Shown: in pieces, positions 1 to 51,474 of the stretch
How the letters are laid out: every line of letters begins with the position of its first letter
Numbering within the stretch: position 1 is the stretch's first letter
DNA from: a virus
Taxonomy: Duplodnaviria; Caudoviricetes
Direction: 5' to 3' (one strand)
IMG/VR virus record: IMGVR_UViG_3300024344_000022
Location: 1-51,474 of that record
Length of the DNA stretch: 51,474 nucleotides
Program-made: the position numbers and the translations under genes
The notes under the pieces: model-generated
What the model saw: the letters and a program-made list of their open reading frames with translations, nothing else
Told to the model about the DNA's origin: nothing
The model's database searches: none

Positions 1-1765
1 CTAAAAATCCAGAACTGTTTCGGTAGTAAATATCGCCAGTGGCATCACTTCCTACTGCAAGTCCATAATTAGTTAAAATCATGTCATCAGCAGACTCGTC
101 AAAAAGCACCGATGATCCAGATGTTGCCCCAAAAAACTTTACGTCATGTCCGGTATCGTCTACACCGACTGTCACCGTGCTATCAATCTGGACAGCAGCA
201 TTTACATCAAGTCCAACGTCAAACTTAATTGCCTCACTGCTGTTGGTTGTGACAAATGTCATGTAAGCATTGTCAGCTTCTTCAAAAACCAAAGAAGTGG
301 CACTGTTATCAAGCATTTTAACAGAAGACGCAGCACTAAAACGCAACGCTCCATCTGCTCCGGCAGAAAGCGTAAGATCACCTGCTATGTCTACCGCTCC
401 GCTGAAATCACCTGTAGCTGCATCAACTTCACCGGATAATGTTAAGTTGCCTACACCTGTAACATTATTACTATCGTCTATAATAACGGAGCTTGCCTGT
501 AAAGTTCCTCCACCTGTTCCATTGGCGCGTGGCACTGCGTTGTCCGTAGACCCTACTGAGCCACCTATATCTCCACCGGACGATGCTGCCCATGACGGAA
601 TACCCGAATCAAGCGTTAAGACATTGCCGTTTGACCCAGCCGCTAAACGTGCGAGAAATCCGCTTGAATTGCGATAATAGATATCACCCGTAGCGTCCGA
701 TCCTACAGCTAATCCGAAATTGGTAAAAATCACATCATCGGCAGATTCATCAATCAACACACTCGATCCGCTTGTAGCACCAAAGAACTTGACATCGTAG
801 CCCGTATCATCAACCCCAACGGTGATCGTTCCGTCTATCTGCATGGCAGCATCTATGTCCATAGCAGCGTTTATATCGAGTGCCTTGTCAAACTTAACAG
901 CTTCGGAACTGTTAGTGGTAACAAAAGTCATATAGGCATTATCGGCCTCTTCTATGACCAATGAAGCTGAATTGTTGTCAAGAATCTTTATTGAGCTTGC
1001 AGCAGAAAAACGTAATGCTCCATCTGCACCAGCCGACAAAGTTAAATCGCCAGAGATGTCTGCATTGCCGTTTACGTCCAGTGAGCCAAAATCACCTTCA
1101 CCAGCTACGGTGATACCAGCGGCTCCATCTAATACGGTTAGTCCTACCGCATCTCCGTTGTCTGTAAACTTTAAATCTTTGCCGTTAGTTATAACTTTAA
1201 CTGTGACATCACCTGAGTTGCTCTCTGTTATGCTTAAAACGGACGATCCCGCATCTTTAAAGGTAAACACGCCAGTATGAGCATCGAGCGTTAGAGCGTC
1301 ACCTGAGTCGAGAACAATAGGGTTACCGGCTAACGTAGCACCTGTAGTTCCATCGTGTGTAATCGTAAAGTCAGAGCCTGCACCTAACGACAATACAGCA
1401 GAATCGCTTAACAATTTCAGATCATCACCGATGATTGCGTCCAGTGCTACAGATAATCCACCGTCCGTTTGTAACGCCCCATCGGTTGTTGACGTTGCAT
1501 TCGTTGTATTGTCTGTTTTGAGCAACCCTGATACGGTTAGGTTGTTCAGTTGGTTCGATGCAGACGTATCGTCGAGGTCACGGCTTGAATCCACAACTAA
1601 CGCTTTCGATGCCGTAACCTGCCCGGCTGTTACACCTAAGTTAGAAGCATCTAAACCGCCATTTATGGCTGACGAAGTTAGTAAATTGTCGAACTCGTTA
1701 TTGAGTTGTGCAGCAGTTAAAACTGCACCTGATGCAAATGTATGTACTCTGGATACAGAACCCAT
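1..1765 (-). CDS. Tail fibre protein, copy A (3' end runs off the window; continues in frame into 35481-34601 if circularised)
   Basis: ATG at 1765 (MGSVSRVHTFASGAVLTAAQLNNEFDNL), colinear with 34601-37468; missing from the ORF track because there is no stop. Confidence 0.9.
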   Translation of the reverse strand, partial: MGSVSRVHTFASGAVLTAAQLNNEFDNLLTSSAINGGLDASNLGVTAGQVTASKALVVDSSRDLDDTSASNQLNNLTVSGLLKTDNTTNATSTTDGALQTDGGLSVALDAIIGDDLKLLSDSAVLSLGAGSDFTITHDGTTGATLAGNPIVLDSGDALTLDAHTGVFTFKDAGSSVLSITESNSGDVTVKVITNGKDLKFTDNGDAVGLTVLDGAAGITVAGEGDFGSLDVNGNADISGDLTLSAGADGALRFSAASSIKILDNNSASLVIEEADNAYMTFVTTNSSEAVKFDKALDINAAMDIDAAMQIDGTITVGVDDTGYDVKFFGATSGSSVLIDESADDVIFTNFGLAVGSDATGDIYYRNSSGFLARLAAGSNGNVLTLDSGIPSWAASSGGDIGGSVGSTDNAVPRANGTGGGTLQASSVIIDDSNNVTGVGNLTLSGEVDAATGDFSGAVDIAGDLTLSAGADGALRFSAASSVKMLDNSATSLVFEEADNAYMTFVTTNSSEAIKFDVGLDVNAAVQIDSTVTVGVDDTGHDVKFFGATSGSSVLFDESADDMILTNYGLAVGSDATGDIYYRNSSGFL

Positions 1766-1768
1766 TAT

Positions 1769-4702
1769 CTACCTCTGTGTCTGTCCTAATGTGGAAAGTA
1801 AATTTCTTCGTTCCTGGGCCTCTTCGCCCTGTTCTTCTGCTCTTGCAGTTATTGCACCGCCTTGCAATATTGTTCTCATCAAAGATTGGCGATCTGGAGG
1901 CATTTGCTCTAAAGCACTTTCAAGCTGTTTTGCATCTTCATGTGCTTTAAAAACATCGTTATCGGTTAAATCTTTTCGCTTTTTGCCTGTAACCTTACTT
2001 GCCCAAGCACTTGCCTCCGTCCAAGCATCAAGCCCTCTGCGTTTGGCTTCTGCAAGACCTTCCGCTCCCATTTTTGTGTAATTATTAAGAACCTTACGAC
2101 CCTCTGGAGAATAAGCCCTGATTAATAACTGGCTTCCATATTTTGGAGAAAATACAGCAAGAGCAGGGAAAAACTCTACCAATGTCACCATAACAGCCAA
2201 AGGATGCGTAAGACCACCAGCGGCTGTTCTGGACAACTGACTTATCTCACCCCTTGGAGCCAAACCGGTAGCAAGTGTTGGCCGAAGATTTGCCCCTAAG
2301 ACCTGAGAAATCATTTCTGGCCTGTTGGTAACTTCTGATAACTCAGCTAAGGTTTCAAACGCTAATCCTGTATCGTCATCAAAGGCATTTAAAACAGACC
2401 GCAACACCTCGCGTTCTTTGCCAGGCTGTTTTAATATTGTTTCAAAGACAGGCGAACCATCTTCAACAACAGCTTTTCCTTCTTCATCTACTACAATCCT
2501 TCGCCTACTGTCAGGAGTTTTAATACGCAAATCATCACTAAGCCTTTTCATAAAATCTTGAAAGTCCATATGCTCACGCATTGCAAGGCTGTAATCGCCT
2601 AATTCAATAGTTGGAAATTCTCCAGTATCGGCATCTCCATAAAACTCTTTTAATATATTCTTTTCATTAGCAGCCCAACTCTCAACCTTGTCAGGATCAA
2701 TAAAAGCAAACTCTCCCTCAAGGCGTTCAATGTCTCTTAACTTTTCCTGTTCGAGGATATCGTCATACTTACCGGCCTTATCTCCTTTTGTAACTTTTGA
2801 CCTGGAGAACTTTTTAACAAATGCATCTCTTCCTTGTCTTATAATATCAAATAGTTCTTGCTCAGGAATATTATAAGTTTCTGGATTACTGTAAAATTCA
2901 ACTGCATCATCGCCCTTTTTATAGATAGGTAACCCTTCTCTCATTTGCTGAGATCTTGCAGCAGGGAAGTTTTTAGTGTAATAGTCGTTCAAGAACATGT
3001 CAGCATCAAAACCGCCTGCCCCTAACTCGCCAAACACATCTAATGATTCTAAAATATCTCTTCTAATCTGAGGATCTTTATAGCCTGCTTCTATATCTCT
3101 TTGTAGTCCCTTTTTTACCTTTTGCTTACGAAGCCCCATAACATGAGCATTCATCGTTATAGGGTCATCAGCAACTTTACCTATATAGTCACGGGTATAA
3201 GCATATATATCATCTAAAACCCTTGTAGCGTTAGTTGTAGGGCCATCTTTGCCATACCGTAGATCACCTACTAACTGTTTAAACTTATCAAGCTGTTCAA
3301 GGGTTATAAACCCATCATTAAACCTTGGGTCATACAAGCTTTCTAATGCGTTAACCACTCCCTTTTGCCCTGTCTCTCCAAAGAAGGGCCGAAACTCAGG
3401 AATAACTTGACCAAGCATGTTTTCTTTAAATTGAAAATCGTTTTTTATTAAATTCTGCAAGCCATTTCTAAAATCTTGAACCCCCACTGTAATTTTATCC
3501 ATGTGGAGAAGCTTGCGTCTTTCATCTTGTATTTTTGTTTGGTTTTTCTTGTATTCCTGTACAGCATCAGTAATGTTTGAGGCCAGTTTACGAGAAACAA
3601 TAGCATCTCCGCTAACCTTGCGTCCATTTACAACTTCATCACCTTGACGTATAGCCTTAAGGACAACGCCTGTTTGCTTTGAATCATTTGTGGCTGTATC
3701 AACAACCTTACGCACCAACCTTTCGGGAAGGTTCCAGGTAAAAGACAAAGTATTAAACAACAAGCCTTCCAAAGTTCCTCTCAAAGAACCTTTTTCTCCT
3801 ACAGTTTTTTCAATTTGTTCTTGCGTTTTTTCAACAGCTTTTTCTTTAAAGCCTTTTATCTTGTCTAATCCCGTTTTAGGAAGACTTGAATATTTTTCTT
3901 TTATTTCTCGCAACCGAGTTCCATAAGGCGAGTCTTCTAATAGAGAATTTAATCTATCAACTTTGTCTTTAGTAAAGTTTTTAATAGGGGCCATTACAGG
4001 ACGAGCTACTCTACGCGCACCGGCTCCAACTATCTTCCCTGCACCTTTAGCTGTTGCCTTGCCTGCCCTAAAACCAAGAGAAGGTAAAGCTAAGGTAGGA
4101 TCTAATCTTTGCGCAGCACTACCAACACGTTCTGCTTTTTCAGCAAACCCTTTTGTTTTGCCTGCCTTAGATAGGGCTTTGGCTCCCACAGAAGCACCTT
4201 TTGCTCCTACCGCAGTGCCACCAGCCAACATACTTAATATATCTAATGGTCGTTCTTGTATTCCTCTCCCGGTAAACTCGTATTCACCATCTTTTTTATC
4301 AAAACCAACGGCTCCGGCAAGCCCTTCGCCTAACTGTTCAGCCATTTGAATGTTTTTAGGACTAAACTGAGTCCCTAAAGCCAACTCAGCACCTCCAGCG
4401 ACCCCTCTCCCAAGTGCTTCTGCGGTATCAAGAGGATTCATAACAGCTGTAGCTAAATCTTCTACTATTGCACCAGCACTTGAAGGGATATTACCCAACG
4501 TCTTTAATACATTAAACCCTTCTTCTGGGTCATAAGCAAAAGTAGCTCGATCTTCTTCTTCTGCTACATTGACGCTGTATTTATCGCCATATTTTTCTGA
4601 GAATTGCAATCCCAACGATTCACTGTTTCGGTCTGCATATTCTGGCTTGGCCTTTTTTATTGCCTCACCAAGCTGAATGTATGTGTCAAATTTATATGCC
4701 AT
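1769..4702 (-). CDS. Large putative DNA ejection / internal virion protein, copy A (977 aa)
   Basis: Position between nozzle and tail fibre as in P22 gp16/T7 core genes; Ala/Gly-rich amphipathic segments; weak similarity to 37468-39513 (ERP..L..LA, EISQ..R). Confidence 0.6.
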   Translation of the reverse strand: MAYKFDTYIQLGEAIKKAKPEYADRNSESLGLQFSEKYGDKYSVNVAEEEDRATFAYDPEEGFNVLKTLGNIPSSAGAIVEDLATAVMNPLDTAEALGRGVAGGAELALGTQFSPKNIQMAEQLGEGLAGAVGFDKKDGEYEFTGRGIQERPLDILSMLAGGTAVGAKGASVGAKALSKAGKTKGFAEKAERVGSAAQRLDPTLALPSLGFRAGKATAKGAGKIVGAGARRVARPVMAPIKNFTKDKVDRLNSLLEDSPYGTRLREIKEKYSSLPKTGLDKIKGFKEKAVEKTQEQIEKTVGEKGSLRGTLEGLLFNTLSFTWNLPERLVRKVVDTATNDSKQTGVVLKAIRQGDEVVNGRKVSGDAIVSRKLASNITDAVQEYKKNQTKIQDERRKLLHMDKITVGVQDFRNGLQNLIKNDFQFKENMLGQVIPEFRPFFGETGQKGVVNALESLYDPRFNDGFITLEQLDKFKQLVGDLRYGKDGPTTNATRVLDDIYAYTRDYIGKVADDPITMNAHVMGLRKQKVKKGLQRDIEAGYKDPQIRRDILESLDVFGELGAGGFDADMFLNDYYTKNFPAARSQQMREGLPIYKKGDDAVEFYSNPETYNIPEQELFDIIRQGRDAFVKKFSRSKVTKGDKAGKYDDILEQEKLRDIERLEGEFAFIDPDKVESWAANEKNILKEFYGDADTGEFPTIELGDYSLAMREHMDFQDFMKRLSDDLRIKTPDSRRRIVVDEEGKAVVEDGSPVFETILKQPGKEREVLRSVLNAFDDDTGLAFETLAELSEVTNRPEMISQVLGANLRPTLATGLAPRGEISQLSRTAAGGLTHPLAVMVTLVEFFPALAVFSPKYGSQLLIRAYSPEGRKVLNNYTKMGAEGLAEAKRRGLDAWTEASAWASKVTGKKRKDLTDNDVFKAHEDAKQLESALEQMPPDRQSLMRTILQGGAITARAEEQGEEAQERRNLLSTLGQTQR

Positions 4703-6309
4703 TATTCATCCAATGATATTTCATCGTTTGCAAGAGCCGTTGAAAAGTCAGTAGCACTGTCTATAGGAGAGCCAATCAATTGCTCAAAATAACCAAACAC
4801 CCTGTTGCGATATCTAGGATCTATTAACCCTTGTCCTGGCTGATCTTCTGTCCCTATATAAGCGTTAACTTGATCCATTGCGGCTTTTTGTTTTGCGTTA
4901 TGAACTTTTTCTATAAGATCAAACATTTCTCTTACAGTTGATTGAGCAAATATACCACCTTGGCTTGTCATTCTTTCATAAGGAGATTGAAGTAGTTTTT
5001 CAAATAATCCTTGAGACTCTTTAACCATATTAGCATCTTCCACCCTAACGGTAGCAGGGTCAAAGAATCGTTGATACTGTTGGAAGATAGCTGCATTTTC
5101 TATTGGCCCAGGATCTTTTTGAAATTTCTCAAAAACAACCTTAGCATTATCATATAAGGCTTTGCCCCCACTTTTCGGATCTAAATAACCACCTTCAACA
5201 TTTAACTGTGTGGCCTTATTTAAAGAATCCACGCTTTTTTGAATTTCTCCATAGTCAGCCCCAGATGCTTCGGCTAACGCTACTTTAGCTTCCTCCATAG
5301 CAACTTCAAAATCTTTTTCCATGCCTTCTCTTGCAATTTTCAGCTTTTCATCTGTTTGACCCAAGGTACGTTCTTCCACGTCTTTTGCTCTGCGTCGAGT
5401 CATTTCATCTGAAGCCACCTTACCGCCTCCGGCAATAGCCTTACCTAACGTATCAAGCGAAAGGAAACCGCCTGTATCGGCCCTCTCTTCAGCGACCCCT
5501 GGAGTACGACCTGTTAATGCCCCAATAAGGTTAGCTCTTGCCATACGCTCTTCTGTGGCCTTGTCAGCCTTCCGTTGTGCCTTGCCTTGAGCTACGTTGC
5601 TAAGTAGTCCACCACCCAATTGAGCAATCTGAGCCGCTACTTCTGGGTTGTTTTTAATTAACTGGCCTATCTTACCAAAAAAAGAAGATGATTCTTTTGG
5701 CTCTACTGTTGTTGTTGAAGCAGAAGGCTTTGGAGTAACAGCTTTTTTTTCTTCAACTTCAGGTACATCAAAGTTTTTTCTCATTTCATCTGTTACAACA
5801 ACAGGAGGTATTTCCTCTTTAATAGGTGGAGGTGTCGGCATAAGCTCTTCTCTGCGCTTATCTCGATTTACCTGATCATCTTCTGAGCCTAAGCCAAGAA
5901 TAATTCTTTCTTTGTCTTCGCCTGTAATATCACCGCCCATGTCTTTAGCGGTAATAAAACTACCCAAAGATTTTTTATCCTTAGTGTATGGATCTTTTGT
6001 AACGTCTAAATTTCCAGTTAATATAGAAAACAAAGGATCTGTTGGTTTAGTATCGACTGTTATAAGAGGCGATCCAAGACCATCCCTTCCTTGCAATAAC
6101 ACACTTTGAGCAGCCTCATCAAATTCTTCTTCAGAAGCTCCTTCCATACCTGGAGGAGTTTTTACGTTTAAATTCACCCCTGTCATATTCTTGTCCGGTG
6201 CAGGCAAGCCCAGTTTTAGACGTTCTTCTTCTAATCGCCTTTTAAATTGTTCTTCAGTTTCGCCCGGCATCATTTTAATTGGTGGCATACTGCCTAATAA
6301 TTCACTCAT
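4702..6309 (-). CDS. Putative DNA ejection protein, copy A (535 aa)
   Basis: Synteny; shares central block NPE..AQIAQLGGGL...RMARANLIGALTGRTP...ERADTGG..SLDTLGKAI.GGG with 39513-41036. Confidence 0.6.
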   Translation of the reverse strand: MSELLGSMPPIKMMPGETEEQFKRRLEEERLKLGLPAPDKNMTGVNLNVKTPPGMEGASEEEFDEAAQSVLLQGRDGLGSPLITVDTKPTDPLFSILTGNLDVTKDPYTKDKKSLGSFITAKDMGGDITGEDKERIILGLGSEDDQVNRDKRREELMPTPPPIKEEIPPVVVTDEMRKNFDVPEVEEKKAVTPKPSASTTTVEPKESSSFFGKIGQLIKNNPEVAAQIAQLGGGLLSNVAQGKAQRKADKATEERMARANLIGALTGRTPGVAEERADTGGFLSLDTLGKAIAGGGKVASDEMTRRRAKDVEERTLGQTDEKLKIAREGMEKDFEVAMEEAKVALAEASGADYGEIQKSVDSLNKATQLNVEGGYLDPKSGGKALYDNAKVVFEKFQKDPGPIENAAIFQQYQRFFDPATVRVEDANMVKESQGLFEKLLQSPYERMTSQGGIFAQSTVREMFDLIEKVHNAKQKAAMDQVNAYIGTEDQPGQGLIDPRYRNRVFGYFEQLIGSPIDSATDFSTALANDEISLDE

Positions 6310-6329
6310 TGATTTTTCCTATTCTCTCG

Positions 6330-6695
6330 TTATCCACCAAACATCGGCCTACCCCCTACAGGGGTTCCAAATTTCATACTTTGTTCCATAGCAGCCCTTG
6401 CAGCGTCACTCATTCCACCCATTCCACCCGTAGCTGGTTGTCCAATTTTACCAACCAAATCGCTTATAAGTTTTTGAGTGATCGGATCGCCTAACAATTT
6501 TTGCCCAATTCCAGGCTGTGATGCCTGTTGTGGTGCTGAAGGCTGGGCTTGCGGATTAAACGACTGTATCATTTTATCCTGTTTCGCCTGTTCCTCCATG
6601 CGTTTCTGATCGCGTTTGGCTTGCTGATTTGCCATCAACCCCTGCGCTGCACTTAACCCCATTGAGGCTACCATTGGTGCTGTAAAAAATGCCAT
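6330..6695 (-). CDS. Small putative ejection/pilot protein, copy A (121 aa)
   Basis: Hydrophobic Gly/Ala N-terminus then Gln-rich coil; homolog of 41052-41339. Confidence 0.55.
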   Translation of the reverse strand: MAFFTAPMVASMGLSAAQGLMANQQAKRDQKRMEEQAKQDKMIQSFNPQAQPSAPQQASQPGIGQKLLGDPITQKLISDLVGKIGQPATGGMGGMSDAARAAMEQSMKFGTPVGGRPMFGG

Positions 6696-6706
6696 TTTAT
6701 GCCTTT

Positions 6707-9121
6707 CTATGTACGTTCAAATTCGTCAGTAACAGCATTGTAATTACCAACCGTTTGCCCTGATGAGGCATTTATCAATTTTCTTTTGCCATTTTTATCA
6801 ACAAATATTCTTAATTGACCTGACCCTAAATCTGGATTGTTTTCTAAGAAACGATTAACAGATTGACGTTCTCTATTTTCTTCGTCTCCAAGATTTCCTC
6901 TTGTGCCTGTTACTTCTCCTCCGGCAACATTTATTACTGATCCAGTTCCTCCTCCAGCCGCTACACCATCTTCATCGCCACCTCTATCACTGAAATCTGT
7001 TCCTGTACGTAATGCCTCTCGTATTAATTCTACAGATTCTGGATCAAAAGATTGTATGTTTTGCGTTAGACCTTCTAATAATTGTGGCGTTCCTGGCTTA
7101 TCTCTTAATTCTTGACCAGCAAGAATAGCACCAATCAAGTCCATATCAGCTTGTCTTCCAGCCAATGTTGAATCATCGCCTAACATTCCGGTCAAGCCGG
7201 CTCTACGCAGTTCAGCTTCCAATGTTGGATCGTCTTCAAACTCACCCGTCAAACCAGCGCGTGTGGCATCACGTCTTAATGCAGCCGTATCCAGTTCACT
7301 CTCCAATGCTCTTGCTTGCTGAGTCTCTACTGGAGCCATGTTCGCTGCACCTGTATCAAACAGTCCGGTCTGACCGGCTTCAGCTATTCTACGCTGTAGG
7401 TCTTCGGTCTGTAATCCGCTACCTGTGGTTTCACCCGTTAGCGTTTGCCGACCATCAATCTCACCAAACAACTGCGATTCTAACTGCTGACCAGCTAATG
7501 TTTTCTGACCATCATCTCCAAACTCGCCAGTTAAGGCAGCGTCTGCACGTTCCTGACCCCTACTTAACGCATCAAGTTCTGCGCTCTGTCTTTTTGCAGC
7601 CATTGTTTCATCGCGTTCAAATATTCCAGTTTGACCGGCTCTGGCAATGTCACGATTCAACGCTTGCGTTAGGGTGTCCTGTTGAGATCGAGTTTCCTGT
7701 AGACCCATACCGCGCTGGCCTAAATCAAAACCCTGAGCATCACGTAAGTCCTGTTGTCTGCGTTGTGCAGCCTGAGCTTCGAGTGCTAAACGGTTACGTT
7801 CATCGCCTTCACCCATTCTCGCTAAAGCGGCCGCTGTATCGCCTCCACCTCGCAACACACCATATCGACCCAACTGCTCGACCAAAGCCTTACGCGCTTC
7901 GTTCTGTCTGAATTGCTGATCGGCTAATTGTGAGGCCATAATCGGATCGTCTGTTCCACCGATTCGATCCATGTATTGCTGACGTAGTGCATCTTCTAGC
8001 GTATCAGCCATTGGTGCAGCTTCCGGTTCAACCACATTCTGCATAGCTGCCATATCTGCACCGGCATCTGGATTGTAAGGCGAAGGTTCAGTAGCATCAG
8101 CAGTTAGCTTTTTAACAAAATCTGCATCACTTAAAGGATTTTCTGTAAGCGCAGTTGCTTTAGTGGTTAAGTCTTTAACAAAATCTGGATCACCTAAAGG
8201 ATTTTCTGTAAGCGGTTGATTTGACCGTTCTTCTGCTAAGTCTTTAACGAACTCTGGATTACTTAAAGGGTTAGTCTCGGTTCTAACAGGCTCAGTTGCT
8301 TTAGCAGTTAAGTCTTGAACATACTCTGGGTTACTTAGAGGATTAGTATCAGGCGTAACTGGCGCAGTTGCTTTAGTAGTTAGGTCTTGAACGAACTCTG
8401 TATTACTTAAAGGGTTAGTTTCAGTTGTAACTGGCGCAGTTGCATCGGCAGTCAGCTTTTCAACAAAATCTGAATCACTTAAAGGGTTCGTTTCAGTTCT
8501 AACCGGTTCGGTTGCTTTAGTAGTTAAGTCTCGAACGAACTCTGTATTACTTAAAGGGTTCGTTTCAGTTCTAACCGGCTCAGTTGCTTTGGTAGTTAGG
8601 TCTCGAACAAACTCTGTATTACTTAAAGGGTTAGTCTCAGTAGCTGGCGGCTTTGAGCGTTCTTCTGTCATTGCCCGAACCGTTGATACATTACTTAAAG
8701 GGTTACTGTCAGTTGTAACTGGCTTAGTAGCTTTAGTAGTTAAGTCTTGAACAAACTTTGTATTACTTAAAGGGTTAGTCTCAGTAGCTGGCGGTCTACC
8801 AAAGTTCGGATTGCTTGTCGGGTTTGTCGTAGTTGCCGTAAGGTTACCGGGTGGTGGTGGAGGTGGTGGCATGGCTGGTGGTGTATTAGCACCCTGACTT
8901 GGAGTCGCTGTCGTTGTTGACGTATCTACGCCTCCTACGTTTCCTCCGACACCCGGAGCCATATTTGCGGCTTGGTTATTTGCACCGAATCCACTGCCGG
9001 TAGCACCTCCTTGTATGGCAGCAACTAATGGATCAACGCCTGTGTTCATTTGGTCATAGCCAACCGCGTTACCTTTTTTAGGCTTCTTGCCTAACATCAT
9101 CTCGTTATAGCTTACCGCCAT
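6707..9121 (-). CDS. Repeat-containing putative virion/ejection protein, copy A (804 aa)
   Basis: Directly downstream of nozzle gene (TAATG coupling); poly-Pro, 24-aa tandem repeats, conserved helical C-half shared with 41351-43771. Confidence 0.65.
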   Translation of the reverse strand: MAVSYNEMMLGKKPKKGNAVGYDQMNTGVDPLVAAIQGGATGSGFGANNQAANMAPGVGGNVGGVDTSTTTATPSQGANTPPAMPPPPPPPGNLTATTTNPTSNPNFGRPPATETNPLSNTKFVQDLTTKATKPVTTDSNPLSNVSTVRAMTEERSKPPATETNPLSNTEFVRDLTTKATEPVRTETNPLSNTEFVRDLTTKATEPVRTETNPLSDSDFVEKLTADATAPVTTETNPLSNTEFVQDLTTKATAPVTPDTNPLSNPEYVQDLTAKATEPVRTETNPLSNPEFVKDLAEERSNQPLTENPLGDPDFVKDLTTKATALTENPLSDADFVKKLTADATEPSPYNPDAGADMAAMQNVVEPEAAPMADTLEDALRQQYMDRIGGTDDPIMASQLADQQFRQNEARKALVEQLGRYGVLRGGGDTAAALARMGEGDERNRLALEAQAAQRRQQDLRDAQGFDLGQRGMGLQETRSQQDTLTQALNRDIARAGQTGIFERDETMAAKRQSAELDALSRGQERADAALTGEFGDDGQKTLAGQQLESQLFGEIDGRQTLTGETTGSGLQTEDLQRRIAEAGQTGLFDTGAANMAPVETQQARALESELDTAALRRDATRAGLTGEFEDDPTLEAELRRAGLTGMLGDDSTLAGRQADMDLIGAILAGQELRDKPGTPQLLEGLTQNIQSFDPESVELIREALRTGTDFSDRGGDEDGVAAGGGTGSVINVAGGEVTGTRGNLGDEENRERQSVNRFLENNPDLGSGQLRIFVDKNGKRKLINASSGQTVGNYNAVTDEFERT
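8090..8835 (-). repeat. Intragenic tandem repeats of about 72 nt (about 10 x TETNPLSNTEFVRDLTTKATEPVR-like)
   Basis: Recurring ttacttaaagggtt.g in DNA and NPLS motif in translation. Confidence 0.9.
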
Positions 9122-10623
9122 TATTCTATACCCGTGTTGCGTTCGCGTGTATTTCCAATAGGCTTGTATTGAAGATTTGTGCGACGAACTGTGAAAGGTT
9201 CATTTAAATTAAAATTGGAAAAACGAAGCATGGTTCGTGGATCGTAACCAGATAAATCTGAGTCCTGAGTTAATGCCGATACATCCGACTCTAATAATGA
9301 AGAATCCAAAACAAACGAACTATCCAGCAAACTGGCCACATTGCCCATTGTGATGGTTTCTGTGTTGGAAACAATACCGGCAGCAATTTGCGAAATACTA
9401 AGATCAAACGCCCCTTTGTTGTCAAACAATGTCCTGTTATACAGCCAGCGACATGATACTGCATCACCCCGAGGGGCAATGGAGGCCGTTTCAAAATACG
9501 CTTCAATAGCAGCTCCATCATCGTTTGTTCCACTGTCATGTTTATTAATCCGACCAGCAAAATCACCAGCATGTGGTAGGTCATCAATTAACGCTACACT
9601 ATCTCTTTCAAATCCACTATAGGGGCCAAACCAAGCATTCAAACGATATGAATATACAACCACACTATTCATTCTTGTCTGAGTGCTATCACCATAAGGC
9701 AAGAAGAACCAAACCTGTTCTTGTGCCGGATAATACAATGCAAACGAATAAGGCAATCGAGCTTTGTTTAGGTTCGGCCAATATCTATCGTCGAGCGCAA
9801 AGCTAACCTTTTCAACAGATGCACCACCTGACCATTGATATATGCCATCGTCTCTTACAAACAGCTGACGCTCACCAGGAACGGTAACAATGCTTTTCCC
9901 TGCAATCGTTCCACGTTGTGTGCGTTGTTGTTGCTGAAACGGTATGGTCGCATTACCTGTAGGCGTAAGTGTGTGTATGCCCTGCTCTGTGTGAATAGAT
10001 AAATAGTTTTGAAATGGGCGTAACCCCGTAATGTCATAACCTAATGAGAAAAAACTTAACGAACCCCAAGTTTCTATATCACCTGCATCGCTTCTCCATA
10101 TGCGATCTGCGGCTCCGTTTATGTTACCAACCCATGCCCTGTTTTCCCAAAAGGCTACCCACTTGGGTTTGGTGAACCGAGAGCTATCGTCGAGCGTTGC
10201 AGCGTTTGATGTTCCACCCGTCCATTTGATGCCGTCTGTGTCCTGACCGTTTACCGCAATCAATGTGCTACCGGCCAACACCCAATCCCACGTATAGTCA
10301 TCACCGGCCGTTATAGTCACACTGCCTGTTCGGTCTGTTGCTGTTCCACCCGTAACGTCAAAAAATTTATTGCCTGCAAAGGCAAACACTTTTTCTGTTC
10401 CAGCCAACACCACCTGACCACAAGCAGTTACTGTAGCACCGCTGTTCATTGCGGAACTGTTAAACTTTGCAAATCCATTTCGCTTTGACACTTCGCCAGC
10501 CAACCCTATGGTGCAATTTTCCATTTCAAACAAGCCGTCTGGTGGCATATCTTCAGCCGGTAAGCTGTAGTTTACCCCACTTCTCCAAGGGCCAAGGCGT
10601 AACGATTCGGCTGCAATCGGCAT
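9121..10623 (-). CDS. Tail nozzle / head-closure (stabilisation) protein, copy A (P22 gp10 / T7 gp12-like)
   Basis: 500 aa, beta-rich with WD-like blades, N-terminal G.N...ENC.....G...KR.G pattern, follows adaptor gene. Confidence 0.7.
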   Translation of the reverse strand: MPIAAESLRLGPWRSGVNYSLPAEDMPPDGLFEMENCTIGLAGEVSKRNGFAKFNSSAMNSGATVTACGQVVLAGTEKVFAFAGNKFFDVTGGTATDRTGSVTITAGDDYTWDWVLAGSTLIAVNGQDTDGIKWTGGTSNAATLDDSSRFTKPKWVAFWENRAWVGNINGAADRIWRSDAGDIETWGSLSFFSLGYDITGLRPFQNYLSIHTEQGIHTLTPTGNATIPFQQQQRTQRGTIAGKSIVTVPGERQLFVRDDGIYQWSGGASVEKVSFALDDRYWPNLNKARLPYSFALYYPAQEQVWFFLPYGDSTQTRMNSVVVYSYRLNAWFGPYSGFERDSVALIDDLPHAGDFAGRINKHDSGTNDDGAAIEAYFETASIAPRGDAVSCRWLYNRTLFDNKGAFDLSISQIAAGIVSNTETITMGNVASLLDSSFVLDSSLLESDVSALTQDSDLSGYDPRTMLRFSNFNLNEPFTVRRTNLQYKPIGNTRERNTGIE

Positions 10624-11321
10624 TATCCTATACTTCCTTCTGTGGGCTGAAAACTAAACTTACCAGAAATATGATCGTCTGACCTACGCATTCTGTATGA
10701 CCTGTTTCCTTGCACATTAAAGTTTTGCCGACCTGCTATTGCAATAACTCGTTCCATTTCTTGCTTGTCCGACAATGCACCCTGATCGTCACCTTTTTCT
10801 TGTTTATATAAAGCAGAAATGCCATGTATAAGTGCCGGCTGACATACAGGTGCTACATATGGATTTATAGAGTCGCTATCTTCAGATTCAGTAAACGTGG
10901 GTATAGAAGAATAATATCTATAGGCAATAGTATCTGTGCCGTCTGGCTCTGGATACAGCGTAACTTCGATGTTACCGCTTGCATCTACGCCATCAATAGA
11001 AACCCATCGAGGGTCACCATTTATAGAAGCATCAGGGTCAGCCGCATCAATATCCTGAGTAGACATGATGAGCATAACATGGTCTTCAGTAACATTACGA
11101 AATGAAAGAGGAGCTACTACGTCACTGGCCAACGAATACGTGCGAGTGCCGTTGGTTGTGCTAAAAGTAGAAGATTTAAACAGCCAGTTCCATTTTTCAC
11201 GCGAGGCTATGTCCTGAGTGACTAAGTTTAAATAGTCACGCGCCCCGTCTTTAAATGTGGAACTACCTGTATTCAGACCAACCCTTCTAAGGGCAATCTG
11301 AATGATCTGCAAATTTGTCAT
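10623..11321 (-). CDS. Head-tail adaptor / tail tubular protein A, copy A
   Basis: MTNLQIIQIALRRVG start, W.WL, T..G...Y.L, LYPEPD motifs typical of podoviral adaptors; synteny. Confidence 0.75.
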   Translation of the reverse strand: MTNLQIIQIALRRVGLNTGSSTFKDGARDYLNLVTQDIASREKWNWLFKSSTFSTTNGTRTYSLASDVVAPLSFRNVTEDHVMLIMSTQDIDAADPDASINGDPRWVSIDGVDASGNIEVTLYPEPDGTDTIAYRYYSSIPTFTESEDSDSINPYVAPVCQPALIHGISALYKQEKGDDQGALSDKQEMERVIAIAGRQNFNVQGNRSYRMRRSDDHISGKFSFQPTEGSIG

Positions 11322-11330
11322 TCGCTAACT

Positions 11331-11558
11331 CTATATTAGGTTAGCCCAGGAACCGCCTTCGTAGCCTTGAAACTTGTTGTCCGTAGAATTGTAAATAAGC
11401 ATTCCGTTAACAGCGGTGAGTGCGTTCCGTTCCGTTGTCGTAAGACTTGGAAGAGTAAACGACTCAGCCGCTTTAACGGTATCTGCTTCTACAGCCCCAA
11501 TCAACGCAGAATCTCCAAAAAATGAAGCTGCATTGACTTGTCCAAAAGTTTCTGACAT
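11331..11558 (-). CDS. Small virion protein with fibre-type motif, copy A
   Basis: LTTTERNAL...GMLIYNST...FQGY..G.W motif common in phage fibre domains; conserved in copy B. Confidence 0.6.
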   Translation of the reverse strand: MSETFGQVNAASFFGDSALIGAVEADTVKAAESFTLPSLTTTERNALTAVNGMLIYNSTDNKFQGYEGGSWANLI

Positions 11559-11978
11559 CTACTGATGTGCCGTAGCCGCTAACTGATCGAGATCGTATTC
11601 AGACAAGTTATCGCCATTATTGTCCAACCAGCGTTCTGTCCATATACGAACGGCTTCTTCACCACGCTCTTTAATGCGCGATGGAGGGTCAGGCACAAAG
11701 CCAGGTTCGTGAGTGACCTCACCAACAGCACGAACATGATTTCGCACTTGGCTGTTGGTAATTGGTGATTTGCGCTGACGAGTGTGCGTCTTGTCCAAGT
11801 CTAACGCCTTACGAATTGCATTTTTAGTCTCATCACTTCCCTTGAGTATAAGGTCAGCAATTTGATCTGGCGTAACACTGGCTGTTGGAGCTTCAACAGG
11901 TGTAGTGGACGTTACTTCTGCGATCTCATCAGGCAGGGTATGCTCTTGCTGTTTTTGCGGAGCCATACGTTTTGCCAT
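11559..11978 (-). CDS. Conserved hypothetical protein, copy A (139 aa; start reassigned to MAKRM)
   Basis: Homolog 46204-46626 begins MAKRM; the upstream extension overlaps a terminator hairpin. Confidence 0.8.
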   Translation of the reverse strand: MAKRMAPQKQQEHTLPDEIAEVTSTTPVEAPTASVTPDQIADLILKGSDETKNAIRKALDLDKTHTRQRKSPITNSQVRNHVRAVGEVTHEPGFVPDPPSRIKERGEEAVRIWTERWLDNNGDNLSEYDLDQLAATAHQ

Positions 11979-11997
11979 TGTTTTCTGCTTTCTTTTG

Positions 11998-12035
11998 TAA
12001 AAACGTGCAGCAGTAGTTTTACCCACTGCCACACG
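11998..12035 (-). terminator. Intrinsic terminator after the capsid/decoration genes, copy A
   Basis: 13-bp stem cgtgtggcagtgg/ctactgctgcacg followed by T5 on the minus strand; stem conserved with a compensatory change in copy B. Confidence 0.7.
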
Positions 12036-12047
12036 AAAAATTAAAGG

Positions 12048-12794
12048 TTACGGCAAATTCTGCAATACTACACCAGCGTAACCTGTAGTGTCTGGAGCAT
12101 ATGCAGCATAACCAACCAATGGTTCTGTTTCTGCATCTTTAGCATGAACTGCGCCAGTTACACCATCACTTAAGGTAAGGTTGTTACCAGCGGCAATGGT
12201 TCCATCTGCTAAGACAGTAGCAACACCGCGAGTCTGCACCCACCCGTAATAATTTACAGTAAACGATATTGGAGTAACACCGCAAACCACATAATCTGTG
12301 GCACTTGCACCAATAAGGTTATTCCATAAACCACCTGTAACGGCCACGTCAGTAGCAGTAGTTACAGCCACTTTTAAGCCGTCATACAAAGTAAATGTAA
12401 CTGCATTTGAACTTGCAGCAGTGCTTGACTTAATACGATACTGAAAACCTTCACCAGCATCATCGGTGGTATGAAGATAGCCACCAGCATACTGATTTAG
12501 CGTAGCCGATCCAACAGTACCCGAATCGGTGTATGTAACTTCAGTAGCACCAGCCGCTGCTGCCGTTAGCTTGTTATCGCTCTCAACAATAGCTGACACT
12601 GAAAGGTCTTGCGAAGTAAGCAATCCCTGTGCAGTAGCTGTGCTGAAATACGCATAACGAAACACACGACCATCAGACAACTCTAACTTTTCACCAACTC
12701 TATGTTTTGGCGTAGACGACTCTTCGTAGATGCTCTGACCGCCATCTCCTCCGATTCGATCCAACCCATAGTTGGCGTTTTGTATTGTACTCAT
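12048..12794 (-). CDS. Putative capsid decoration / minor capsid protein, copy A
   Basis: Immediately after major capsid, strong SD (AAGGAG); DGRVFRY and YGWVQT.G motifs typical of such proteins. Confidence 0.6.
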   Translation of the reverse strand: MSTIQNANYGLDRIGGDGGQSIYEESSTPKHRVGEKLELSDGRVFRYAYFSTATAQGLLTSQDLSVSAIVESDNKLTAAAAGATEVTYTDSGTVGSATLNQYAGGYLHTTDDAGEGFQYRIKSSTAASSNAVTFTLYDGLKVAVTTATDVAVTGGLWNNLIGASATDYVVCGVTPISFTVNYYGWVQTRGVATVLADGTIAAGNNLTLSDGVTGAVHAKDAETEPLVGYAAYAPDTTGYAGVVLQNLP

Positions 12795-12809
12795 TGTTCA
12801 TTCTCCTTT

Positions 12810-12851
12810 GTCCTTTTCTTCGGACTCGAAAGGCTCATTGGCTTGAACCTT
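12810..12851 (-). promoter_or_regulatory. Conserved two-hairpin RNA element between capsid stop codon and decoration-gene SD, copy A
   Basis: Stem aaggttca/tgagcctt with AGCCAA loop; covarying version aagacgca/tgcgtctt with the identical loop at 47535-47556. Confidence 0.7.
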
Positions 12852-12862
12852 GGAATTAACTA

Positions 12863-13849
12863 TTAACTGATACCAGTAATAACACCCTGGCGTCTACGGT
12901 TGTTCGTAACTACTTGCAGGCCAACAGTTATGAAGGCCACCTTAGCCAACTGGTTTGAATTTTCGCGGAATGGAGTCTTGCTAAAATTCATACCTGACTG
13001 CATGTGCATCTTCAAGTAATTGGTATTGAAGAAATACATACGACCCGATCCGCAGTCACGGTCATACTGCACCGGAATACCACGGAACGATGGCAAACGA
13101 CCATCTACGCCTGGTGAATCGTTACCCGAAAGACGCTGATAACCAGTGCCTTCAAATATCTCTTCAAACGAAGCATAAATAGAATTTGTGGTAAATATGT
13201 TTGTAGGCTGTTCATTGCCTTCGGACGTTGCATTCCAAAGGTTAGCCATACGAATCATACCTTCATAAAAGTTTGTTCCGGTAATCGTCTTAAATGACGT
13301 ATCGCCAGAAGCATCTTCCGTCTTGTTCTTCCACCACGTATTGCCAGCTACCGTAATACCACCCAACGTAGTTGGAGTCGTTCCCGGTGCGTCAGCAATG
13401 ATGTCTTGGAATCCTAACGGAGCCTTACCTGTCTGTGCAGAATACAACGAAGAGTTAATCTGATCGCGCAAGGTCAACATACTCTGACGAGTCTTGGCCT
13501 CTAATAGCGACATTGCTGCTTCGCGTTTGCGGTTTTCTTGCTCTTCGGTAAAGTTAATCGTAATAGGCACTGCGGCGTATCTAAACGGATAAAAAGCGGC
13601 CGTGATACCATCTACCGCATCTGTATTTAGCACGTCATAGCCCGAGAAATATTGCGCTGAGTTACCAGCATACAAAATATCTGCCTGTATTTCTTTGCCA
13701 CCATTATCGGTGACTAATGCTCCACCGGAGCGAAACATGTCTAAAGTTGGGTATGCGTCAAAAAAGTTATCGGTCAACTCTTTGCGTTTGGCCCGCATCG
13801 TAAGCGTCCAAGCCGCATCCCAGCTTTCTGAAGTTGTTGTTGCTGCCAT
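12863..13849 (-). CDS. Major capsid protein, copy A (328 aa)
   Basis: Follows scaffold; DNFF...PTL, GG.EI, GY..L, F.GIPV..D..C..G.MYF.NT.YL pattern of HK97-fold podoviral capsids. Confidence 0.85.
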   Translation of the reverse strand: MAATTTSESWDAAWTLTMRAKRKELTDNFFDAYPTLDMFRSGGALVTDNGGKEIQADILYAGNSAQYFSGYDVLNTDAVDGITAAFYPFRYAAVPITINFTEEQENRKREAAMSLLEAKTRQSMLTLRDQINSSLYSAQTGKAPLGFQDIIADAPGTTPTTLGGITVAGNTWWKNKTEDASGDTSFKTITGTNFYEGMIRMANLWNATSEGNEQPTNIFTTNSIYASFEEIFEGTGYQRLSGNDSPGVDGRLPSFRGIPVQYDRDCGSGRMYFFNTNYLKMHMQSGMNFSKTPFRENSNQLAKVAFITVGLQVVTNNRRRQGVITGIS

Positions 13850-13862
13850 TTTCTATTTGTCC

Positions 13863-14732
13863 TTATTCAAAACCCAATTTGGAAAGACCCGACAATACAT
13901 CGGAGTCGCTAAGTGGGCCGTCTCCTTCCGTTGCATCAACACCTTGCGTACCACGAACAGACCTTTTTGAGGACTTTCGTGCGGAATTATTAGCTCCACG
14001 CAGATCAGACGCTTTTTGAGCGGTAATGCCTGCATGTAACTCATACGCCTCACGAACTGTATACGGACTTCCTGTAACAGGGTTAGTAATCTTTGTAGTA
14101 GCAACAATCTGATCGGTATAAGCGTCCAGATCACCACCATAAGCCTGCCTTGCTTCACCTACTTGGTTGGCTATATACGCAGTTTGCTGACCTTGCACAT
14201 AATTATTGGCCGTAGACAGCTGTTGTTGTAACTGCTGAACTTGACTGTTCAAGTTATTAACAACATTTCCTACCCTATGCTGAATAATCTGCTCAACGGC
14301 ATCTACGCCTCGAGCTTCATCTTCAGATAAGTTTGCCCTCATTGCATCTACAGGATCTACTTGTTGCTGTTGGGGTGTAACAAGGTTTTGCACCCTATTA
14401 GCCCATTCGCCCTGTTGCGCTTCAATCTGCCTGCGCTGTTCTGCAAGATCCTGTTGAGTCCTGGTAAACTGTGCCTGCATGTTTTTTGCAAGCGGAACTA
14501 ACGGCTGATACTGCTCCGGCACATCGTCTGCTGAACCACGCAACCAATCATGCCTTTGTGGGTCAAAATCTGACTGTGCATCAGAGTGTCCAGAGCTTTC
14601 TGACTGTGCCGAATCAAGGGTGTCATCTGTAAACAGTTCAAGAGAAGATTCTGTTGACTGATCCTGAGATGATCCTACATCGGGTGACGAGTCTTCCGCA
14701 CCGGAGTCCAAAGCGAGTACTGATTCAGACAT
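13863..14732 (-). CDS. Capsid scaffolding protein, copy A
   Basis: Acidic disordered N-terminus, MQAQFTRTQQDLAEQRR coiled coil, position upstream of capsid gene. Confidence 0.75.
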   Translation of the reverse strand: MSESVLALDSGAEDSSPDVGSSQDQSTESSLELFTDDTLDSAQSESSGHSDAQSDFDPQRHDWLRGSADDVPEQYQPLVPLAKNMQAQFTRTQQDLAEQRRQIEAQQGEWANRVQNLVTPQQQQVDPVDAMRANLSEDEARGVDAVEQIIQHRVGNVVNNLNSQVQQLQQQLSTANNYVQGQQTAYIANQVGEARQAYGGDLDAYTDQIVATTKITNPVTGSPYTVREAYELHAGITAQKASDLRGANNSARKSSKRSVRGTQGVDATEGDGPLSDSDVLSGLSKLGFE

Positions 14733-14735
14733 TTA

Positions 14736-15134
14736 CTAATCTCCTTCGTTATATTTCTTCTTTGCCAGAGCCACTGCTTCTTCGGGTGTGTTACCAAACG
14801 AAGGAGTAGGGGTGTCTGACGAAGCAGAGTTTGCTACATCAGAGGTTATGTGACATCGAGAACCGCCAACTGCATCGGCACTTTCTCTCACGTTGTACTT
14901 TTTTAACAGTTCTTGTTTATGACTGTACGACTCTACAACCTGACCAAAGCCTGCATGAAACTTACCATACATATTGCTGTGTGAGTTATGGATGAAGTTG
15001 CTCTTTATAAACAACATGTTAGCATCTTTTTCACACTGGTCGCATTTGATCTTACGTTTAATATTATTAGAATCGTTTTGTATGTCAAGCTGACGATGTC
15101 CGTCTTCGCATTCGTAATCGTGAAATACCAGCAT
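14736..15134 (-). CDS. FmdB-like zinc-ribbon protein, copy A
   Basis: HDYEC..GH ... C..C motif; located between portal and scaffold. Confidence 0.65.
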   Translation of the reverse strand: MLVFHDYECEDGHRQLDIQNDSNNIKRKIKCDQCEKDANMLFIKSNFIHNSHSNMYGKFHAGFGQVVESYSHKQELLKKYNVRESADAVGGSRCHITSDVANSASSDTPTPSFGNTPEEAVALAKKKYNEGD

Positions 15135-15862
15135 TATTGACCTGTAGGCGGTTTATACATTTTTCTATCTGAATAAAATTGTTGGCGTGGATTTTGTTTT
15201 TTTATTTTTTTCATGAGTTGTGAAATATCATAGTCTGGAGATGCCATATTTTTTAACGCTTGTTTTTTAACTTCACTATATATTTGTTTTCCTGTCATTT
15301 GGTCATCAGGAAAATAATCGTCTGGTCTAATATCGTTTTCTTTCATTGCGCGTTCGGTGTGTATCCGCGCAATTAATTCTTTGTTTTTTTGTATAGTTTC
15401 TGGCGAAGTAGGTATAGCTTCTTTTGGTAATATGTTTCTCTCTTTTAAAGAGGCCGTGTCTTGACGAGTATACGTTATTCCTGATTTTGGATCAGTATAG
15501 TAAGCCTCTGGAGAAACACCTTCGCCTTTGCGTATTTGTTCATCAGATAAATCAATGCCTCTTATATTTAAATCATCATAAATTCCTGTTCTTAGTCGAT
15601 TTCCCGATTCAACCATCCCTGATCCTGTTGTTGCCATTGGATCAGATTGTCCAAAAGCCTGTCGCTCAATGCCTTCATACTCAGGATTTGGCACTAACTC
15701 TCTAAATTGTCCTCCATACTTTAACGCACTTTCATCTGTGTTTTTAGTAAGCCAATCAGGAATAGGCTTATCTCTGTAATGTATACGTGTGCCTTTAGAC
15801 TTTTGTTCTTTTGGCAAAGCCCCTCTAAGCTTTCTGCCAGCATCTTTTAGTGCGCCTAACAT
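15134..15862 (-). CDS. Hypothetical protein present only in copy A (242 aa)
   Basis: TAATG-coupled on both sides; absent at the equivalent junction 49839. Confidence 0.8.
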   Translation of the reverse strand: MLGALKDAGRKLRGALPKEQKSKGTRIHYRDKPIPDWLTKNTDESALKYGGQFRELVPNPEYEGIERQAFGQSDPMATTGSGMVESGNRLRTGIYDDLNIRGIDLSDEQIRKGEGVSPEAYYTDPKSGITYTRQDTASLKERNILPKEAIPTSPETIQKNKELIARIHTERAMKENDIRPDDYFPDDQMTGKQIYSEVKKQALKNMASPDYDISQLMKKIKKQNPRQQFYSDRKMYKPPTGQ

Positions 15863-17904
15863 TATCCTTGACCCGGTGCATTCTGTATAGCCTGAGAAAC
15901 TTCTTGAGCTTGGCTACGTACAAGTGACGTAATATTACCTTCCGCTACTCCGGCATTACTACCACCACCGCCACCAGCTTGAGGTGCTTGACCTTGAGCC
16001 ATTTGGTTCAGCATTTGCTGATGTTGCTGGATATGGTTTTGCACTACACCCATAACCTGCTGTTGTTGCTGTGGAAGTAATTGTTGAAACTGTGGAAGTT
16101 GTTGTATTTGCTGATGATACTGTATATGCAACTGATGATCTTCAAAAGGCGTAACCCCAGGATCACCGCCATTAATAAGATAGGCTACGTTTTCTAACTG
16201 AGCCGCTTTTACTGCATCGCCGTCTTCAGCGTTACCCAGATATTTGTCAGGGTCTTGCACACGGAAAGAAGCCAATAAACCTTTAATGGCTTCAATGCGG
16301 TTTATTTCTGGCAAGTTAATTGTCATGTTAAAAAGCTGTAGTGCATCCTGACGTTCAAGCTGTTCCGTCAACGGCTGCATACTACCAGCCTGTATTTCTA
16401 TTTTGTATCGTATCCGCAAAAGGTCTGCCGTAACTGCTTCAAAAACAGGATCTTCCGTGTCTTGAGCTACGTTAACCAAAAACTCATCAGGCAAATATCT
16501 TTCATCAGCCATCATACGCAATGAGTTACGAACAATAGACCGATACGCATCGGCTACACGCAACTGCATCCACTCGCGGTTTACTTGTGCAAAGCTTGCA
16601 GACAAACTTGCCTGTGTTGCCGTAACTCTTGGGCCACCCATTGCCATCTGCGATACGTTTAGACTTTGCTCTTCATAACTTTGTGCATCCGACTCTAAAC
16701 CCAACTGATCTGGTGGAGGGTTACCAAAGTTCATTTCACGCATACTGGTATTGGGATCTTCTACCCATATGATCTCACCGTCACGACCGTTTTCTAACGT
16801 ATCGCCAATGTCCTGATTTGCTTCACGTTCTCTTCGAGAAGCTAAAACTACACGTTGGAAACGCTTTAACAGATCGGCTCTGCGTGATACAGACTCTACT
16901 ATAAGTGACTGTGTATCCTCAACATACGCCATTGGAGGTTCGCCATAAAACGAACGTTCGGTCTGATCAAACCGCAGTGCGTGGTATGGAAAACCACCAT
17001 CCATCAGGTATCCACCGGCAGGCTCAAACTCGCCTGTCATCATTTGTTCGCCAGTAAAAGGATCAGTCTCTGTAATTGGTTTCATTGCCAAAAACGGATG
17101 ATCTACTTCTTCAATAGGTTCATCCAATCCTTCGGCAAACGTAATACGCTTTTTATGCAGACGGTCATGCACTTCATACAAACAAACCATCTGACCCTGT
17201 TTAGAATGCTGCACCGCATTGTATTCATCGCTATGCTCAGAGTCTTGCATATCGTATATAAACGAATCAGCCTGATCTTCATCTGACATCGCTTTTATCT
17301 GCCGTCTGTTTTTAAACCTGTCATCCTCTTTAACAAACTCTAAAGGAACCATCATTTTTTCAATGATATACCGTGCGCCTGACAATTTGTGCGGAGGAGT
17401 AAGCGGATCAATGTATATATTAAAAGGCGAAACTCGATGTACGTAAGGAAAATCGTTTTCCTGAGCATCGTTAATAGTATACGGTGCAACAATATCGTCA
17501 TCACCCGGAGGGTTATATCCAAACTTTAACCAACCTACACTACAAAACAGCGCATCAAAAATAACCTGCTGCACTTCTCTTTTGGCATTCATCTGTTCTA
17601 ATGTAGCATTAGCCACACGTTCCAGTATTTCAGCCGCAAAGTCTCTACCAGGTTCCTCAACTTTAAAAAAAACATGAGGATAATTAAAAGAAACACTGGC
17701 TATGATCTGACGGGCGAGTGGATACATACGGGATATTTTAACAATCTTATCCTCGTCAAGGTTTGGAACGTCAAAATCAAGCTCATATGTCTTGAGAAGC
17801 CTACGCCACGTTTTGTGGCGCGTCTTCATGTATTTTCGACCGTCCTCTATAGCTCCACGCCAGTATTCGATCTGTCTTTCTTTCAAACTATTTGCCTTTG
17901 CCAC
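15862..17904 (-). CDS. Portal protein, copy A
   Basis: 680 aa downstream of terminase; G.LK.GY, RVSPF..Y.DP, TATQA motifs and Gln-rich C-terminal barrel as in P22-like portals. Confidence 0.85.
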   Translation of the reverse strand: MAKANSLKERQIEYWRGAIEDGRKYMKTRHKTWRRLLKTYELDFDVPNLDEDKIVKISRMYPLARQIIASVSFNYPHVFFKVEEPGRDFAAEILERVANATLEQMNAKREVQQVIFDALFCSVGWLKFGYNPPGDDDIVAPYTINDAQENDFPYVHRVSPFNIYIDPLTPPHKLSGARYIIEKMMVPLEFVKEDDRFKNRRQIKAMSDEDQADSFIYDMQDSEHSDEYNAVQHSKQGQMVCLYEVHDRLHKKRITFAEGLDEPIEEVDHPFLAMKPITETDPFTGEQMMTGEFEPAGGYLMDGGFPYHALRFDQTERSFYGEPPMAYVEDTQSLIVESVSRRADLLKRFQRVVLASRREREANQDIGDTLENGRDGEIIWVEDPNTSMREMNFGNPPPDQLGLESDAQSYEEQSLNVSQMAMGGPRVTATQASLSASFAQVNREWMQLRVADAYRSIVRNSLRMMADERYLPDEFLVNVAQDTEDPVFEAVTADLLRIRYKIEIQAGSMQPLTEQLERQDALQLFNMTINLPEINRIEAIKGLLASFRVQDPDKYLGNAEDGDAVKAAQLENVAYLINGGDPGVTPFEDHQLHIQYHQQIQQLPQFQQLLPQQQQQVMGVVQNHIQQHQQMLNQMAQGQAPQAGGGGGSNAGVAEGNITSLVRSQAQEVSQAIQNAPGQG

Positions 17905-18007
17905 CCTTTTTAAGGTTGTCTGACCCAGCAGCTTTTGGCGTTACACGAGTACCTTTTTTGCCACGGTTTGGCTTAGTCGTTGTTGGCGTACCGTTAAAAC
18001 CTTGCAT
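17888..18007 (-). CDS. Small basic protein (39 aa, MQGFNGTPTTTKPNRGKKG...)
   Basis: Read by hand; AAGGAG SD upstream; fills the terminase-portal gap. Confidence 0.65.
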   Translation of the reverse strand: MQGFNGTPTTTKPNRGKKGTRVTPKAAGSDNLKKGGKGK

Positions 18008-18022
18008 ATTTTTATCTCCTTG

Positions 18023-19402
18023 TTATGCTGAAGCGTATCGTCCTTTGCGAACACCCCAACCTTGTTCCATCATATCAATAACTTCTTGTCCGGTTCCTTC
18101 GTAAGGTCTTTCTTCTTCTGGTTTATGCGGTTTATACACATGCATCATCGCATAACGTAATTCATCTGCTGCGTGGTCTTCTGCGTGAGTGTCTAAATCC
18201 TCTGGATTCTTAGAGCTTCTTGGCAAGGCCGGCATCGTCCTGACCAAAGCATCGTTCCATCCATTAAAGCAATAAAAGCGTTCTTTTATCAACGCATCGT
18301 TGACCACTCTCCATCCAGTAATACGGTCATTGTTCGCTCTTGTCAAGTACAATCCTCGCTCGGCAAACACATCCGCAGGCGAATGGTTGATCACTTCACT
18401 TAACCTTCTTTTAACAAACATACTTGGATCGCAATACGTTGCCTGTGGATAACGACCGCCCGTAAACGGACAACTTTCTATCATTTTTACTATATTATCG
18501 GCATGTTGCGAAGCCGTAGCGTTTGCTTGGTAATACTCACTAATGCGATAGATATTCCCATCATAGTCCACAGTGTATAGACCATAAGACGTTGGAGCAG
18601 CTTCGCCATAATCCATCCCTCCAAACAAAGGCCAATGGTCAGGTATCTCAAAACTGTTCACAAGTACTTGTTTTTCATGCCAGTTAGTAAAATACTGACC
18701 TACAAAACTATCCCAATCGCCCTCTAACCATGCTTTAACCAGTTGTTCATCGCCTACACCTTCTAACCGTTTAATATATCCAGGATCTCGATCCAGCAAT
18801 ATTTTGTTGTCTGTCACCAAACTGCGAATATACATACGGTTCATACCGTCATCGCCTTCAATAACAGAAGACTCTTCTCCGGCATCAATGTAATAATCTT
18901 TTACGTTGTTATGGTTTGGGCCACCGGGGTTGCCCGATGCACGTATACGTTTTGTCGGAACCTCCGCAGCACCTGTACGTAAACAAGCCTTTAGCTTATG
19001 ATACGCTTTCATGTCGTTCCAGCTTGTAAGCTCATCCCATCCAATCCAAGTATACTGCTGACCTTGAAAATGGTCTGCATCCGCTTCGTTTTCTAAGTGT
19101 CGGAGCTTTAAATTGGAGCCATTTTTAAATATCCACTGGTGTGTACCCACCTTATATTCCGCATCAGGGTATGCAGCACGAAAAATCTGGCGAGAACGGT
19201 CAATAATCTCGTCCAACTCAGGGTAAGTGCGCCTAATCAGCACCCCTTTCCAATGTTCACCGTAGGTATCTACGTCCGAAAGGAAGTCTCCAAGCAAAAA
19301 TTCTGACTTTCCACCACCACGCGCACCGCCAAAAAACAATTCATCAACAAAAGATGCTCGAATTGCTTTTTCTTGCGGTCCAGGTTGCGGCATCCAAGTC
19401 AT
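18023..19402 (-). CDS. terL: Terminase large subunit
   Basis: Walker A GGARGGGKS, Walker B WIGWDE, SGNPGG coupling motif, nuclease GMDYG and DHAADELRY. Confidence 0.95.
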   Translation of the reverse strand: MTWMPQPGPQEKAIRASFVDELFFGGARGGGKSEFLLGDFLSDVDTYGEHWKGVLIRRTYPELDEIIDRSRQIFRAAYPDAEYKVGTHQWIFKNGSNLKLRHLENEADADHFQGQQYTWIGWDELTSWNDMKAYHKLKACLRTGAAEVPTKRIRASGNPGGPNHNNVKDYYIDAGEESSVIEGDDGMNRMYIRSLVTDNKILLDRDPGYIKRLEGVGDEQLVKAWLEGDWDSFVGQYFTNWHEKQVLVNSFEIPDHWPLFGGMDYGEAAPTSYGLYTVDYDGNIYRISEYYQANATASQHADNIVKMIESCPFTGGRYPQATYCDPSMFVKRRLSEVINHSPADVFAERGLYLTRANNDRITGWRVVNDALIKERFYCFNGWNDALVRTMPALPRSSKNPEDLDTHAEDHAADELRYAMMHVYKPHKPEEERPYEGTGQEVIDMMEQGWGVRKGRYASA

Positions 19403-19557
19403 TTGGCTTTAACCTTGATCTTTTTAGGTTTTGCAACCGGAACACTACGCCAATCTTTGTTTTCTCGGTGCAAACTACCCCAATTATGCACAATTTTAGC
19501 TACTCTACTGTCTGTAGGGTATATTTTGGGTTGATATGCTTGTTCTTCAAGTTTCAT
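19399..19557 (-). CDS. Small hypothetical protein (52 aa, MKLEEQAYQPKIYP...)
   Basis: Read by hand; overlaps terS end, ATGA overlap with terL start. Confidence 0.55.
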   Translation of the reverse strand: MKLEEQAYQPKIYPTDSRVAKIVHNWGSLHRENKDWRSVPVAKPKKIKVKAK

Positions 19558-20014
19558 CAGAAGTTTCCACTGTGTATGTTGTTTCTACCGCTTGATCCAT
19601 CTTGTTATTCTGTTTTAACCACTCATCGTAACTTTCAGCCCTTGGAGGCACATTCAATCCCTTAACCTCAACGGTATGCTCAACCTGTATGCGGTGATCA
19701 CCTACTTCTTCACGTAACTCCTTTAAAACCTTTAACTTAAGTGCTACTCGCCTGTCTTCAATCTTATGATACAACTCCTCTAAAGCTAACACCCTGTTTT
19801 TACGCCAAGCTAAAGGCACATCGTCAAAATTAGACCGATCCCGTTCAATCTCTTTCTTTAACGCTTTGTCAAATTCTGCATTCTTACGCCAGCGATAAAT
19901 CGTACCCCGATCCACTTCAAGCGTTTTAGCCACCTTGTCGTTTGCCCTGGAAGGATTCCACCTATCCAACACAATCAACTGCACTGCCTGTTGCTGTAAA
20001 TCACTTAATGCCAT
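19547..20014 (-). CDS. terS: Terminase small subunit (N-terminal HTH)
   Basis: VAKTLEVDRGTIYRWRK HTH, helical body, upstream of terL; TGATG coupling at 20014 suggests the MALSD start. Confidence 0.7.
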   Translation of the reverse strand: MALSDLQQQAVQLIVLDRWNPSRANDKVAKTLEVDRGTIYRWRKNAEFDKALKKEIERDRSNFDDVPLAWRKNRVLALEELYHKIEDRRVALKLKVLKELREEVGDHRIQVEHTVEVKGLNVPPRAESYDEWLKQNNKMDQAVETTYTVETSDET

Positions 20015-20439
20015 CAGTAACTCCATAACGCAGGGCGAGGAACATGAAAATTATCGTCCACACCTACCGTATCCAAATGTAAAAACCGCCTCGATCCACT
20101 TTGCTGCACCCCAATACCCGTAAAACCTAACTTTATAGCAGCAAAAAGCACCTGATAGGCAAACCCACGCTCACATGCTACATCTACCGCCTTACCCGTA
20201 GTATGCGACCCGGCAGGCTTATCATCCGCTATCTTAGCCGCTTCAATCGAATGATCCATAGACCTATAACCCGAAGTAATCGTCAACGGTTTACCTACCG
20301 CCTCACGTAACTTTTGTAACTTATCCATAAACTCATCGTCCAACCGACACATACCCGTTTGGGAACAACGCATCTCTGCATGGGAAAAGTTAGGCCAGCG
20401 ATCTTCCGGCCACTCACTTTCTTTGTATTCTCTTATCAT
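20014..20439 (-). CDS. Peptidase M15 family Zn peptidase (probable endolysin)
   Basis: NFS..E..C, ITSGYR, SH..GKAVD, FLHLD motifs. Confidence 0.9.
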   Translation of the reverse strand: MIREYKESEWPEDRWPNFSHAEMRCSQTGMCRLDDEFMDKLQKLREAVGKPLTITSGYRSMDHSIEAAKIADDKPAGSHTTGKAVDVACERGFAYQVLFAAIKLGFTGIGVQQSGSRRFLHLDTVGVDDNFHVPRPALWSY

Positions 20440-20446
20440 AACCGTA

Positions 20447-20474
20447 AATGTATTAAAAACAAAAATCTACGCAA
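20447..20474 (-). promoter_or_regulatory. Candidate sigma70 promoter for the late operon (leaderless mRNA)
   Basis: TTGCGT-16 nt-TACATT ending 7 nt upstream of the ATG at 20439; no SD present. Confidence 0.5.
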
Positions 20475-20525
20475 GATAAAAAAAATAACACAGCAAAAAC
20501 GTGGGATTCACAAAAATAAAACTCG

Positions 20526-20554
20526 TTGACAAATAAAAACCCACCCCCTATCTT
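20526..20554 (+). promoter_or_regulatory. Near-consensus sigma70 promoter pointing into non-coding DNA
   Basis: TTGACA-17 nt-TATCTT with A-rich UP-like sequence upstream. Confidence 0.7.
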
Positions 20555-20559
20555 CCAAC

Positions 20560-20880
20560 ACACTTCGGATCAGTAGAGGACGAGTGTAGCATCGCTACCC
20601 CACTGGCTCTACAGACCGTGATACAGTCGCTACCAGGGGGTGGGTCAACAGCGACAAACCTTGGGTGAAAGCAGGGAGAGGTGACCTACGGTTCGGTGTA
20701 GAATCGACAAGTAGCCTGCAAACCGAAATGACACACCGCTCTTTCGGCAGCTATACGAGGAACTCAACGTGACGGTCAAAGTCATCTCGAGGGAAAAAGC
20801 GTAAGACAGGAGAGAGGCTAACAACCTCCTCCGTCTACAGCTAACACACATAAACCACAGGCAAAACTACCTGGGGTAAG
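20560..20880 (+). ncRNA. Candidate large structured non-coding RNA (3' end uncertain)
   Basis: Upstream promoter, no credible ORF, GC-richer than flanks, several nested stems visible by eye. Confidence 0.5.
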
Positions 20881-21383
20881 ACACCGGTGTAACTTCCAAA
20901 GAATCTAACGTTCAAGTCAAATAGCCAAACAGTAGTACAACATTCCGCAAAATGATCAGAAACAGGGGCACGTATGGCTGAGTATATACGGGTTCGTTTT
21001 CTTTTTAGGGGCCGGCATGGTGCTTCGCAAATCGTCGAGGGCAATCCAGGAAAAGCAGCAATCTAGAATTTATTTTTATTTTTATTTTTACAAAAAAAAG
21101 GTTTCATAGTTTTAGTTATAAACCAAAAGCAAAAACCAAAAGATATTTTTTTGCTTATTAATGACCAAGGTAATTGACAATATGTGTGCGATAGATTTCT
21201 AAGCATAATATGATATTGGGAAAATCGATTGTATTGTGTTGTGCGTTCCTGATTCCACATAGCACAAAAAAGAAACAACACACCAACACCAACACCAACA
21301 CAACACCTGACGTTTATCCGAATAGTTGCACAGTCTCATATCAACTATGACCTCTTAGGTGTCTTAACTTGCCAATTAGGCAC

Positions 21384-21425
21384 AAAAAAACACCTTAGAA
21401 ACTGTCCAAGCTTTCCAAGGTGTTT
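21384..21425 (-). terminator. Probable intrinsic terminator of the leftward early genes
   Basis: Inverted repeat aaacacctt...aaggtgttt followed by a T-run on the minus strand. Confidence 0.55.
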
Positions 21426-21515
21426 AACTGTCTAAACTGTGTTGTAGTAGTCGCTAGTCTCTTATAAGATACATGACACTACAAGCAACAAATAAGAGCG
21501 TTATAAAGTCATCCA

Positions 21516-22313
21516 TTATTGACCTAGTCTTTCCATAGTTTCACAATCCCATACGCCTTGCATTGAAAACGTTACATGATAATTAGGAAACGCTAGACCA
21601 TCATCATATCTATCATTGCTCATCATGGCTAATGCATACCATGGCATCTTTGAGTAGTCGTAGAATTGAATATTTGGATGTCTTTCAAATAGTGTCTTTG
21701 TATCTATTCGCATTTTATCCCATCTAACGTCTGATAGACCATTTAGACGTGCATACGCTTGGATATGTCTATTCTCTTTTATTGATCGTTTACTAGCTCT
21801 CTTGGTCAAGTTTGCTAGCTCTCTGTCAATTTGTAATAAGAATAATTCTTTGTATTTCAACATAAACTTTGTACGATTAAATCTGGCCAATTGTGACTGA
21901 CTAAAAACATTCATTCCAGTTTTTGACAAACAACTTTTATGGCATGGCGCGCTAGCATCATACTTACCTTTAACGGACAGTCCGACAATCACGTTATCTT
22001 CTCTGTATGTTCCATCTGGCAAATAGCAATCATTGCTCCGTAGGTCAGTTTTAACACCATTAATTATTTCTTTACCCCACATACGGGAACCTACAAACGT
22101 ATCAGGTTCACCATTAAAAATAACAGCAACATTAATTCCAGACTTTAACATTTGAATAGCTTCTGTTTTGTTGCAAACTTGGTCCGCTTTACAACATAAA
22201 TTTTTTAGTCCAGATTCATCATACGGAGCTAGTTGAAGTATCACAGATTCAGCGATCTCACTATCTTTATTAAGCTTGTTATTTCCCGACATTTTAGTAA
22301 GTAAATTTTTCAT
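21516..22313 (-). CDS. gp88-like phage protein (Cys-containing, radical-SAM-like family), apparently internally rearranged
   Basis: LAP..ESG.NLC, C...CL, RLNGLSD, QFYDYSK, NYHVTFS, G.NVAV.F, DLR, IVGL..KG motifs, as recalled for this family. Confidence 0.7.
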   Translation of the reverse strand: MKNLLTKMSGNNKLNKDSEIAESVILQLAPYDESGLKNLCCKADQVCNKTEAIQMLKSGINVAVIFNGEPDTFVGSRMWGKEIINGVKTDLRSNDCYLPDGTYREDNVIVGLSVKGKYDASAPCHKSCLSKTGMNVFSQSQLARFNRTKFMLKYKELFLLQIDRELANLTKRASKRSIKENRHIQAYARLNGLSDVRWDKMRIDTKTLFERHPNIQFYDYSKMPWYALAMMSNDRYDDGLAFPNYHVTFSMQGVWDCETMERLGQ

Positions 22314-22451
22314 TTATGCCACCACCATTCCAACATGCCTATGCAACATATTTAGTTTGTATTTTCTTTCCATATCTTCAACAAATTTTTTCTTTTCTTC
22401 TTCTTTTTTAATCTGTTCAATTTTTCTTTTTAAAACGTTTTTGCGATTCAT
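22314..22451 (-). CDS. Small Lys-rich hypothetical protein (45 aa, MNRKNVLKRK...)
   Basis: Read by hand; TAGGAG SD; stop abuts the ATG of the next gene. Confidence 0.65.
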   Translation of the reverse strand: MNRKNVLKRKIEQIKKEEEKKKFVEDMERKYKLNMLHRHVGMVVA

Positions 22452-22530
22452 TTTTTACGCTCCTATGAAGTAATAAATTGTGAGAGAAACTACGCTAATA
22501 ATGATCATCAAATAATCGGCTAAATTATTT

Positions 22531-22881
22531 TTATCCATGGTAAGTAATTGTTCCATTATTTAACCTTTTATAAACTGGTTTTAGGTTCCATCGTTTGGCA
22601 AATTCTTTGACGTTTTTGGCTTGTACTGAGTTCCACATAAGTAAAATGTAATCATCGTTTAGGTTAGGATTTTTATAAAATTCGTTCAACAAATAATCGA
22701 CTACAGATTCAACATTGTCTAAGTCTAAATAGTCAATGTCTAATGATGAATGTTCAAATGTACAATAGTCAGCGTAAAAACTTATATCATCATATTCTAC
22801 TTCATCCAAACTCAACTCTGTATATACATCTGGCGCGTTATTTTTCGCATCATCAATCAGTTCTTTAAATAATGTTGTCAT
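22531..22881 (-). CDS. Acidic hypothetical protein
   Basis: AGGAGG SD; Asp/Glu-rich N-terminal two-thirds. Confidence 0.75.
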   Translation of the reverse strand: MTTLFKELIDDAKNNAPDVYTELSLDEVEYDDISFYADYCTFEHSSLDIDYLDLDNVESVVDYLLNEFYKNPNLNDDYILLMWNSVQAKNVKEFAKRWNLKPVYKRLNNGTITYHG

Positions 22882-23078
22882 GTTACTTGCCTCCTAGATA
22901 ATGAATGAATAAAAATAGTATGTATATAATATAGTCATGTTAGAATATCTAACAAGTATAATCTTATCGTTTAAATTCCTATCAATTTATTTATGAAAAA
23001 ATTTTTTATGCTACAAGCTGCCGAATTTTTATTCAGCTGTCCACCTAGTTTCAATCTATATACATAGCACGAAACCAT

Positions 23079-23218
23079 TTTGATTATTCGTTTTGATTGC
23101 AATTTGATTAACCGATTTGATTATCGATTTGATTGGTGATTTTGATTGCAATTTGATTGCGAAATTATGGCCTTGATAAACATGTTCGATTTCCGTATCT
23201 TTACGGAGTAATTTGATT
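23079..23218. repeat. Phased TTTGATT heptamer array (7 copies at 11-13 nt spacing plus one at 23212)
   Basis: Copies start at 23079, 23092, 23103, 23116, 23128, 23141, 23152, 23212, in the divergent intergenic region. Confidence 0.85.
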
Positions 23219-23256
23219 AGAGTTACACACAACCATTTAACCAGATTCGAGGGCAT

Positions 23257-23463
23257 ATGAAGACCACATTAAAGATGATGAAGTTGATGATCAAGTTAGC
23301 AAAACTAATCTCAGGAGATCGTATAGATCAGGTGGTACTATTCGATGAGGTGCAACCATTAGCGTACGACATCCTACACGATATGGCAGGGACTGACAGT
23401 AGCCGACATCAGTTACTTGCAAAAGAATTGCCTTGGGTATTCAAACTTACCAAGGCACAGTAA
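23257..23463 (+). CDS. Hypothetical protein
   Basis: First ORF of the rightward operon, abuts next gene; true start uncertain. Confidence 0.5.
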   Translation: MKTTLKMMKLMIKLAKLISGDRIDQVVLFDEVQPLAYDILHDMAGTDSSRHQLLAKELPWVFKLTKAQ

Positions 23464-23748
23464 ATGAATTACAAAATTAAAATAGTAGTGGATGAAATGT
23501 GTGAGGTCGGGACTACCGCAAGGAAGGTCACATACGATACAGTTGTAACTTTGAAAAAACAGGATGGATTAGATCGCCAGATATACACCATCGAAACCGA
23601 ATCGTCTGACGGTCTGGGGCATGTGGGTGAAATTGTCTATAGAGGTTTTTCAAAACCTAATTCAGTATCGATAGAAAATCTTGCACAATTATATATTGAA
23701 AACAATTTGGTCGAAAATAGTTTCGACAATTTTCTCTACAACCATTAG
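23464..23748 (+). CDS. Hypothetical protein
   Basis: Coupled ORF in early operon. Confidence 0.65.
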   Translation: MNYKIKIVVDEMCEVGTTARKVTYDTVVTLKKQDGLDRQIYTIETESSDGLGHVGEIVYRGFSKPNSVSIENLAQLYIENNLVENSFDNFLYNH

Positions 23749-23766
23749 TCACATAGGAGACATAAA

Positions 23767-24252
23767 ATGGATAAGAAAACGATAGATAAAATGGCAGTTG
23801 AGATTGAGAAAACCATCAAGGATGTATTGGAAGAAAAGTTCGGTGTGCAGGTCGATCAATTGCGTTGCAGACATTCCGAATCCCATGCCAAATGGTCTTT
23901 TGAAACCACCGTAACAAATGGCGATCAACTACCACACGAATTGCATCCAGACTTCATCAATTTGAAGTATTACAATTGGCAATGGGCAGGTGCAAAATTC
24001 ACCTTAAAAAATCTTGATTATGAGATCGTTGGCTATCGCACTCGCAATCGCAAAAAACCAATCTTGATGAAGGCCAATGGCGGTGACTATAAAAGTAGCC
24101 CACATGGCGTAGAGGCCATACTGAAGCAAGCACAGAATGTCCAGTTGATAGACGAGGAAACAGCACGTAGTTGGGGTGATTTTGATCAGATGGAAAGACT
24201 TCGTGAACAGGGAAAATCAGAGAGGGAATTTGAAGCAACATTTAACTACTAA
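23767..24252 (+). CDS. Hypothetical phage protein
   Basis: TAGGAG SD; Y.IVGY..R.RK.PI motif seen in small phage early proteins. Confidence 0.75.
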   Translation: MDKKTIDKMAVEIEKTIKDVLEEKFGVQVDQLRCRHSESHAKWSFETTVTNGDQLPHELHPDFINLKYYNWQWAGAKFTLKNLDYEIVGYRTRNRKKPILMKANGGDYKSSPHGVEAILKQAQNVQLIDEETARSWGDFDQMERLREQGKSEREFEATFNY

Positions 24253-24280
24253 TCATCCATCAATCTATAGGAGATTAAAA

Positions 24281-24448
24281 ATGGTAGACAAGAAATTCGC
24301 AGACGCATTTAAAGCAAAATTGCAACAGGAAACAGGTGCAAGTCAGGAGTGGATGGACAAACATTTGATCGTGGATTTTGGCTCGCTAACTGACGATGAG
24401 TCAGACGATCAGGATGAGACTAAAACCGAAACAGATACATCTAAATAG
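24281..24448 (+). CDS. Small protein with acidic tail (55 aa; start reassigned to MVDKK)
   Basis: TAGGAG SD before ATG 24281. Confidence 0.7.
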   Translation: MVDKKFADAFKAKLQQETGASQEWMDKHLIVDFGSLTDDESDDQDETKTETDTSK

Positions 24449-24458
24449 GAACCCTACC

Positions 24459-24496
24459 TACCATCTCATGTCTACGGACATGGGGTGGTATTTTTT
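24459..24496 (+). terminator. Intrinsic terminator
   Basis: 14-bp stem taccatctcatgtc/gacatggggtggta, cUACGg tetraloop, T6 tail. Confidence 0.85.
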
Positions 24497-24510
24497 ATTG
24501 GAGAAAACAA

Positions 24511-24834
24511 ATGGCAAATGTTGACATGCATCACAGGCTATATAGATACATGAAAGAGCAAAAAATTGATAAAACGAATTGGTGGTATTCTGGCGGGAAT
24601 TTGCAAGATATAAATCTCTGTGTTATGGACGGGAAGGACATCACAGACGAGTATAATTACGATAATGATTTTTATCTTGATCCGATTGTAGACATGATAC
24701 AACAGATGTTCTTGGAGAAATACAGAGGCACCGACAACAGGGGTGAGATTAGTGTTAGTGTGTATCGGGATATAGCAAGCGATGCTTTAGGTAAAAACGC
24801 AATCATAGTTTCTATAACAAGGGTAATGGAATAA
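24511..24834 (+). CDS. Hypothetical protein
   Basis: GGAG SD, coupled to next ORF. Confidence 0.75.
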   Translation: MANVDMHHRLYRYMKEQKIDKTNWWYSGGNLQDINLCVMDGKDITDEYNYDNDFYLDPIVDMIQQMFLEKYRGTDNRGEISVSVYRDIASDALGKNAIIVSITRVME

Positions 24835-25032
24835 ATGCCGAAATCAATTACGATTAAAATCAAAAAGGATACCCCAGAGAGTACGATAGAGTATTTGACT
24901 GAGCTTAAAAAATTGATAGAAGGTGATAAAACCGATCCGATTGCATTAGCTCGCTGTGGAGCGTTAGACCATAATGAAATCTGGTATTCATTAAAGGAAT
25001 ATTACGGAACGTCTGAATTTAACTACGGATAG
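24835..25032 (+). CDS. Hypothetical protein
   Basis: Abutting ORF in operon. Confidence 0.65.
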   Translation: MPKSITIKIKKDTPESTIEYLTELKKLIEGDKTDPIALARCGALDHNEIWYSLKEYYGTSEFNYG

Positions 25033-25043
25033 GAGATATAAAA

Positions 25044-25337
25044 ATGAATCAGCTTAGAAGAGATTACGCAAATGTCGGTTTAATTCAGAATAAGCATTTT
25101 TTTAACAGTGCTACTCCAGATTGGAAGATTGAGATGGAGTTAAAAAATGACACGGATGAGTATCTACTATCATTCGCCAGAAGCCTTCGATTTGAAACAT
25201 TCCATGAGGCATCCAACAGTAGCTATGCTCTTGATCTTGGCCTACCTAAAGGTAACAAAAACAGACAGTGGGCTGAAGAGGCGAGACAAGAGTTGGATGA
25301 TTTTATTGAAAAATATGGAGAGAAAAAAAATGATTAG
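25044..25337 (+). CDS. Hypothetical protein
   Basis: TAGGAG SD. Confidence 0.7.
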   Translation: MNQLRRDYANVGLIQNKHFFNSATPDWKIEMELKNDTDEYLLSFARSLRFETFHEASNSSYALDLGLPKGNKNRQWAEEARQELDDFIEKYGEKKND

Positions 25338-25614
25338 GATGACTAAAAAACGCAGACTTTTAGCCCAACATTGTCTTGATCTCCAGAGTCGCAAAAGCCA
25401 TCCAGACGGACGCTGTGACAATGGTGGTCGTTGGTATCCTGATAGCCAATTTGATTGCTGCATAGGCATCCGTGAACCATCCAGAGCCTACCCATGGAGT
25501 ATGATGGCTCATTGTCGAACCGTAGACCATGTAGCACACCAACACAAGATTGAACCGCAGATTTTACGCAAGTTAGTCAATAGACTAAAAAAGGAGATCG
25601 CTTTTAATGAGTAA
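25330..25614 (+). CDS. Cys/His-rich (likely Zn-binding) phage protein, start reassigned to MIRMTKK
   Basis: HPDG..D.GGRWYP...CC..IR.PSRAYP.S...HCRT..H motif; GGAG SD; overlaps with both neighbours. Confidence 0.7.
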   Translation: MIRMTKKRRLLAQHCLDLQSRKSHPDGRCDNGGRWYPDSQFDCCIGIREPSRAYPWSMMAHCRTVDHVAHQHKIEPQILRKLVNRLKKEIAFNE

Positions 25615-26848
25615 AATTTACTACAATGAGATTGAACCGTTCGCCTGTTTTTGGTTGGAGAATCTTATGAGGGATGGATTCATTGCTGAGGGTCAAATTG
25701 ATAACAGGTCGATCAGAGATATTCAGCCCGAAGATTTAGAAGGATATACTCAGTGTCATTTTTTCGCAGGGATTGGCGTATGGTCGTATGCACTACGACA
25801 GGCAGGGTGGTCAGACGATAGGCCAATCTGGACGGGATCGTGTCCGTGCCAACCATTTTCACAAGCAGGTTTACACAAAGGAGATACAGATGACAGACAC
25901 TTATGGCCAGACTTCCACCGCCTCATCAAAGAGTGCAGACCTTCAACGATCACTGGAGAAATGGTTAGTGGCAAAGGTGGATTCCAATTCATCGATTTGC
26001 TACAAACAAACTTGGAGGAGGAAAACTACTCCACAACAGCGGTCGGTCTTGGAGCACACAGCGCAGGCACCACGCACTCCCAAGGGTTCCACAAAAGACA
26101 ACGACTCTACTGGGTCGCTGAAGACTTGGGCGACTCCGCTGAGGTCGGACGGGGGCGGTGGGCCAAGGAATGTGGAGATTATAAATGGAAGAGCGGTGAG
26201 AGTGTCCAAGGAAACGGGAATGCAATTCGGAATCAATCTGGCAGACGAGTCGAAACTGACAGTGGGATCTTGGATAACCCCAACGACCAAAGGATACGAA
26301 GTGGGAGAGAGCTTTTGGAAGGAGGCCAAGCGACAGATACAGAGGGGCAAGCCATGCCTACTGGCTCAAGTGTCAACGTCAGTGTGGCCAACACCAACAG
26401 CGTCCGACAAAAAAGTCTCAAGGAGAACGACAACCGACAAACAAAAGTGGATGAATCCAAACGATCCACAGCACACAGCACACACGATGTTGGATGTAGC
26501 GACTCTATCAGTCTGGCCGACACCCACAGCCAGAGATCACAAGGATTCGGGCAAAAATCTGAGCAACAGCAACACACGGAGGGACGGCAAAACGAGATTG
26601 GACACGGTTCCACGGATCGCCAACATAGCGGATCAGACCATCAGAATGACTCAGGATGGAATTACGATCTCATCTGGTGTAGAGATCAAAAGTGGCGTCC
26701 AGTTGAATGTGGAACATTCCCGATGGCTGATGCAGTTACCAACAGGATACATATCCTCAAGGCTCTTGGAAACGCCATTCCAGCGGATACGGCAAAAATC
26801 TTCATAGAGAGCTACATGGAGTCTGTGGTCGATAGATACGGTGATTAA
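25607..26848 (+). CDS. C5-cytosine DNA methyltransferase, alpha polypeptide (M.EcoHK31I-like)
   Basis: HFFAGIG (motif I), GSCPCQPFS.AG (IV), D.R.LW, GEMV (VI-like), R.RLYWVA (VIII), LKALGNAI (X). Confidence 0.9.
   Translation: MSKIYYNEIEPFACFWLENLMRDGFIAEGQIDNRSIRDIQPEDLEGYTQCHFFAGIGVWSYALRQAGWSDDRPIWTGSCPCQPFSQAGLHKGDTDDRHLWPDFHRLIKECRPSTITGEMVSGKGGFQFIDLLQTNLEEENYSTTAVGLGAHSAGTTHSQGFHKRQRLYWVAEDLGDSAEVGRGRWAKECGDYKWKSGESVQGNGNAIRNQSGRRVETDSGILDNPNDQRIRSGRELLEGGQATDTEGQAMPTGSSVNVSVANTNSVRQKSLKENDNRQTKVDESKRSTAHSTHDVGCSDSISLADTHSQRSQGFGQKSEQQQHTEGRQNEIGHGSTDRQHSGSDHQNDSGWNYDLIWCRDQKWRPVECGTFPMADAVTNRIHILKALGNAIPADTAKIFIESYMESVVDRYGD
25890..26807 (+). CDS. C5 methyltransferase beta polypeptide overprinted in an alternative frame
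   Basis: AAGGAGA SD 5 nt before ATG 25890; four W[PAI]TP repeats; C-terminal LNVEHSRWLMQLP (motif IX-like). Confidence 0.8.
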   Translation: MTDTYGQTSTASSKSADLQRSLEKWLVAKVDSNSSICYKQTWRRKTTPQQRSVLEHTAQAPRTPKGSTKDNDSTGSLKTWATPLRSDGGGGPRNVEIINGRAVRVSKETGMQFGINLADESKLTVGSWITPTTKGYEVGESFWKEAKRQIQRGKPCLLAQVSTSVWPTPTASDKKVSRRTTTDKQKWMNPNDPQHTAHTMLDVATLSVWPTPTARDHKDSGKNLSNSNTRRDGKTRLDTVPRIANIADQTIRMTQDGITISSGVEIKSGVQLNVEHSRWLMQLPTGYISSRLLETPFQRIRQKSS

Positions 26849-26940
26849 TAGCACAAAACGGGGCGGTTAACGACTCTGAGCGTTCATGGTTGTCTCCGTC
26901 CCGTGTATCTGTATGCAAAATGAAACCTCAAGAACCCTAA

Positions 26941-27384
26941 ATGGAGAAAGCAGCAATGGTTAATAGAATTATTAAGGATATCGATTTTGGTGGTGAAGAT
27001 GACAGTGAAGATGATTACGAAGGTAAGTATAATGACGATGACATCTTGCAAGTTAACGAAGAGAAAATGTCTCTGATGATAGGGGCATACGATGTAGCGT
27101 ATCATATGCTCAAATATGCAAGACCTTTCGTTGAAAAAATTTGCTCATTCAACGATGAAATATTGGATGAAATGCAAGACACATTAGACGCTTTTATGTA
27201 TTGCACCGCCAACAAAAATGAGGAGGATGTAAGCTATTGGGATGTCGTAAAAAGTGAGAACGATCAACAGTTTCGGAGTGTTAAAGATAAAGATATGTCT
27301 ATTGCAGTTACTAAGTTCCTACAGCTTTTTGAAAAAGTAAAAGGTATCGACCTCGATGCTGACAAAAAAGGAGATAGCGAATGA
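26941..27384 (+). CDS. Acidic hypothetical protein
   Basis: ATGA overlap with recombinase; Asp/Glu-rich. Confidence 0.7.
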   Translation: MEKAAMVNRIIKDIDFGGEDDSEDDYEGKYNDDDILQVNEEKMSLMIGAYDVAYHMLKYARPFVEKICSFNDEILDEMQDTLDAFMYCTANKNEEDVSYWDVVKSENDQQFRSVKDKDMSIAVTKFLQLFEKVKGIDLDADKKGDSE

Positions 27385-28310
27385 GTTTGATTGCATTACA
27401 GCATCCAATACAAGACGAGCTAAAAAGTTTTTTGGATTCGATTGCATCGGAAAATAAAAGTAGCTCAACACGGACTGCCTACCAAACTGATTTGGAGCAG
27501 TTTTTTGAAACCAAAATAATTACTCAGGATCAAGTCAAATCGATTACGATGGAGGATGTAGAAACCTATCGAAACGATTTGATTAGCCAAGGTCGAAAGT
27601 CAACAACAGTCAATCGGAAGCTTACTTCTTTGCGTAAATTTTTTAAGCGTTTGATTGCAAAAGGCATTGTCGATGTCAACCCTGCGGATACAGCTGTAGT
27701 GAAATCGATGAAGGTTGAGCCGTCTGTCATGGGCAAATCGATTAGCCGTGAAGACATAGAAAAAATGATTGAGTGCAGCCTGGAAAACAAAAATCGGTTA
27801 AAGTCAGCCAGAGATTATGCAATGCTTTTGATTATGGTTTATTGCGGACTAAGAAGGGCTGAAGTAGCCAACATGCGATGGATCGATTTGATTGTCGAAG
27901 ACGGCTATAATGTATTGCGATTGCCCAAAACAAAATCTCAGGTCGAACAGTTTGTGAAGATTCCTAAGAGGGGTTACAATGCACTCAGGAATCTGGAATT
28001 AGCCTACAGTAACTTCTATGATGTCCCAACAATAGATGGATACATCTTCACCTCAATGTCGAAACATCAGAACTTTGGAAGGCAACTGTCAGTGAATTCG
28101 ATTAGGCGTATCGTCATGGGCTATGGCAAACAGATAGGCATTTCGATTACGCCTCATATGTTCCGGCATTCATGTTGCACGTTGGCGATTGAGGGTGGAG
28201 CAAAGCCTCATCAGGTCCAAGCACATCTACGCCACAAGGATATTAAAACGACCATGCTCTATTACGATGCTAAAGATAAGTTAACCGATAATGCATCTGA
28301 TTATATTTAA
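27381..28310 (+). CDS. Tyrosine recombinase (integrase / XerCD-like)
   Basis: N-terminal SAM-like domain (T..AY..DL..F, STTVNRKLTSLR.FF), GLRRAE, HMFRH, LRH, catalytic Tyr in TTMLY. Confidence 0.95.
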   Translation: MSLIALQHPIQDELKSFLDSIASENKSSSTRTAYQTDLEQFFETKIITQDQVKSITMEDVETYRNDLISQGRKSTTVNRKLTSLRKFFKRLIAKGIVDVNPADTAVVKSMKVEPSVMGKSISREDIEKMIECSLENKNRLKSARDYAMLLIMVYCGLRRAEVANMRWIDLIVEDGYNVLRLPKTKSQVEQFVKIPKRGYNALRNLELAYSNFYDVPTIDGYIFTSMSKHQNFGRQLSVNSIRRIVMGYGKQIGISITPHMFRHSCCTLAIEGGAKPHQVQAHLRHKDIKTTMLYYDAKDKLTDNASDYI

Positions 28311-28319
28311 GAAAGGATT

Positions 28320-28745
28320 TTGATTATGGAGAGTTGCTACGGGCATAGGTCATGGAATGCATACAATGTGCATTACTGGATGGCCGAAGCTCATTGGTGG
28401 CACAGCAAAAAGAATAAATTAGTTTCTGATTTACTACGTGATTTGATTGAAAAGTCGATTGCGGATCAGGAAGGATTGAACAACGAAATGAACAACCCTC
28501 CTTGGGAATCTATATCTCGTTGTGCGATTCGTGAGATAGTTGAGGAGATTTATGAAAACCCATTAGAATATTTCCCAAAAAAGACTACACCTGAAGGTGG
28601 AGTGTTTAACAGGCTTTCAATAGAATCTGGTTTAAAAGATCGTGTTGATTATCTCGCTAAAGAATATTGCTACTCACACCCAGTGGATGATTTTGTTTAC
28701 ACTACACAGGTTTTTAAAATAGAGGACGTTTACAATGAAGGATAA
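28320..28745 (+). CDS. Hypothetical protein
   Basis: AAGGA SD, overlaps next gene. Confidence 0.7.
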   Translation: MIMESCYGHRSWNAYNVHYWMAEAHWWHSKKNKLVSDLLRDLIEKSIADQEGLNNEMNNPPWESISRCAIREIVEEIYENPLEYFPKKTTPEGGVFNRLSIESGLKDRVDYLAKEYCYSHPVDDFVYTTQVFKIEDVYNEG

Positions 28746-29037
28746 GGCTTTTTTGATTGCAAAATTACGTGTTGAATTAGGATTAAACCAAGCTGAATTT
28801 GCAAAGCAATTAGGTATAACCCGTTCGCATCTAAGTGCCGTGGAATCAGGTTTAGTTCCCGCATCTAAAATGATTATCCGACACGTAGAAACAGCACGGA
28901 ACTACAAGGAATTGATTGATATTTGCCTTGAAATGTTAGATAAAGAAATATCAAAAGACGGCAGCATTCATCCAAAAAGTATTTGCAAGAAATTGGAAAA
29001 TTTCATAGTTTCATTAGATCCTCCTATGGATGAGTAA
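28735..29037 (+). CDS. XRE/Cro-family HTH transcriptional regulator
   Basis: LRVELGLNQAEFAKQLGITRSHLSAVESG. Confidence 0.9.
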   Translation: MKDKAFLIAKLRVELGLNQAEFAKQLGITRSHLSAVESGLVPASKMIIRHVETARNYKELIDICLEMLDKEISKDGSIHPKSICKKLENFIVSLDPPMDE

Positions 29038-29045
29038 AATGGTTG

Positions 29046-29086
29046 ACGGTCAGCAGGGTTCGAGACACTCTGTTGGCCGTTTTTTT
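29046..29086 (+). terminator. Intrinsic terminator
   Basis: Stem acggtcagcagggt/actctgttggccgt followed by a T-run. Confidence 0.8.
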
Positions 29087-29103
29087 CTGGAGAGTAAATT
29101 AAA

Positions 29104-29202
29104 TTGAAACTTGACGATTACCAACAATGGATAATTTTAGTCGCACTCATGTATGTTTTGACAGCCCTTTTAATCCCATTCCTTAAGGAGATAGTAAGAT
29201 GA
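29104..29202 (+). CDS. Small single-TM peptide (32 aa, MKLDDYQQWIILVALMYVLTALLIPFLKEIVR)
   Basis: Read by hand; TTG start after GGAG; ATGA overlap with 29199. Confidence 0.55.
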   Translation: MKLDDYQQWIILVALMYVLTALLIPFLKEIVR

Positions 29203-29690
29203 GCGAATCACCCACAATGGAGTATCCACCCACCATCAAATGGGTTCCTGGAATCAAAGAAATTACCCATGGAGAAGATGCAAAAGGTAAGCCACAACTA
29301 CTGTTGCCGGACAATCAGTATATCAGTGTCCATTTTCCTTGGGGCGATTTCCAAGAGCTAAATAATCAATGGGGCGTAAGCTACAAATTCAACGTCAATA
29401 TTGATAATCAAAGATATACGATGTTCGCGGATAAAAAATTATATCAGGCTATTTTTGATTACGGCATCCGTGAAAACCAAACCATTCAGATCAAACGAAC
29501 GATGACCGATTTTGAGAAAAATGGTGAGGCACGTAAGTACAAAACTTATGACCTAATACCTCCAGAGGGTGAACAGAAGCCGTCAAGTGAGCCTGTATCA
29601 CCATCGGAAAAAGCTAACCAAGCAGAGCAGTCCAGAGACAGCTTCTTGCAGGCAGAGGAGTCTGAGGACATGTTTGGAGGTGACCTATAA
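29199..29690 (+). CDS. Hypothetical protein, possible ssDNA-binding (OB-fold-like) protein
   Basis: Aromatic beta-rich core, disordered linker, acidic tail EESEDMFGGDL; upstream of rusA. Confidence 0.45.
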   Translation: MSESPTMEYPPTIKWVPGIKEITHGEDAKGKPQLLLPDNQYISVHFPWGDFQELNNQWGVSYKFNVNIDNQRYTMFADKKLYQAIFDYGIRENQTIQIKRTMTDFEKNGEARKYKTYDLIPPEGEQKPSSEPVSPSEKANQAEQSRDSFLQAEESEDMFGGDL

Positions 29691-30202
29691 TGGATCTCAA
29701 AGAACGTGAGAAGATTCCAACATTGGGATTTAAAGCCGGAGTCCCTGCCGATTTAACGATCATCCATGTAGGCTCATGGCCTTGGGTCGTAGGGGCAAAC
29801 GATACCCAATACAAATTCCACCCAGATAAACATGTGCAGGTTCTCACGCAACTGCGGAACGAGAGCCTGCGGGAAGGCGATACGATTGGCGTTACGGCGA
29901 ATTTGACAGACGATAAGAAAGTTGTTTTTGATTGTCGAATCGTGGCTCGGTATTCTCCTCCAGAAGGCAGTGAAGCCCATGTCCATTGGATGTTTGAGGC
30001 TATTTCATTACATCAACAAAGGTGTATGAACACGACCATATTGAATGTTAAAAAAGCTTGTGAGGCAAATGGATTATCTTTTGAGATTACGCCAGAACTA
30101 CTACCTGCTATCCTATCGTCTGCCACTGGTTTAGCGATTGAGTCACACAAGCGTTTTAACTGCACCGCATTCCACAGCGACCCAATGGATCTGCCATTCT
30201 GA
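29690..30202 (+). CDS. Hypothetical protein ending in SSB-like DLPF tail
   Basis: TAATG coupling; C-terminus SDPMDLPF. Confidence 0.55.
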   Translation: MDLKEREKIPTLGFKAGVPADLTIIHVGSWPWVVGANDTQYKFHPDKHVQVLTQLRNESLREGDTIGVTANLTDDKKVVFDCRIVARYSPPEGSEAHVHWMFEAISLHQQRCMNTTILNVKKACEANGLSFEITPELLPAILSSATGLAIESHKRFNCTAFHSDPMDLPF

Positions 30203-30576
30203 TGCAGAAATTGATTGTCAAAGGTGATCTTCCATCGCTTAATCAAGTGATTGCTGCCTCTAAAAAACATTGGTCGCACTACGCCAAAGAGAAGAAAAAG
30301 TGGACAAACACGGTCTATGCGGAAGCTCTGTCGCAGAAGCTTAAGCCTGTCTCAGGGCCGGTGTGGATTCGATGCGAACACTACTTAAAAAATAGACGGG
30401 TCGATCCCGACAATAAAGCGATTGGTCTAAAATATGTTCTCGACGGCTTACAGGTCGCAGGGGTTTTACCAGAGGACAACATGGATTGGATCATTGGCTT
30501 TATCCACACATTCGAGATAGACAAAAATAACCCAAGATTGGAGGTGTATCTACAACCAGAACCAGAAGGCATATAA
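30202..30576 (+). CDS. rusA: RusA-family Holliday junction resolvase
   Basis: LPSLN, RRVDPDN..(K)..LDGL..AGVL.ED, PR.EV motifs. Confidence 0.85.
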   Translation: MQKLIVKGDLPSLNQVIAASKKHWSHYAKEKKKWTNTVYAEALSQKLKPVSGPVWIRCEHYLKNRRVDPDNKAIGLKYVLDGLQVAGVLPEDNMDWIIGFIHTFEIDKNNPRLEVYLQPEPEGI

Positions 30577-30693
30577 TTTTTCTGGCTGTTGAGGTGTGGG
30601 AAGGCATCTCAGGGGGCGGTCAGGAATAGGGTAGGTCATTGACACCACAGTGGCCTACCCACACTTCTACTCACTTAACCATAGGAGAAGCAA

Positions 30694-30909
30694 ATGTTAG
30701 AAATAGAAACAGATATCACGATCACCGTTAATGCTACAGGCGTGGAGGCCGGAGAAGATTTATCACCTACGGAAACCGACCCAGGTTCCAGTAGAGGTGC
30801 GGATAACATCAAAGTTTTTTTCGGTAAAATTGACATCACCTCAGAAATTTATCCTCACCACATGACATCCATTGAAAACCTCTTACAGGACGAGATATAC
30901 GATGCATAA
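30694..30909 (+). CDS. Small acidic hypothetical protein
   Basis: TAGGAG SD. Confidence 0.7.
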   Translation: MLEIETDITITVNATGVEAGEDLSPTETDPGSSRGADNIKVFFGKIDITSEIYPHHMTSIENLLQDEIYDA

Positions 30910-31333
30910 ATTACCCATATTGATGACAAAAGAAGTTTCTAAAATGTTTAATATTCCAATGCGTACGATTAAGTATTACACAGAATTAGGTCTTGTCAAC
31001 TTAGCGAACCATAACCCAGGCATTGGGAACAGTAGGCGATACAGCATCCATAATATGATAAACATTTTACTCGCATTTAGATTGGATAATTTGGGAGTAA
31101 AACCGCCAGTGCTTGCACTTAAAGCAGAGCAACTTAATTTAGGCATCTCTAAATATTTGGAGAATCCAAAAACCGCCTCTCGCTATATGTCTATCTGGAT
31201 CACATCGGATATGGAGACAAAAGTATCGTGGCACACCAGCACAAATTTTCCTTACTCTGCGTCTATTTTGATGGATTTAGCAAGTTTACATCACGAAGTT
31301 GAAAGAACACTTTCAGCGAGTATGGTGACATGA
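30902..31333 (+). CDS. MerR-type HTH DNA-binding protein (start reassigned to MHKL)
   Basis: TKEVSKMFNIPMRTIKYYTELGLV.......G..RRYS. Confidence 0.85.
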   Translation: MHKLPILMTKEVSKMFNIPMRTIKYYTELGLVNLANHNPGIGNSRRYSIHNMINILLAFRLDNLGVKPPVLALKAEQLNLGISKYLENPKTASRYMSIWITSDMETKVSWHTSTNFPYSASILMDLASLHHEVERTLSASMVT

Positions 31334-32061
31334 TAGGACATGCGGACACATATGACGAGGCGGTAGCTTTGATTAATAAATTAGAGCTACCTTCCGGCAC
31401 GAAGATGGCAATGAAGAAGGACATTAAATACGGTTGGACTTGGGCTGCCATGAACCCAGGATTGCTCCGTAACAAAAAGAAAGATTTACCTCGATTTACG
31501 CTACAAACCCTAAACGATGATTACATCCATATAAGCAACCAGTGTCTACAGGAGATGGCCAACCATGCCAGAGGACGAGTACGGTCAACCGATAAAAGAA
31601 TTAAAGATTATAAAAGAGGAACCTCCAAAAATCTCGCACCTGCTCAAATTGCACAAAATGTTTCCCGAGGACATCCCAGACGATCCCAGAGAGAGCAATA
31701 TGACTATGCTCTGGGCTTGCAAAAGTATTTCGAGGATGCTGGATATGGGCGAACCGAGGTCATCACCCAAGATACAATCGTTACTGAGTTTGATCGACTT
31801 GGAGCTACACTGGATGCGGAGAAACAAACAAGAGATCGAGCAGAAGCTGAAAAACAGACCAGAGGTAGCGATACGATACGAGAAACGGGGCAAAGCTCCG
31901 ATAGAGTTGCCGACATCAGTATATCAGAGACTGAGAGACGTGGGCCTGAGCTACAATCACGACACTCAGTTGTGGTCAGGTTGGCAAACGGACGAGATGG
32001 TTATTACCGCAAACGAATTACTATCCACGCAGGGAAGGCTGTTTTAGATGGTGACTTATGA
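31330..32061 (+). CDS. Hypothetical protein (243 aa)
   Basis: ATGA overlaps at both ends. Confidence 0.6.
   Translation: MIGHADTYDEAVALINKLELPSGTKMAMKKDIKYGWTWAAMNPGLLRNKKKDLPRFTLQTLNDDYIHISNQCLQEMANHARGRVRSTDKRIKDYKRGTSKNLAPAQIAQNVSRGHPRRSQREQYDYALGLQKYFEDAGYGRTEVITQDTIVTEFDRLGATLDAEKQTRDRAEAEKQTRGSDTIRETGQSSDRVADISISETERRGPELQSRHSVVVRLANGRDGYYRKRITIHAGKAVLDGDL
31565..32047 (+). CDS. Nested alternative-frame protein ending in QGRLF
   Basis: AGGAG about 10 nt upstream; protein-like composition; fully inside 31330-32061. Confidence 0.5.
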   Translation: MPEDEYGQPIKELKIIKEEPPKISHLLKLHKMFPEDIPDDPRESNMTMLWACKSISRMLDMGEPRSSPKIQSLLSLIDLELHWMRRNKQEIEQKLKNRPEVAIRYEKRGKAPIELPTSVYQRLRDVGLSYNHDTQLWSGWQTDEMVITANELLSTQGRLF

Positions 32062-32429
32062 AAAACCGAAAACACGGATGGAAAGACAAGACAAACGGTT
32101 ACCGGTCCTGGCGATACCGATGGAATATAGGTGCTGTCCACGATGCGGATCAGATTGAATGGCGTAACGGCAAACCCGTAGCTGTATTAGAGCTAACCAC
32201 GAACCCTACGATGAATGAACATGTGCAGAAAGCGGTCAGGCATAGGCTCTGGACGCAGTTCTCAGGCAGGTCATTACGCAAGGTAGCCAAGGCATTAAAC
32301 GTCCCGTTTTACATTGTGCTGTTCACCCACGACCTAAAGGATTTTGCTATATGCAACTTAAAAAGCGAGGAAAGCGAATGGCTCGATATGGGAAAAGAGG
32401 ATTACAGGCGGTGGCTATCCTCTTTTTGA
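32058..32429 (+). CDS. Possible restriction-endonuclease-fold (PD-(D/E)xK-like) protein
   Basis: D.D.IEW...KPVAVLE.T core and A..L.VPFYIV. Confidence 0.5.
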   Translation: MKNRKHGWKDKTNGYRSWRYRWNIGAVHDADQIEWRNGKPVAVLELTTNPTMNEHVQKAVRHRLWTQFSGRSLRKVAKALNVPFYIVLFTHDLKDFAICNLKSEESEWLDMGKEDYRRWLSSF

Positions 32430-32493
32430 TCGTGGTAGGTAAAAAAACCTATGACAGGTTTACCCGTTTTGATTATGAGGAGCCTTTAGGATT

Positions 32494-32691
32494 ATGATAA
32501 AATTTATTATTGCAAGCCAGACCAACCCTGACGAGCCATATGAGGTGTGGGCTAAAAGGATGGACGATGGCTTTGTAGCATGGCAATGTCAATGCAAAGG
32601 CCATAAATATAAAGGCACTTGCAGGCATGTGTTGCTAGCTCAAGAATGTGTTGAGGATGGATTACGAGAAATGATACGAGTCGAAAATTAA
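32494..32691 (+). CDS. SWIM zinc-finger protein
   Basis: WQCQC........CRH. Confidence 0.85.
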   Translation: MIKFIIASQTNPDEPYEVWAKRMDDGFVAWQCQCKGHKYKGTCRHVLLAQECVEDGLREMIRVEN

Positions 32692-32773
32692 GGTAGAGGC
32701 CGTGACAGGCGTGACCTCTCACCCATGAAAAGAATCACAATATAATAAAGCCCGTCACGACACTTCGATTACC

Positions 32774-32944
32774 TTACTTGCTATGAGCGTCTACATATGC
32801 TTGTCCAAGCACATACGCTGATGCTACCAGTGCGATAGGCCATGTCACCTCTACGGCACCGGTCCCGGCTGCTGCTCCGATTGCAGCGGTTACGCCTAAT
32901 TTACGACTACCGAGTTTTTCTTTTAAATCATTAAGAAATTTCAT
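32774..32944 (-). CDS. Putative holin (two short TM segments)
   Basis: KL.SRKL motif then hydrophobic segments, Y..GQ..VD; AAGGAG SD before M-T-M. Confidence 0.6.
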   Translation of the reverse strand: MKFLNDLKEKLGSRKLGVTAAIGAAAGTGAVEVTWPIALVASAYVLGQAYVDAHSK

Positions 32945-33131
32945 TGTCATCTTCTCCTTCTGAATCATCTGCACTGGAAAGCCCTATAAGCTCTTCTAAT
33001 GCGGTTATAGCACCCGATTGACGCTGTATGAGTGCTGTGAGTTCCTGCACACGGGTTTGGGCTTCCTGTAGCCCCTGTAGGGCTTCTTGTCGATTGCCCT
33101 TTACTTCTTCAAGTTTGTTTTCTACGGACAT
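32931..33131 (-). CDS. Small coiled-coil protein
   Basis: Heptad pattern, GAI.ALEEL motif, AAGG SD. Confidence 0.7.
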   Translation of the reverse strand: MSVENKLEEVKGNRQEALQGLQEAQTRVQELTALIQRQSGAITALEELIGLSSADDSEGEDDNEIS

Positions 33132-33148
33132 TTGTTACCTTTCATGGG

Positions 33149-33301
33149 TTATTTGCGTTTCTTGGCCGTCTTAGCCGACTGCTTAAATGCCTTCGCCGTA
33201 GGCGCACCTTTAGCACCTGGTTTACGCATTTTTTCTCCACTGCCTTTAGCTATCCTTTTTCGCTTGGCGTGGATATTAGCATACAATCCTTTTTTAGCCA
33301 T
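33149..33301 (-). CDS. Small basic protein (50 aa, MAKKGLYANIHAKRKRIAKGSGEKMRKPG...)
   Basis: Read by hand; GLYANI.AKR.RI..GSGE.MRKPG.KGAPT is a motif I recognise from aquatic phages. Confidence 0.8.
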   Translation of the reverse strand: MAKKGLYANIHAKRKRIAKGSGEKMRKPGAKGAPTAKAFKQSAKTAKKRK

Positions 33302-33304
33302 ATC

Positions 33305-33592
33305 TCACCATTTTGTCTTGTGGCTCCAATAACGAGCCGACATTTTAGATGGTTTACTGTCTTGGGCATTGTGTCTGGCGTAATAGGATTTCTTACGTGC
33401 TTTTTCTTTTGCCGTCTTTGGATTGCTTCCGGCCCCTTTTACACCCTGTTGACCGAATCTGATTGTCTTTGTTTGACCTCCGCTTTTTGCGACAACCACA
33501 TGACTCTTGGTTTTGTGATTCGGAGTCCTCTTGGGTTTGTTGTACGCGCTTACCCCTGCTCTTGCAAGTTTGGGGTCTTTTTTCTGTGTCAT
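33305..33592 (-). CDS. Basic conserved phage protein (95 aa)
   Basis: NKPKRTP.H..KSHVV.AK, IRFGQQG, R.KSY.ARH, SA.YW...KW motif. Confidence 0.85.
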   Translation of the reverse strand: MTQKKDPKLARAGVSAYNKPKRTPNHKTKSHVVVAKSGGQTKTIRFGQQGVKGAGSNPKTAKEKARKKSYYARHNAQDSKPSKMSARYWSHKTKW

Positions 33593-33693
33593 TACTTACC
33601 TCGCTTTTTTGGCTTTGCTTTCTTCTTAGCTTTAGCGGCAGCTTTGACACCTTTTGCAGTATACGGAAACTTCTTTCCTTTAACCATCGGCAT
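33592..33693 (-). CDS. Small Lys/Ala-rich basic peptide (33 aa, MPMVKGKKFPYTAKGVKAAAKAKKK...)
   Basis: Read by hand; GAGGAGG SD; TAATG coupling. Confidence 0.75.
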   Translation of the reverse strand: MPMVKGKKFPYTAKGVKAAAKAKKKAKPKKRGK

Positions 33694-33703
33694 ATGAGCC
33701 TCC

Positions 33704-34090
33704 TCATTTAGGTTTACCTAAGTCTAATTTATCAAGTTGTCGCTCAATTCGCAATGAGCCTAATTCATTGTTTGCTACACTCAACAATGTGCCACCTATT
33801 ATAGCCCCTTCCTCATCTGTTTCGTAAACATAAAACGTAGTGGTCGTAATAGCCGTCTTGCTGATCCTTGCAGGTCTACGTTCACCGCCTACCTGTATCC
33901 AACATGTTTGGTTCTCGTCATATTTACTGCCAAAAAATACCGCACATCCGGCCAGTATATTTTCTATGCTGTTCTTTAAAAACAATAAAGCAAAACCAAC
34001 TACGAACAACCAACTGTATTGCTCTACCAGTAGTCCAATGCCAGAGCTTTCAGAAAATCTTTGTAACGCTTCTGCGGCTTCTGTTTCCAT
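33704..34090 (-). CDS. Membrane protein resembling a minimal MscS TM3/beta domain
   Basis: TM helix then KNSIENILAG..VF......QTCWI......ARI.......TTF. Confidence 0.5.
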   Translation of the reverse strand: METEAAEALQRFSESSGIGLLVEQYSWLFVVGFALLFLKNSIENILAGCAVFFGSKYDENQTCWIQVGGERRPARISKTAITTTTFYVYETDEEGAIIGGTLLSVANNELGSLRIERQLDKLDLGKPK

Positions 34091-34179
34091 TTTTTATTTA
34101 AGCGTTGTTTTGGGCTACGCCTATCCTTTAGCTTTTTACGGTGTATCAACCGCTCAAGCCAACTCCAAAAGCGGTTCAT
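34024..34179 (-). CDS. Possible cationic amphipathic peptide (51 aa, MNRFWSWLERLIHRKK...)
   Basis: TAATG coupling to the upstream gene; overlaps the 5' end of 33704-34090. Confidence 0.4.
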   Translation of the reverse strand: MNRFWSWLERLIHRKKLKDRRSPKQRLNKKWKQKPQKRYKDFLKALALDYW

Positions 34180-34601
34180 TAACCTTGATGTAACGCTTTC
34201 CATACTGAACCATAAATTACTGTAGTTAAAAACATTAACAAGCCAAAAACCTGGTCGTGTTCCCAAAAACTTTCCCAGTTGTAACCTCCAGGAAAGCCTG
34301 CATGGTCCCAATATAAGTAGGCAATAGAAACGGTAGTCCCTGCTGCTCCAGACCACATGCCTGACTTCTGAGCAGCTTTAGCAAGCTCTTCGCGCTTAGT
34401 CATAGTAACTAAGTTTCTTGAAATACGCTTATTAGTAGCTTTTAAGTCATCTCTGTCATGTTTAAATTCCTTAGCAATAACATTTTCATTTGCCACCTGT
34501 TGGCGTAAATGAGTAATCTCTTTTACCGCCTCGACGTATAGCCTTCTTTGACGCTCTGCGGAAGGTATCTGTTCTGGAGGTGGATATTTATTCGGACTCA
34601 T
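34179..34601 (-). CDS. Coiled-coil plus two-TM membrane protein (holin/lysis-associated?)
   Basis: N-terminal coil, two C-terminal hydrophobic segments, directly after tail fibre. Confidence 0.55.
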   Translation of the reverse strand: MSPNKYPPPEQIPSAERQRRLYVEAVKEITHLRQQVANENVIAKEFKHDRDDLKATNKRISRNLVTMTKREELAKAAQKSGMWSGAAGTTVSIAYLYWDHAGFPGGYNWESFWEHDQVFGLLMFLTTVIYGSVWKALHQG

Positions 34602-37468
34602 TACGCCTCGAGTGCTGTTATACGTGCTTTTGCAGAATCTAATTCTGCTTTAAGTTCTTTAACTGCATTAACCAATGCCCATTTAATTTCGCCACCGTCA
34701 AATGTTCTAAGATCCGTAGTTTCGTTTGCATCACTATCATTAATTTTGGCAGAAAAATGAGAAACCGTATTCGGAAAAACCTGCTCAACTTCTTGAGCTA
34801 CAAGGCCAACATAGGTTTTGCCATCAGCGTTGGTTTTTCCTTTACCGTTATATTGGTAATTAACTGGCCTTACGTTTGAGTTGCATAGCTCATCAAGACC
34901 AAGTGTATATTCGCTTACTACTGTTTTTAAACGTGAATCTGATGTCGCTGCCCAATCTCCACCCGATGGCTTTTTAGGTGTAGACGTTCCTACATTAAAT
35001 GCACTGCCACCAGTGGCATAAAAATCAGCATTACCATCAGAATCCCAATATGCAAGCGTAGTCCATGTGATAGTTCCGTCGGCTGATCCTGACGCTGCGC
35101 CATACCATGTGTGCGTTCCAGATTGTTGCCGATAGCGTGACGCATTGCCATTGCCGATATATTTATAAGCTGCCGAATCGTAATAAACATTTGACCACCA
35201 TTCAGAATTAGTAGCATGTCCATCCTCGCCACCGATAAACATTTTGTCGCTTTGGACACCTGTGAAGGTCGTATCGAAACTTGCGGCTGCTCCATCGGTG
35301 GAAAGAATTTTGTCATCGTATCGAAGGTTTGCTTCGCCGGCTATTGCGTTAGCACCCGTCACGGTTGGAATGGTTGTGGCCGTCGAGCCTGTTAATGTTG
35401 CGCCAGCACTAACCGCTGACCACTCCGGAATAGAAGAACCTTGTTTTAAGAAATGTCCGTTTGTGCCAGCACCCAGCCGTGCTAAAAATCCAGAACTGTT
35501 TCGGTAGTAAATATCGCCAGTGGCATCACTTCCTACTGCAAGTCCATAATTAGTTAAAATCATGTCATCAGCAGACTCGTCAAAAAGCACCGATGATCCA
35601 GATGTTGCGCCAAAAAACTTTACGTCATGTCCGGTGTCGTCTACCCCAACCGTCACCGTGCTATCAATCTGAACAGCAGCATTTACGTCAAGCCCAACGT
35701 CAAACTTGATCGCTTCACTACTGTTAGTCGTAACAAATGTCATGTAGGCATTATCAGCTTCTTCAACGACTAATGACGTTGCGCTGTTATCCAGGATTTT
35801 AATTGAGCTTGCTGCCGAGAATCGTAATGCACCGTCAGCACCGGCAGATAGCGTAAGATCGCCAGATATGTCCACATCTGCATCTACATCCATGGAGGCG
35901 TTTATATCTAACGACTTATCAAACTTAATAGCCTCACTACTGTTGGTGGTAACAAATGTCATGTAAGCATTGTCAGCTTCTTCAAAAACCAAAGAAGTGG
36001 CACTGTTATCAAGTATCTTAATTGAGCTTGCAGCACTAAAACGCAACGCTCCATCTGCTCCAGCAGAAAGCGTAAGATCACCTGCTATGTCTACCGCTCC
36101 AGAAAAGTCACCCGTAGCTGCATCGACCTCACCGGATAGTGTCAGGTTGCCCACACCTGTAACATTACTGGAGTCGTCTACGGCCACTGCACTATTAGCC
36201 TGTACAGTGCTTCCACCAGTTCCGTTCGCAGTAATTATTATATTGTCGGTGCTTCCAGTACTGCCAGTTATGTCGCCACCGGACGCAGCAGCCCAAGAAG
36301 GAATGCCCGAATCTAGCGTTAATACATGGCCGTTTGACCCAGCCGCTAAACGTGCGAGGTATCCACTTGAGTTGCGGTAGTATACGTCGCCTGTAGCGTC
36401 CGATCCTACAGCTAATCCGAAATTGGTAAAAATTACATCATCGGCAGATTCATCAATCAGCACACTTGATCCGCTTGTAGCTCCAAAAAACTTGACATCG
36501 TAACCGGTATCATCGACTCCAACCGTGATCGTTCCGTCTATCTGCATAGCTGCATCTATGTCCATAGCAGCGTTTATATCGAGTGCCTTGTCAAACTTTA
36601 CAGCCTCAGAACTGTTGGTCGTGACAAAGGTCATATAGGCATTATCGGCCTCTTCTACTACCAGTGAGGCTGCACTGTTGTCGAGAATTTTAATTGAGCT
36701 TGCGGCTGAAAAACGTAATGCTCCATCTGCCCCAGCCGACAACGTGAGATCGCCAGATATGTCTGCATTGCCGTTTACGTCTAATGAGCCAAAGTCACCT
36801 TCACCGGCTACCGTAATACCAGCGGCTCCATCTAATACGGTTAGTCCTACCGCATCGCCGTTGTCCGTAAACTTTAAATCTTTACCGTTAGTTATCAGCT
36901 TAATTGTGACATCGCCTGAGTTGCCTTCTGTGATGCTTAAAACAGAAGATCCGGCATCTTTAAAGGTGAACACGCCAGTATGTGCATCGAGCGTTAGAGC
37001 GTCTCCTGAGTCGATAACAATAGGGTTACCGGCTAACGTAGCGCCTGTAGTTCCATCGTGTGTAATCGTAAAATCAGAGCCAGCACCTAACGACAATACA
37101 GCCGAATCGCTTAACAGTTTCAGATCGTCACCGATGATCGCGTCCAGTGCTACAGATAATCCACCGTCCGTTTGTAACGCCCCATCGGTTGTTGATGTAG
37201 CATTCGTTGTATTGTCTGTTTTAAGCAACCCTGATACGGTTAGGTTGTTCACCTGGTTTGATGCAGACGTATCGTCGAGGTCACGGCTTGAATCGACAAC
37301 CAGTGCTTTTGATGCCGAAACGACTCCGGCGGTAACCCCTAGATTCGTCGCATCCAAGCCTCCATTGACCGCGCTACTGGTCAGAAGGTTATCGAACTCG
37401 TTATTGAGTTGCGCCGCTGTTAAAACCGCGCCTGATGAAAATGTATGTACCCTTGATACAGTACCCAT
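34601..37468 (-). CDS. Tail fibre with C-terminal intramolecular chaperone (peptidase S74); possibly a B/A chimera
   Basis: Internal 73-aa repeats, GVDDTG.DVKFFGAT motifs, SDSRLK...G.VAQEV..VFP..V...LVNAVKEL. Confidence 0.9.
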   Translation of the reverse strand: MGTVSRVHTFSSGAVLTAAQLNNEFDNLLTSSAVNGGLDATNLGVTAGVVSASKALVVDSSRDLDDTSASNQVNNLTVSGLLKTDNTTNATSTTDGALQTDGGLSVALDAIIGDDLKLLSDSAVLSLGAGSDFTITHDGTTGATLAGNPIVIDSGDALTLDAHTGVFTFKDAGSSVLSITEGNSGDVTIKLITNGKDLKFTDNGDAVGLTVLDGAAGITVAGEGDFGSLDVNGNADISGDLTLSAGADGALRFSAASSIKILDNSAASLVVEEADNAYMTFVTTNSSEAVKFDKALDINAAMDIDAAMQIDGTITVGVDDTGYDVKFFGATSGSSVLIDESADDVIFTNFGLAVGSDATGDVYYRNSSGYLARLAAGSNGHVLTLDSGIPSWAAASGGDITGSTGSTDNIIITANGTGGSTVQANSAVAVDDSSNVTGVGNLTLSGEVDAATGDFSGAVDIAGDLTLSAGADGALRFSAASSIKILDNSATSLVFEEADNAYMTFVTTNSSEAIKFDKSLDINASMDVDADVDISGDLTLSAGADGALRFSAASSIKILDNSATSLVVEEADNAYMTFVTTNSSEAIKFDVGLDVNAAVQIDSTVTVGVDDTGHDVKFFGATSGSSVLFDESADDMILTNYGLAVGSDATGDIYYRNSSGFLARLGAGTNGHFLKQGSSIPEWSAVSAGATLTGSTATTIPTVTGANAIAGEANLRYDDKILSTDGAAASFDTTFTGVQSDKMFIGGEDGHATNSEWWSNVYYDSAAYKYIGNGNASRYRQQSGTHTWYGAASGSADGTITWTTLAYWDSDGNADFYATGGSAFNVGTSTPKKPSGGDWAATSDSRLKTVVSEYTLGLDELCNSNVRPVNYQYNGKGKTNADGKTYVGLVAQEVEQVFPNTVSHFSAKINDSDANETTDLRTFDGGEIKWALVNAVKELKAELDSAKARITALEA

Positions 37469-39513
37469 TAGTTTTGCCCTTTTTCTAAGTCTTCGATCAT
37501 TTGTGCCAACTCTGCATCTTCATTAAGGCGCTCTATTAACTGACCCAATGTTACCCCTTCAAGTGCAACTTTATTTATACCCGTCTTTTTACCAATTGCC
37601 TGTACTTGTTTTACGAGATTACGAGCCGTACGAGTTGCATCTTCTAATCTCATGCCACCTTCAACTAAGCGTGGCACAATCGCACCAATAGCGCGTGGAC
37701 TAAACAGAAGGATGGCCGGCGTTGAAAATACTGTAGTAGCAATTCCAGTTCCGAAACGTGTTATATTATCTGCAATGTTTCGTCCTATTTGTGATATTTC
37801 AGATTTTACAACAAGACCGCTACCGAAAAGAGGATTAAACGCTGAACCTACCAACGAGGCTATCAAGTCTCCGCTTCCACCGGACTCTCTGGCAACACGC
37901 TCAAATTGATCAAGGTTAAGTAGCTCGTCCGGGCTGTCTGCAAGCGCAGACGCTAAACTGCCATAAGCATTTTTTCCGGTCTTAAGGTCTGCAACTTCAA
38001 CTGCTTTTCTTGGGTCAATGCTGAACACTTCATCGGCTGCATCCAACACCTTCATTTTGTCAGCATAACTACGCATCAACTCGCCGTGTGCGCCCTCTGT
38101 GGCTTGGTTTAATTTTTCAGCAATTTGGTCGTGAACCCTTGTCAGATAGCGCTTCGCACTACGCGCCTTATCGTCGTAGGCAATGTTATTTATTTCATCT
38201 TTTAACTGCTTCTTCAGTGCGTCTAAATACTGCACATCCATAACCTTTACTTCTTTAACCATTTTAGGAACAAACTGTGCAGGTGCTTTATATACCAGTT
38301 CTTCTGATTCAACTATTTTGTCAATATATTTTTCGCCTTCAAGATTTATTATTTTATTTAAAATTCCATCAATCTTCTTTTGTGTTTCTTCTGCTATTTT
38401 AGTTTTACCGTATGGAAAATCTATGGTTGCTTTACTTACCCCAAGATCATCTACTGCACCAACATTTACTGTTGCACCTGACCCGTCTAACGCTCTGGTA
38501 ACAATGTTCCGTAAGTCTGTTAGTATTACTTCATTGTTTTTTCCAAGAGGTTGATCGTATAGGCCATTATCCTTCATCATCTGTTGAGCAGCCTCGTAAT
38601 CTTTATTTGCCTGTTCTCTTATCTTCTTATGATCTTTTATGTATTTATCTACAACACGCAATCGACCCGTTGTCTTGTCTTTTCTAAAGTCACGTATTAC
38701 GTTGCCTTTACCTTCGCCTACATAGCGTCGCAATCTTTCTAAAGCAGTCTGACTTGTGCCGGTAGTAAACCCAAGAACACTATCAAAAACTTGCCCAAAC
38801 GCATCTCTTAGACGCGGTTTAGTTTTAGTCGCTGCACCGGTATCTTCGGCCATTGACGCTACCTTCTCACCGGCTTTAGAAACCTTACCCCTTACGCCTC
38901 TGTATAATGCGCCTGTTCCTTTTGCCGCAGCCGTTACCGGATCAATAACGTCGGCTGCCTTACCAAGCGTCGATAACAATTTAGATGCTCTTGGAGCAGT
39001 TCTTGCTAACGCTGCACCACCGCCTGTAAGCGGCAATGTTGCCAATGATGCAAGGTTGACTAAAGATCGAACTGGACGCTCTTCTACGTTTTTTATTTCC
39101 TCACCAAACTGACCGGCCATTTGGCGCACCATTTCAGCACGACGCGGATCACGCGGTTCATACAGCGAACCAAGCACTTTCTCTCCGGCTATATCAGCAG
39201 TTCCTTCGAGCGCCATTCCTATACCCGAAACAGCCTGACCCGGATCACTTATCACTTCACCAAGCGCACTAAACTCTTCGCCGGCTGTTTCCATAATATC
39301 ACCGGGTATTTTTTGAGCCGTTCGACCCAAGCGAGCTAAGAAACTTTGATCTTTGCCCCCTAACAGCTTTTCCATCCTCGCCAATTCTGCATCTGAAAAC
39401 TGTTGTGACTCGACGCGGTCTTCTGCAAGCGGAACTTGCTGCTCTTGTTCCTCTGGCTGACTGTCGCCTAACAACAGCGCCATGCGCCGACGTTGTTTTT
39501 CATTATATGCCAT
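37468..39513 (-). CDS. Large putative ejection / internal virion protein, copy B (681 aa)
   Basis: Syntenic with and weakly similar to 1769-4702. Confidence 0.6.
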   Translation of the reverse strand: MAYNEKQRRRMALLLGDSQPEEQEQQVPLAEDRVESQQFSDAELARMEKLLGGKDQSFLARLGRTAQKIPGDIMETAGEEFSALGEVISDPGQAVSGIGMALEGTADIAGEKVLGSLYEPRDPRRAEMVRQMAGQFGEEIKNVEERPVRSLVNLASLATLPLTGGGAALARTAPRASKLLSTLGKAADVIDPVTAAAKGTGALYRGVRGKVSKAGEKVASMAEDTGAATKTKPRLRDAFGQVFDSVLGFTTGTSQTALERLRRYVGEGKGNVIRDFRKDKTTGRLRVVDKYIKDHKKIREQANKDYEAAQQMMKDNGLYDQPLGKNNEVILTDLRNIVTRALDGSGATVNVGAVDDLGVSKATIDFPYGKTKIAEETQKKIDGILNKIINLEGEKYIDKIVESEELVYKAPAQFVPKMVKEVKVMDVQYLDALKKQLKDEINNIAYDDKARSAKRYLTRVHDQIAEKLNQATEGAHGELMRSYADKMKVLDAADEVFSIDPRKAVEVADLKTGKNAYGSLASALADSPDELLNLDQFERVARESGGSGDLIASLVGSAFNPLFGSGLVVKSEISQIGRNIADNITRFGTGIATTVFSTPAILLFSPRAIGAIVPRLVEGGMRLEDATRTARNLVKQVQAIGKKTGINKVALEGVTLGQLIERLNEDAELAQMIEDLEKGQN

Positions 39514-41036
39514 CAGCCTCGTCCTATAGCTTTTTTCAGTTTAGGATTGTTATTTACTGCTGATTGAACTTCGGTATCATCTGGATTTGCCATAGCGCGA
39601 CGTAATAAATCTCGTTCATCTGGAGTCAAATCTTTACCTTGCATTGCAACTTGTGCTTCTGTTGGTTCTGTTTCTGTTTCTTGCCCTTCAGCTTCATCAA
39701 AAACAATCTGATCGTATAATGAACTTGTTGGATTTATACCTTCATTAATTGCGTTGACCCGTAATGATAAAATTTCACGAAGACGTTTTAATTTTTGTAT
39801 TCCATACGCTTGTGTATCTCTTGGTATTCGTATGTCAGGCACTACCGATTCTGCCATCTGTTGCTCTTTAGCCGACACGTTTGCACCGCCGCCATTTATA
39901 ATACGTGCAACCTCTGCAACAATAAGCGCTCTTGAATCGGTATATTGTTGCGCCTCTGGGTTATAAGTAGTTCCAACTATACCAAAATTAGTAGCAAGAC
40001 CACCCAACATTCTTCTCCAGCTAATGGAATCACCTTCTTCTAACTTTTGATAATTTTCTAAGTTGTCTAAAAAGGAATCAACTACATCTACAGATCCTTT
40101 CATTATTGCAGCCTTGTTTTTTAAGGCTGTTGCTCCTTTTAATCCACCTTGCTCAATATTTGCCCAACCCTGCTCTAATTTTTCTTCGCTTTCCTTACGA
40201 TCTAATCTGTCTTGCTCTCTTTGATACTCTGTTTCCTCTTCAGCAATACCTCGGTCGTATTCTAACTGTTCTTGTGCTTCACGACGGCCTATCTCATCTT
40301 GCGCTAAAGCACCACCACCTTTAATGGCTTTGCCTAACGTGTCCAGTGAAAACAAACCACCGGTATCTGCACGTTCAGCGGCAACTTGCGGTGTGCGACC
40401 CGTAAGTGCGCCAATCAAGTTGGCTCTTGCCATCCGATCCTGAGTTGTGGCATCTGCACGTCTTTGCGCCTTATCTTGAGCCATTCCGCTTATTAATCCA
40501 CCGCCTAACTGAGCAATTTGTGCAAACAGTTCCGGGTTACTTTTTACCATGCCACCCAATCGACCTAATAGTCCTTGTTTTTCCTCTTGTTCCTCTTCGT
40601 CTGGCGCATCTCCTTCTACCACCGTTTCCTCTATTACATATGGGTTGTCTTGTGTACCCTTACCTGACGGCTCATACGGACTTTTCACATCTTCCGGTGG
40701 CAATTCGGGTTCAGCAAACTGTTCTGTTGATGCGATCCTGTTAAGATCCAATTCACCGGTTGGTTGCGACAAAGCATCCGCAGACCGCTCTTGTGCTATG
40801 CCTTCAAGTCGGCCCATTCTTGCTTGCTTTGCTGCATCTTTCATTCTATCCGAAACCTGATCTAAGCCACCCCCTGTTTGTAATGGAGTAGCAGTCTGTT
40901 GGTTTAACGGCGTACGGTTGGCCATCATCAGCCTTCTTCTTCGCTCACGCTCTTCCGGTGTAAGCGTAGGATCTTCCTGATCCGGCCCTCTGTTCAACAT
41001 GCCGCCTAACGCACCTAAAATGTTTCTAATAGCCAT
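39513..41036 (-). CDS. Putative ejection protein, copy B (507 aa)
   Basis: Shares the central block with 4702-6309. Confidence 0.6.
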   Translation of the reverse strand: MAIRNILGALGGMLNRGPDQEDPTLTPEERERRRRLMMANRTPLNQQTATPLQTGGGLDQVSDRMKDAAKQARMGRLEGIAQERSADALSQPTGELDLNRIASTEQFAEPELPPEDVKSPYEPSGKGTQDNPYVIEETVVEGDAPDEEEQEEKQGLLGRLGGMVKSNPELFAQIAQLGGGLISGMAQDKAQRRADATTQDRMARANLIGALTGRTPQVAAERADTGGLFSLDTLGKAIKGGGALAQDEIGRREAQEQLEYDRGIAEEETEYQREQDRLDRKESEEKLEQGWANIEQGGLKGATALKNKAAIMKGSVDVVDSFLDNLENYQKLEEGDSISWRRMLGGLATNFGIVGTTYNPEAQQYTDSRALIVAEVARIINGGGANVSAKEQQMAESVVPDIRIPRDTQAYGIQKLKRLREILSLRVNAINEGINPTSSLYDQIVFDEAEGQETETEPTEAQVAMQGKDLTPDERDLLRRAMANPDDTEVQSAVNNNPKLKKAIGRG

Positions 41037-41051
41037 TATGTTTTCCTGTTT

Positions 41052-41339
41052 TTACTGTCCAAAAGCCAGTTTGCCGCCAAATAATTTTTTACTTTGTGAC
41101 AAATCACTTAACAGGCTTTTAGTTATTGGGTCATTCAACAGTGTTTGCCCGATACCCTGCTGCGCGGCCTGTTGTGGCGCTGTAGGCTGGGCTTGCGGAT
41201 TAAACGACTGTATCAGCTTATCCTGTTTTGCCTGTTGTTCCATGCGTTGCTGATCGCGTTTGGCTTGCTGTTTACCTACCAAACCTTGCGCTAAACTTAA
41301 CCCGGCCGGTATTGCATACGGTGCTAATGCTCCAAACAT
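41052..41339 (-). CDS. Small putative ejection/pilot protein, copy B (95 aa)
   Basis: Homolog of 6330-6695. Confidence 0.55.
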   Translation of the reverse strand: MFGALAPYAIPAGLSLAQGLVGKQQAKRDQQRMEQQAKQDKLIQSFNPQAQPTAPQQAAQQGIGQTLLNDPITKSLLSDLSQSKKLFGGKLAFGQ

Positions 41340-41350
41340 TTTATGCTCCT

Positions 41351-43771
41351 TTATTGCGGATCTACTTCGTCAATTCGTGGCCCTGTTCTATCTTTACTTC
41401 CACCATACGAACCACCTATTTTTACAAACTTTTGTGATTTTTTGTCAAACTTACCTCTAAAGGACTTTGCACTTGGCCCAGATCCTACAACCCATTCTGC
41501 AATAAGGTCTCCTTTACTGTCTCGCGCTGTTCTAAAACCCCTTGCTGTTGCAGGGTCATAATCGAAATCTTCTCTGTTTATAAATGAATCCATTGCCGCA
41601 TCTATTGTTTCATTGCCTGTTGAAGGTACGGTGATACCATCAGGGGTTGACGTTGGCACTGAAGTTCCAGTTTCAACCCGTGCGGTGTCCGTTTGCGCGG
41701 CTGCACCTCTACGAATCTGTTCAATAGATTCCGGCGTGAAACTCTGTAAGTTTTGTGCTAAACCACTTACTAAGTCTTCTGTTCCAGCCATATCATCTAC
41801 TTCTCTTGCTGCTAAAATACTGCCAATCAAGTCCATATCAGCTTGTCTTCCAGCCAATGTTGGATCATCGCCTAACATTCCGGTCAAGCCGGCTCTACGT
41901 AGTTCAGCTTCCAATGTTTGATCGTCTTCAAACTCACCCGTCAAACCGGCGCGTGTGGCATCACGTCTTAATGCAGCCGTATCCAGTTCACTCTCCAATG
42001 CTCTGGCTTGCTGAGTCTGTACTGGAGCCATGTTCGCTGCACCTGTATCAAACAGTCCGGTCTGACCGGCTTCAGCTATTCTGCGTTGTAAGTCTTGCGT
42101 GTCTAATCCGCTTTGTGTGGTTTCACCCGTTAGCGTCTGACGGTCATCGACCTCACCAAACAACTGCGATTCTAACTGTTGACCAGCCAATGTTTTCTGA
42201 TCGTCTAACTCTCCAAACAATTCTGCCTGTTGGCGTTGTGCTTGTAAGGTCTGCTGACCGTCTTCGCCAAACTCACCAGTTAAGGCAGCGTCTGCACGTT
42301 CCTGACCCCTACTTAACGCATCAAGTTCTGCTCTCTGTCTTTTTGCAGCCATTGTTTCATCGCGTTCAAATATTCCAGTTTGACCGGCTCTGGCAATGTC
42401 ACGATTTAACGCTTGCGTTAAAATATCTTGTTGCGTTCGATCTTCTTGTAGACCCATACCTCGCTGGCCTAAATCAAACCCTTGAGCATCACGTAAATCT
42501 TGTTGTCTGCGTTGTGCAGCTTGAGCTTCAAGTGCTAATCGGTTACGCTCATCGCCTTCACCCATTCTCGCTAAAGCGGCCGCTGTATCGCCTCCACCTC
42601 GCAACACACCATATCGACCCAACTGCTCGACCAAAGCCTTACGCGCTTCGTTCTGTCTGAACTGCTGATCGGCTAATTGTGAGGCCATAATCGGATCGTC
42701 TGTTCCACCCACTCTATTCATGTATTGCTGACGTAGTGCATCTTCTAACGTATCAGCCATTGGTGCAGCTTCGGGCGTTACCACATTCTGAGCAGCAGCC
42801 ATATCTGCACCAGCACCTAATGCGTCAGTAGGCGTAGTTGCATCAGCAGCTAAACCTTGAACAAACGATGGATCGCTTATCGGATTCACCGTAGGCGTAG
42901 TTGCATCGGCGGCCAAGCCTTGAACAAACGATGGGTCACTTAAAGGATTTTCTGTAACCGGTTGGCTCATGCGTTCTTCTTCCATTGCTCTAACAGCCAA
43001 CGGATCACTTAATGGATTCTCTGTAACCGGCTGACCAGTAGCTAAGTCAGATACAAAGCCAGGATCGCTAATTGGATTTACCGTAGTTGCTGGAGCTTTG
43101 CCAAAGTTTGGATCGCTTGTCGGGTTAACCGTTGTAGCCGGCGCTCTACCAAAATTTGGATTGCTCGTTGGATTCACCGTTGTTGCTGGTGGCCTTCCAA
43201 AGTTCGGATCGCTCGTAGGGTTTACAGTTGTAGCTGGCGGTTGACTAAAGTTTGGATCGCTTGTCGGGTTGACCGTTGTCGCTGGTGCTTGTCCAAAATT
43301 CGGATCACTTGTTGGGTTTACTGTAGTAGCTGGTGGCTGACCGAAATTAGGGTCGCTCGTCGGGTTTGTCATTGTAGCTGGTTGCGCCACTGGCTGTTGT
43401 TGTTGCGCCATTGTAGGTTGCGGTGCAGATGGTGCTTGCGCTTGTGCCATCGATGGAGCCAATGGTGGTGGTGGAGGCGGTGGCATGGCTGGTGGCGTAG
43501 CTCCACCTTGCGCCTGTTGCATCGTTGGCTGTTGCTGTTGAGGTTGCATTCCACCTTGAGCTTGCGCCATTGACGGCTGTTGATTTTGAGCCTGACTACC
43601 GGCAGCTATTGCACTCACCAACGGATCTTGACCTTGTGCTTGAGCCATTGACGGCTGACCATATGTCTGCGGTTGTTGAACACCAGCACCTTGAGCTTGT
43701 GCCATTGTAGGCTGTTTCTTTTTCTTCTTCTGGCTACCGCCTGTCATCATCTCGTTATAGCTTACCGCCAT
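41351..43771 (-). CDS. Repeat-containing putative virion/ejection protein, copy B (806 aa)
   Basis: Homolog of 6707-9121 with different repeat units. Confidence 0.65.
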   Translation of the reverse strand: MAVSYNEMMTGGSQKKKKKQPTMAQAQGAGVQQPQTYGQPSMAQAQGQDPLVSAIAAGSQAQNQQPSMAQAQGGMQPQQQQPTMQQAQGGATPPAMPPPPPPPLAPSMAQAQAPSAPQPTMAQQQQPVAQPATMTNPTSDPNFGQPPATTVNPTSDPNFGQAPATTVNPTSDPNFSQPPATTVNPTSDPNFGRPPATTVNPTSNPNFGRAPATTVNPTSDPNFGKAPATTVNPISDPGFVSDLATGQPVTENPLSDPLAVRAMEEERMSQPVTENPLSDPSFVQGLAADATTPTVNPISDPSFVQGLAADATTPTDALGAGADMAAAQNVVTPEAAPMADTLEDALRQQYMNRVGGTDDPIMASQLADQQFRQNEARKALVEQLGRYGVLRGGGDTAAALARMGEGDERNRLALEAQAAQRRQQDLRDAQGFDLGQRGMGLQEDRTQQDILTQALNRDIARAGQTGIFERDETMAAKRQRAELDALSRGQERADAALTGEFGEDGQQTLQAQRQQAELFGELDDQKTLAGQQLESQLFGEVDDRQTLTGETTQSGLDTQDLQRRIAEAGQTGLFDTGAANMAPVQTQQARALESELDTAALRRDATRAGLTGEFEDDQTLEAELRRAGLTGMLGDDPTLAGRQADMDLIGSILAAREVDDMAGTEDLVSGLAQNLQSFTPESIEQIRRGAAAQTDTARVETGTSVPTSTPDGITVPSTGNETIDAAMDSFINREDFDYDPATARGFRTARDSKGDLIAEWVVGSGPSAKSFRGKFDKKSQKFVKIGGSYGGSKDRTGPRIDEVDPQ
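42830..43380 (-). repeat. Intragenic tandem repeats (6 x 16-aa NPTSDPNFGQPPATTV plus 4 longer units)
   Basis: Visible in translation; 48-nt period in DNA. Confidence 0.9.
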
Positions 43772-45270
43772 TATTCTATACCCGTGTTGCGTTCGCGTGT
43801 ATTTCCAATAGGCTTGTATTGGAGGTTTGCACGTCGAACAGTAAATGGTTCATCTAAGTTGAAGTTGGAAAAGCGCAGCATAGTTCGTGGATCGTAACCA
43901 AATAAATCCGAATCCTGAGTTAGTGCAGATACGTCCGACTCTAATAATGACGAGTCCAAAACAAACGAACTGTCCAGCAGACTACCTACGTTACCCATTG
44001 TGATAGTTTCTGTGTTGGAAACAATACCGGCAGCAATCTGCGATATACTGAGATCAAACGCTCCAGTATTATCAAACAGCGTCCGGTTATACAGCCAGCG
44101 ACATGATACTGCATCACCGCGTGGAGCTATTGAGGCCGTTTCAAAATAAGCCTTGATAGCACTTCCATCGTCGTTCGTTCCGCTATCGTGTTTATTGATG
44201 CGCCCGGCAAAGTCACCGGCATGTGGCAAGTCGTCGATAAGCGCTGCACTGTCACGGGTAAAATTATTATACGGGCCAAACCACGCATTAAGTCGTGCAG
44301 AGTAAATCACCACACTGTTCATTGTCGTTTGCGATGCACCATACGGTAAGAAAAACCAGACTTGTTCCTGTGCAGGGTAATACATAGCAAACGAATACGG
44401 CAAACGAGCTACATTTAGTTCGCTCCAATATCTGTCATCCAGTGCCAAAGAAATCTTCTCAACACTTGCACCGCCTGACCATTGGTAGATGCCATCGTTA
44501 CGCACAAACAACTGACGCTCACCAGGAACCGTAACAATACTTTTGCCGGCTACGGTTCCGCGTTGCGTTCGCTGTTGTTGCTGAAAAGGTATCGTTGCGT
44601 TACCCGTAGGCGTAAGTGTATGAATGCCCTGCTCTGTGTGGATAGATAAATAGTTTTGGAATGGGCGTAACCCGGTAATGTCAAAACCTACGCTGTTAAA
44701 ACTGAGTGAACCCCACGTTTCGATGTCACCGGCATCGCTTCGCCATAAACGATCTGCGGCTCCGTTTATGTTGCCAACCCATGCACGATTTTCCCAAAAG
44801 GTTACCCATTTAGGTTTGGTGAATCGAGAGCTATCGTCGAGTGTTGCTGCGTTGCTCGTTCCACCTGCCCACTTGATACCGTCTGTGTCCTGACCGTTTA
44901 CCGCAATCAATGTGCTACCGGCCAATACCCAATCCCACGTATAGTCATTGCCGGCAGTTATGGTCACGCTACCTGTTCGATCTGTTGCCGTTCCACCTGT
45001 AACATCAAAAAACTTATCACCGCAAAAAGCGAAAACCTTTTCTGTTCCGGCTAATACAACCTGACCACATGCAGTTACCGTAGCACCGCTGTTCATTGCA
45101 CTTGCATTATACTTTGCAAACCCGTTCCGCTTGGCTACCTCACCGGCCAACCCAACCGTGCAGTTTTCCATTTCAAACAGACCGTCCGGTGGCATGTCTT
45201 CAGCCGGTAAGCTGTAGTTTACCCCACTTCTCCAGGGGCCAAGACGTAACGATTCAGCGGTTATCGGCAT
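43771..45270 (-). CDS. Tail nozzle / head-closure protein, copy B
   Basis: Close homolog of 9121-10623. Confidence 0.7.
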   Translation of the reverse strand: MPITAESLRLGPWRSGVNYSLPAEDMPPDGLFEMENCTVGLAGEVAKRNGFAKYNASAMNSGATVTACGQVVLAGTEKVFAFCGDKFFDVTGGTATDRTGSVTITAGNDYTWDWVLAGSTLIAVNGQDTDGIKWAGGTSNAATLDDSSRFTKPKWVTFWENRAWVGNINGAADRLWRSDAGDIETWGSLSFNSVGFDITGLRPFQNYLSIHTEQGIHTLTPTGNATIPFQQQQRTQRGTVAGKSIVTVPGERQLFVRNDGIYQWSGGASVEKISLALDDRYWSELNVARLPYSFAMYYPAQEQVWFFLPYGASQTTMNSVVIYSARLNAWFGPYNNFTRDSAALIDDLPHAGDFAGRINKHDSGTNDDGSAIKAYFETASIAPRGDAVSCRWLYNRTLFDNTGAFDLSISQIAAGIVSNTETITMGNVGSLLDSSFVLDSSLLESDVSALTQDSDLFGYDPRTMLRFSNFNLDEPFTVRRANLQYKPIGNTRERNTGIE

Positions 45271-45968
45271 CAGCTTAACGATCCTTCAGTAGGCGTAAAA
45301 GAAAACTTGTTGCTGTAGCTCTCATCTGCTCTACGCATACGGTATGAACGGTTACCCTGCACGTTCATGTTTTGCCGACCTGCAATAGCAATTACGCGCT
45401 CCATCTCCTGTTTGTCCGACATTGCGCCCTGATCGTCACCTTTCTCTTGCTTATATAATGCAGAGATGCCGTGTATAAGTGCCGGCTGACATACAGGTGC
45501 TACATACGGATTTATGGAGTCGCTATCTTCAGATTCTGTAAACGTGGGTATGGACGAGTAGTAGCGATACGCAATCGTGTCTACGCCGTCCGGCTCCGGA
45601 TACAACGTGACTTCAATGTTACCGCTAGAGTCTACGCCATCAATAGCAACCCATCGCGGATCGCCATTTATACTGGCATCCGGATCAGCCGCATCAATGT
45701 CTTGCGTAGACATGATAAGAATGACGTGATCTTCGGTAGTGTTGCGAAACGACAACGGAGCCACTACGTCACTGGCCAGCGAATACGTACGAGTGCCGTT
45801 TACTGTATTAAAAGTTGAACCTTTGAACAGCCAGTTCCATTTTTCACGCGAAGCTATATCCTGAGTGACCAGATTTAAATAGTCACGCGCCCCGTCTTTA
45901 AATGTCGAACTACCTGTATTCAGACCAACCCTTCTAAGGGCAATCTGAATGATCTGCAAATTTGTCAT
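45270..45968 (-). CDS. Head-tail adaptor, copy B
   Basis: Close homolog of 10623-11321. Confidence 0.75.
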   Translation of the reverse strand: MTNLQIIQIALRRVGLNTGSSTFKDGARDYLNLVTQDIASREKWNWLFKGSTFNTVNGTRTYSLASDVVAPLSFRNTTEDHVILIMSTQDIDAADPDASINGDPRWVAIDGVDSSGNIEVTLYPEPDGVDTIAYRYYSSIPTFTESEDSDSINPYVAPVCQPALIHGISALYKQEKGDDQGAMSDKQEMERVIAIAGRQNMNVQGNRSYRMRRADESYSNKFSFTPTEGSLS

Positions 45969-45975
45969 GCTAACC

Positions 45976-46203
45976 CTATATCAAGTTAGCCCATGCTCCA
46001 TTTTCATACCCTTGAAACTTGTTGTCCGTAGAGTTGTAGATCAGCATTCCGTTTGCTGCGGTCAGTGCGTTGCGTTCGGTTGTTGTTAAACTTGCAACCG
46101 TTAACGTATCTGACAATTTTACGGTGTCTGCCTCTACTGCTCCAATCAACGCAGAATCGCCAAAGAAACTGGCCGCGTTGACTTGTCCAAAAGTTTCTGA
46201 CAT
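45976..46203 (-). CDS. Small virion protein, copy B
   Basis: Homolog of 11331-11558. Confidence 0.6.
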   Translation of the reverse strand: MSETFGQVNAASFFGDSALIGAVEADTVKLSDTLTVASLTTTERNALTAANGMLIYNSTDNKFQGYENGAWANLI

Positions 46204-46626
46204 CTATTGATGCGCCGTAGCTGCAATCTGATCTAAATCGTATTCAGACAAGTTGTCGCCGTTGTTGTCCAACCAGCGGTCTTGCCAAATGCGTACGGCT
46301 TCCTCGCCACGATCTTTAATACGCGACGGTGGATCGGGTACGAATCCTGGTGCATGAGTTACTTCTCCAACAGCACGAACATGGTTGCGCACTTGGCTGT
46401 TGGTTACCGGTGACTTGCGCTGACGAGTGTGCGTTTTATCCAGGTCGAGCGCCTTGCGAATTGCGTTTTTTGTTTCATCAGACCCCTTCAAAATGAGGTC
46501 AGCAATTTGATCTGGCGTGACACTGGCTGTCGGTGCTTCAACAGGTGTAGCATCTTGCACTACTTCGGCCAACTGTTCCGGCAGGGTATGCTCTTGCGTT
46601 TTTGCTGTAGGCATACGTTTTGCCAT
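46204..46626 (-). CDS. Conserved hypothetical protein, copy B
   Basis: Homolog of 11559-11978. Confidence 0.8.
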   Translation of the reverse strand: MAKRMPTAKTQEHTLPEQLAEVVQDATPVEAPTASVTPDQIADLILKGSDETKNAIRKALDLDKTHTRQRKSPVTNSQVRNHVRAVGEVTHAPGFVPDPPSRIKDRGEEAVRIWQDRWLDNNGDNLSEYDLDQIAATAHQ

Positions 46627-46647
46627 TTGTAATCTCTTTCGTTAATA

Positions 46648-46698
46648 CGTGCGACGATGGGCTGGAGGTATCACATTGTGAGAACCCACCGCCACACG
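46648..46698 (-). terminator. Hairpin/terminator after decoration gene, copy B
   Basis: 16-bp stem cgtgtggcggtgggtt/agcccatcgtcgcacg; weak U-tail. Confidence 0.55.
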
Positions 46699-46711
46699 AA
46701 AAGTGAACTGC

Positions 46712-47500
46712 TTATCTGCTGATACCCTGCAATACAACACCCACATGTCCAGTGGTGTCGGGTGCAAATGTGGCAAAACCGACCAGCGGTTCTGTCTCTG
46801 CATCCTTTGCATGTACCGCACCGGCTACGCCATCAGACAAGGTTAGGTTTTGTCCAATAGCTATGGTTCCATCCGCTAAGATGGTTGATACACCAGCGGT
46901 CTGAATCCAACCGTAATAACCCGACTGCATCACTCGCGCTGTAACGCCAGAAATGACGTAATCAGTTGCTGCGGTTGATGCAACAACTTGGTTATACAGG
47001 TTACCCGTAATCGCAACATCAGTAGCCGTAGTTACTGCGACAACCAGCCCGTCATACAGGGTGAATGTCACCGCGTTGCTACTGGCTGCCGTGTTAGATT
47101 TGATACGGTAGGTGTAACCTTCTGATGCATCGTCTGTAGTATGCAAGTATCCACCGGCATACTGGTTAGCAGTTGCCGACCCTAAAGTTCCGCTATCGGT
47201 CAAAATAACTTCTGTTGCACCGATTGCTGCTGCGGTTGCTTTATTGTCAACTTCTACAACGGCTGTAGCAGATAAATCTTGCGACACCAACACACCGGCT
47301 GCTGTAGCACCGGCAAAACTTCCGTAACGAAATACTCGACCGTCTTCAAACTCACGCTTGGTTCCGATAGGATATTCCTGTGTTGATGACTCTTCGTAGA
47401 TTCCTTGTGGTGATCCACCGGTTGCACCGGCAATCGACCCTAACGAATCTGTTGTTGCATTGTTATAACCTGTTCCCAGGTCTTGCGCTCCACTTGGCAT
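46712..47500 (-). CDS. Putative capsid decoration protein, copy B (262 aa)
   Basis: Homolog of 12048-12794 with a different N-terminus. Confidence 0.6.
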   Translation of the reverse strand: MPSGAQDLGTGYNNATTDSLGSIAGATGGSPQGIYEESSTQEYPIGTKREFEDGRVFRYGSFAGATAAGVLVSQDLSATAVVEVDNKATAAAIGATEVILTDSGTLGSATANQYAGGYLHTTDDASEGYTYRIKSNTAASSNAVTFTLYDGLVVAVTTATDVAITGNLYNQVVASTAATDYVISGVTARVMQSGYYGWIQTAGVSTILADGTIAIGQNLTLSDGVAGAVHAKDAETEPLVGFATFAPDTTGHVGVVLQGISR

Positions 47501-47515
47501 TTCTATTTCTCCTTT

Positions 47516-47556
47516 GCCTTTTTGCTCGGCTCAAAAGACGCATTGGCTTGCGTCTT
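47516..47556 (-). promoter_or_regulatory. Conserved two-hairpin RNA element, copy B
   Basis: aagacgca-AGCCAA-tgcgtctt then gcc-gagcaaaaa-ggc just before the AAGGAG SD. Confidence 0.7.
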
Positions 47557-47567
47557 GGAATTGTTTA

Positions 47568-48554
47568 TTAACTGATACCTGTAATTACACCCTGACGACG
47601 ACGATTCGAGGTAACTAGGTTTAAACCCACAGTGATAAAGGCGACCTTCGCCATTTGATTTGCATTTTCGCGGAATGGAGTCTTGCTAAAATTCATACCT
47701 GACTGCATGTGCATCTTCAAGTAATTGGTATTGAAGAAATACATACGACCCGATCCGCAGTCACGGTCATACTGCACCGGAATACCACGAAACGACGGCA
47801 AACGGCCATCTACACCCGGCGAATCGTTACCCGAAAGACGCTGATAACCCGTGCCTTCAAATATCTCTTCAAACTGTGCGTAAATAGAATTTGTCGTGAA
47901 GATATTGGTTGGCTGTTCATTGCCTTCGGATGTTGCATTCCAAAGACTTGCCATCCGCAACATACCTTCGTAAAAGTTTGTTCCGGTAATCGTTCTAAAC
48001 GATGTATCACCAGACGCATCTTCCGTTTTGTTTTTCCACCATGAATTACCGGACACCGTGATACCGCCCAACGTAGTTGGAGTCGTTCCCGGTGCATCAG
48101 CAATAATGTCTTGGAATCCTAACGGAGCCTTACCGGTCTGAGCAGAATACAACGAGGCATTAATCTGATCGCGCAACGTAAGCATGGACTGACGAGTCTT
48201 TGCTTCCAAAAGCGACATAACAGCTTCGCGTTTACGGTTCTCTTGTTCTTCGGTAAAGTTGATCGTAATAGGCACTGCGGCGTACCGGAACGGATAGAAC
48301 GCGGCTGTGATTCCATCGACCGCATCTGTGTTAAGTACGTCATAGCCTGAGAAATATTGCGCTGAGTTACCGGCATACAAAATGTCTGCCTGTATCTCTT
48401 TGCCACCGTTGTCTGTAACTAATGCTCCACCTTTACGAAACATGTCTAAAGTTGGGTATGCGTCAAAGAAGTTATCGGTCAACTCTTTGCGCTTGGCCCG
48501 CATAGTTAAAGTCCACGCGGCATCGAAAACTGAAGTACGTGATGTTGCTGCCAT
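47568..48554 (-). CDS. Major capsid protein, copy B (328 aa)
   Basis: About 20 substitutions (counted by eye) relative to 12863-13849. Confidence 0.85.
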   Translation of the reverse strand: MAATSRTSVFDAAWTLTMRAKRKELTDNFFDAYPTLDMFRKGGALVTDNGGKEIQADILYAGNSAQYFSGYDVLNTDAVDGITAAFYPFRYAAVPITINFTEEQENRKREAVMSLLEAKTRQSMLTLRDQINASLYSAQTGKAPLGFQDIIADAPGTTPTTLGGITVSGNSWWKNKTEDASGDTSFRTITGTNFYEGMLRMASLWNATSEGNEQPTNIFTTNSIYAQFEEIFEGTGYQRLSGNDSPGVDGRLPSFRGIPVQYDRDCGSGRMYFFNTNYLKMHMQSGMNFSKTPFRENANQMAKVAFITVGLNLVTSNRRRQGVITGIS

Positions 48555-48567
48555 AATCTATTTTTCC

Positions 48568-49437
48568 TTATTCAAAACCCAATTTGGATAACCCTGATAA
48601 AACATCAGAATCTGTTAATGGGCCGTCACTTTCCGTTGCATCAACACCTTGCGTTCCACGCACTGCACGTTTTGAGGACTTACGTGCTGACGTATCGCTG
48701 TTACGCAAATCGGCTGCCTTTTGAGCAGTGATACCTGCGTGTAGCTCATACGCCTCTTTCACCGTATACGGGTTACCCGTCGTCGGGTTAGCGATCTTGG
48801 TCGTAGCAACAATTTGATCGGTATACGCATCTAAATCATTGCCATACGCCTGTCGCGCATCACCCACCTGCGTGGCAATATGCGCGGTCTGCTGACCCTG
48901 CACGTAATTGTTGGCCGTAGCCAACTGTTGCTGTAACTGCTGCACCTGACTGTTCAGATCGTTTACTGCATTGCCTACCCTATGTTTAATGATCTGCTCT
49001 ACGGCATCTACACCGCGAGCTTCATCTTCAGAAAGGTTGGCTCTCATTGCATCAACCGGATCTTGCTGCTGCTGTTGGGGTGTAACGAGGGTTTGCACCC
49101 TGTTGGCCCATTCGCCCTGTTGTGCTTCGATCTGTCGGCGCTGCTCTGCTAAGTCCTGTTGCGTACGCGTGAATTGCGCTTGCATGTTTTTTGCGAGCGG
49201 AACTAACGGCTGATACTGCTCCGGCACATTGTCTGCGTTACCGCGTAACCAATCGTGCCGTTCCGGGTCAAAATCTGACTGTGCATCAGAGTGTCCAGAT
49301 GTTTCCGACGGTGCTTCATTGGGTGTGTCATCTGTGAAAAAATCAAGTGATGATTCAGTTGACTCTTCACTGGATGAACCCTCTGAAGGTGACGTGTCTT
49401 CCGCACCGGAGTCCAAAGCGAGTGCTGATTCGGACAT
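48568..49437 (-). CDS. Scaffolding protein, copy B
   Basis: Homolog of 13863-14732. Confidence 0.75.
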   Translation of the reverse strand: MSESALALDSGAEDTSPSEGSSSEESTESSLDFFTDDTPNEAPSETSGHSDAQSDFDPERHDWLRGNADNVPEQYQPLVPLAKNMQAQFTRTQQDLAEQRRQIEAQQGEWANRVQTLVTPQQQQQDPVDAMRANLSEDEARGVDAVEQIIKHRVGNAVNDLNSQVQQLQQQLATANNYVQGQQTAHIATQVGDARQAYGNDLDAYTDQIVATTKIANPTTGNPYTVKEAYELHAGITAQKAADLRNSDTSARKSSKRAVRGTQGVDATESDGPLTDSDVLSGLSKLGFE

Positions 49438-49839
49438 CTAATCTGCTCCTTCGTTAAATCTCTTCTCTGCCAGAGCCACTGCTTCTTCGGGTGTGTTACC
49501 AAAAGAAGGCGTTGGGGTATCTGTTGGAGTTGAGTCTGTTACATTGGAGTTTATATGACATCGAGAACCACCAACTGCATCGGCACTCTCTGTCACGTTG
49601 TATTTTTTTAACAATTCCTGTTTATGGCTGTAGCTCTCTACCACTTCACCAAAGCCAGCGTGAAACTTGCCATACATATTGCTGTGTGAGTTATGTATGA
49701 AGTTGCTCTTGATAAACAACATGGCTGCACGTTTGTCGCACTGGTCGCATTTAATCGTGCGCCTGACTTTGCTTGAGTCGTTGGCTACGTCAATCTGACG
49801 ATGCCCGTCTTCGCATTCGTAATCGTGAAATACCAGCAT
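49438..49839 (-). CDS. FmdB-like zinc-ribbon protein, copy B
   Basis: Homolog of 14736-15134. Confidence 0.65.
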   Translation of the reverse strand: MLVFHDYECEDGHRQIDVANDSSKVRRTIKCDQCDKRAAMLFIKSNFIHNSHSNMYGKFHAGFGEVVESYSHKQELLKKYNVTESADAVGGSRCHINSNVTDSTPTDTPTPSFGNTPEEAVALAEKRFNEGAD

Positions 49840-51474
49840 TATCCTTGACCCGGTGCGTTCTGTACGGCCTGACTAACTTCTTGTGCCTGACTGCGTACGA
49901 GTGATAAAATGTTTCCTTCTGCTACGCCGGCGTTACTGCCACCTCCACCGGCTGCTTGCGGTGCTTGACCTTGCGCCATCTGGTTTAGCATTTGTTGATG
50001 TTGCTGTATGTGGTTTTGCACCACGCCCATAACCTGTTGCTGTTGTTGTGGCAGTAGTTGCTGGAACTGTGGAAGTTGCTGTATCTGTTGGTGGATTTGT
50101 ATGTGCATCTGGTGATTCTCGTTTGGCGTGACACCCGGATCGCCACCGTTAATCAGGTAGGCTACGTTTTCCAGTTGTGCCGCTTTCAACGTGTCACCGT
50201 CTTCTGCATCACCTAAATATTTATCAGGATCTTGAACACGAAACGATGCCAACAATGACTTGATTGCTTCGATGCGGTTTATTTCTGGCAAGTTAATTGT
50301 CATGTTGAAAAGCTGTAGAGCGTCCTGACGTTCAAGTTGTTCCGTCAACGGCTGCATACTACCGGCTTCGATGTCAATCTTGTAACGTATCCGTAAAATG
50401 TCAGCGGTCACCGCCTCGTATACCGGATCTTCGGTATCTCTTGCTACGTTGACTAAGAAGTCATCGGGTAAATATCTTTCATCGGCCATCATACGTAACG
50501 AGTTGCGAACAACAGCACGGTAGCAATCGGCTACGCGCAACTGCATCCATTCGCGGTTGACCTGAGCAAAACTTGCAGACAAAGAGGCTTGCGTGGCTGT
50601 GACTTTCGGCCCACCGCCCATCGCCATCTGCGATACGTTTAAACTTTGTTCCTCGTAGCTTTGTGCATCCGACTCCAGACCCAACTGATCCGGTGGAGGG
50701 TTGCCAAAGTTCATTTCGCGCATCGAAGTGCTTGGATCTTCCACCCAGATGATCTCACCGTCACGACCGCCTTCTAACGTATCACCAATGTCCTGGTTGG
50801 CTTCGCGTTCACGGCGCGAGGCTAAGACCACGCGCTGGAATCTTTTTAACAAATCGGCTCTGCGTGATACGGATTCGACAATGAGTGACTGCGTGTCCTC
50901 GACATACGCCATTGGCGGTTCGCCGTAAAACGAGCGTTCGGTCTGGTCAAACCGCAGTGCGTGGTATGGAAAGCCACCGTCCATCAGATAGCCACCAGCC
51001 GGTTCAAACTCACCCGTCATACGTTCTTCGCCGGTGAACGGATCGGTTTCTGTAATAGGGTTCATTGCAAGAAACGGATGATCGACTTCTTCAATCGGAT
51101 CGGTGACCCCTTCGGCAAATGTGATGCGCTTTTTGTGCAAGCGGTCATGGATTTCATACAGGCAAACCATCTGACCCTGCTTGGAATGCTGCACCGCGTC
51201 ATACTCGTCAGAATGTTCTGCATCTTGCATGTCATAAATAAAAGCGTCGGCCTGATCGTCATCGGACATCGCCTCTATCTGCCTACGGTTTACAAAACGG
51301 TCATCCTCTTTCACAAACTCTAAAGGCACCATCATCTTTTCGATGATATACCGTGCGCCTGACAATTTGTGCGGAGGACATAACGGATCGACGTAGACGT
51401 TAAACGGCGACACCCGATGCACATACGGAAAGTCGTTTTCCTGAGCATCGTTAATCGTGTATGGTGCAACGATG
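49839..51474 (-). CDS. Portal protein, copy B (5'-truncated by the window end)
   Basis: Homolog of 15862-17904; frame is open to the window end. Confidence 0.85.
   Translation of the reverse strand, partial: IVAPYTINDAQENDFPYVHRVSPFNVYVDPLCPPHKLSGARYIIEKMMVPLEFVKEDDRFVNRRQIEAMSDDDQADAFIYDMQDAEHSDEYDAVQHSKQGQMVCLYEIHDRLHKKRITFAEGVTDPIEEVDHPFLAMNPITETDPFTGEERMTGEFEPAGGYLMDGGFPYHALRFDQTERSFYGEPPMAYVEDTQSLIVESVSRRADLLKRFQRVVLASRREREANQDIGDTLEGGRDGEIIWVEDPSTSMREMNFGNPPPDQLGLESDAQSYEEQSLNVSQMAMGGGPKVTATQASLSASFAQVNREWMQLRVADCYRAVVRNSLRMMADERYLPDDFLVNVARDTEDPVYEAVTADILRIRYKIDIEAGSMQPLTEQLERQDALQLFNMTINLPEINRIEAIKSLLASFRVQDPDKYLGDAEDGDTLKAAQLENVAYLINGGDPGVTPNENHQMHIQIHQQIQQLPQFQQLLPQQQQQVMGVVQNHIQQHQQMLNQMAQGQAPQAAGGGGSNAGVAEGNILSLVRSQAQEVSQAVQNAPGQG

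Follow-up and report, generated by a model that had tools for sequence, protein, structure and literature searches.

The CheckV paper describes concatenated IMG/VR contigs of more than one genome length, in which a circular template was traversed again and a repeat of k length stands at the closure; the same source takes terminal repeats as long as the assembler's k as a sign of a circular template (PMC8116208). A related situation is found in the variant components, or bubbles, described for Phables, where co-occurring mosaic variants have unitigs in common and may be combined by assemblers or binners (PMC10104058). The window analysed here, i.e., the whole stretch of 51,474 bp, which is identical with the complete IMG/VR record IMGVR_UViG_3300024344_000022, resembles both. 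In our assessment, it is very probably a chimeric metagenome contig, composed of a full lap of a phage A and 15.9 kb of B, a sister phage that co-occurs with it. In contrast to the concatemers of the CheckV paper, the second lap would pass through a different lineage, approximately 80% identical to the first, and, whereas the variants in the Phables description are mostly >99% ANI, two species-level lineages touch here at one 161-bp stretch. Because the second lap runs through the other lineage, there is no end-to-end terminal repeat and the k-mer frequency is near 1. The record is therefore a cautionary case, as a wrap-around contig with a diverged second lap escapes both terminal-repeat and k-mer-frequency checks.

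With regard to gene content, the window resembles P22/SU10-like phages in its P22_portal and SU10_adaptor Pfam matches and in the presence of an integrase, and it shows the P22/Mx8/SU10-like order of terminase, portal, scaffold-like gene, capsid and adaptor, followed by large proteins of internal or ejection-like type and the fibre. A and B are probably marine phages of P22/Mx8/SU10-like type, temperate, short-tailed and intact. The capsid is 24–27% identical to those of Myxococcus phages Mx8 and Mx9, Bradyrhizobium phage ppBjS10J-1 and Stenotrophomonas phage BUCT555. This contrasted with the known members of the group in that no cultured relative exceeded 27% capsid identity and most virion proteins were without a family match. 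Likewise, a capsid search of a phage collection returned eight matches, all eight below 60% identity and thus no close cultured relative, and a search of species-representative genomes gave 56 pattern matches, with no relatives and no prophage relatives among them.

Repeat geometry of the record

The record is labelled "linear" with a completeness of 100%, and the genes at both of its ends are truncated. The elements that define its geometry are the following:

1..35481, no strand: phage A, one complete lap, taken as a 35,481-bp circle on the basis of the 127-mer closure, the intact fibre frame and the size of relatives
1..127, no strand: 127-mer, first copy, an exact copy of 35482–35608, with mismatch beginning at base 128 versus 35609
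35482..35608, no strand: 127-mer, internal copy, where circle A closes and B is entered
35448..35608, no strand: identical A/B stretch of 161 bp, common to the A side of the window and to the independent B-lineage contig L097, with the A-to-B crossover inside it
35609..51474, no strand: fragment of sister phage B, from the N-terminal part of the fibre to most of the portal, terminating within the portal gene as a dead end

A/B homology runs out to both contig ends (1 corresponds to 35482, and 17493 to 51473), while the right end of the window is without an exact repeat. Only one exact A/B match of at least 127 bp was found, the next longest being 126 and then 113. In the text of the JGI workflow, the k-mers listed for metaSPAdes are 33, 55, 77, 99 and 127, and thus the length of the repeat equals the top k of that workflow; on this basis, 1–35481 closes as a circle and 35609–51474 represents a second lap through the other lineage. 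Accordingly, two copies of a k-length repeat lie one genome length apart, with one of them at the contig end, the assembler of this particular record being presumed from the JGI workflow. When 35481 is joined to 1, the fibre stays in frame, with an 882-codon frame across the joint, so the joint breaks no gene, and the closed unit matches complete relatives in size and gene content. The genome of A would thus be circular or circularly permuted, with a length of 35,481 bp, a closure which rests on the 127-mer, the fibre frame and the synteny found in the relatives G001 and L098; among the independent contigs and reads examined, none ran from the A-side fibre end into A alleles. A public virus catalogue therefore lists as a "linear, 100% complete" 51-kb genome what is very probably a chimera with a true unit of 35,481 bp.

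The repeat geometry itself was observed directly, while we infer the assembler and its path. As A and B are identical over 161 bp midway along the tail-fibre gene, the last 127-mer of this stretch would act as the single linking vertex in a de Bruijn graph of k = 127. The assembly path would begin at this vertex, run through A and the terminase, early and lysis genes of A, and return to the vertex; instead of stopping, it would then leave a second time by the edge of B and die inside the portal gene of B.

Comparison of the two virion modules

Positions 1–17493 are colinear with 35482–51473 in the same orientation, with a nucleotide identity of 80–87% where alignable and of around 80% across the virion module. 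The sequence-only reading had reported 14 genes, from portal to tail fibre, occurring twice in the same orientation and without frameshifts, and this was confirmed here: all 14 pairs (portal, g3, g4, capsid, g6, g7, a 75-aa ORF, the adaptor g8, g9, g10, g11, g12, g13 and fibre) are open and lie on the minus strand. The main genes are as follows:

15862..17904, minus: portal of A, 680 aa, PF16510 P22_portal with 28.2 bits (cut-off 26.1), phrog_156
15134..15862, minus: A-only ORF of 242 aa in the gap between portal and g3, missing from B, G001, G002, L004, L005, L009 and L010
12863..13849, minus: major capsid protein of A, 328 aa, phrog_9953 (E = 1.4e-44)
10623..11321, minus: adaptor of A, 232 aa, PF24175 SU10_adaptor (E = 5e-17)
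6707..9121, minus: g10 of A, 804 aa, repeat-rich virion protein with internal repeats at 8084–8794
1769..6309, minus: g12 and g13 of A, 535 and 977 aa, hypervariable pair without Pfam or PHROG match
2..1765, minus: tail fibre of A, N-terminal 588 codons, the frame resuming at 35481 and running down to 34601
34601..37468, minus: fibre ORF as deposited, 955 aa, chimeric, with its N-terminal part from B and its C-terminal part from A, the latter with a Peptidase_S74 chaperone domain (PF13884, aa 843–902 of the ORF)
37468..51473, minus: B copies from g13 to portal, 13 genes, the portal being cut at its 5' end
18023..19402, minus: large terminase, lineage A, phrog_2
19547..20439, minus: small terminase and endolysin/peptidase, phrog_7344 and phrog_894
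25607–26848, plus: C5 DNA methylase, PF00145
27381–28310, plus: tyrosine integrase, PF00589

The PHROG search, run on two sets of ten proteins, gave no family for three and five, and the Pfam search, also on two sets of ten, gave none for seven in each; a tRNA search found none. The match between the modules is incomplete, as the 242-aa ORF is present in A and missing from B. This ORF had neither a Pfam nor a PHROG match, and an Atlas search was uninformative (top score 0.86, hypothetical viral clusters).

Divergence between the modules was markedly uneven. The capsids, for which about 20 differences had been estimated from the letters alone, differ in exactly 20 of 328 residues (93.9% identity), and the portal, g8, g9 and the N-terminal part of the fibre share 92–95% of their amino acids. 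Identity falls to 72% over 640 aa in g10, to 50% over 172 aa in g12 and to 30.6% over 196 aa in g13, which agrees with the earlier description of the ejection-type genes as barely alignable. The products of g12 and g13 are possibly ejection proteins; for g13, an Atlas search gave a lead, and a lead only, to P22 gp16 (rank 29, score 0.93). The head, adaptor and fibre-base genes are thus conserved between the sister phages, whereas g10–g13 are replaced. The pair had also been proposed as a natural experiment on which virion parts are swapped: this holds for an ordinary comparison of mosaic sister phages and for nothing beyond that, the comparison being a routine illustration of phage mosaicism. 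The dN/dS calculation per gene pair, suggested in the same context, was carried out and gave values of 0.03–0.42, with dS of 0.5–3.5 (not computable for g12), which indicates purifying selection on both copies.

Two intact modules under purifying selection would suit a real genome of at least 51.5 kb, in which two alternative virion modules, specifying particle types or host ranges, are served by one terminase/early/lysis block. A phage with such a dual virion programme would be remarkable, but the evidence speaks against its existence here. We regard this explanation as extremely improbable, firstly because the repeat extends to both contig ends with an exact overlap of k length, and secondly because of the flanks of B, its depth and the single-module organization of relatives, which argue against the sequence-only proposal of one phage with two virion programmes. 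By contrast, its other proposal, namely that the assembler joined two sister phages present together, gains support from the repeat geometry and from these same three lines of evidence, each of which was observed directly.

Flanks and depth of lineage B

At the terminase end, an independent contig of 7,577 bp (L010) is 100.000% identical to 47308–51474, up to the last base of the window, and continues for 3,410 bp beyond the window end. Relative to window positions 15860–20415, the identity of this extension drops to 78% and 74%, and it encodes intact portal and TerL proteins of 675 and 459 aa, respectively, the TerL being 79% identical in amino acids to that of the window. Similarly, L009, which is 95.6% identical to B, carries a terminase 79% identical in nucleotides to that of the window, and in G002, approximately 87% identical to B, this value is 74–77%. 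In A-like contigs, the terminase is much closer to the window's, with nucleotide identities of 94.7% in L004 and 90–92% in G001. Thus, B runs into its own terminase, and the block at 17494–35481 looks single-copy because the contig stops inside the portal gene of B.

At the fibre end, a second independent contig of 6,838 bp (L097) is 99.2% identical over 41331–35231. It shows no mismatches over 35448–35948, compared with 14 mismatches and a 3-nt gap within the 217 bp of 35231–35447. Eight of the L097-type positions (35351–35447) and the 3-nt gap at 35403 correspond to alleles found in sequencing runs (depth of 136.8 in X3). An exact 40-mer from the 127-mer was found in no further IMG/VR contig and in one JGI metagenome contig, namely L097. 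The link from B to the 127-mer is therefore real in an independent contig, a point in favour of a dual-module genome; however, B carries its own fibre-distal alleles there. Taken together, B is attached elsewhere to other partners, both at the terminase (L010, L009) and at the fibre (L097, runs), as a chimera predicts, and it is not flanked on both sides by the single-copy block of A, as a dual-module genome would require. The earlier statement that both modules share one terminase/early/lysis block does not hold, since in independent contigs B is found with a terminase and a fibre-distal sequence of its own.

These flanks also bear on the idea that two phages with differing virion modules have a near-identical terminase/early/lysis block, which the assembler collapsed. 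The single appearance of the block in the contig and the 94–100% identity of the fibre mid-region between lineages speak for it, but the terminase end of B in L010 is only 74–78% identical in nucleotides (TerL, 79% in amino acids), and over 217 bp at its fibre end there are 14 differing positions and an indel. Moreover, a shared block would have to exceed either module in depth, whereas in X3 the block (~49) lies below B (~141–147). B was compared with the block at these two ends, so that partial sharing in the middle of B is possible; a collapsed block as such is most improbable.

We also compared depth between the block and B over 27001–47000, a stretch that lies outside module A. Depth refers here to Logan contig depth, a crude figure given once per contig and not derived from reads directly, and was taken from 4 of the 24 runs listed and 29 of the 863 pieces, stretches without cover not being used. 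In X3, the block pieces had depths of 48.9–70.2 and the B pieces of 140.8–146.8 (also 104.5 and 73.2), B being approximately threefold deeper. In X19, B was present at 24.2–32.4 in near-identical form (7 differences in 2,590), while block pieces of 3.8–5.4 showed 4–9% differences, that is, B occurred without a near-identical block. X6 was ambiguous (block, 4.7–5.9; B, 10 and 5.5). In X1, possibly the source sample, depths were similar (block, 8.6–10.9; B, 6.8–12.0), which is predicted by a single molecule and so favours a dual-module genome, but which equally makes a misjoin likely. Overall, block and B were unequal in contig depth, with a ratio that varied between runs. The sequence-only reading had held that a dual-module genome falls if the depths of A and B differ or vary independently and no single molecule carries both; with the contig depth of block and B as a proxy, such differences were seen in X3 and X19, and none of the records examined, other than this contig, carried both modules.

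The variation in depth ratio between runs is likewise at odds with a correctly assembled heterodimer, either tandem related prophages or a recombinant concatemer from co-infection. Tandem lysogeny is conceivable, as the encoded integrase points to lysogeny, and A and B do appear together in the same runs, X1 having both haplotypes at 35398–35447. Nevertheless, the junction lies in the tail-fibre ORF, within the 161-bp identity, rather than at an att site next to the integrase; host DNA was not found within the IMG/VR record, and the genome collection held no prophage relatives. A heterodimer is thus very unlikely, and a chimeric contig remains the preferred explanation.

Single-module relatives and the 161-bp stretch

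Six of 80 capsid-anchored loci lie on contigs of at least 30 kb; these measure 32.3–36.7 kb, the longest being 36,715 bp and none near 51 kb, and those of 35.0–36.7 kb have a CheckV completeness of 95–100%. G001, with 36,177 bp and an exact 131-bp direct terminal repeat, carries a single virion module, as does G002, which was also read whole. A duplicated virion architecture was not seen in these two genomes, all 80 capsid-anchored loci are on contigs of at most 36.7 kb, and no record with both modules other than this contig was found among those examined. Among a further 80 loci, anchored on the fibre, there are unrelated contigs as long as 161 kb that have only fibre domains in common, and this set was left out of the genome-size argument; three of the loci were examined (L101, L098 and L106). 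In L101, an A-type g11–g13 and fibre cassette (91%) is combined with a head module whose identity to A or B is only 77%.

The 161-bp stretch, whose surroundings are 94–95% identical, might be a recurrent recombination linker at which sister phages swap a distal virion cassette (g10–g13 and the fibre tip), although we consider this doubtful. A natural recombinant with the block of A and the module of B, carrying one module and not two, might exist beside the parents. The mixed cassette of L101 and several unmatched flanks ending at 35610 and 35650 lend support in kind to the linker.

Loose ends were seen "before 35610" (three records in X1, one in X3) and "behind 35650" (X3). They were considered as A alleles and rejected as such, since neither 30-mer matches the window at up to three mismatches. 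These ends stem from additional lineages, and the graph at this point has a more complex structure than a pair of paths.

Virion modules A and B

The complete IMG/VR virus record (51,474 bp, class 'linear') carries every large virion ORF on the minus strand, and self-comparison of the window showed that its two virion modules are colinear, with 80–87% nucleotide identity in the aligned parts. The regions concerned are:

1–17493, minus strand: virion module A
17494–35481: terminase/early/lysis block
35482–51473, minus strand: virion module B

Alignment between the modules was lost between approximately 1.8–5.4 kb and 37.5–40.3 kb, and homology extended to both contig termini, where the first ORF (2–1765) is incomplete at the 3' end and the final one (49839–51473) at the 5' end. 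In line with the sequence-only reading, fourteen virion gene pairs were open in both A and B, and the capsids differed at 20 of 328 residues, exactly as it had stated. Its description of ejection-type genes as barely alignable fitted the hypervariable pair g12 and g13 as far as alignment goes; their ejection-type role stays putative, since an Atlas lead to P22 gp16 was the one match found for g13.

Amino acid identity between A and B for virion genes from portal to fibre
portal: 92.8%
g3: 82.4%
g4 (scaffold position): 86.5%
capsid: 93.9%
g6: 71.7%
g7: 88.5%
75-aa ORF: found in both modules
g8 adaptor: 92.6%
g9: 92.4%
g10: 72.3% over 640 aa
g11: 73.3%
g12: 50% over 172 aa
g13: 30.6% over 196 aa
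fibre N-part: 94.6%

Values of dS (0.5–3.5; g12 not computable) and dN/dS (0.03–0.42) for the gene pairs argue that the copies are old, functional and evolving separately, and not the product of a recent duplication. An extra 242-aa ORF (15134–15862, minus strand) forms a clean insertion between portal and g3 in A; neither B nor any of the six relatives in the comparison (G001, G002, L004, L005, L009 and L010) has it. It had no Pfam or PHROG family, its top Atlas score was 0.86, to hypothetical viral clusters, and it looks like a moron-type cassette. Internal tandem-like repeats in g10 (8084–8794 in A, 43054–43381 in B) differed between modules, and a variant of B's g10 skipping 57 nt (42196 to 42254) in the sequencing runs X3, X6 and X19 indicates repeat-number polymorphism.

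Contig geometry and the flanks of module B

Bases 1–127 are exactly those of 35482–35608, with identity breaking at base 128. This 127-mer is the sole exact A/B match of at least 127 bases, the runners-up measuring 126 (capsid gene) and 113. According to the JGI metagenome workflow, assembly employs metaSPAdes with k = 33, 55, 77, 99 and 127, the last being the largest. The CheckV paper (PMC8116208) states that circular templates yield terminal repeats of assembler-k length, and that some IMG/VR contigs contain the genome more than once, probably as assembly artefacts. The joint from 35481 to 1 keeps the fibre frame open (882 codons) and, together with the 127-mer repeat and k = 127, suggests that 1–35481 is one full lap and 35609–51474 a second. 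No exact repeat was found at the window's right end, which is a dead end within B's portal gene. Overall, the contig geometry points to the assembler. Inside the capsid gene, a 126-bp exact identity (12959–13084 vs 47664–47789) falls one base below k; one further identical base would have added a second A/B graph link.

Tandem prophages or a co-infection heterodimer, genuinely joined, would predict a junction at an att site beside the integrase gene, but the junction lies within the fibre ORF and the record holds no host DNA; we regard this origin as very unlikely.

The sequence-only reading also assumed one terminase/early/lysis block common to both modules, which did not hold at either block end. 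On the terminase side, an independent IMG/VR contig (L010; 7,577 bp) is 100.000% identical to 47308–51474, to the window's last base; the 3,410 bp that follow share only 78% (portal N-part and terminase) and 74% identity with window 15860–20415. L010 encodes an intact portal (675 aa) and a 459-aa large terminase with 79% amino acid identity to the window's. Terminase regions were likewise 79% identical to the window's in L009 (95.6% to B) and 74–77% in the genome-length relative G002 (36,715 bp; about 85–92% to B), vs 94.7% and 90–92% in the A-like L004 and G001. On the fibre side, an independent JGI metagenome contig (L097; 6,838 bp) matches 41331–35231 at 99.2%, with zero mismatches in 35448–35948 but 14 mismatches and a 3-nt gap in 35231–35447. 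The block is thus A's, B having its own terminase and fibre-side alleles. With the block also shallower than B in run X3, a block truly common to both phages is extremely improbable, on a test that covers both block ends.

The L097 mismatch pattern places the A-to-B crossover in 35448–35608, 161 bp identical in both lineages, whose final 127-mer is the first 127 bases of the contig. This layout is the expected product of a k = 127 graph whose repeat edge has two ways in and two ways out; the assembler's identity and its graph path are those that we infer.

Depth and haplotypes in sequencing runs

Region 30609–40608 was near-identical in 19 of the 24 listed runs (14 studies; marine, seawater and subsurface metagenomes, 2014–2025), and the phage group appears widespread. 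Depth was compared in four runs over 27001–47000, which covers parts of the block and of B, using one figure per Logan contig, not reads, among 29 of 863 pieces listed.

Logan contig depths
X3: block 70.2, 48.9, 49.4; B 146.8, 140.8, 104.5, 73.2
X19: block 5.4, 3.8 (41/458 and 28/689 differences); B 24.2–32.4 (e.g., 7 differences in 2,590)
X6: block 4.7–5.9; B 10, 5.5
X1: block 8.6–10.9; B 6.8–12.0

In a proxy for the depth check suggested by the sequence-only reading, block and B were unequal in X3 and X19, about equal in X1 and ambiguous in X6. For a chimera, X1 is neutral evidence at best and otherwise counts against it, since a single molecule would predict equality.

Eight variant alleles at 35351–35447 and a 3-nt deletion at 35403 are those of L097. 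They were the sole haplotype placed there in X3, at a B-like depth of 136.8; in X1 their share was 8.2 of 20 at seven of these places and also at the deletion; at 35351 it was 18.2 of 18.2. Other Logan contigs matched B from 35610 (three records in X1, one in X3) or the window up to 35650 (one in X3), and their loose ends continued for 135–226 letters without any match in the window; additional lineages, with different fibre segments, occur in the population.

Relatives and identity of the phages

A capsid search gave 154 pattern matches and 151 relatives, of which 80 were kept. Six of these were at least 30 kb (32,347, 35,032, 35,866, 36,177, 36,322 and 36,715 bp), and no longer contig was among the 80. 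CheckV completeness was 95–100% for the five long relatives searched as whole records. G001 has exact direct terminal repeats of 131 bp. Read whole, G001 and G002 each carry a single virion module, in the order lysis-side block, fibre, remaining module, which is the closed-circle topology; the fibre adjoins the block end in contig L098 too.

A single phage with two virion programmes, the first option of the sequence-only reading, is in keeping with the similar depths in X1, but fails on B's separate flanks (L010 and L097 diverge from the block), the unequal depths in X3, the end geometry (homology to both termini with a k-length repeat) and the relatives (32.3–36.7 kb, with a single module in each of the two read whole); we give it next to no probability. 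These same lines of evidence bear out its second option, sister phages joined by the assembler. We therefore hold with high confidence that A and B are real sequence of two real sister phages and that a chimeric assembly brought them together in a single record. The duplicated module is then an ordinary finding, its chief use being to flag the database record.

PHROG matches comprised large terminase, small terminase and endolysin; the portal matched P22_portal, g8 SU10_adaptor and the capsid family phrog_9953. The capsid is 24–27% identical to those of Myxococcus phages Mx8 and Mx9, Bradyrhizobium phage ppBjS10J-1 and Stenotrophomonas phage BUCT555. The fibre C-terminus bears a Peptidase_S74 chaperone domain, and a GP88-family protein is encoded in the window. 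A tyrosine integrase and a C5 cytosine methylase adjoin (25607–28310, plus strand), and the phage is probably temperate; no tRNA was found in the window, and no capsid relatives or prophages among species-representative bacterial genomes.

An A-type g11–g13-plus-fibre cassette was present on an independent 10.7-kb contig (L101:5071–10659 vs window 6419–849; 91% nt) whose adaptor and g9 genes share only 77% identity with A and B alike, and the distal virion cassette seems to be passed from one backbone to another.

What the first reader, a model, noticed from the sequence alone, without database searches (positions are those of the whole stretch)
20526..20960. Promoter-driven, multi-stem non-coding RNA candidate next to the packaging genes
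Seen: TTGACA-17-TATCTT points into 300-400 nt with no credible ORF. Stems by eye: gtagag 20573/ctctac 20607 enclosing gtagc/gctac; gtcgct 20626/agcgac 20650; gcagg 20671/cctgc 20715 enclosing ctac/gtag; cgag 20756/ctcg 20786 enclosing tgac/gtca; agac-ggag-gagg 20804-20817 with cctc-ctcc-gtct 20825-20836. A-rich linkers separate them. It is transcribed divergently from endolysin-terS-terL. Inference: an undescribed large structured phage RNA. Hypotheses include a replication primer RNA (ColE1 RNAII-like, since no primase or initiator is evident), a packaging-associated RNA, a ribozyme, or an anti-defence decoy. This is my best candidate for a new system.
Basis: partly seen in the sequence, partly recalled or inferred. 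Interest (0 to 1): 0.8.

Follow-up and report, generated by a model that had tools for sequence, protein, structure and literature searches.

The report
Conserved structured non-coding locus before phage lysis genes
An uncultured marine phage carries, just upstream of its lysis and DNA-packaging genes, a promoter-led stretch of about 350 bases that encodes no protein, is conserved more tightly than the neighbouring genes, and shows paired base changes typical of a folded RNA whose role is still unknown.

Summary
TTGACA-17-TATCTT sits at 20526-20554. The same promoter type, same place and same outward direction, occurs in 36 of 37 distinct related upstream sequences (0.9% of shuffles). The block 20562-20913 is non-coding: 4-6 stops in every frame, no codon periodicity, and frame-breaking indels in relatives. 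It differs by 1-10% where four-fold silent sites of flanking genes differ by 10-31%. Two stems (ctac/gtag, cgag/ctcg) are broken in relatives. Three positions up to 222 nt apart (20665, 20847, 20887) co-vary on two clade backgrounds.

Weak points:
- Whole-region folding is no better than shuffles (z -0.66). Only the 3' third is significant.
- There are only 13 distinct homologs.
- The transcribed strand is unresolved.
- RNA-library contigs show presence only.

There is no match in Rfam, phage or plasmid records. Sister lineages carry unrelated sequence, some of it tandem repeats, between the same promoter and a universal DNA element at 20969-21028.

Best reading (about 0.4): a new structured plus-strand RNA, antisense to the late-operon leader, whose strongest hairpin is a minus-strand terminator. 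Rivals are an RNA-primed origin, a late leader, and a packaging site.

The parts
20505..20525 (+). A-rich tract directly upstream of the -35 hexamer (UP-element-like)
   Evidence: Read. Similar A-tracts precede the -35 in other lineages (by eye). Not tested statistically.
20526..20554 (+). Sigma-70-type promoter, TTGACA-17-TATCTT, pointing away from the endolysin gene
   Evidence: 10 of 12 matches. Both hexamers are invariant in the 9 sequences of alignment A1. The same pattern occurs 71-137 nt from the endolysin start in 36 of 37 distinct related upstream sequences, against 1 of 37 on the other strand and 67 of 7400 shuffles.
20562..20913 (+). Conserved non-coding block, the predicted RNA body. 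Its start is inferred from the promoter. Its end is where conservation drops.
   Evidence: 306 of 376 alignment columns are invariant in 16 sequences. Identity to W is 90.0-99.1%, against 68.6-90.5% at four-fold sites of endolysin plus terL. No open frame and no codon periodicity.
20573..20612 (+). Hairpin H1 (20573-20578 with 20607-20612) enclosing H2 (20586-20590 with 20594-20598)
   Evidence: One compensatory G-C to A-T change, in L071. The H2 loop flips between ATC and GAT while its stem is kept. The MFE fold of 20564-20660 reproduces both hairpins.
20626..20655 (+). Hairpin H3 (20626-20631 with 20650-20655)
   Evidence: Compensatory T-A/C-G change, 6 versus 7 of 13 distinct rows.
20659..20747 (+). 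Candidate hairpins H4 (20659-20663/20672-20676), H5 (20689-20694/20701-20706) and H6 (20723-20731/20740-20747)
   Evidence: Predicted by RNAalifold on the plus strand. There are no double changes. One-sided changes keep G-U pairs on the plus strand only (columns 128-141 and 163-181). Support is weak.
20665..20665 (.). First of three co-varying positions (with 20847 and 20887)
   Evidence: G,C,G changes to C,G,C in L071, L075, L076 and L097. L071 is clade-A1-like at 38 of 40 diagnostic columns. The other three are A2-like at 39-40 of 40.
20799..20841 (+). Hairpin H8, the strongest stem (16 pairs, 2 bulged A)
   Evidence: The stem is invariant in 13 distinct rows. Three loop columns vary. Energy is -19.8 kcal/mol, z -2.96.
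20794..20841 (-). The same hairpin read on the minus strand, followed at once by UUUUU: an intrinsic-terminator form facing late-direction transcription
   Evidence: -21.4 kcal/mol, z -2.25, with a run of five U after the stem. In L007, L008, L079 and L080 the run has four U.
20844..20890 (+). Helix H9 (20844-20847 with 20887-20890) enclosing hairpin H10 (20855-20861 with 20870-20876)
   Evidence: Compensatory C-G to G-C change at 20847/20887, 9 versus 4 of 13 distinct rows. The H10 loop varies while its stem is kept. The 3' domain 20760-20895 has z -2.92 on plus and -3.59 on minus.
20916..20960 (.). Poorly conserved linker with indels
   Evidence: 60-69% identity between W and clade A2. 13-nt indels.
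20969..21028 (.). Universal DNA element shared by all lineages: a 17-nt core at 20980-20996 containing the palindrome GTATATAC, and GCTTCGC at 21022-21028
   Evidence: Found in 41 sequences (the window plus 40 loci), 24 of them distinct, across lineages whose flanks do not align. RNAalifold gives no consensus structure on either strand, energy 0.

Best explanation
This is a genuine, strongly constrained regulatory non-coding locus at the head of the phage's late (lysis, packaging, virion) operon.

Shown:
- A host-type sigma-70 promoter is conserved in place, spacing and direction in every related lineage. It points away from the endolysin gene into a block of about 350 nt (20562-20913).
- The block is non-coding and evolves several-fold more slowly than silent sites of its neighbours.
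- It holds hairpins backed by compensatory changes.
- It holds a three-way covariation that links positions up to 222 nt apart.

Inferred:
- The promoter makes a plus-strand structured RNA of at least about 280 nt, running from about 20562 to at least the strong hairpin that ends at 20841.
- This RNA runs head-on against, and is complementary to, the leader of late-direction transcription.
- The same strong hairpin is, on the minus strand, a canonical terminator.
- Together the antisense RNA (through collision of polymerases and RNA pairing) and the terminator hairpins on the late strand form a gate. The gate keeps the lysis and packaging genes off until late infection or induction.
- Constraint from both strands would explain the unusually high conservation. 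It would also explain why wobble-pair evidence points to the plus strand in some helices and to the minus strand in another.
For: Promoter: the pattern TTGAC-N(17-19)-TAnnnT (every match has the 17-nt spacing) is on the outward strand 71-137 nt from the endolysin start in 36 of 37 distinct upstream sequences. It is on the other strand in 1 of 37, and in 67 of 7400 shuffles. There are 21 distinct versions. The -10 varies at its non-critical positions while the -35 and the spacing stay fixed.

Constraint: identity of 20564-20913 to W is 98.9% in L006, where four-fold sites of endolysin plus terL are 78.8% identical. In L007 the figures are 90.3% and 68.6%.

Non-coding.

Structure: the curated 62-pair model is 99.8% paired. 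Three pairs have changes on both sides, against 0 in all six slid controls, and the covariation score exceeds 500 of 500 shuffles. The extra helix 20662-20667 with 20845-20850 co-varies in 4 of 13 rows, and this occurred on two clade backgrounds. The 3' domain folds better than shuffles on both strands. Column-shuffled alignments give z -3.6 on plus and -3.54 on minus (the shuffle keeps mononucleotide content only).

Terminator form of the main hairpin on the minus strand. A separate strong minus-strand terminator lies right after the upstream gene at 21370-21450. Late genes therefore need their own start inside the gap.

Wobble evidence on both strands: plus; minus (columns 17-40).

Presence in RNA libraries: contigs from runs of three studies lie on 20643-20822, 20681-20840 and 20583-20835. 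This shows presence only, gives no strand, and DNA carry-over is not excluded.

A ribosome-binding-site-using host, so sigma-70 rules plausibly apply.
Against: - The whole region folds no better than dinucleotide shuffles: z -0.66, and 26 of 100 shuffles fold at least as well.
- Only 13 distinct homologs exist, in two clades plus one outlier. The covariation therefore rests on about five events.
- The strand is unresolved: RNAalifold gives -92.2 on plus and -99.6 kcal/mol on minus, with more double changes on minus.
- No plus-strand terminator was found.
- In L009 and L075 a 97-nt insertion sits exactly between the -10 and the block. It carries a terminator-like hairpin plus U-run on the plus strand. 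That is awkward if promoter-driven transcription of the block is essential.
- One RNA-library contig (20372-20622) crosses the promoter into the endolysin gene. It cannot be the proposed RNA.
- The late promoter was not located, so the overlap with a late leader is assumed.
- Sister lineages fill the same slot with unrelated sequence. In one lineage this is copy-number-variable 9-nt tandem repeats, which looks more like protein-binding DNA than folded RNA.
Confidence: 0.4

Rival explanations
1. Late-operon leader on the minus strand, similar to the lambda pR'-6S-tR' region (lambda recalled from memory). The universal element at 20969-21028 would be the late promoter or the regulator's loading site. 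The hairpins are terminators and leader structures in the minus-strand RNA and are read through only when an antiterminator is present. The plus-strand promoter is accessory.
For: - The position is right in front of the endolysin-terS-terL operon.
- On the minus strand the main hairpin is followed by five U.
- Two more minus-strand terminator-like sites lie at 20873-20858 and 20751-20735.
- The minus strand folds at least as well as the plus strand.
- The G-U-rich extension of H2 forms only on the minus strand, and two independent changes turn its 17-40 pair into Watson-Crick pairs.
- One RNA-library contig runs from the block into the endolysin gene.
Against: - No sigma-70-like promoter was found on the minus strand in 20440-21500. 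The only minus-strand site overlaps the end of the upstream gene at 21544-21515.
- The universal element has no good -10 that is conserved across lineages (by eye).
- No antiterminator homolog was recognised.
- This reading does not explain the universally conserved outward promoter.
- Three candidate helices would carry A-C mismatches on the minus strand in most sequences.
Confidence: 0.2
2. RNA-primed replication origin and incompatibility cassette, working like ColE1 RNA II or the phage T4 R-loop origins (both recalled from memory). The promoter makes a lineage-specific structured primer RNA. The RNA forms a stable hybrid with the DNA and is processed near the universal element, next to an AT-rich stretch that unwinds easily.
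For: - The order is promoter, then a lineage-specific stretch of about 270-530 nt, then a universal DNA element, in all lineages.
- An AT-rich stretch follows at about 21060-21200, and GC falls to 0.30-0.36 over 21001-23000.
- No replication initiator, helicase or primase was recognised in 24 window proteins scanned against Pfam or PHROGs or both.
- In one sister lineage the transcript would begin with two runs of seven G, a sequence type that favours RNA-DNA hybrids (recalled).
- W has a G5TG3 run at 20635-20643.
Against: - No similarity to plasmid records or to any Rfam family.
- No antisense-RNA promoter was found inside the block.
I did not test it.
- Many early genes are of unknown function and could include replication proteins.
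- Nothing tested here bears on hybrid formation or on where DNA synthesis starts.
Confidence: 0.15
3. Trans-acting phage RNA expressed from the prophage or early in infection (host-regulating, immunity or anti-defence RNA). It is a non-coding accessory cassette, and its position next to the late operon is incidental.
For: - Strong consensus -35, 17-nt spacing and an upstream A-tract suggest a constitutive host promoter.
- An integrase and HTH regulators suggest a temperate phage.
- The content of the slot is lineage-specific.
- Nearly every base is conserved, unpaired linkers included. That fits an RNA with tertiary contacts or a bound partner.
- The plus strand is purine- and A-rich (A 110, G 91, C 90, T 61), as is usual for folded RNAs (general knowledge).
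Against: - The promoter belongs to the conserved backbone and not to the cassette.
- No partner gene is conserved beside it.
- No target or host could be identified.
- There is no strand-specific expression evidence.
Confidence: 0.12
4. DNA-level packaging recognition region. The universal element is the terminase cutting or recognition site. The lineage-specific stretch between it and the packaging operon holds small-terminase binding sites, like cosB in lambda (recalled).
For: - It lies upstream of the first gene of an operon in which endolysin and terS overlap, so a cos or pac site cannot sit between those two genes.
- The universal element is conserved in sequence only, with an 8-bp palindrome and no RNA structure.
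- One sister lineage has highly enriched short repeats: GTACAC ten times, matched by 0 of 200 shuffles.
Against: - The window's own block has no enriched repeat. Its top 6-mer occurs four times, and 46 of 200 shuffles do as well.
- Compensatory and long-range covariation is not expected for double-stranded binding sites.
- This reading does not explain the promoter.
- No listed contig ends at the element, although assemblies say little about ends.
Confidence: 0.1
5. No function: a chance promoter match and chance stems in a spacer, or an overlooked small protein gene.
For: - The promoter count in the window alone is at chance level.
- The whole-region folding z-score is not significant.
- Two minus-strand ORFs of 67-68 aa exist.
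Against: - The block is far more conserved than silent sites.
- The promoter is kept in 36 of 37 distinct relatives.
- Covariation is present.
- Frames are broken by indels and show no periodicity.
Confidence: 0.03

Closest known systems
Phage cis-antisense and convergent-transcription regulators (lambda oop and paQ RNAs, P22 sar RNA, the 186/P2 face-to-face promoters). Recalled; no sequence compared.
   Same: A host-type promoter inside a phage regulatory gap fires against a phage transcription unit and makes a non-coding RNA.
   Different: The recalled examples are mostly short (tens of nt to about 200 nt) and are not known for multi-hairpin structures with long-range covariation. Here the block is about 350 nt, sits before the lysis-packaging operon, and no opposing transcript has been mapped. 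No Rfam family matched.
Lambda late regulatory region: pR', the qut site, 6S RNA and tR' upstream of the lysis genes (recalled)
   Same: A gene-free regulatory stretch directly upstream of lysis and terminase genes. A strong hairpin with a U-run lies on the late strand about 140-200 nt downstream of a conserved DNA element.
   Different: The only promoter supported here points the opposite way. No Q-like protein was recognised. The leader would be about 500 nt long and highly conserved.
ColE1-type RNA II primer with RNA I control (recalled; Rfam was scanned)
   Same: A sigma-70 promoter is followed by a structured, lineage-specific RNA of several hundred nt, then a conserved DNA element. No initiator protein was recognised.
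   Different: No sequence or model match. No antisense promoter was found. The context is a tailed phage, and no test of hybrid formation or of the DNA start site was possible.
Large structured RNAs linked to phages and prophages (GOLLD, ROOL) and the phi29 packaging RNA. All three names are recalled; I also recall them as Rfam families and did not check that against the library.
   Same: Multi-stem non-coding RNA of several hundred nt in a phage genome. In the phi29 case it lies near packaging genes.
   Different: None of the 4227 Rfam models reached its gathering score anywhere in the window. At E up to 10, none matched inside 20526-20957.

Membership tests
Any described RNA family (Rfam 15, 4227 models) | Score at or above the family's gathering threshold | tested here: not met
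   0 matches in the whole window. With E up to 10 on 20400-21520 there were 8 weak matches, all at 20958-21494, best E 0.053, and all far below gathering.
Sigma-70-type bacterial promoter | -35 and -10 hexamers with a 16-18 nt spacer, A at -10 position 2 and T at position 6 | tested here: met
   TTGACA-17-TATCTT, 10 of 12 matches.
Sigma-70-type bacterial promoter | Conserved in position and direction among relatives while the surrounding sequence diverges | tested here: met
   36 of 37 distinct upstream sequences carry it. 1 of 37 carries it on the other strand, and 67 of 7400 shuffles do.
Sigma-70-type bacterial promoter | Mapped transcription start | not testable with these tools
   Only unstranded contigs of RNA libraries were available.
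Structured non-coding RNA | Compensatory base-pair changes above controls | tested here: met
   3 of 62 pairs have changes on both sides, against 0 in six slid controls. One further co-varying helix. About five independent events in total, so statistical power is low.
Structured non-coding RNA | Folding more stable than shuffled sequence | tested here: inconclusive
   Whole region z -0.66 and -0.77. The 3' domain gives z -2.92 and -3.59. The 5' and middle parts are not significant.
Structured non-coding RNA | Transcribed, with a defined strand | tested here: inconclusive
   Contigs from RNA libraries of three studies lie on 20583-20840, and one contig crosses the promoter. There is no strand information, and DNA carry-over is not excluded.
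Protein-coding gene | An open frame kept in relatives, with third-position bias in substitutions | tested here: not met
   4-6 stops per frame and substitution phases of 19/23/20. 1- and 2-nt indels. No ORF of 60 aa or more was listed at that place in L009 or L011.
Intrinsic (factor-independent) terminator, minus strand, at 20794-20841 | A G+C-rich hairpin followed directly by a run of U | tested here: met
   -21.4 kcal/mol hairpin, then UUUUU. The simple scan missed it because the stem has bulges. Its function is not tested.
ColE1-type primer RNA (RNA II) | An antisense RNA I gene within the 5' part of the primer | tested here: not met
   No minus-strand promoter-like site lies inside 20562-20960. 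The consensus scan is crude.
ColE1-type primer RNA (RNA II) | A persistent RNA-DNA hybrid and processing at the origin, with DNA synthesis starting there | not testable with these tools
   Needs replication-intermediate or in vitro assays.
Iteron or terminase-binding repeat array | A short motif repeated more often than in shuffles | tested here: not met
   In W 20556-20960 the top 6-mer occurs four times, and 46 of 200 shuffles do as well. By contrast, sister lineage L029 has GTACAC ten times, matched by 0 of 200 shuffles.

The most novel reading that the evidence does not exclude
The slot holds a phage version of a ColE1-like replication and incompatibility module. A conserved host promoter makes a lineage-specific structured primer RNA. 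That RNA is converted into a DNA start at the universal element beside an AT-rich unwinding stretch. A 35-kb tailed phage with no recognisable replication genes would thus copy itself with host enzymes only. The swapped RNA cassettes would decide which co-infecting relatives can share a cell.
Probability: 0.15. Interest if true: 0.85.

Novelty: new variant of a known kind. Interest (0 to 1): 0.55.

Why it matters
Phage genomes are packed with genes, so a kilobase with none, kept in every relative, is a signal in itself. This gap holds one of the best-conserved stretches of the phage, led by a promoter that has held its place while everything between it and a universal DNA element was swapped between lineages.

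If the product is a folded antisense RNA that gates lysis and packaging, it adds an RNA layer to late-gene control in an abundant marine phage group. At least half of the sampled words of 20440-21060 are held by 16 sequencing runs (11 studies across all 20 runs that hold any part of it).

If it is a primer RNA, it would explain how a phage with no recognisable replication genes replicates. Either way it is a concrete new RNA family candidate with a testable secondary structure, and a case where both DNA strands may carry structural constraint.

Tried and rejected
Known RNA families: Rfam gave nothing at gathering scores, and only noise outside the block in E-value mode. There is no tRNA or tmRNA in the window.

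Similar DNA elsewhere:
- No match in 50,697 phage records or 72,556 plasmid records.
- The large terminase is at most 36% identical to any cultured phage in the rows listed.
- Looking for a host or prophage failed. The terminase search of genome contigs confirmed none of 22 candidate stretches. A pattern of the universal element found one unrelated coding sequence, L099.
- Short probes from the block found only the eight contigs already known, plus chance hits L062, L100 and L101.

Homology of the block in sister lineages: blastn found only the universal element. nhmmer with the group profile found nothing better than E = 4.

I built no covariance model. The alignment has 376 columns, the sequences are 90% or more alike, and a structure-only search of unalignable lineages seemed unlikely to help.

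RNA structure in the universal element: RNAalifold gave none on either strand.

Repeat arrays in the window's block: not enriched.

Protein coding: rejected.

Partner gene: the genes to the right differ between lineages. They are GP88-family in W, an L5 gp82-like protein in L029, and no family hit in L006.

RNA-library runs: in the 5 kb laid (18000-23000), the four runs gave no exact-match contig on endolysin, terS or the GP88 gene. The runs were picked by words from 20440-21060 and the depths are 2-10, so this silence proves nothing. I do not use it as evidence.
- The right ends of three contigs (20822, 20835, 20840) cluster at the main hairpin. They also lie at or near the polymorphic loop columns, and no DNA run was laid beside them, so I do not read them as an RNA end.
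- Contigs on 21263-21307 are low-complexity CA-repeat matches with loose ends and are not this phage.

Literature: one full-text search (only the listing of titles and abstract starts was seen) returned nothing on this kind of locus. I do not claim that it is absent from print. No supplements were consulted.

Earlier notes of this scan: none by sequence.
Full report
Context. The window is one IMG/VR virus record. It holds about 1.45 copies of a phage unit of roughly 35 kb: 1-17493 matches 35482-51473 at about 80-87% identity. The record is therefore an assembly that runs on into a related strain. The finding lies in the single-copy part. Its left neighbours, all on the minus strand, are an M15-peptidase endolysin (20014-20439), a small terminase (19547-20026) and a large terminase (18023-19402). 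Its right neighbour is a GP88-family gene (21516-22313, minus strand). The gap 20440-21515 is 1076 nt. Many genes carry Shine-Dalgarno-like motifs, so sigma-70 rules plausibly apply to the host. No cultured relative exists; the large terminase is at most 36% identical in the rows listed.

The observation. In this window alone the promoter is not above chance, with 3 sites found against 2.3 expected. The whole region folds no better than dinucleotide shuffles, at z -0.66 on plus and -0.77 on minus. Only the 3' third, 20760-20895, is significantly stable: z -2.92 on plus (2 of 200 shuffles as good) and -3.59 on minus (0 of 200). The 5' third gives about -1 and the middle about 0.

Relatives. The large terminase brought 58 loci from viral contigs. 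The endolysin brought 31 loci from metagenome contigs. The same non-coding sequence (group A) is present in 16 loci that span the block, 15 of them with distinct sequence. Added to the window, these make the 16-row alignment A2. They fall into two clades plus one divergent member, L071. In more distant relatives (large terminase 77-90% identical) only a piece of about 60 nt at 20969-21028 can be aligned.

Constraint. In alignment A2 (16 sequences, 13 distinct rows, W 20564-20925), 306 of 376 columns are invariant. Identity of 20564-20913 to W is 98.9% in L006, against 78.8% at 231 four-fold degenerate sites of endolysin plus large terminase. It is 90.0-90.3% in L007, L008, L009 and L011, against 68.6-73.2%. 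The block is at least as conserved as the best-conserved neighbouring gene, and conservation falls to 60-69% at 20916-20960. The block is not coding. All six frames have 4-6 stops, and 62 substituted columns split 19/23/20 over the codon phases. Relatives have 1- and 2-nt indels. No ORF of 60 aa or more was listed in L009 or L011 at the place of the minus-strand ORFs.

Promoter. The 260 nt upstream of the endolysin start were read on the outward strand. The pattern TTGAC-N(17-19)-TAnnnT occurs at 71-137 nt in 36 of 37 distinct upstream sequences, and all 21 distinct versions have the 17-nt spacing. It occurs in 1 of 37 on the opposite strand and in 67 of 7400 mononucleotide shuffles. The one miss, L087, has TTGAAA-17-TAAGTT at the same place. 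The -10 varies at its non-critical positions, while the -35, the spacing, position 2 (A) and position 6 (T) are kept. The independent scan tool finds the same site in L029, L018 and L026. This is strong comparative evidence for a working promoter that points away from the late operon.

Structure. I tested a curated set of nine local helices (62 pairs) on A2.
- 99.8% of cells pair.
- Three pairs change on both sides: 20576/20609, 20627/20654 and 20847/20887. None does in any of six slid controls.
- Three more pairs change on one side while keeping a G-U pair on the plus strand. Two cells are broken.
- Loops vary where stems do not. The H2 loop flips between ATC and GAT, and the loops of the 20799-20841 and 20855-20876 hairpins change at 3 and 6 columns.

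The most telling signal is a triple covariation. Positions 20665, 20847 and 20887 read G, C, G in 12 sequences and C, G, C in L071, L075, L076 and L097. L071 is A1-like at 38 of 40 clade-diagnostic columns, and the other three are A2-like at 39-40 of 40. The triple state therefore sits on both backgrounds. The trinucleotide at 20845-20847 can pair either with 20887-20889 (helix H9) or with 20665-20667. That suggests alternative pairings or a long-range contact. Double-stranded DNA has no use for this.

Strand. This is unresolved. RNAalifold gives -92.2 kcal/mol with 1 double change on plus, and -99.6 with 3 double changes on minus. Column-shuffle z-scores are -3.6 and -3.54 (the shuffle keeps mononucleotide content only, so it is lenient).

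For plus:
- The promoter points this way.
- G-U pairs in H4, H5, H6 and H10 would be A-C mismatches on minus. Those helices came from the plus-strand prediction and have no double changes.
- The composition is A- and purine-rich.

For minus:
- An extension of H2 forms only with G-U pairs on minus, and two independent changes turn its 17-40 pair into Watson-Crick pairs.
- The 20799-20841 hairpin is followed at once by five U on minus.
- Two more terminator-like sites were found.
- The 3' domain folds slightly better on minus.

Expression. The DNA is widespread. 16 runs hold at least half of the sampled words, and all 20 holders come from 11 studies. In four runs filed as RNA, one of them only a guess, contigs lie on these stretches:
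- 20643-20822: exact match, depth 5.
- 20681-20840: exact match, depth 2.7.
- 20583-20835: clade-A2 type, depth 10.1.
- 20372-20622: depth 2.3. This contig crosses the promoter into the endolysin gene.
These contigs carry no strand, and DNA carry-over cannot be excluded. They show presence in RNA libraries and nothing more.

The wider locus. All lineages share the same order. It runs from the endolysin start, through about 70-140 nt, to the outward promoter, then a lineage-specific non-coding stretch of about 270-530 nt, then the universal element. The universal element has a 17-nt core containing an 8-bp palindrome, and a second 7-nt box about 25 nt further on. It has no consensus RNA structure on either strand, so I read it as a protein-recognition site in DNA. 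The 7-nt box, read on the minus strand, matches a DNA mini-hairpin motif that I recall from the literature on single-strand phage origins. This is recall, not a test.

One sister lineage fills the slot with two G7 runs right after the -10. These are followed by 9-nt tandem repeats whose copy number differs between strains, and by repeated GTCAC motifs. The window's own block has no enriched repeat. A strong minus-strand terminator (-24.8 kcal/mol, seven U, z -3.5) follows the GP88 gene at 21370-21450. L029 has an equivalent one after its upstream gene. The late operon must therefore start somewhere inside the gap. In L009 and L075 a 97-nt insertion with two hairpins sits between 20561 and 20562, at the expected transcription start. 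The second hairpin is terminator-like on the plus strand.

Replication genes. 24 window proteins were scanned against Pfam or PHROGs or both. None matched a replication initiator, helicase, primase or polymerase. The recognised early functions are a C5 methylase, a tyrosine recombinase, HTH and MerR regulators, and RusA. Most early genes have no family.

Interpretation. Four things are shown: a functional promoter, a strongly constrained non-coding block, real hairpins, and at least one long-range contact. The rest is inferred. I favour (0.4) a plus-strand structured RNA made from the conserved promoter. It opposes, and is complementary to, the late-direction leader, and the main hairpin doubles as a late-strand terminator. 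This uses every mapped feature. It also accounts for the unusually high conservation and for wobble evidence on both strands, because both transcripts would be under selection.

The rivals are ranked in the Rival explanations section:
- a minus-strand late leader with read-through control (0.2);
- an RNA-primed origin and incompatibility cassette (0.15);
- a trans-acting RNA (0.12);
- a packaging recognition region (0.1);
- chance or a missed gene (0.03).
The repeat-filled slots of sister lineages and the insertion in L009 and L075 are the main facts that my preferred reading explains poorly.

Comparison with known systems. It works most like phage antisense or convergent-transcription regulators, and it sits where lambda keeps its late control region. 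It resembles ColE1 RNA II in layout. All of these comparisons are recalled, not tested by sequence. It is a member of none: no Rfam family matches, and the defining features that could be tested for ColE1-type primers and for repeat arrays were not met.

Verdict. This is a real and interesting new non-coding locus. It is very likely functional (about 0.9) and probably transcribed from the conserved promoter (about 0.6). The strand and the role remain to be settled by stranded RNA data.

Noticed in passing
window 20969-21028: A sequence element shared by all related lineages, although their flanks do not align. It has a 17-nt core with the palindrome GTATATAC (20980-20996) and a second box, GCTTCGC (21022-21028). 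There is no consensus RNA structure on either strand. It is a candidate late-promoter or regulator site, terminase site, or origin component.
   Followed up: partly
L009:3134-3240 and the same place in L075 (between window 20561 and 20562): A 97-nt insertion right after the promoter's -10. It has two related hairpins. The second is followed by a short U-run on the promoter's strand (z -3.06). It may be a small mobile element or an attenuator.
   Followed up: partly
L028, L029, L031, L033, L037, L081, L082, L087, L091, L092 and L094-L096, between the promoter and the universal element: A sister lineage has two runs of seven G right after the -10. These are followed by 9-nt tandem repeats (GTGTACCCA-like) whose copy number differs between strains, and by repeated GTCAC motifs.
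   Followed up: partly
window 21370-21450, minus strand: A strong terminator-like hairpin with seven U right after the GP88-family gene (-24.8 kcal/mol, z -3.5). It was missed by the simple scan, probably because its loop is long.
   Followed up: yes
window 21060-21200 and 21001-23000: A very AT-rich stretch with T5A-type repeats, and a low-GC island (0.30-0.36) that holds the GP88-family gene and a 116-aa gene. Other lineages carry different genes there, so it looks like an inserted accessory module.
   Followed up: no
window 21263-21307: A CA-rich hexamer repeat (CAACAC-like). It attracts many unrelated low-complexity contigs from RNA libraries. Similar CA-rich tracts follow the universal element in other lineages. 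It could be a Rho-loading site for plus-strand transcripts.
   Followed up: no
window 20591-20593 (alignment A2 columns 28-30): The 3-nt loop of a perfect hairpin is ATC in ten sequences and its reverse complement GAT in six, without following the clades. This is a flip of the loop within an inverted repeat.
   Followed up: partly
window 1-17493 versus 35482-51473: The record holds two versions of the structural module at about 80-87% identity. It looks like an assembly that runs from one strain into a related one rather than a single genome.
   Followed up: partly
about 650-760 nt upstream of the endolysin start in L029, L033, L013, L026, L023 and L042 (outward orientation, as printed): ATTGATTG-like motifs recur to the right of the universal element in other lineages.
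   Followed up: no
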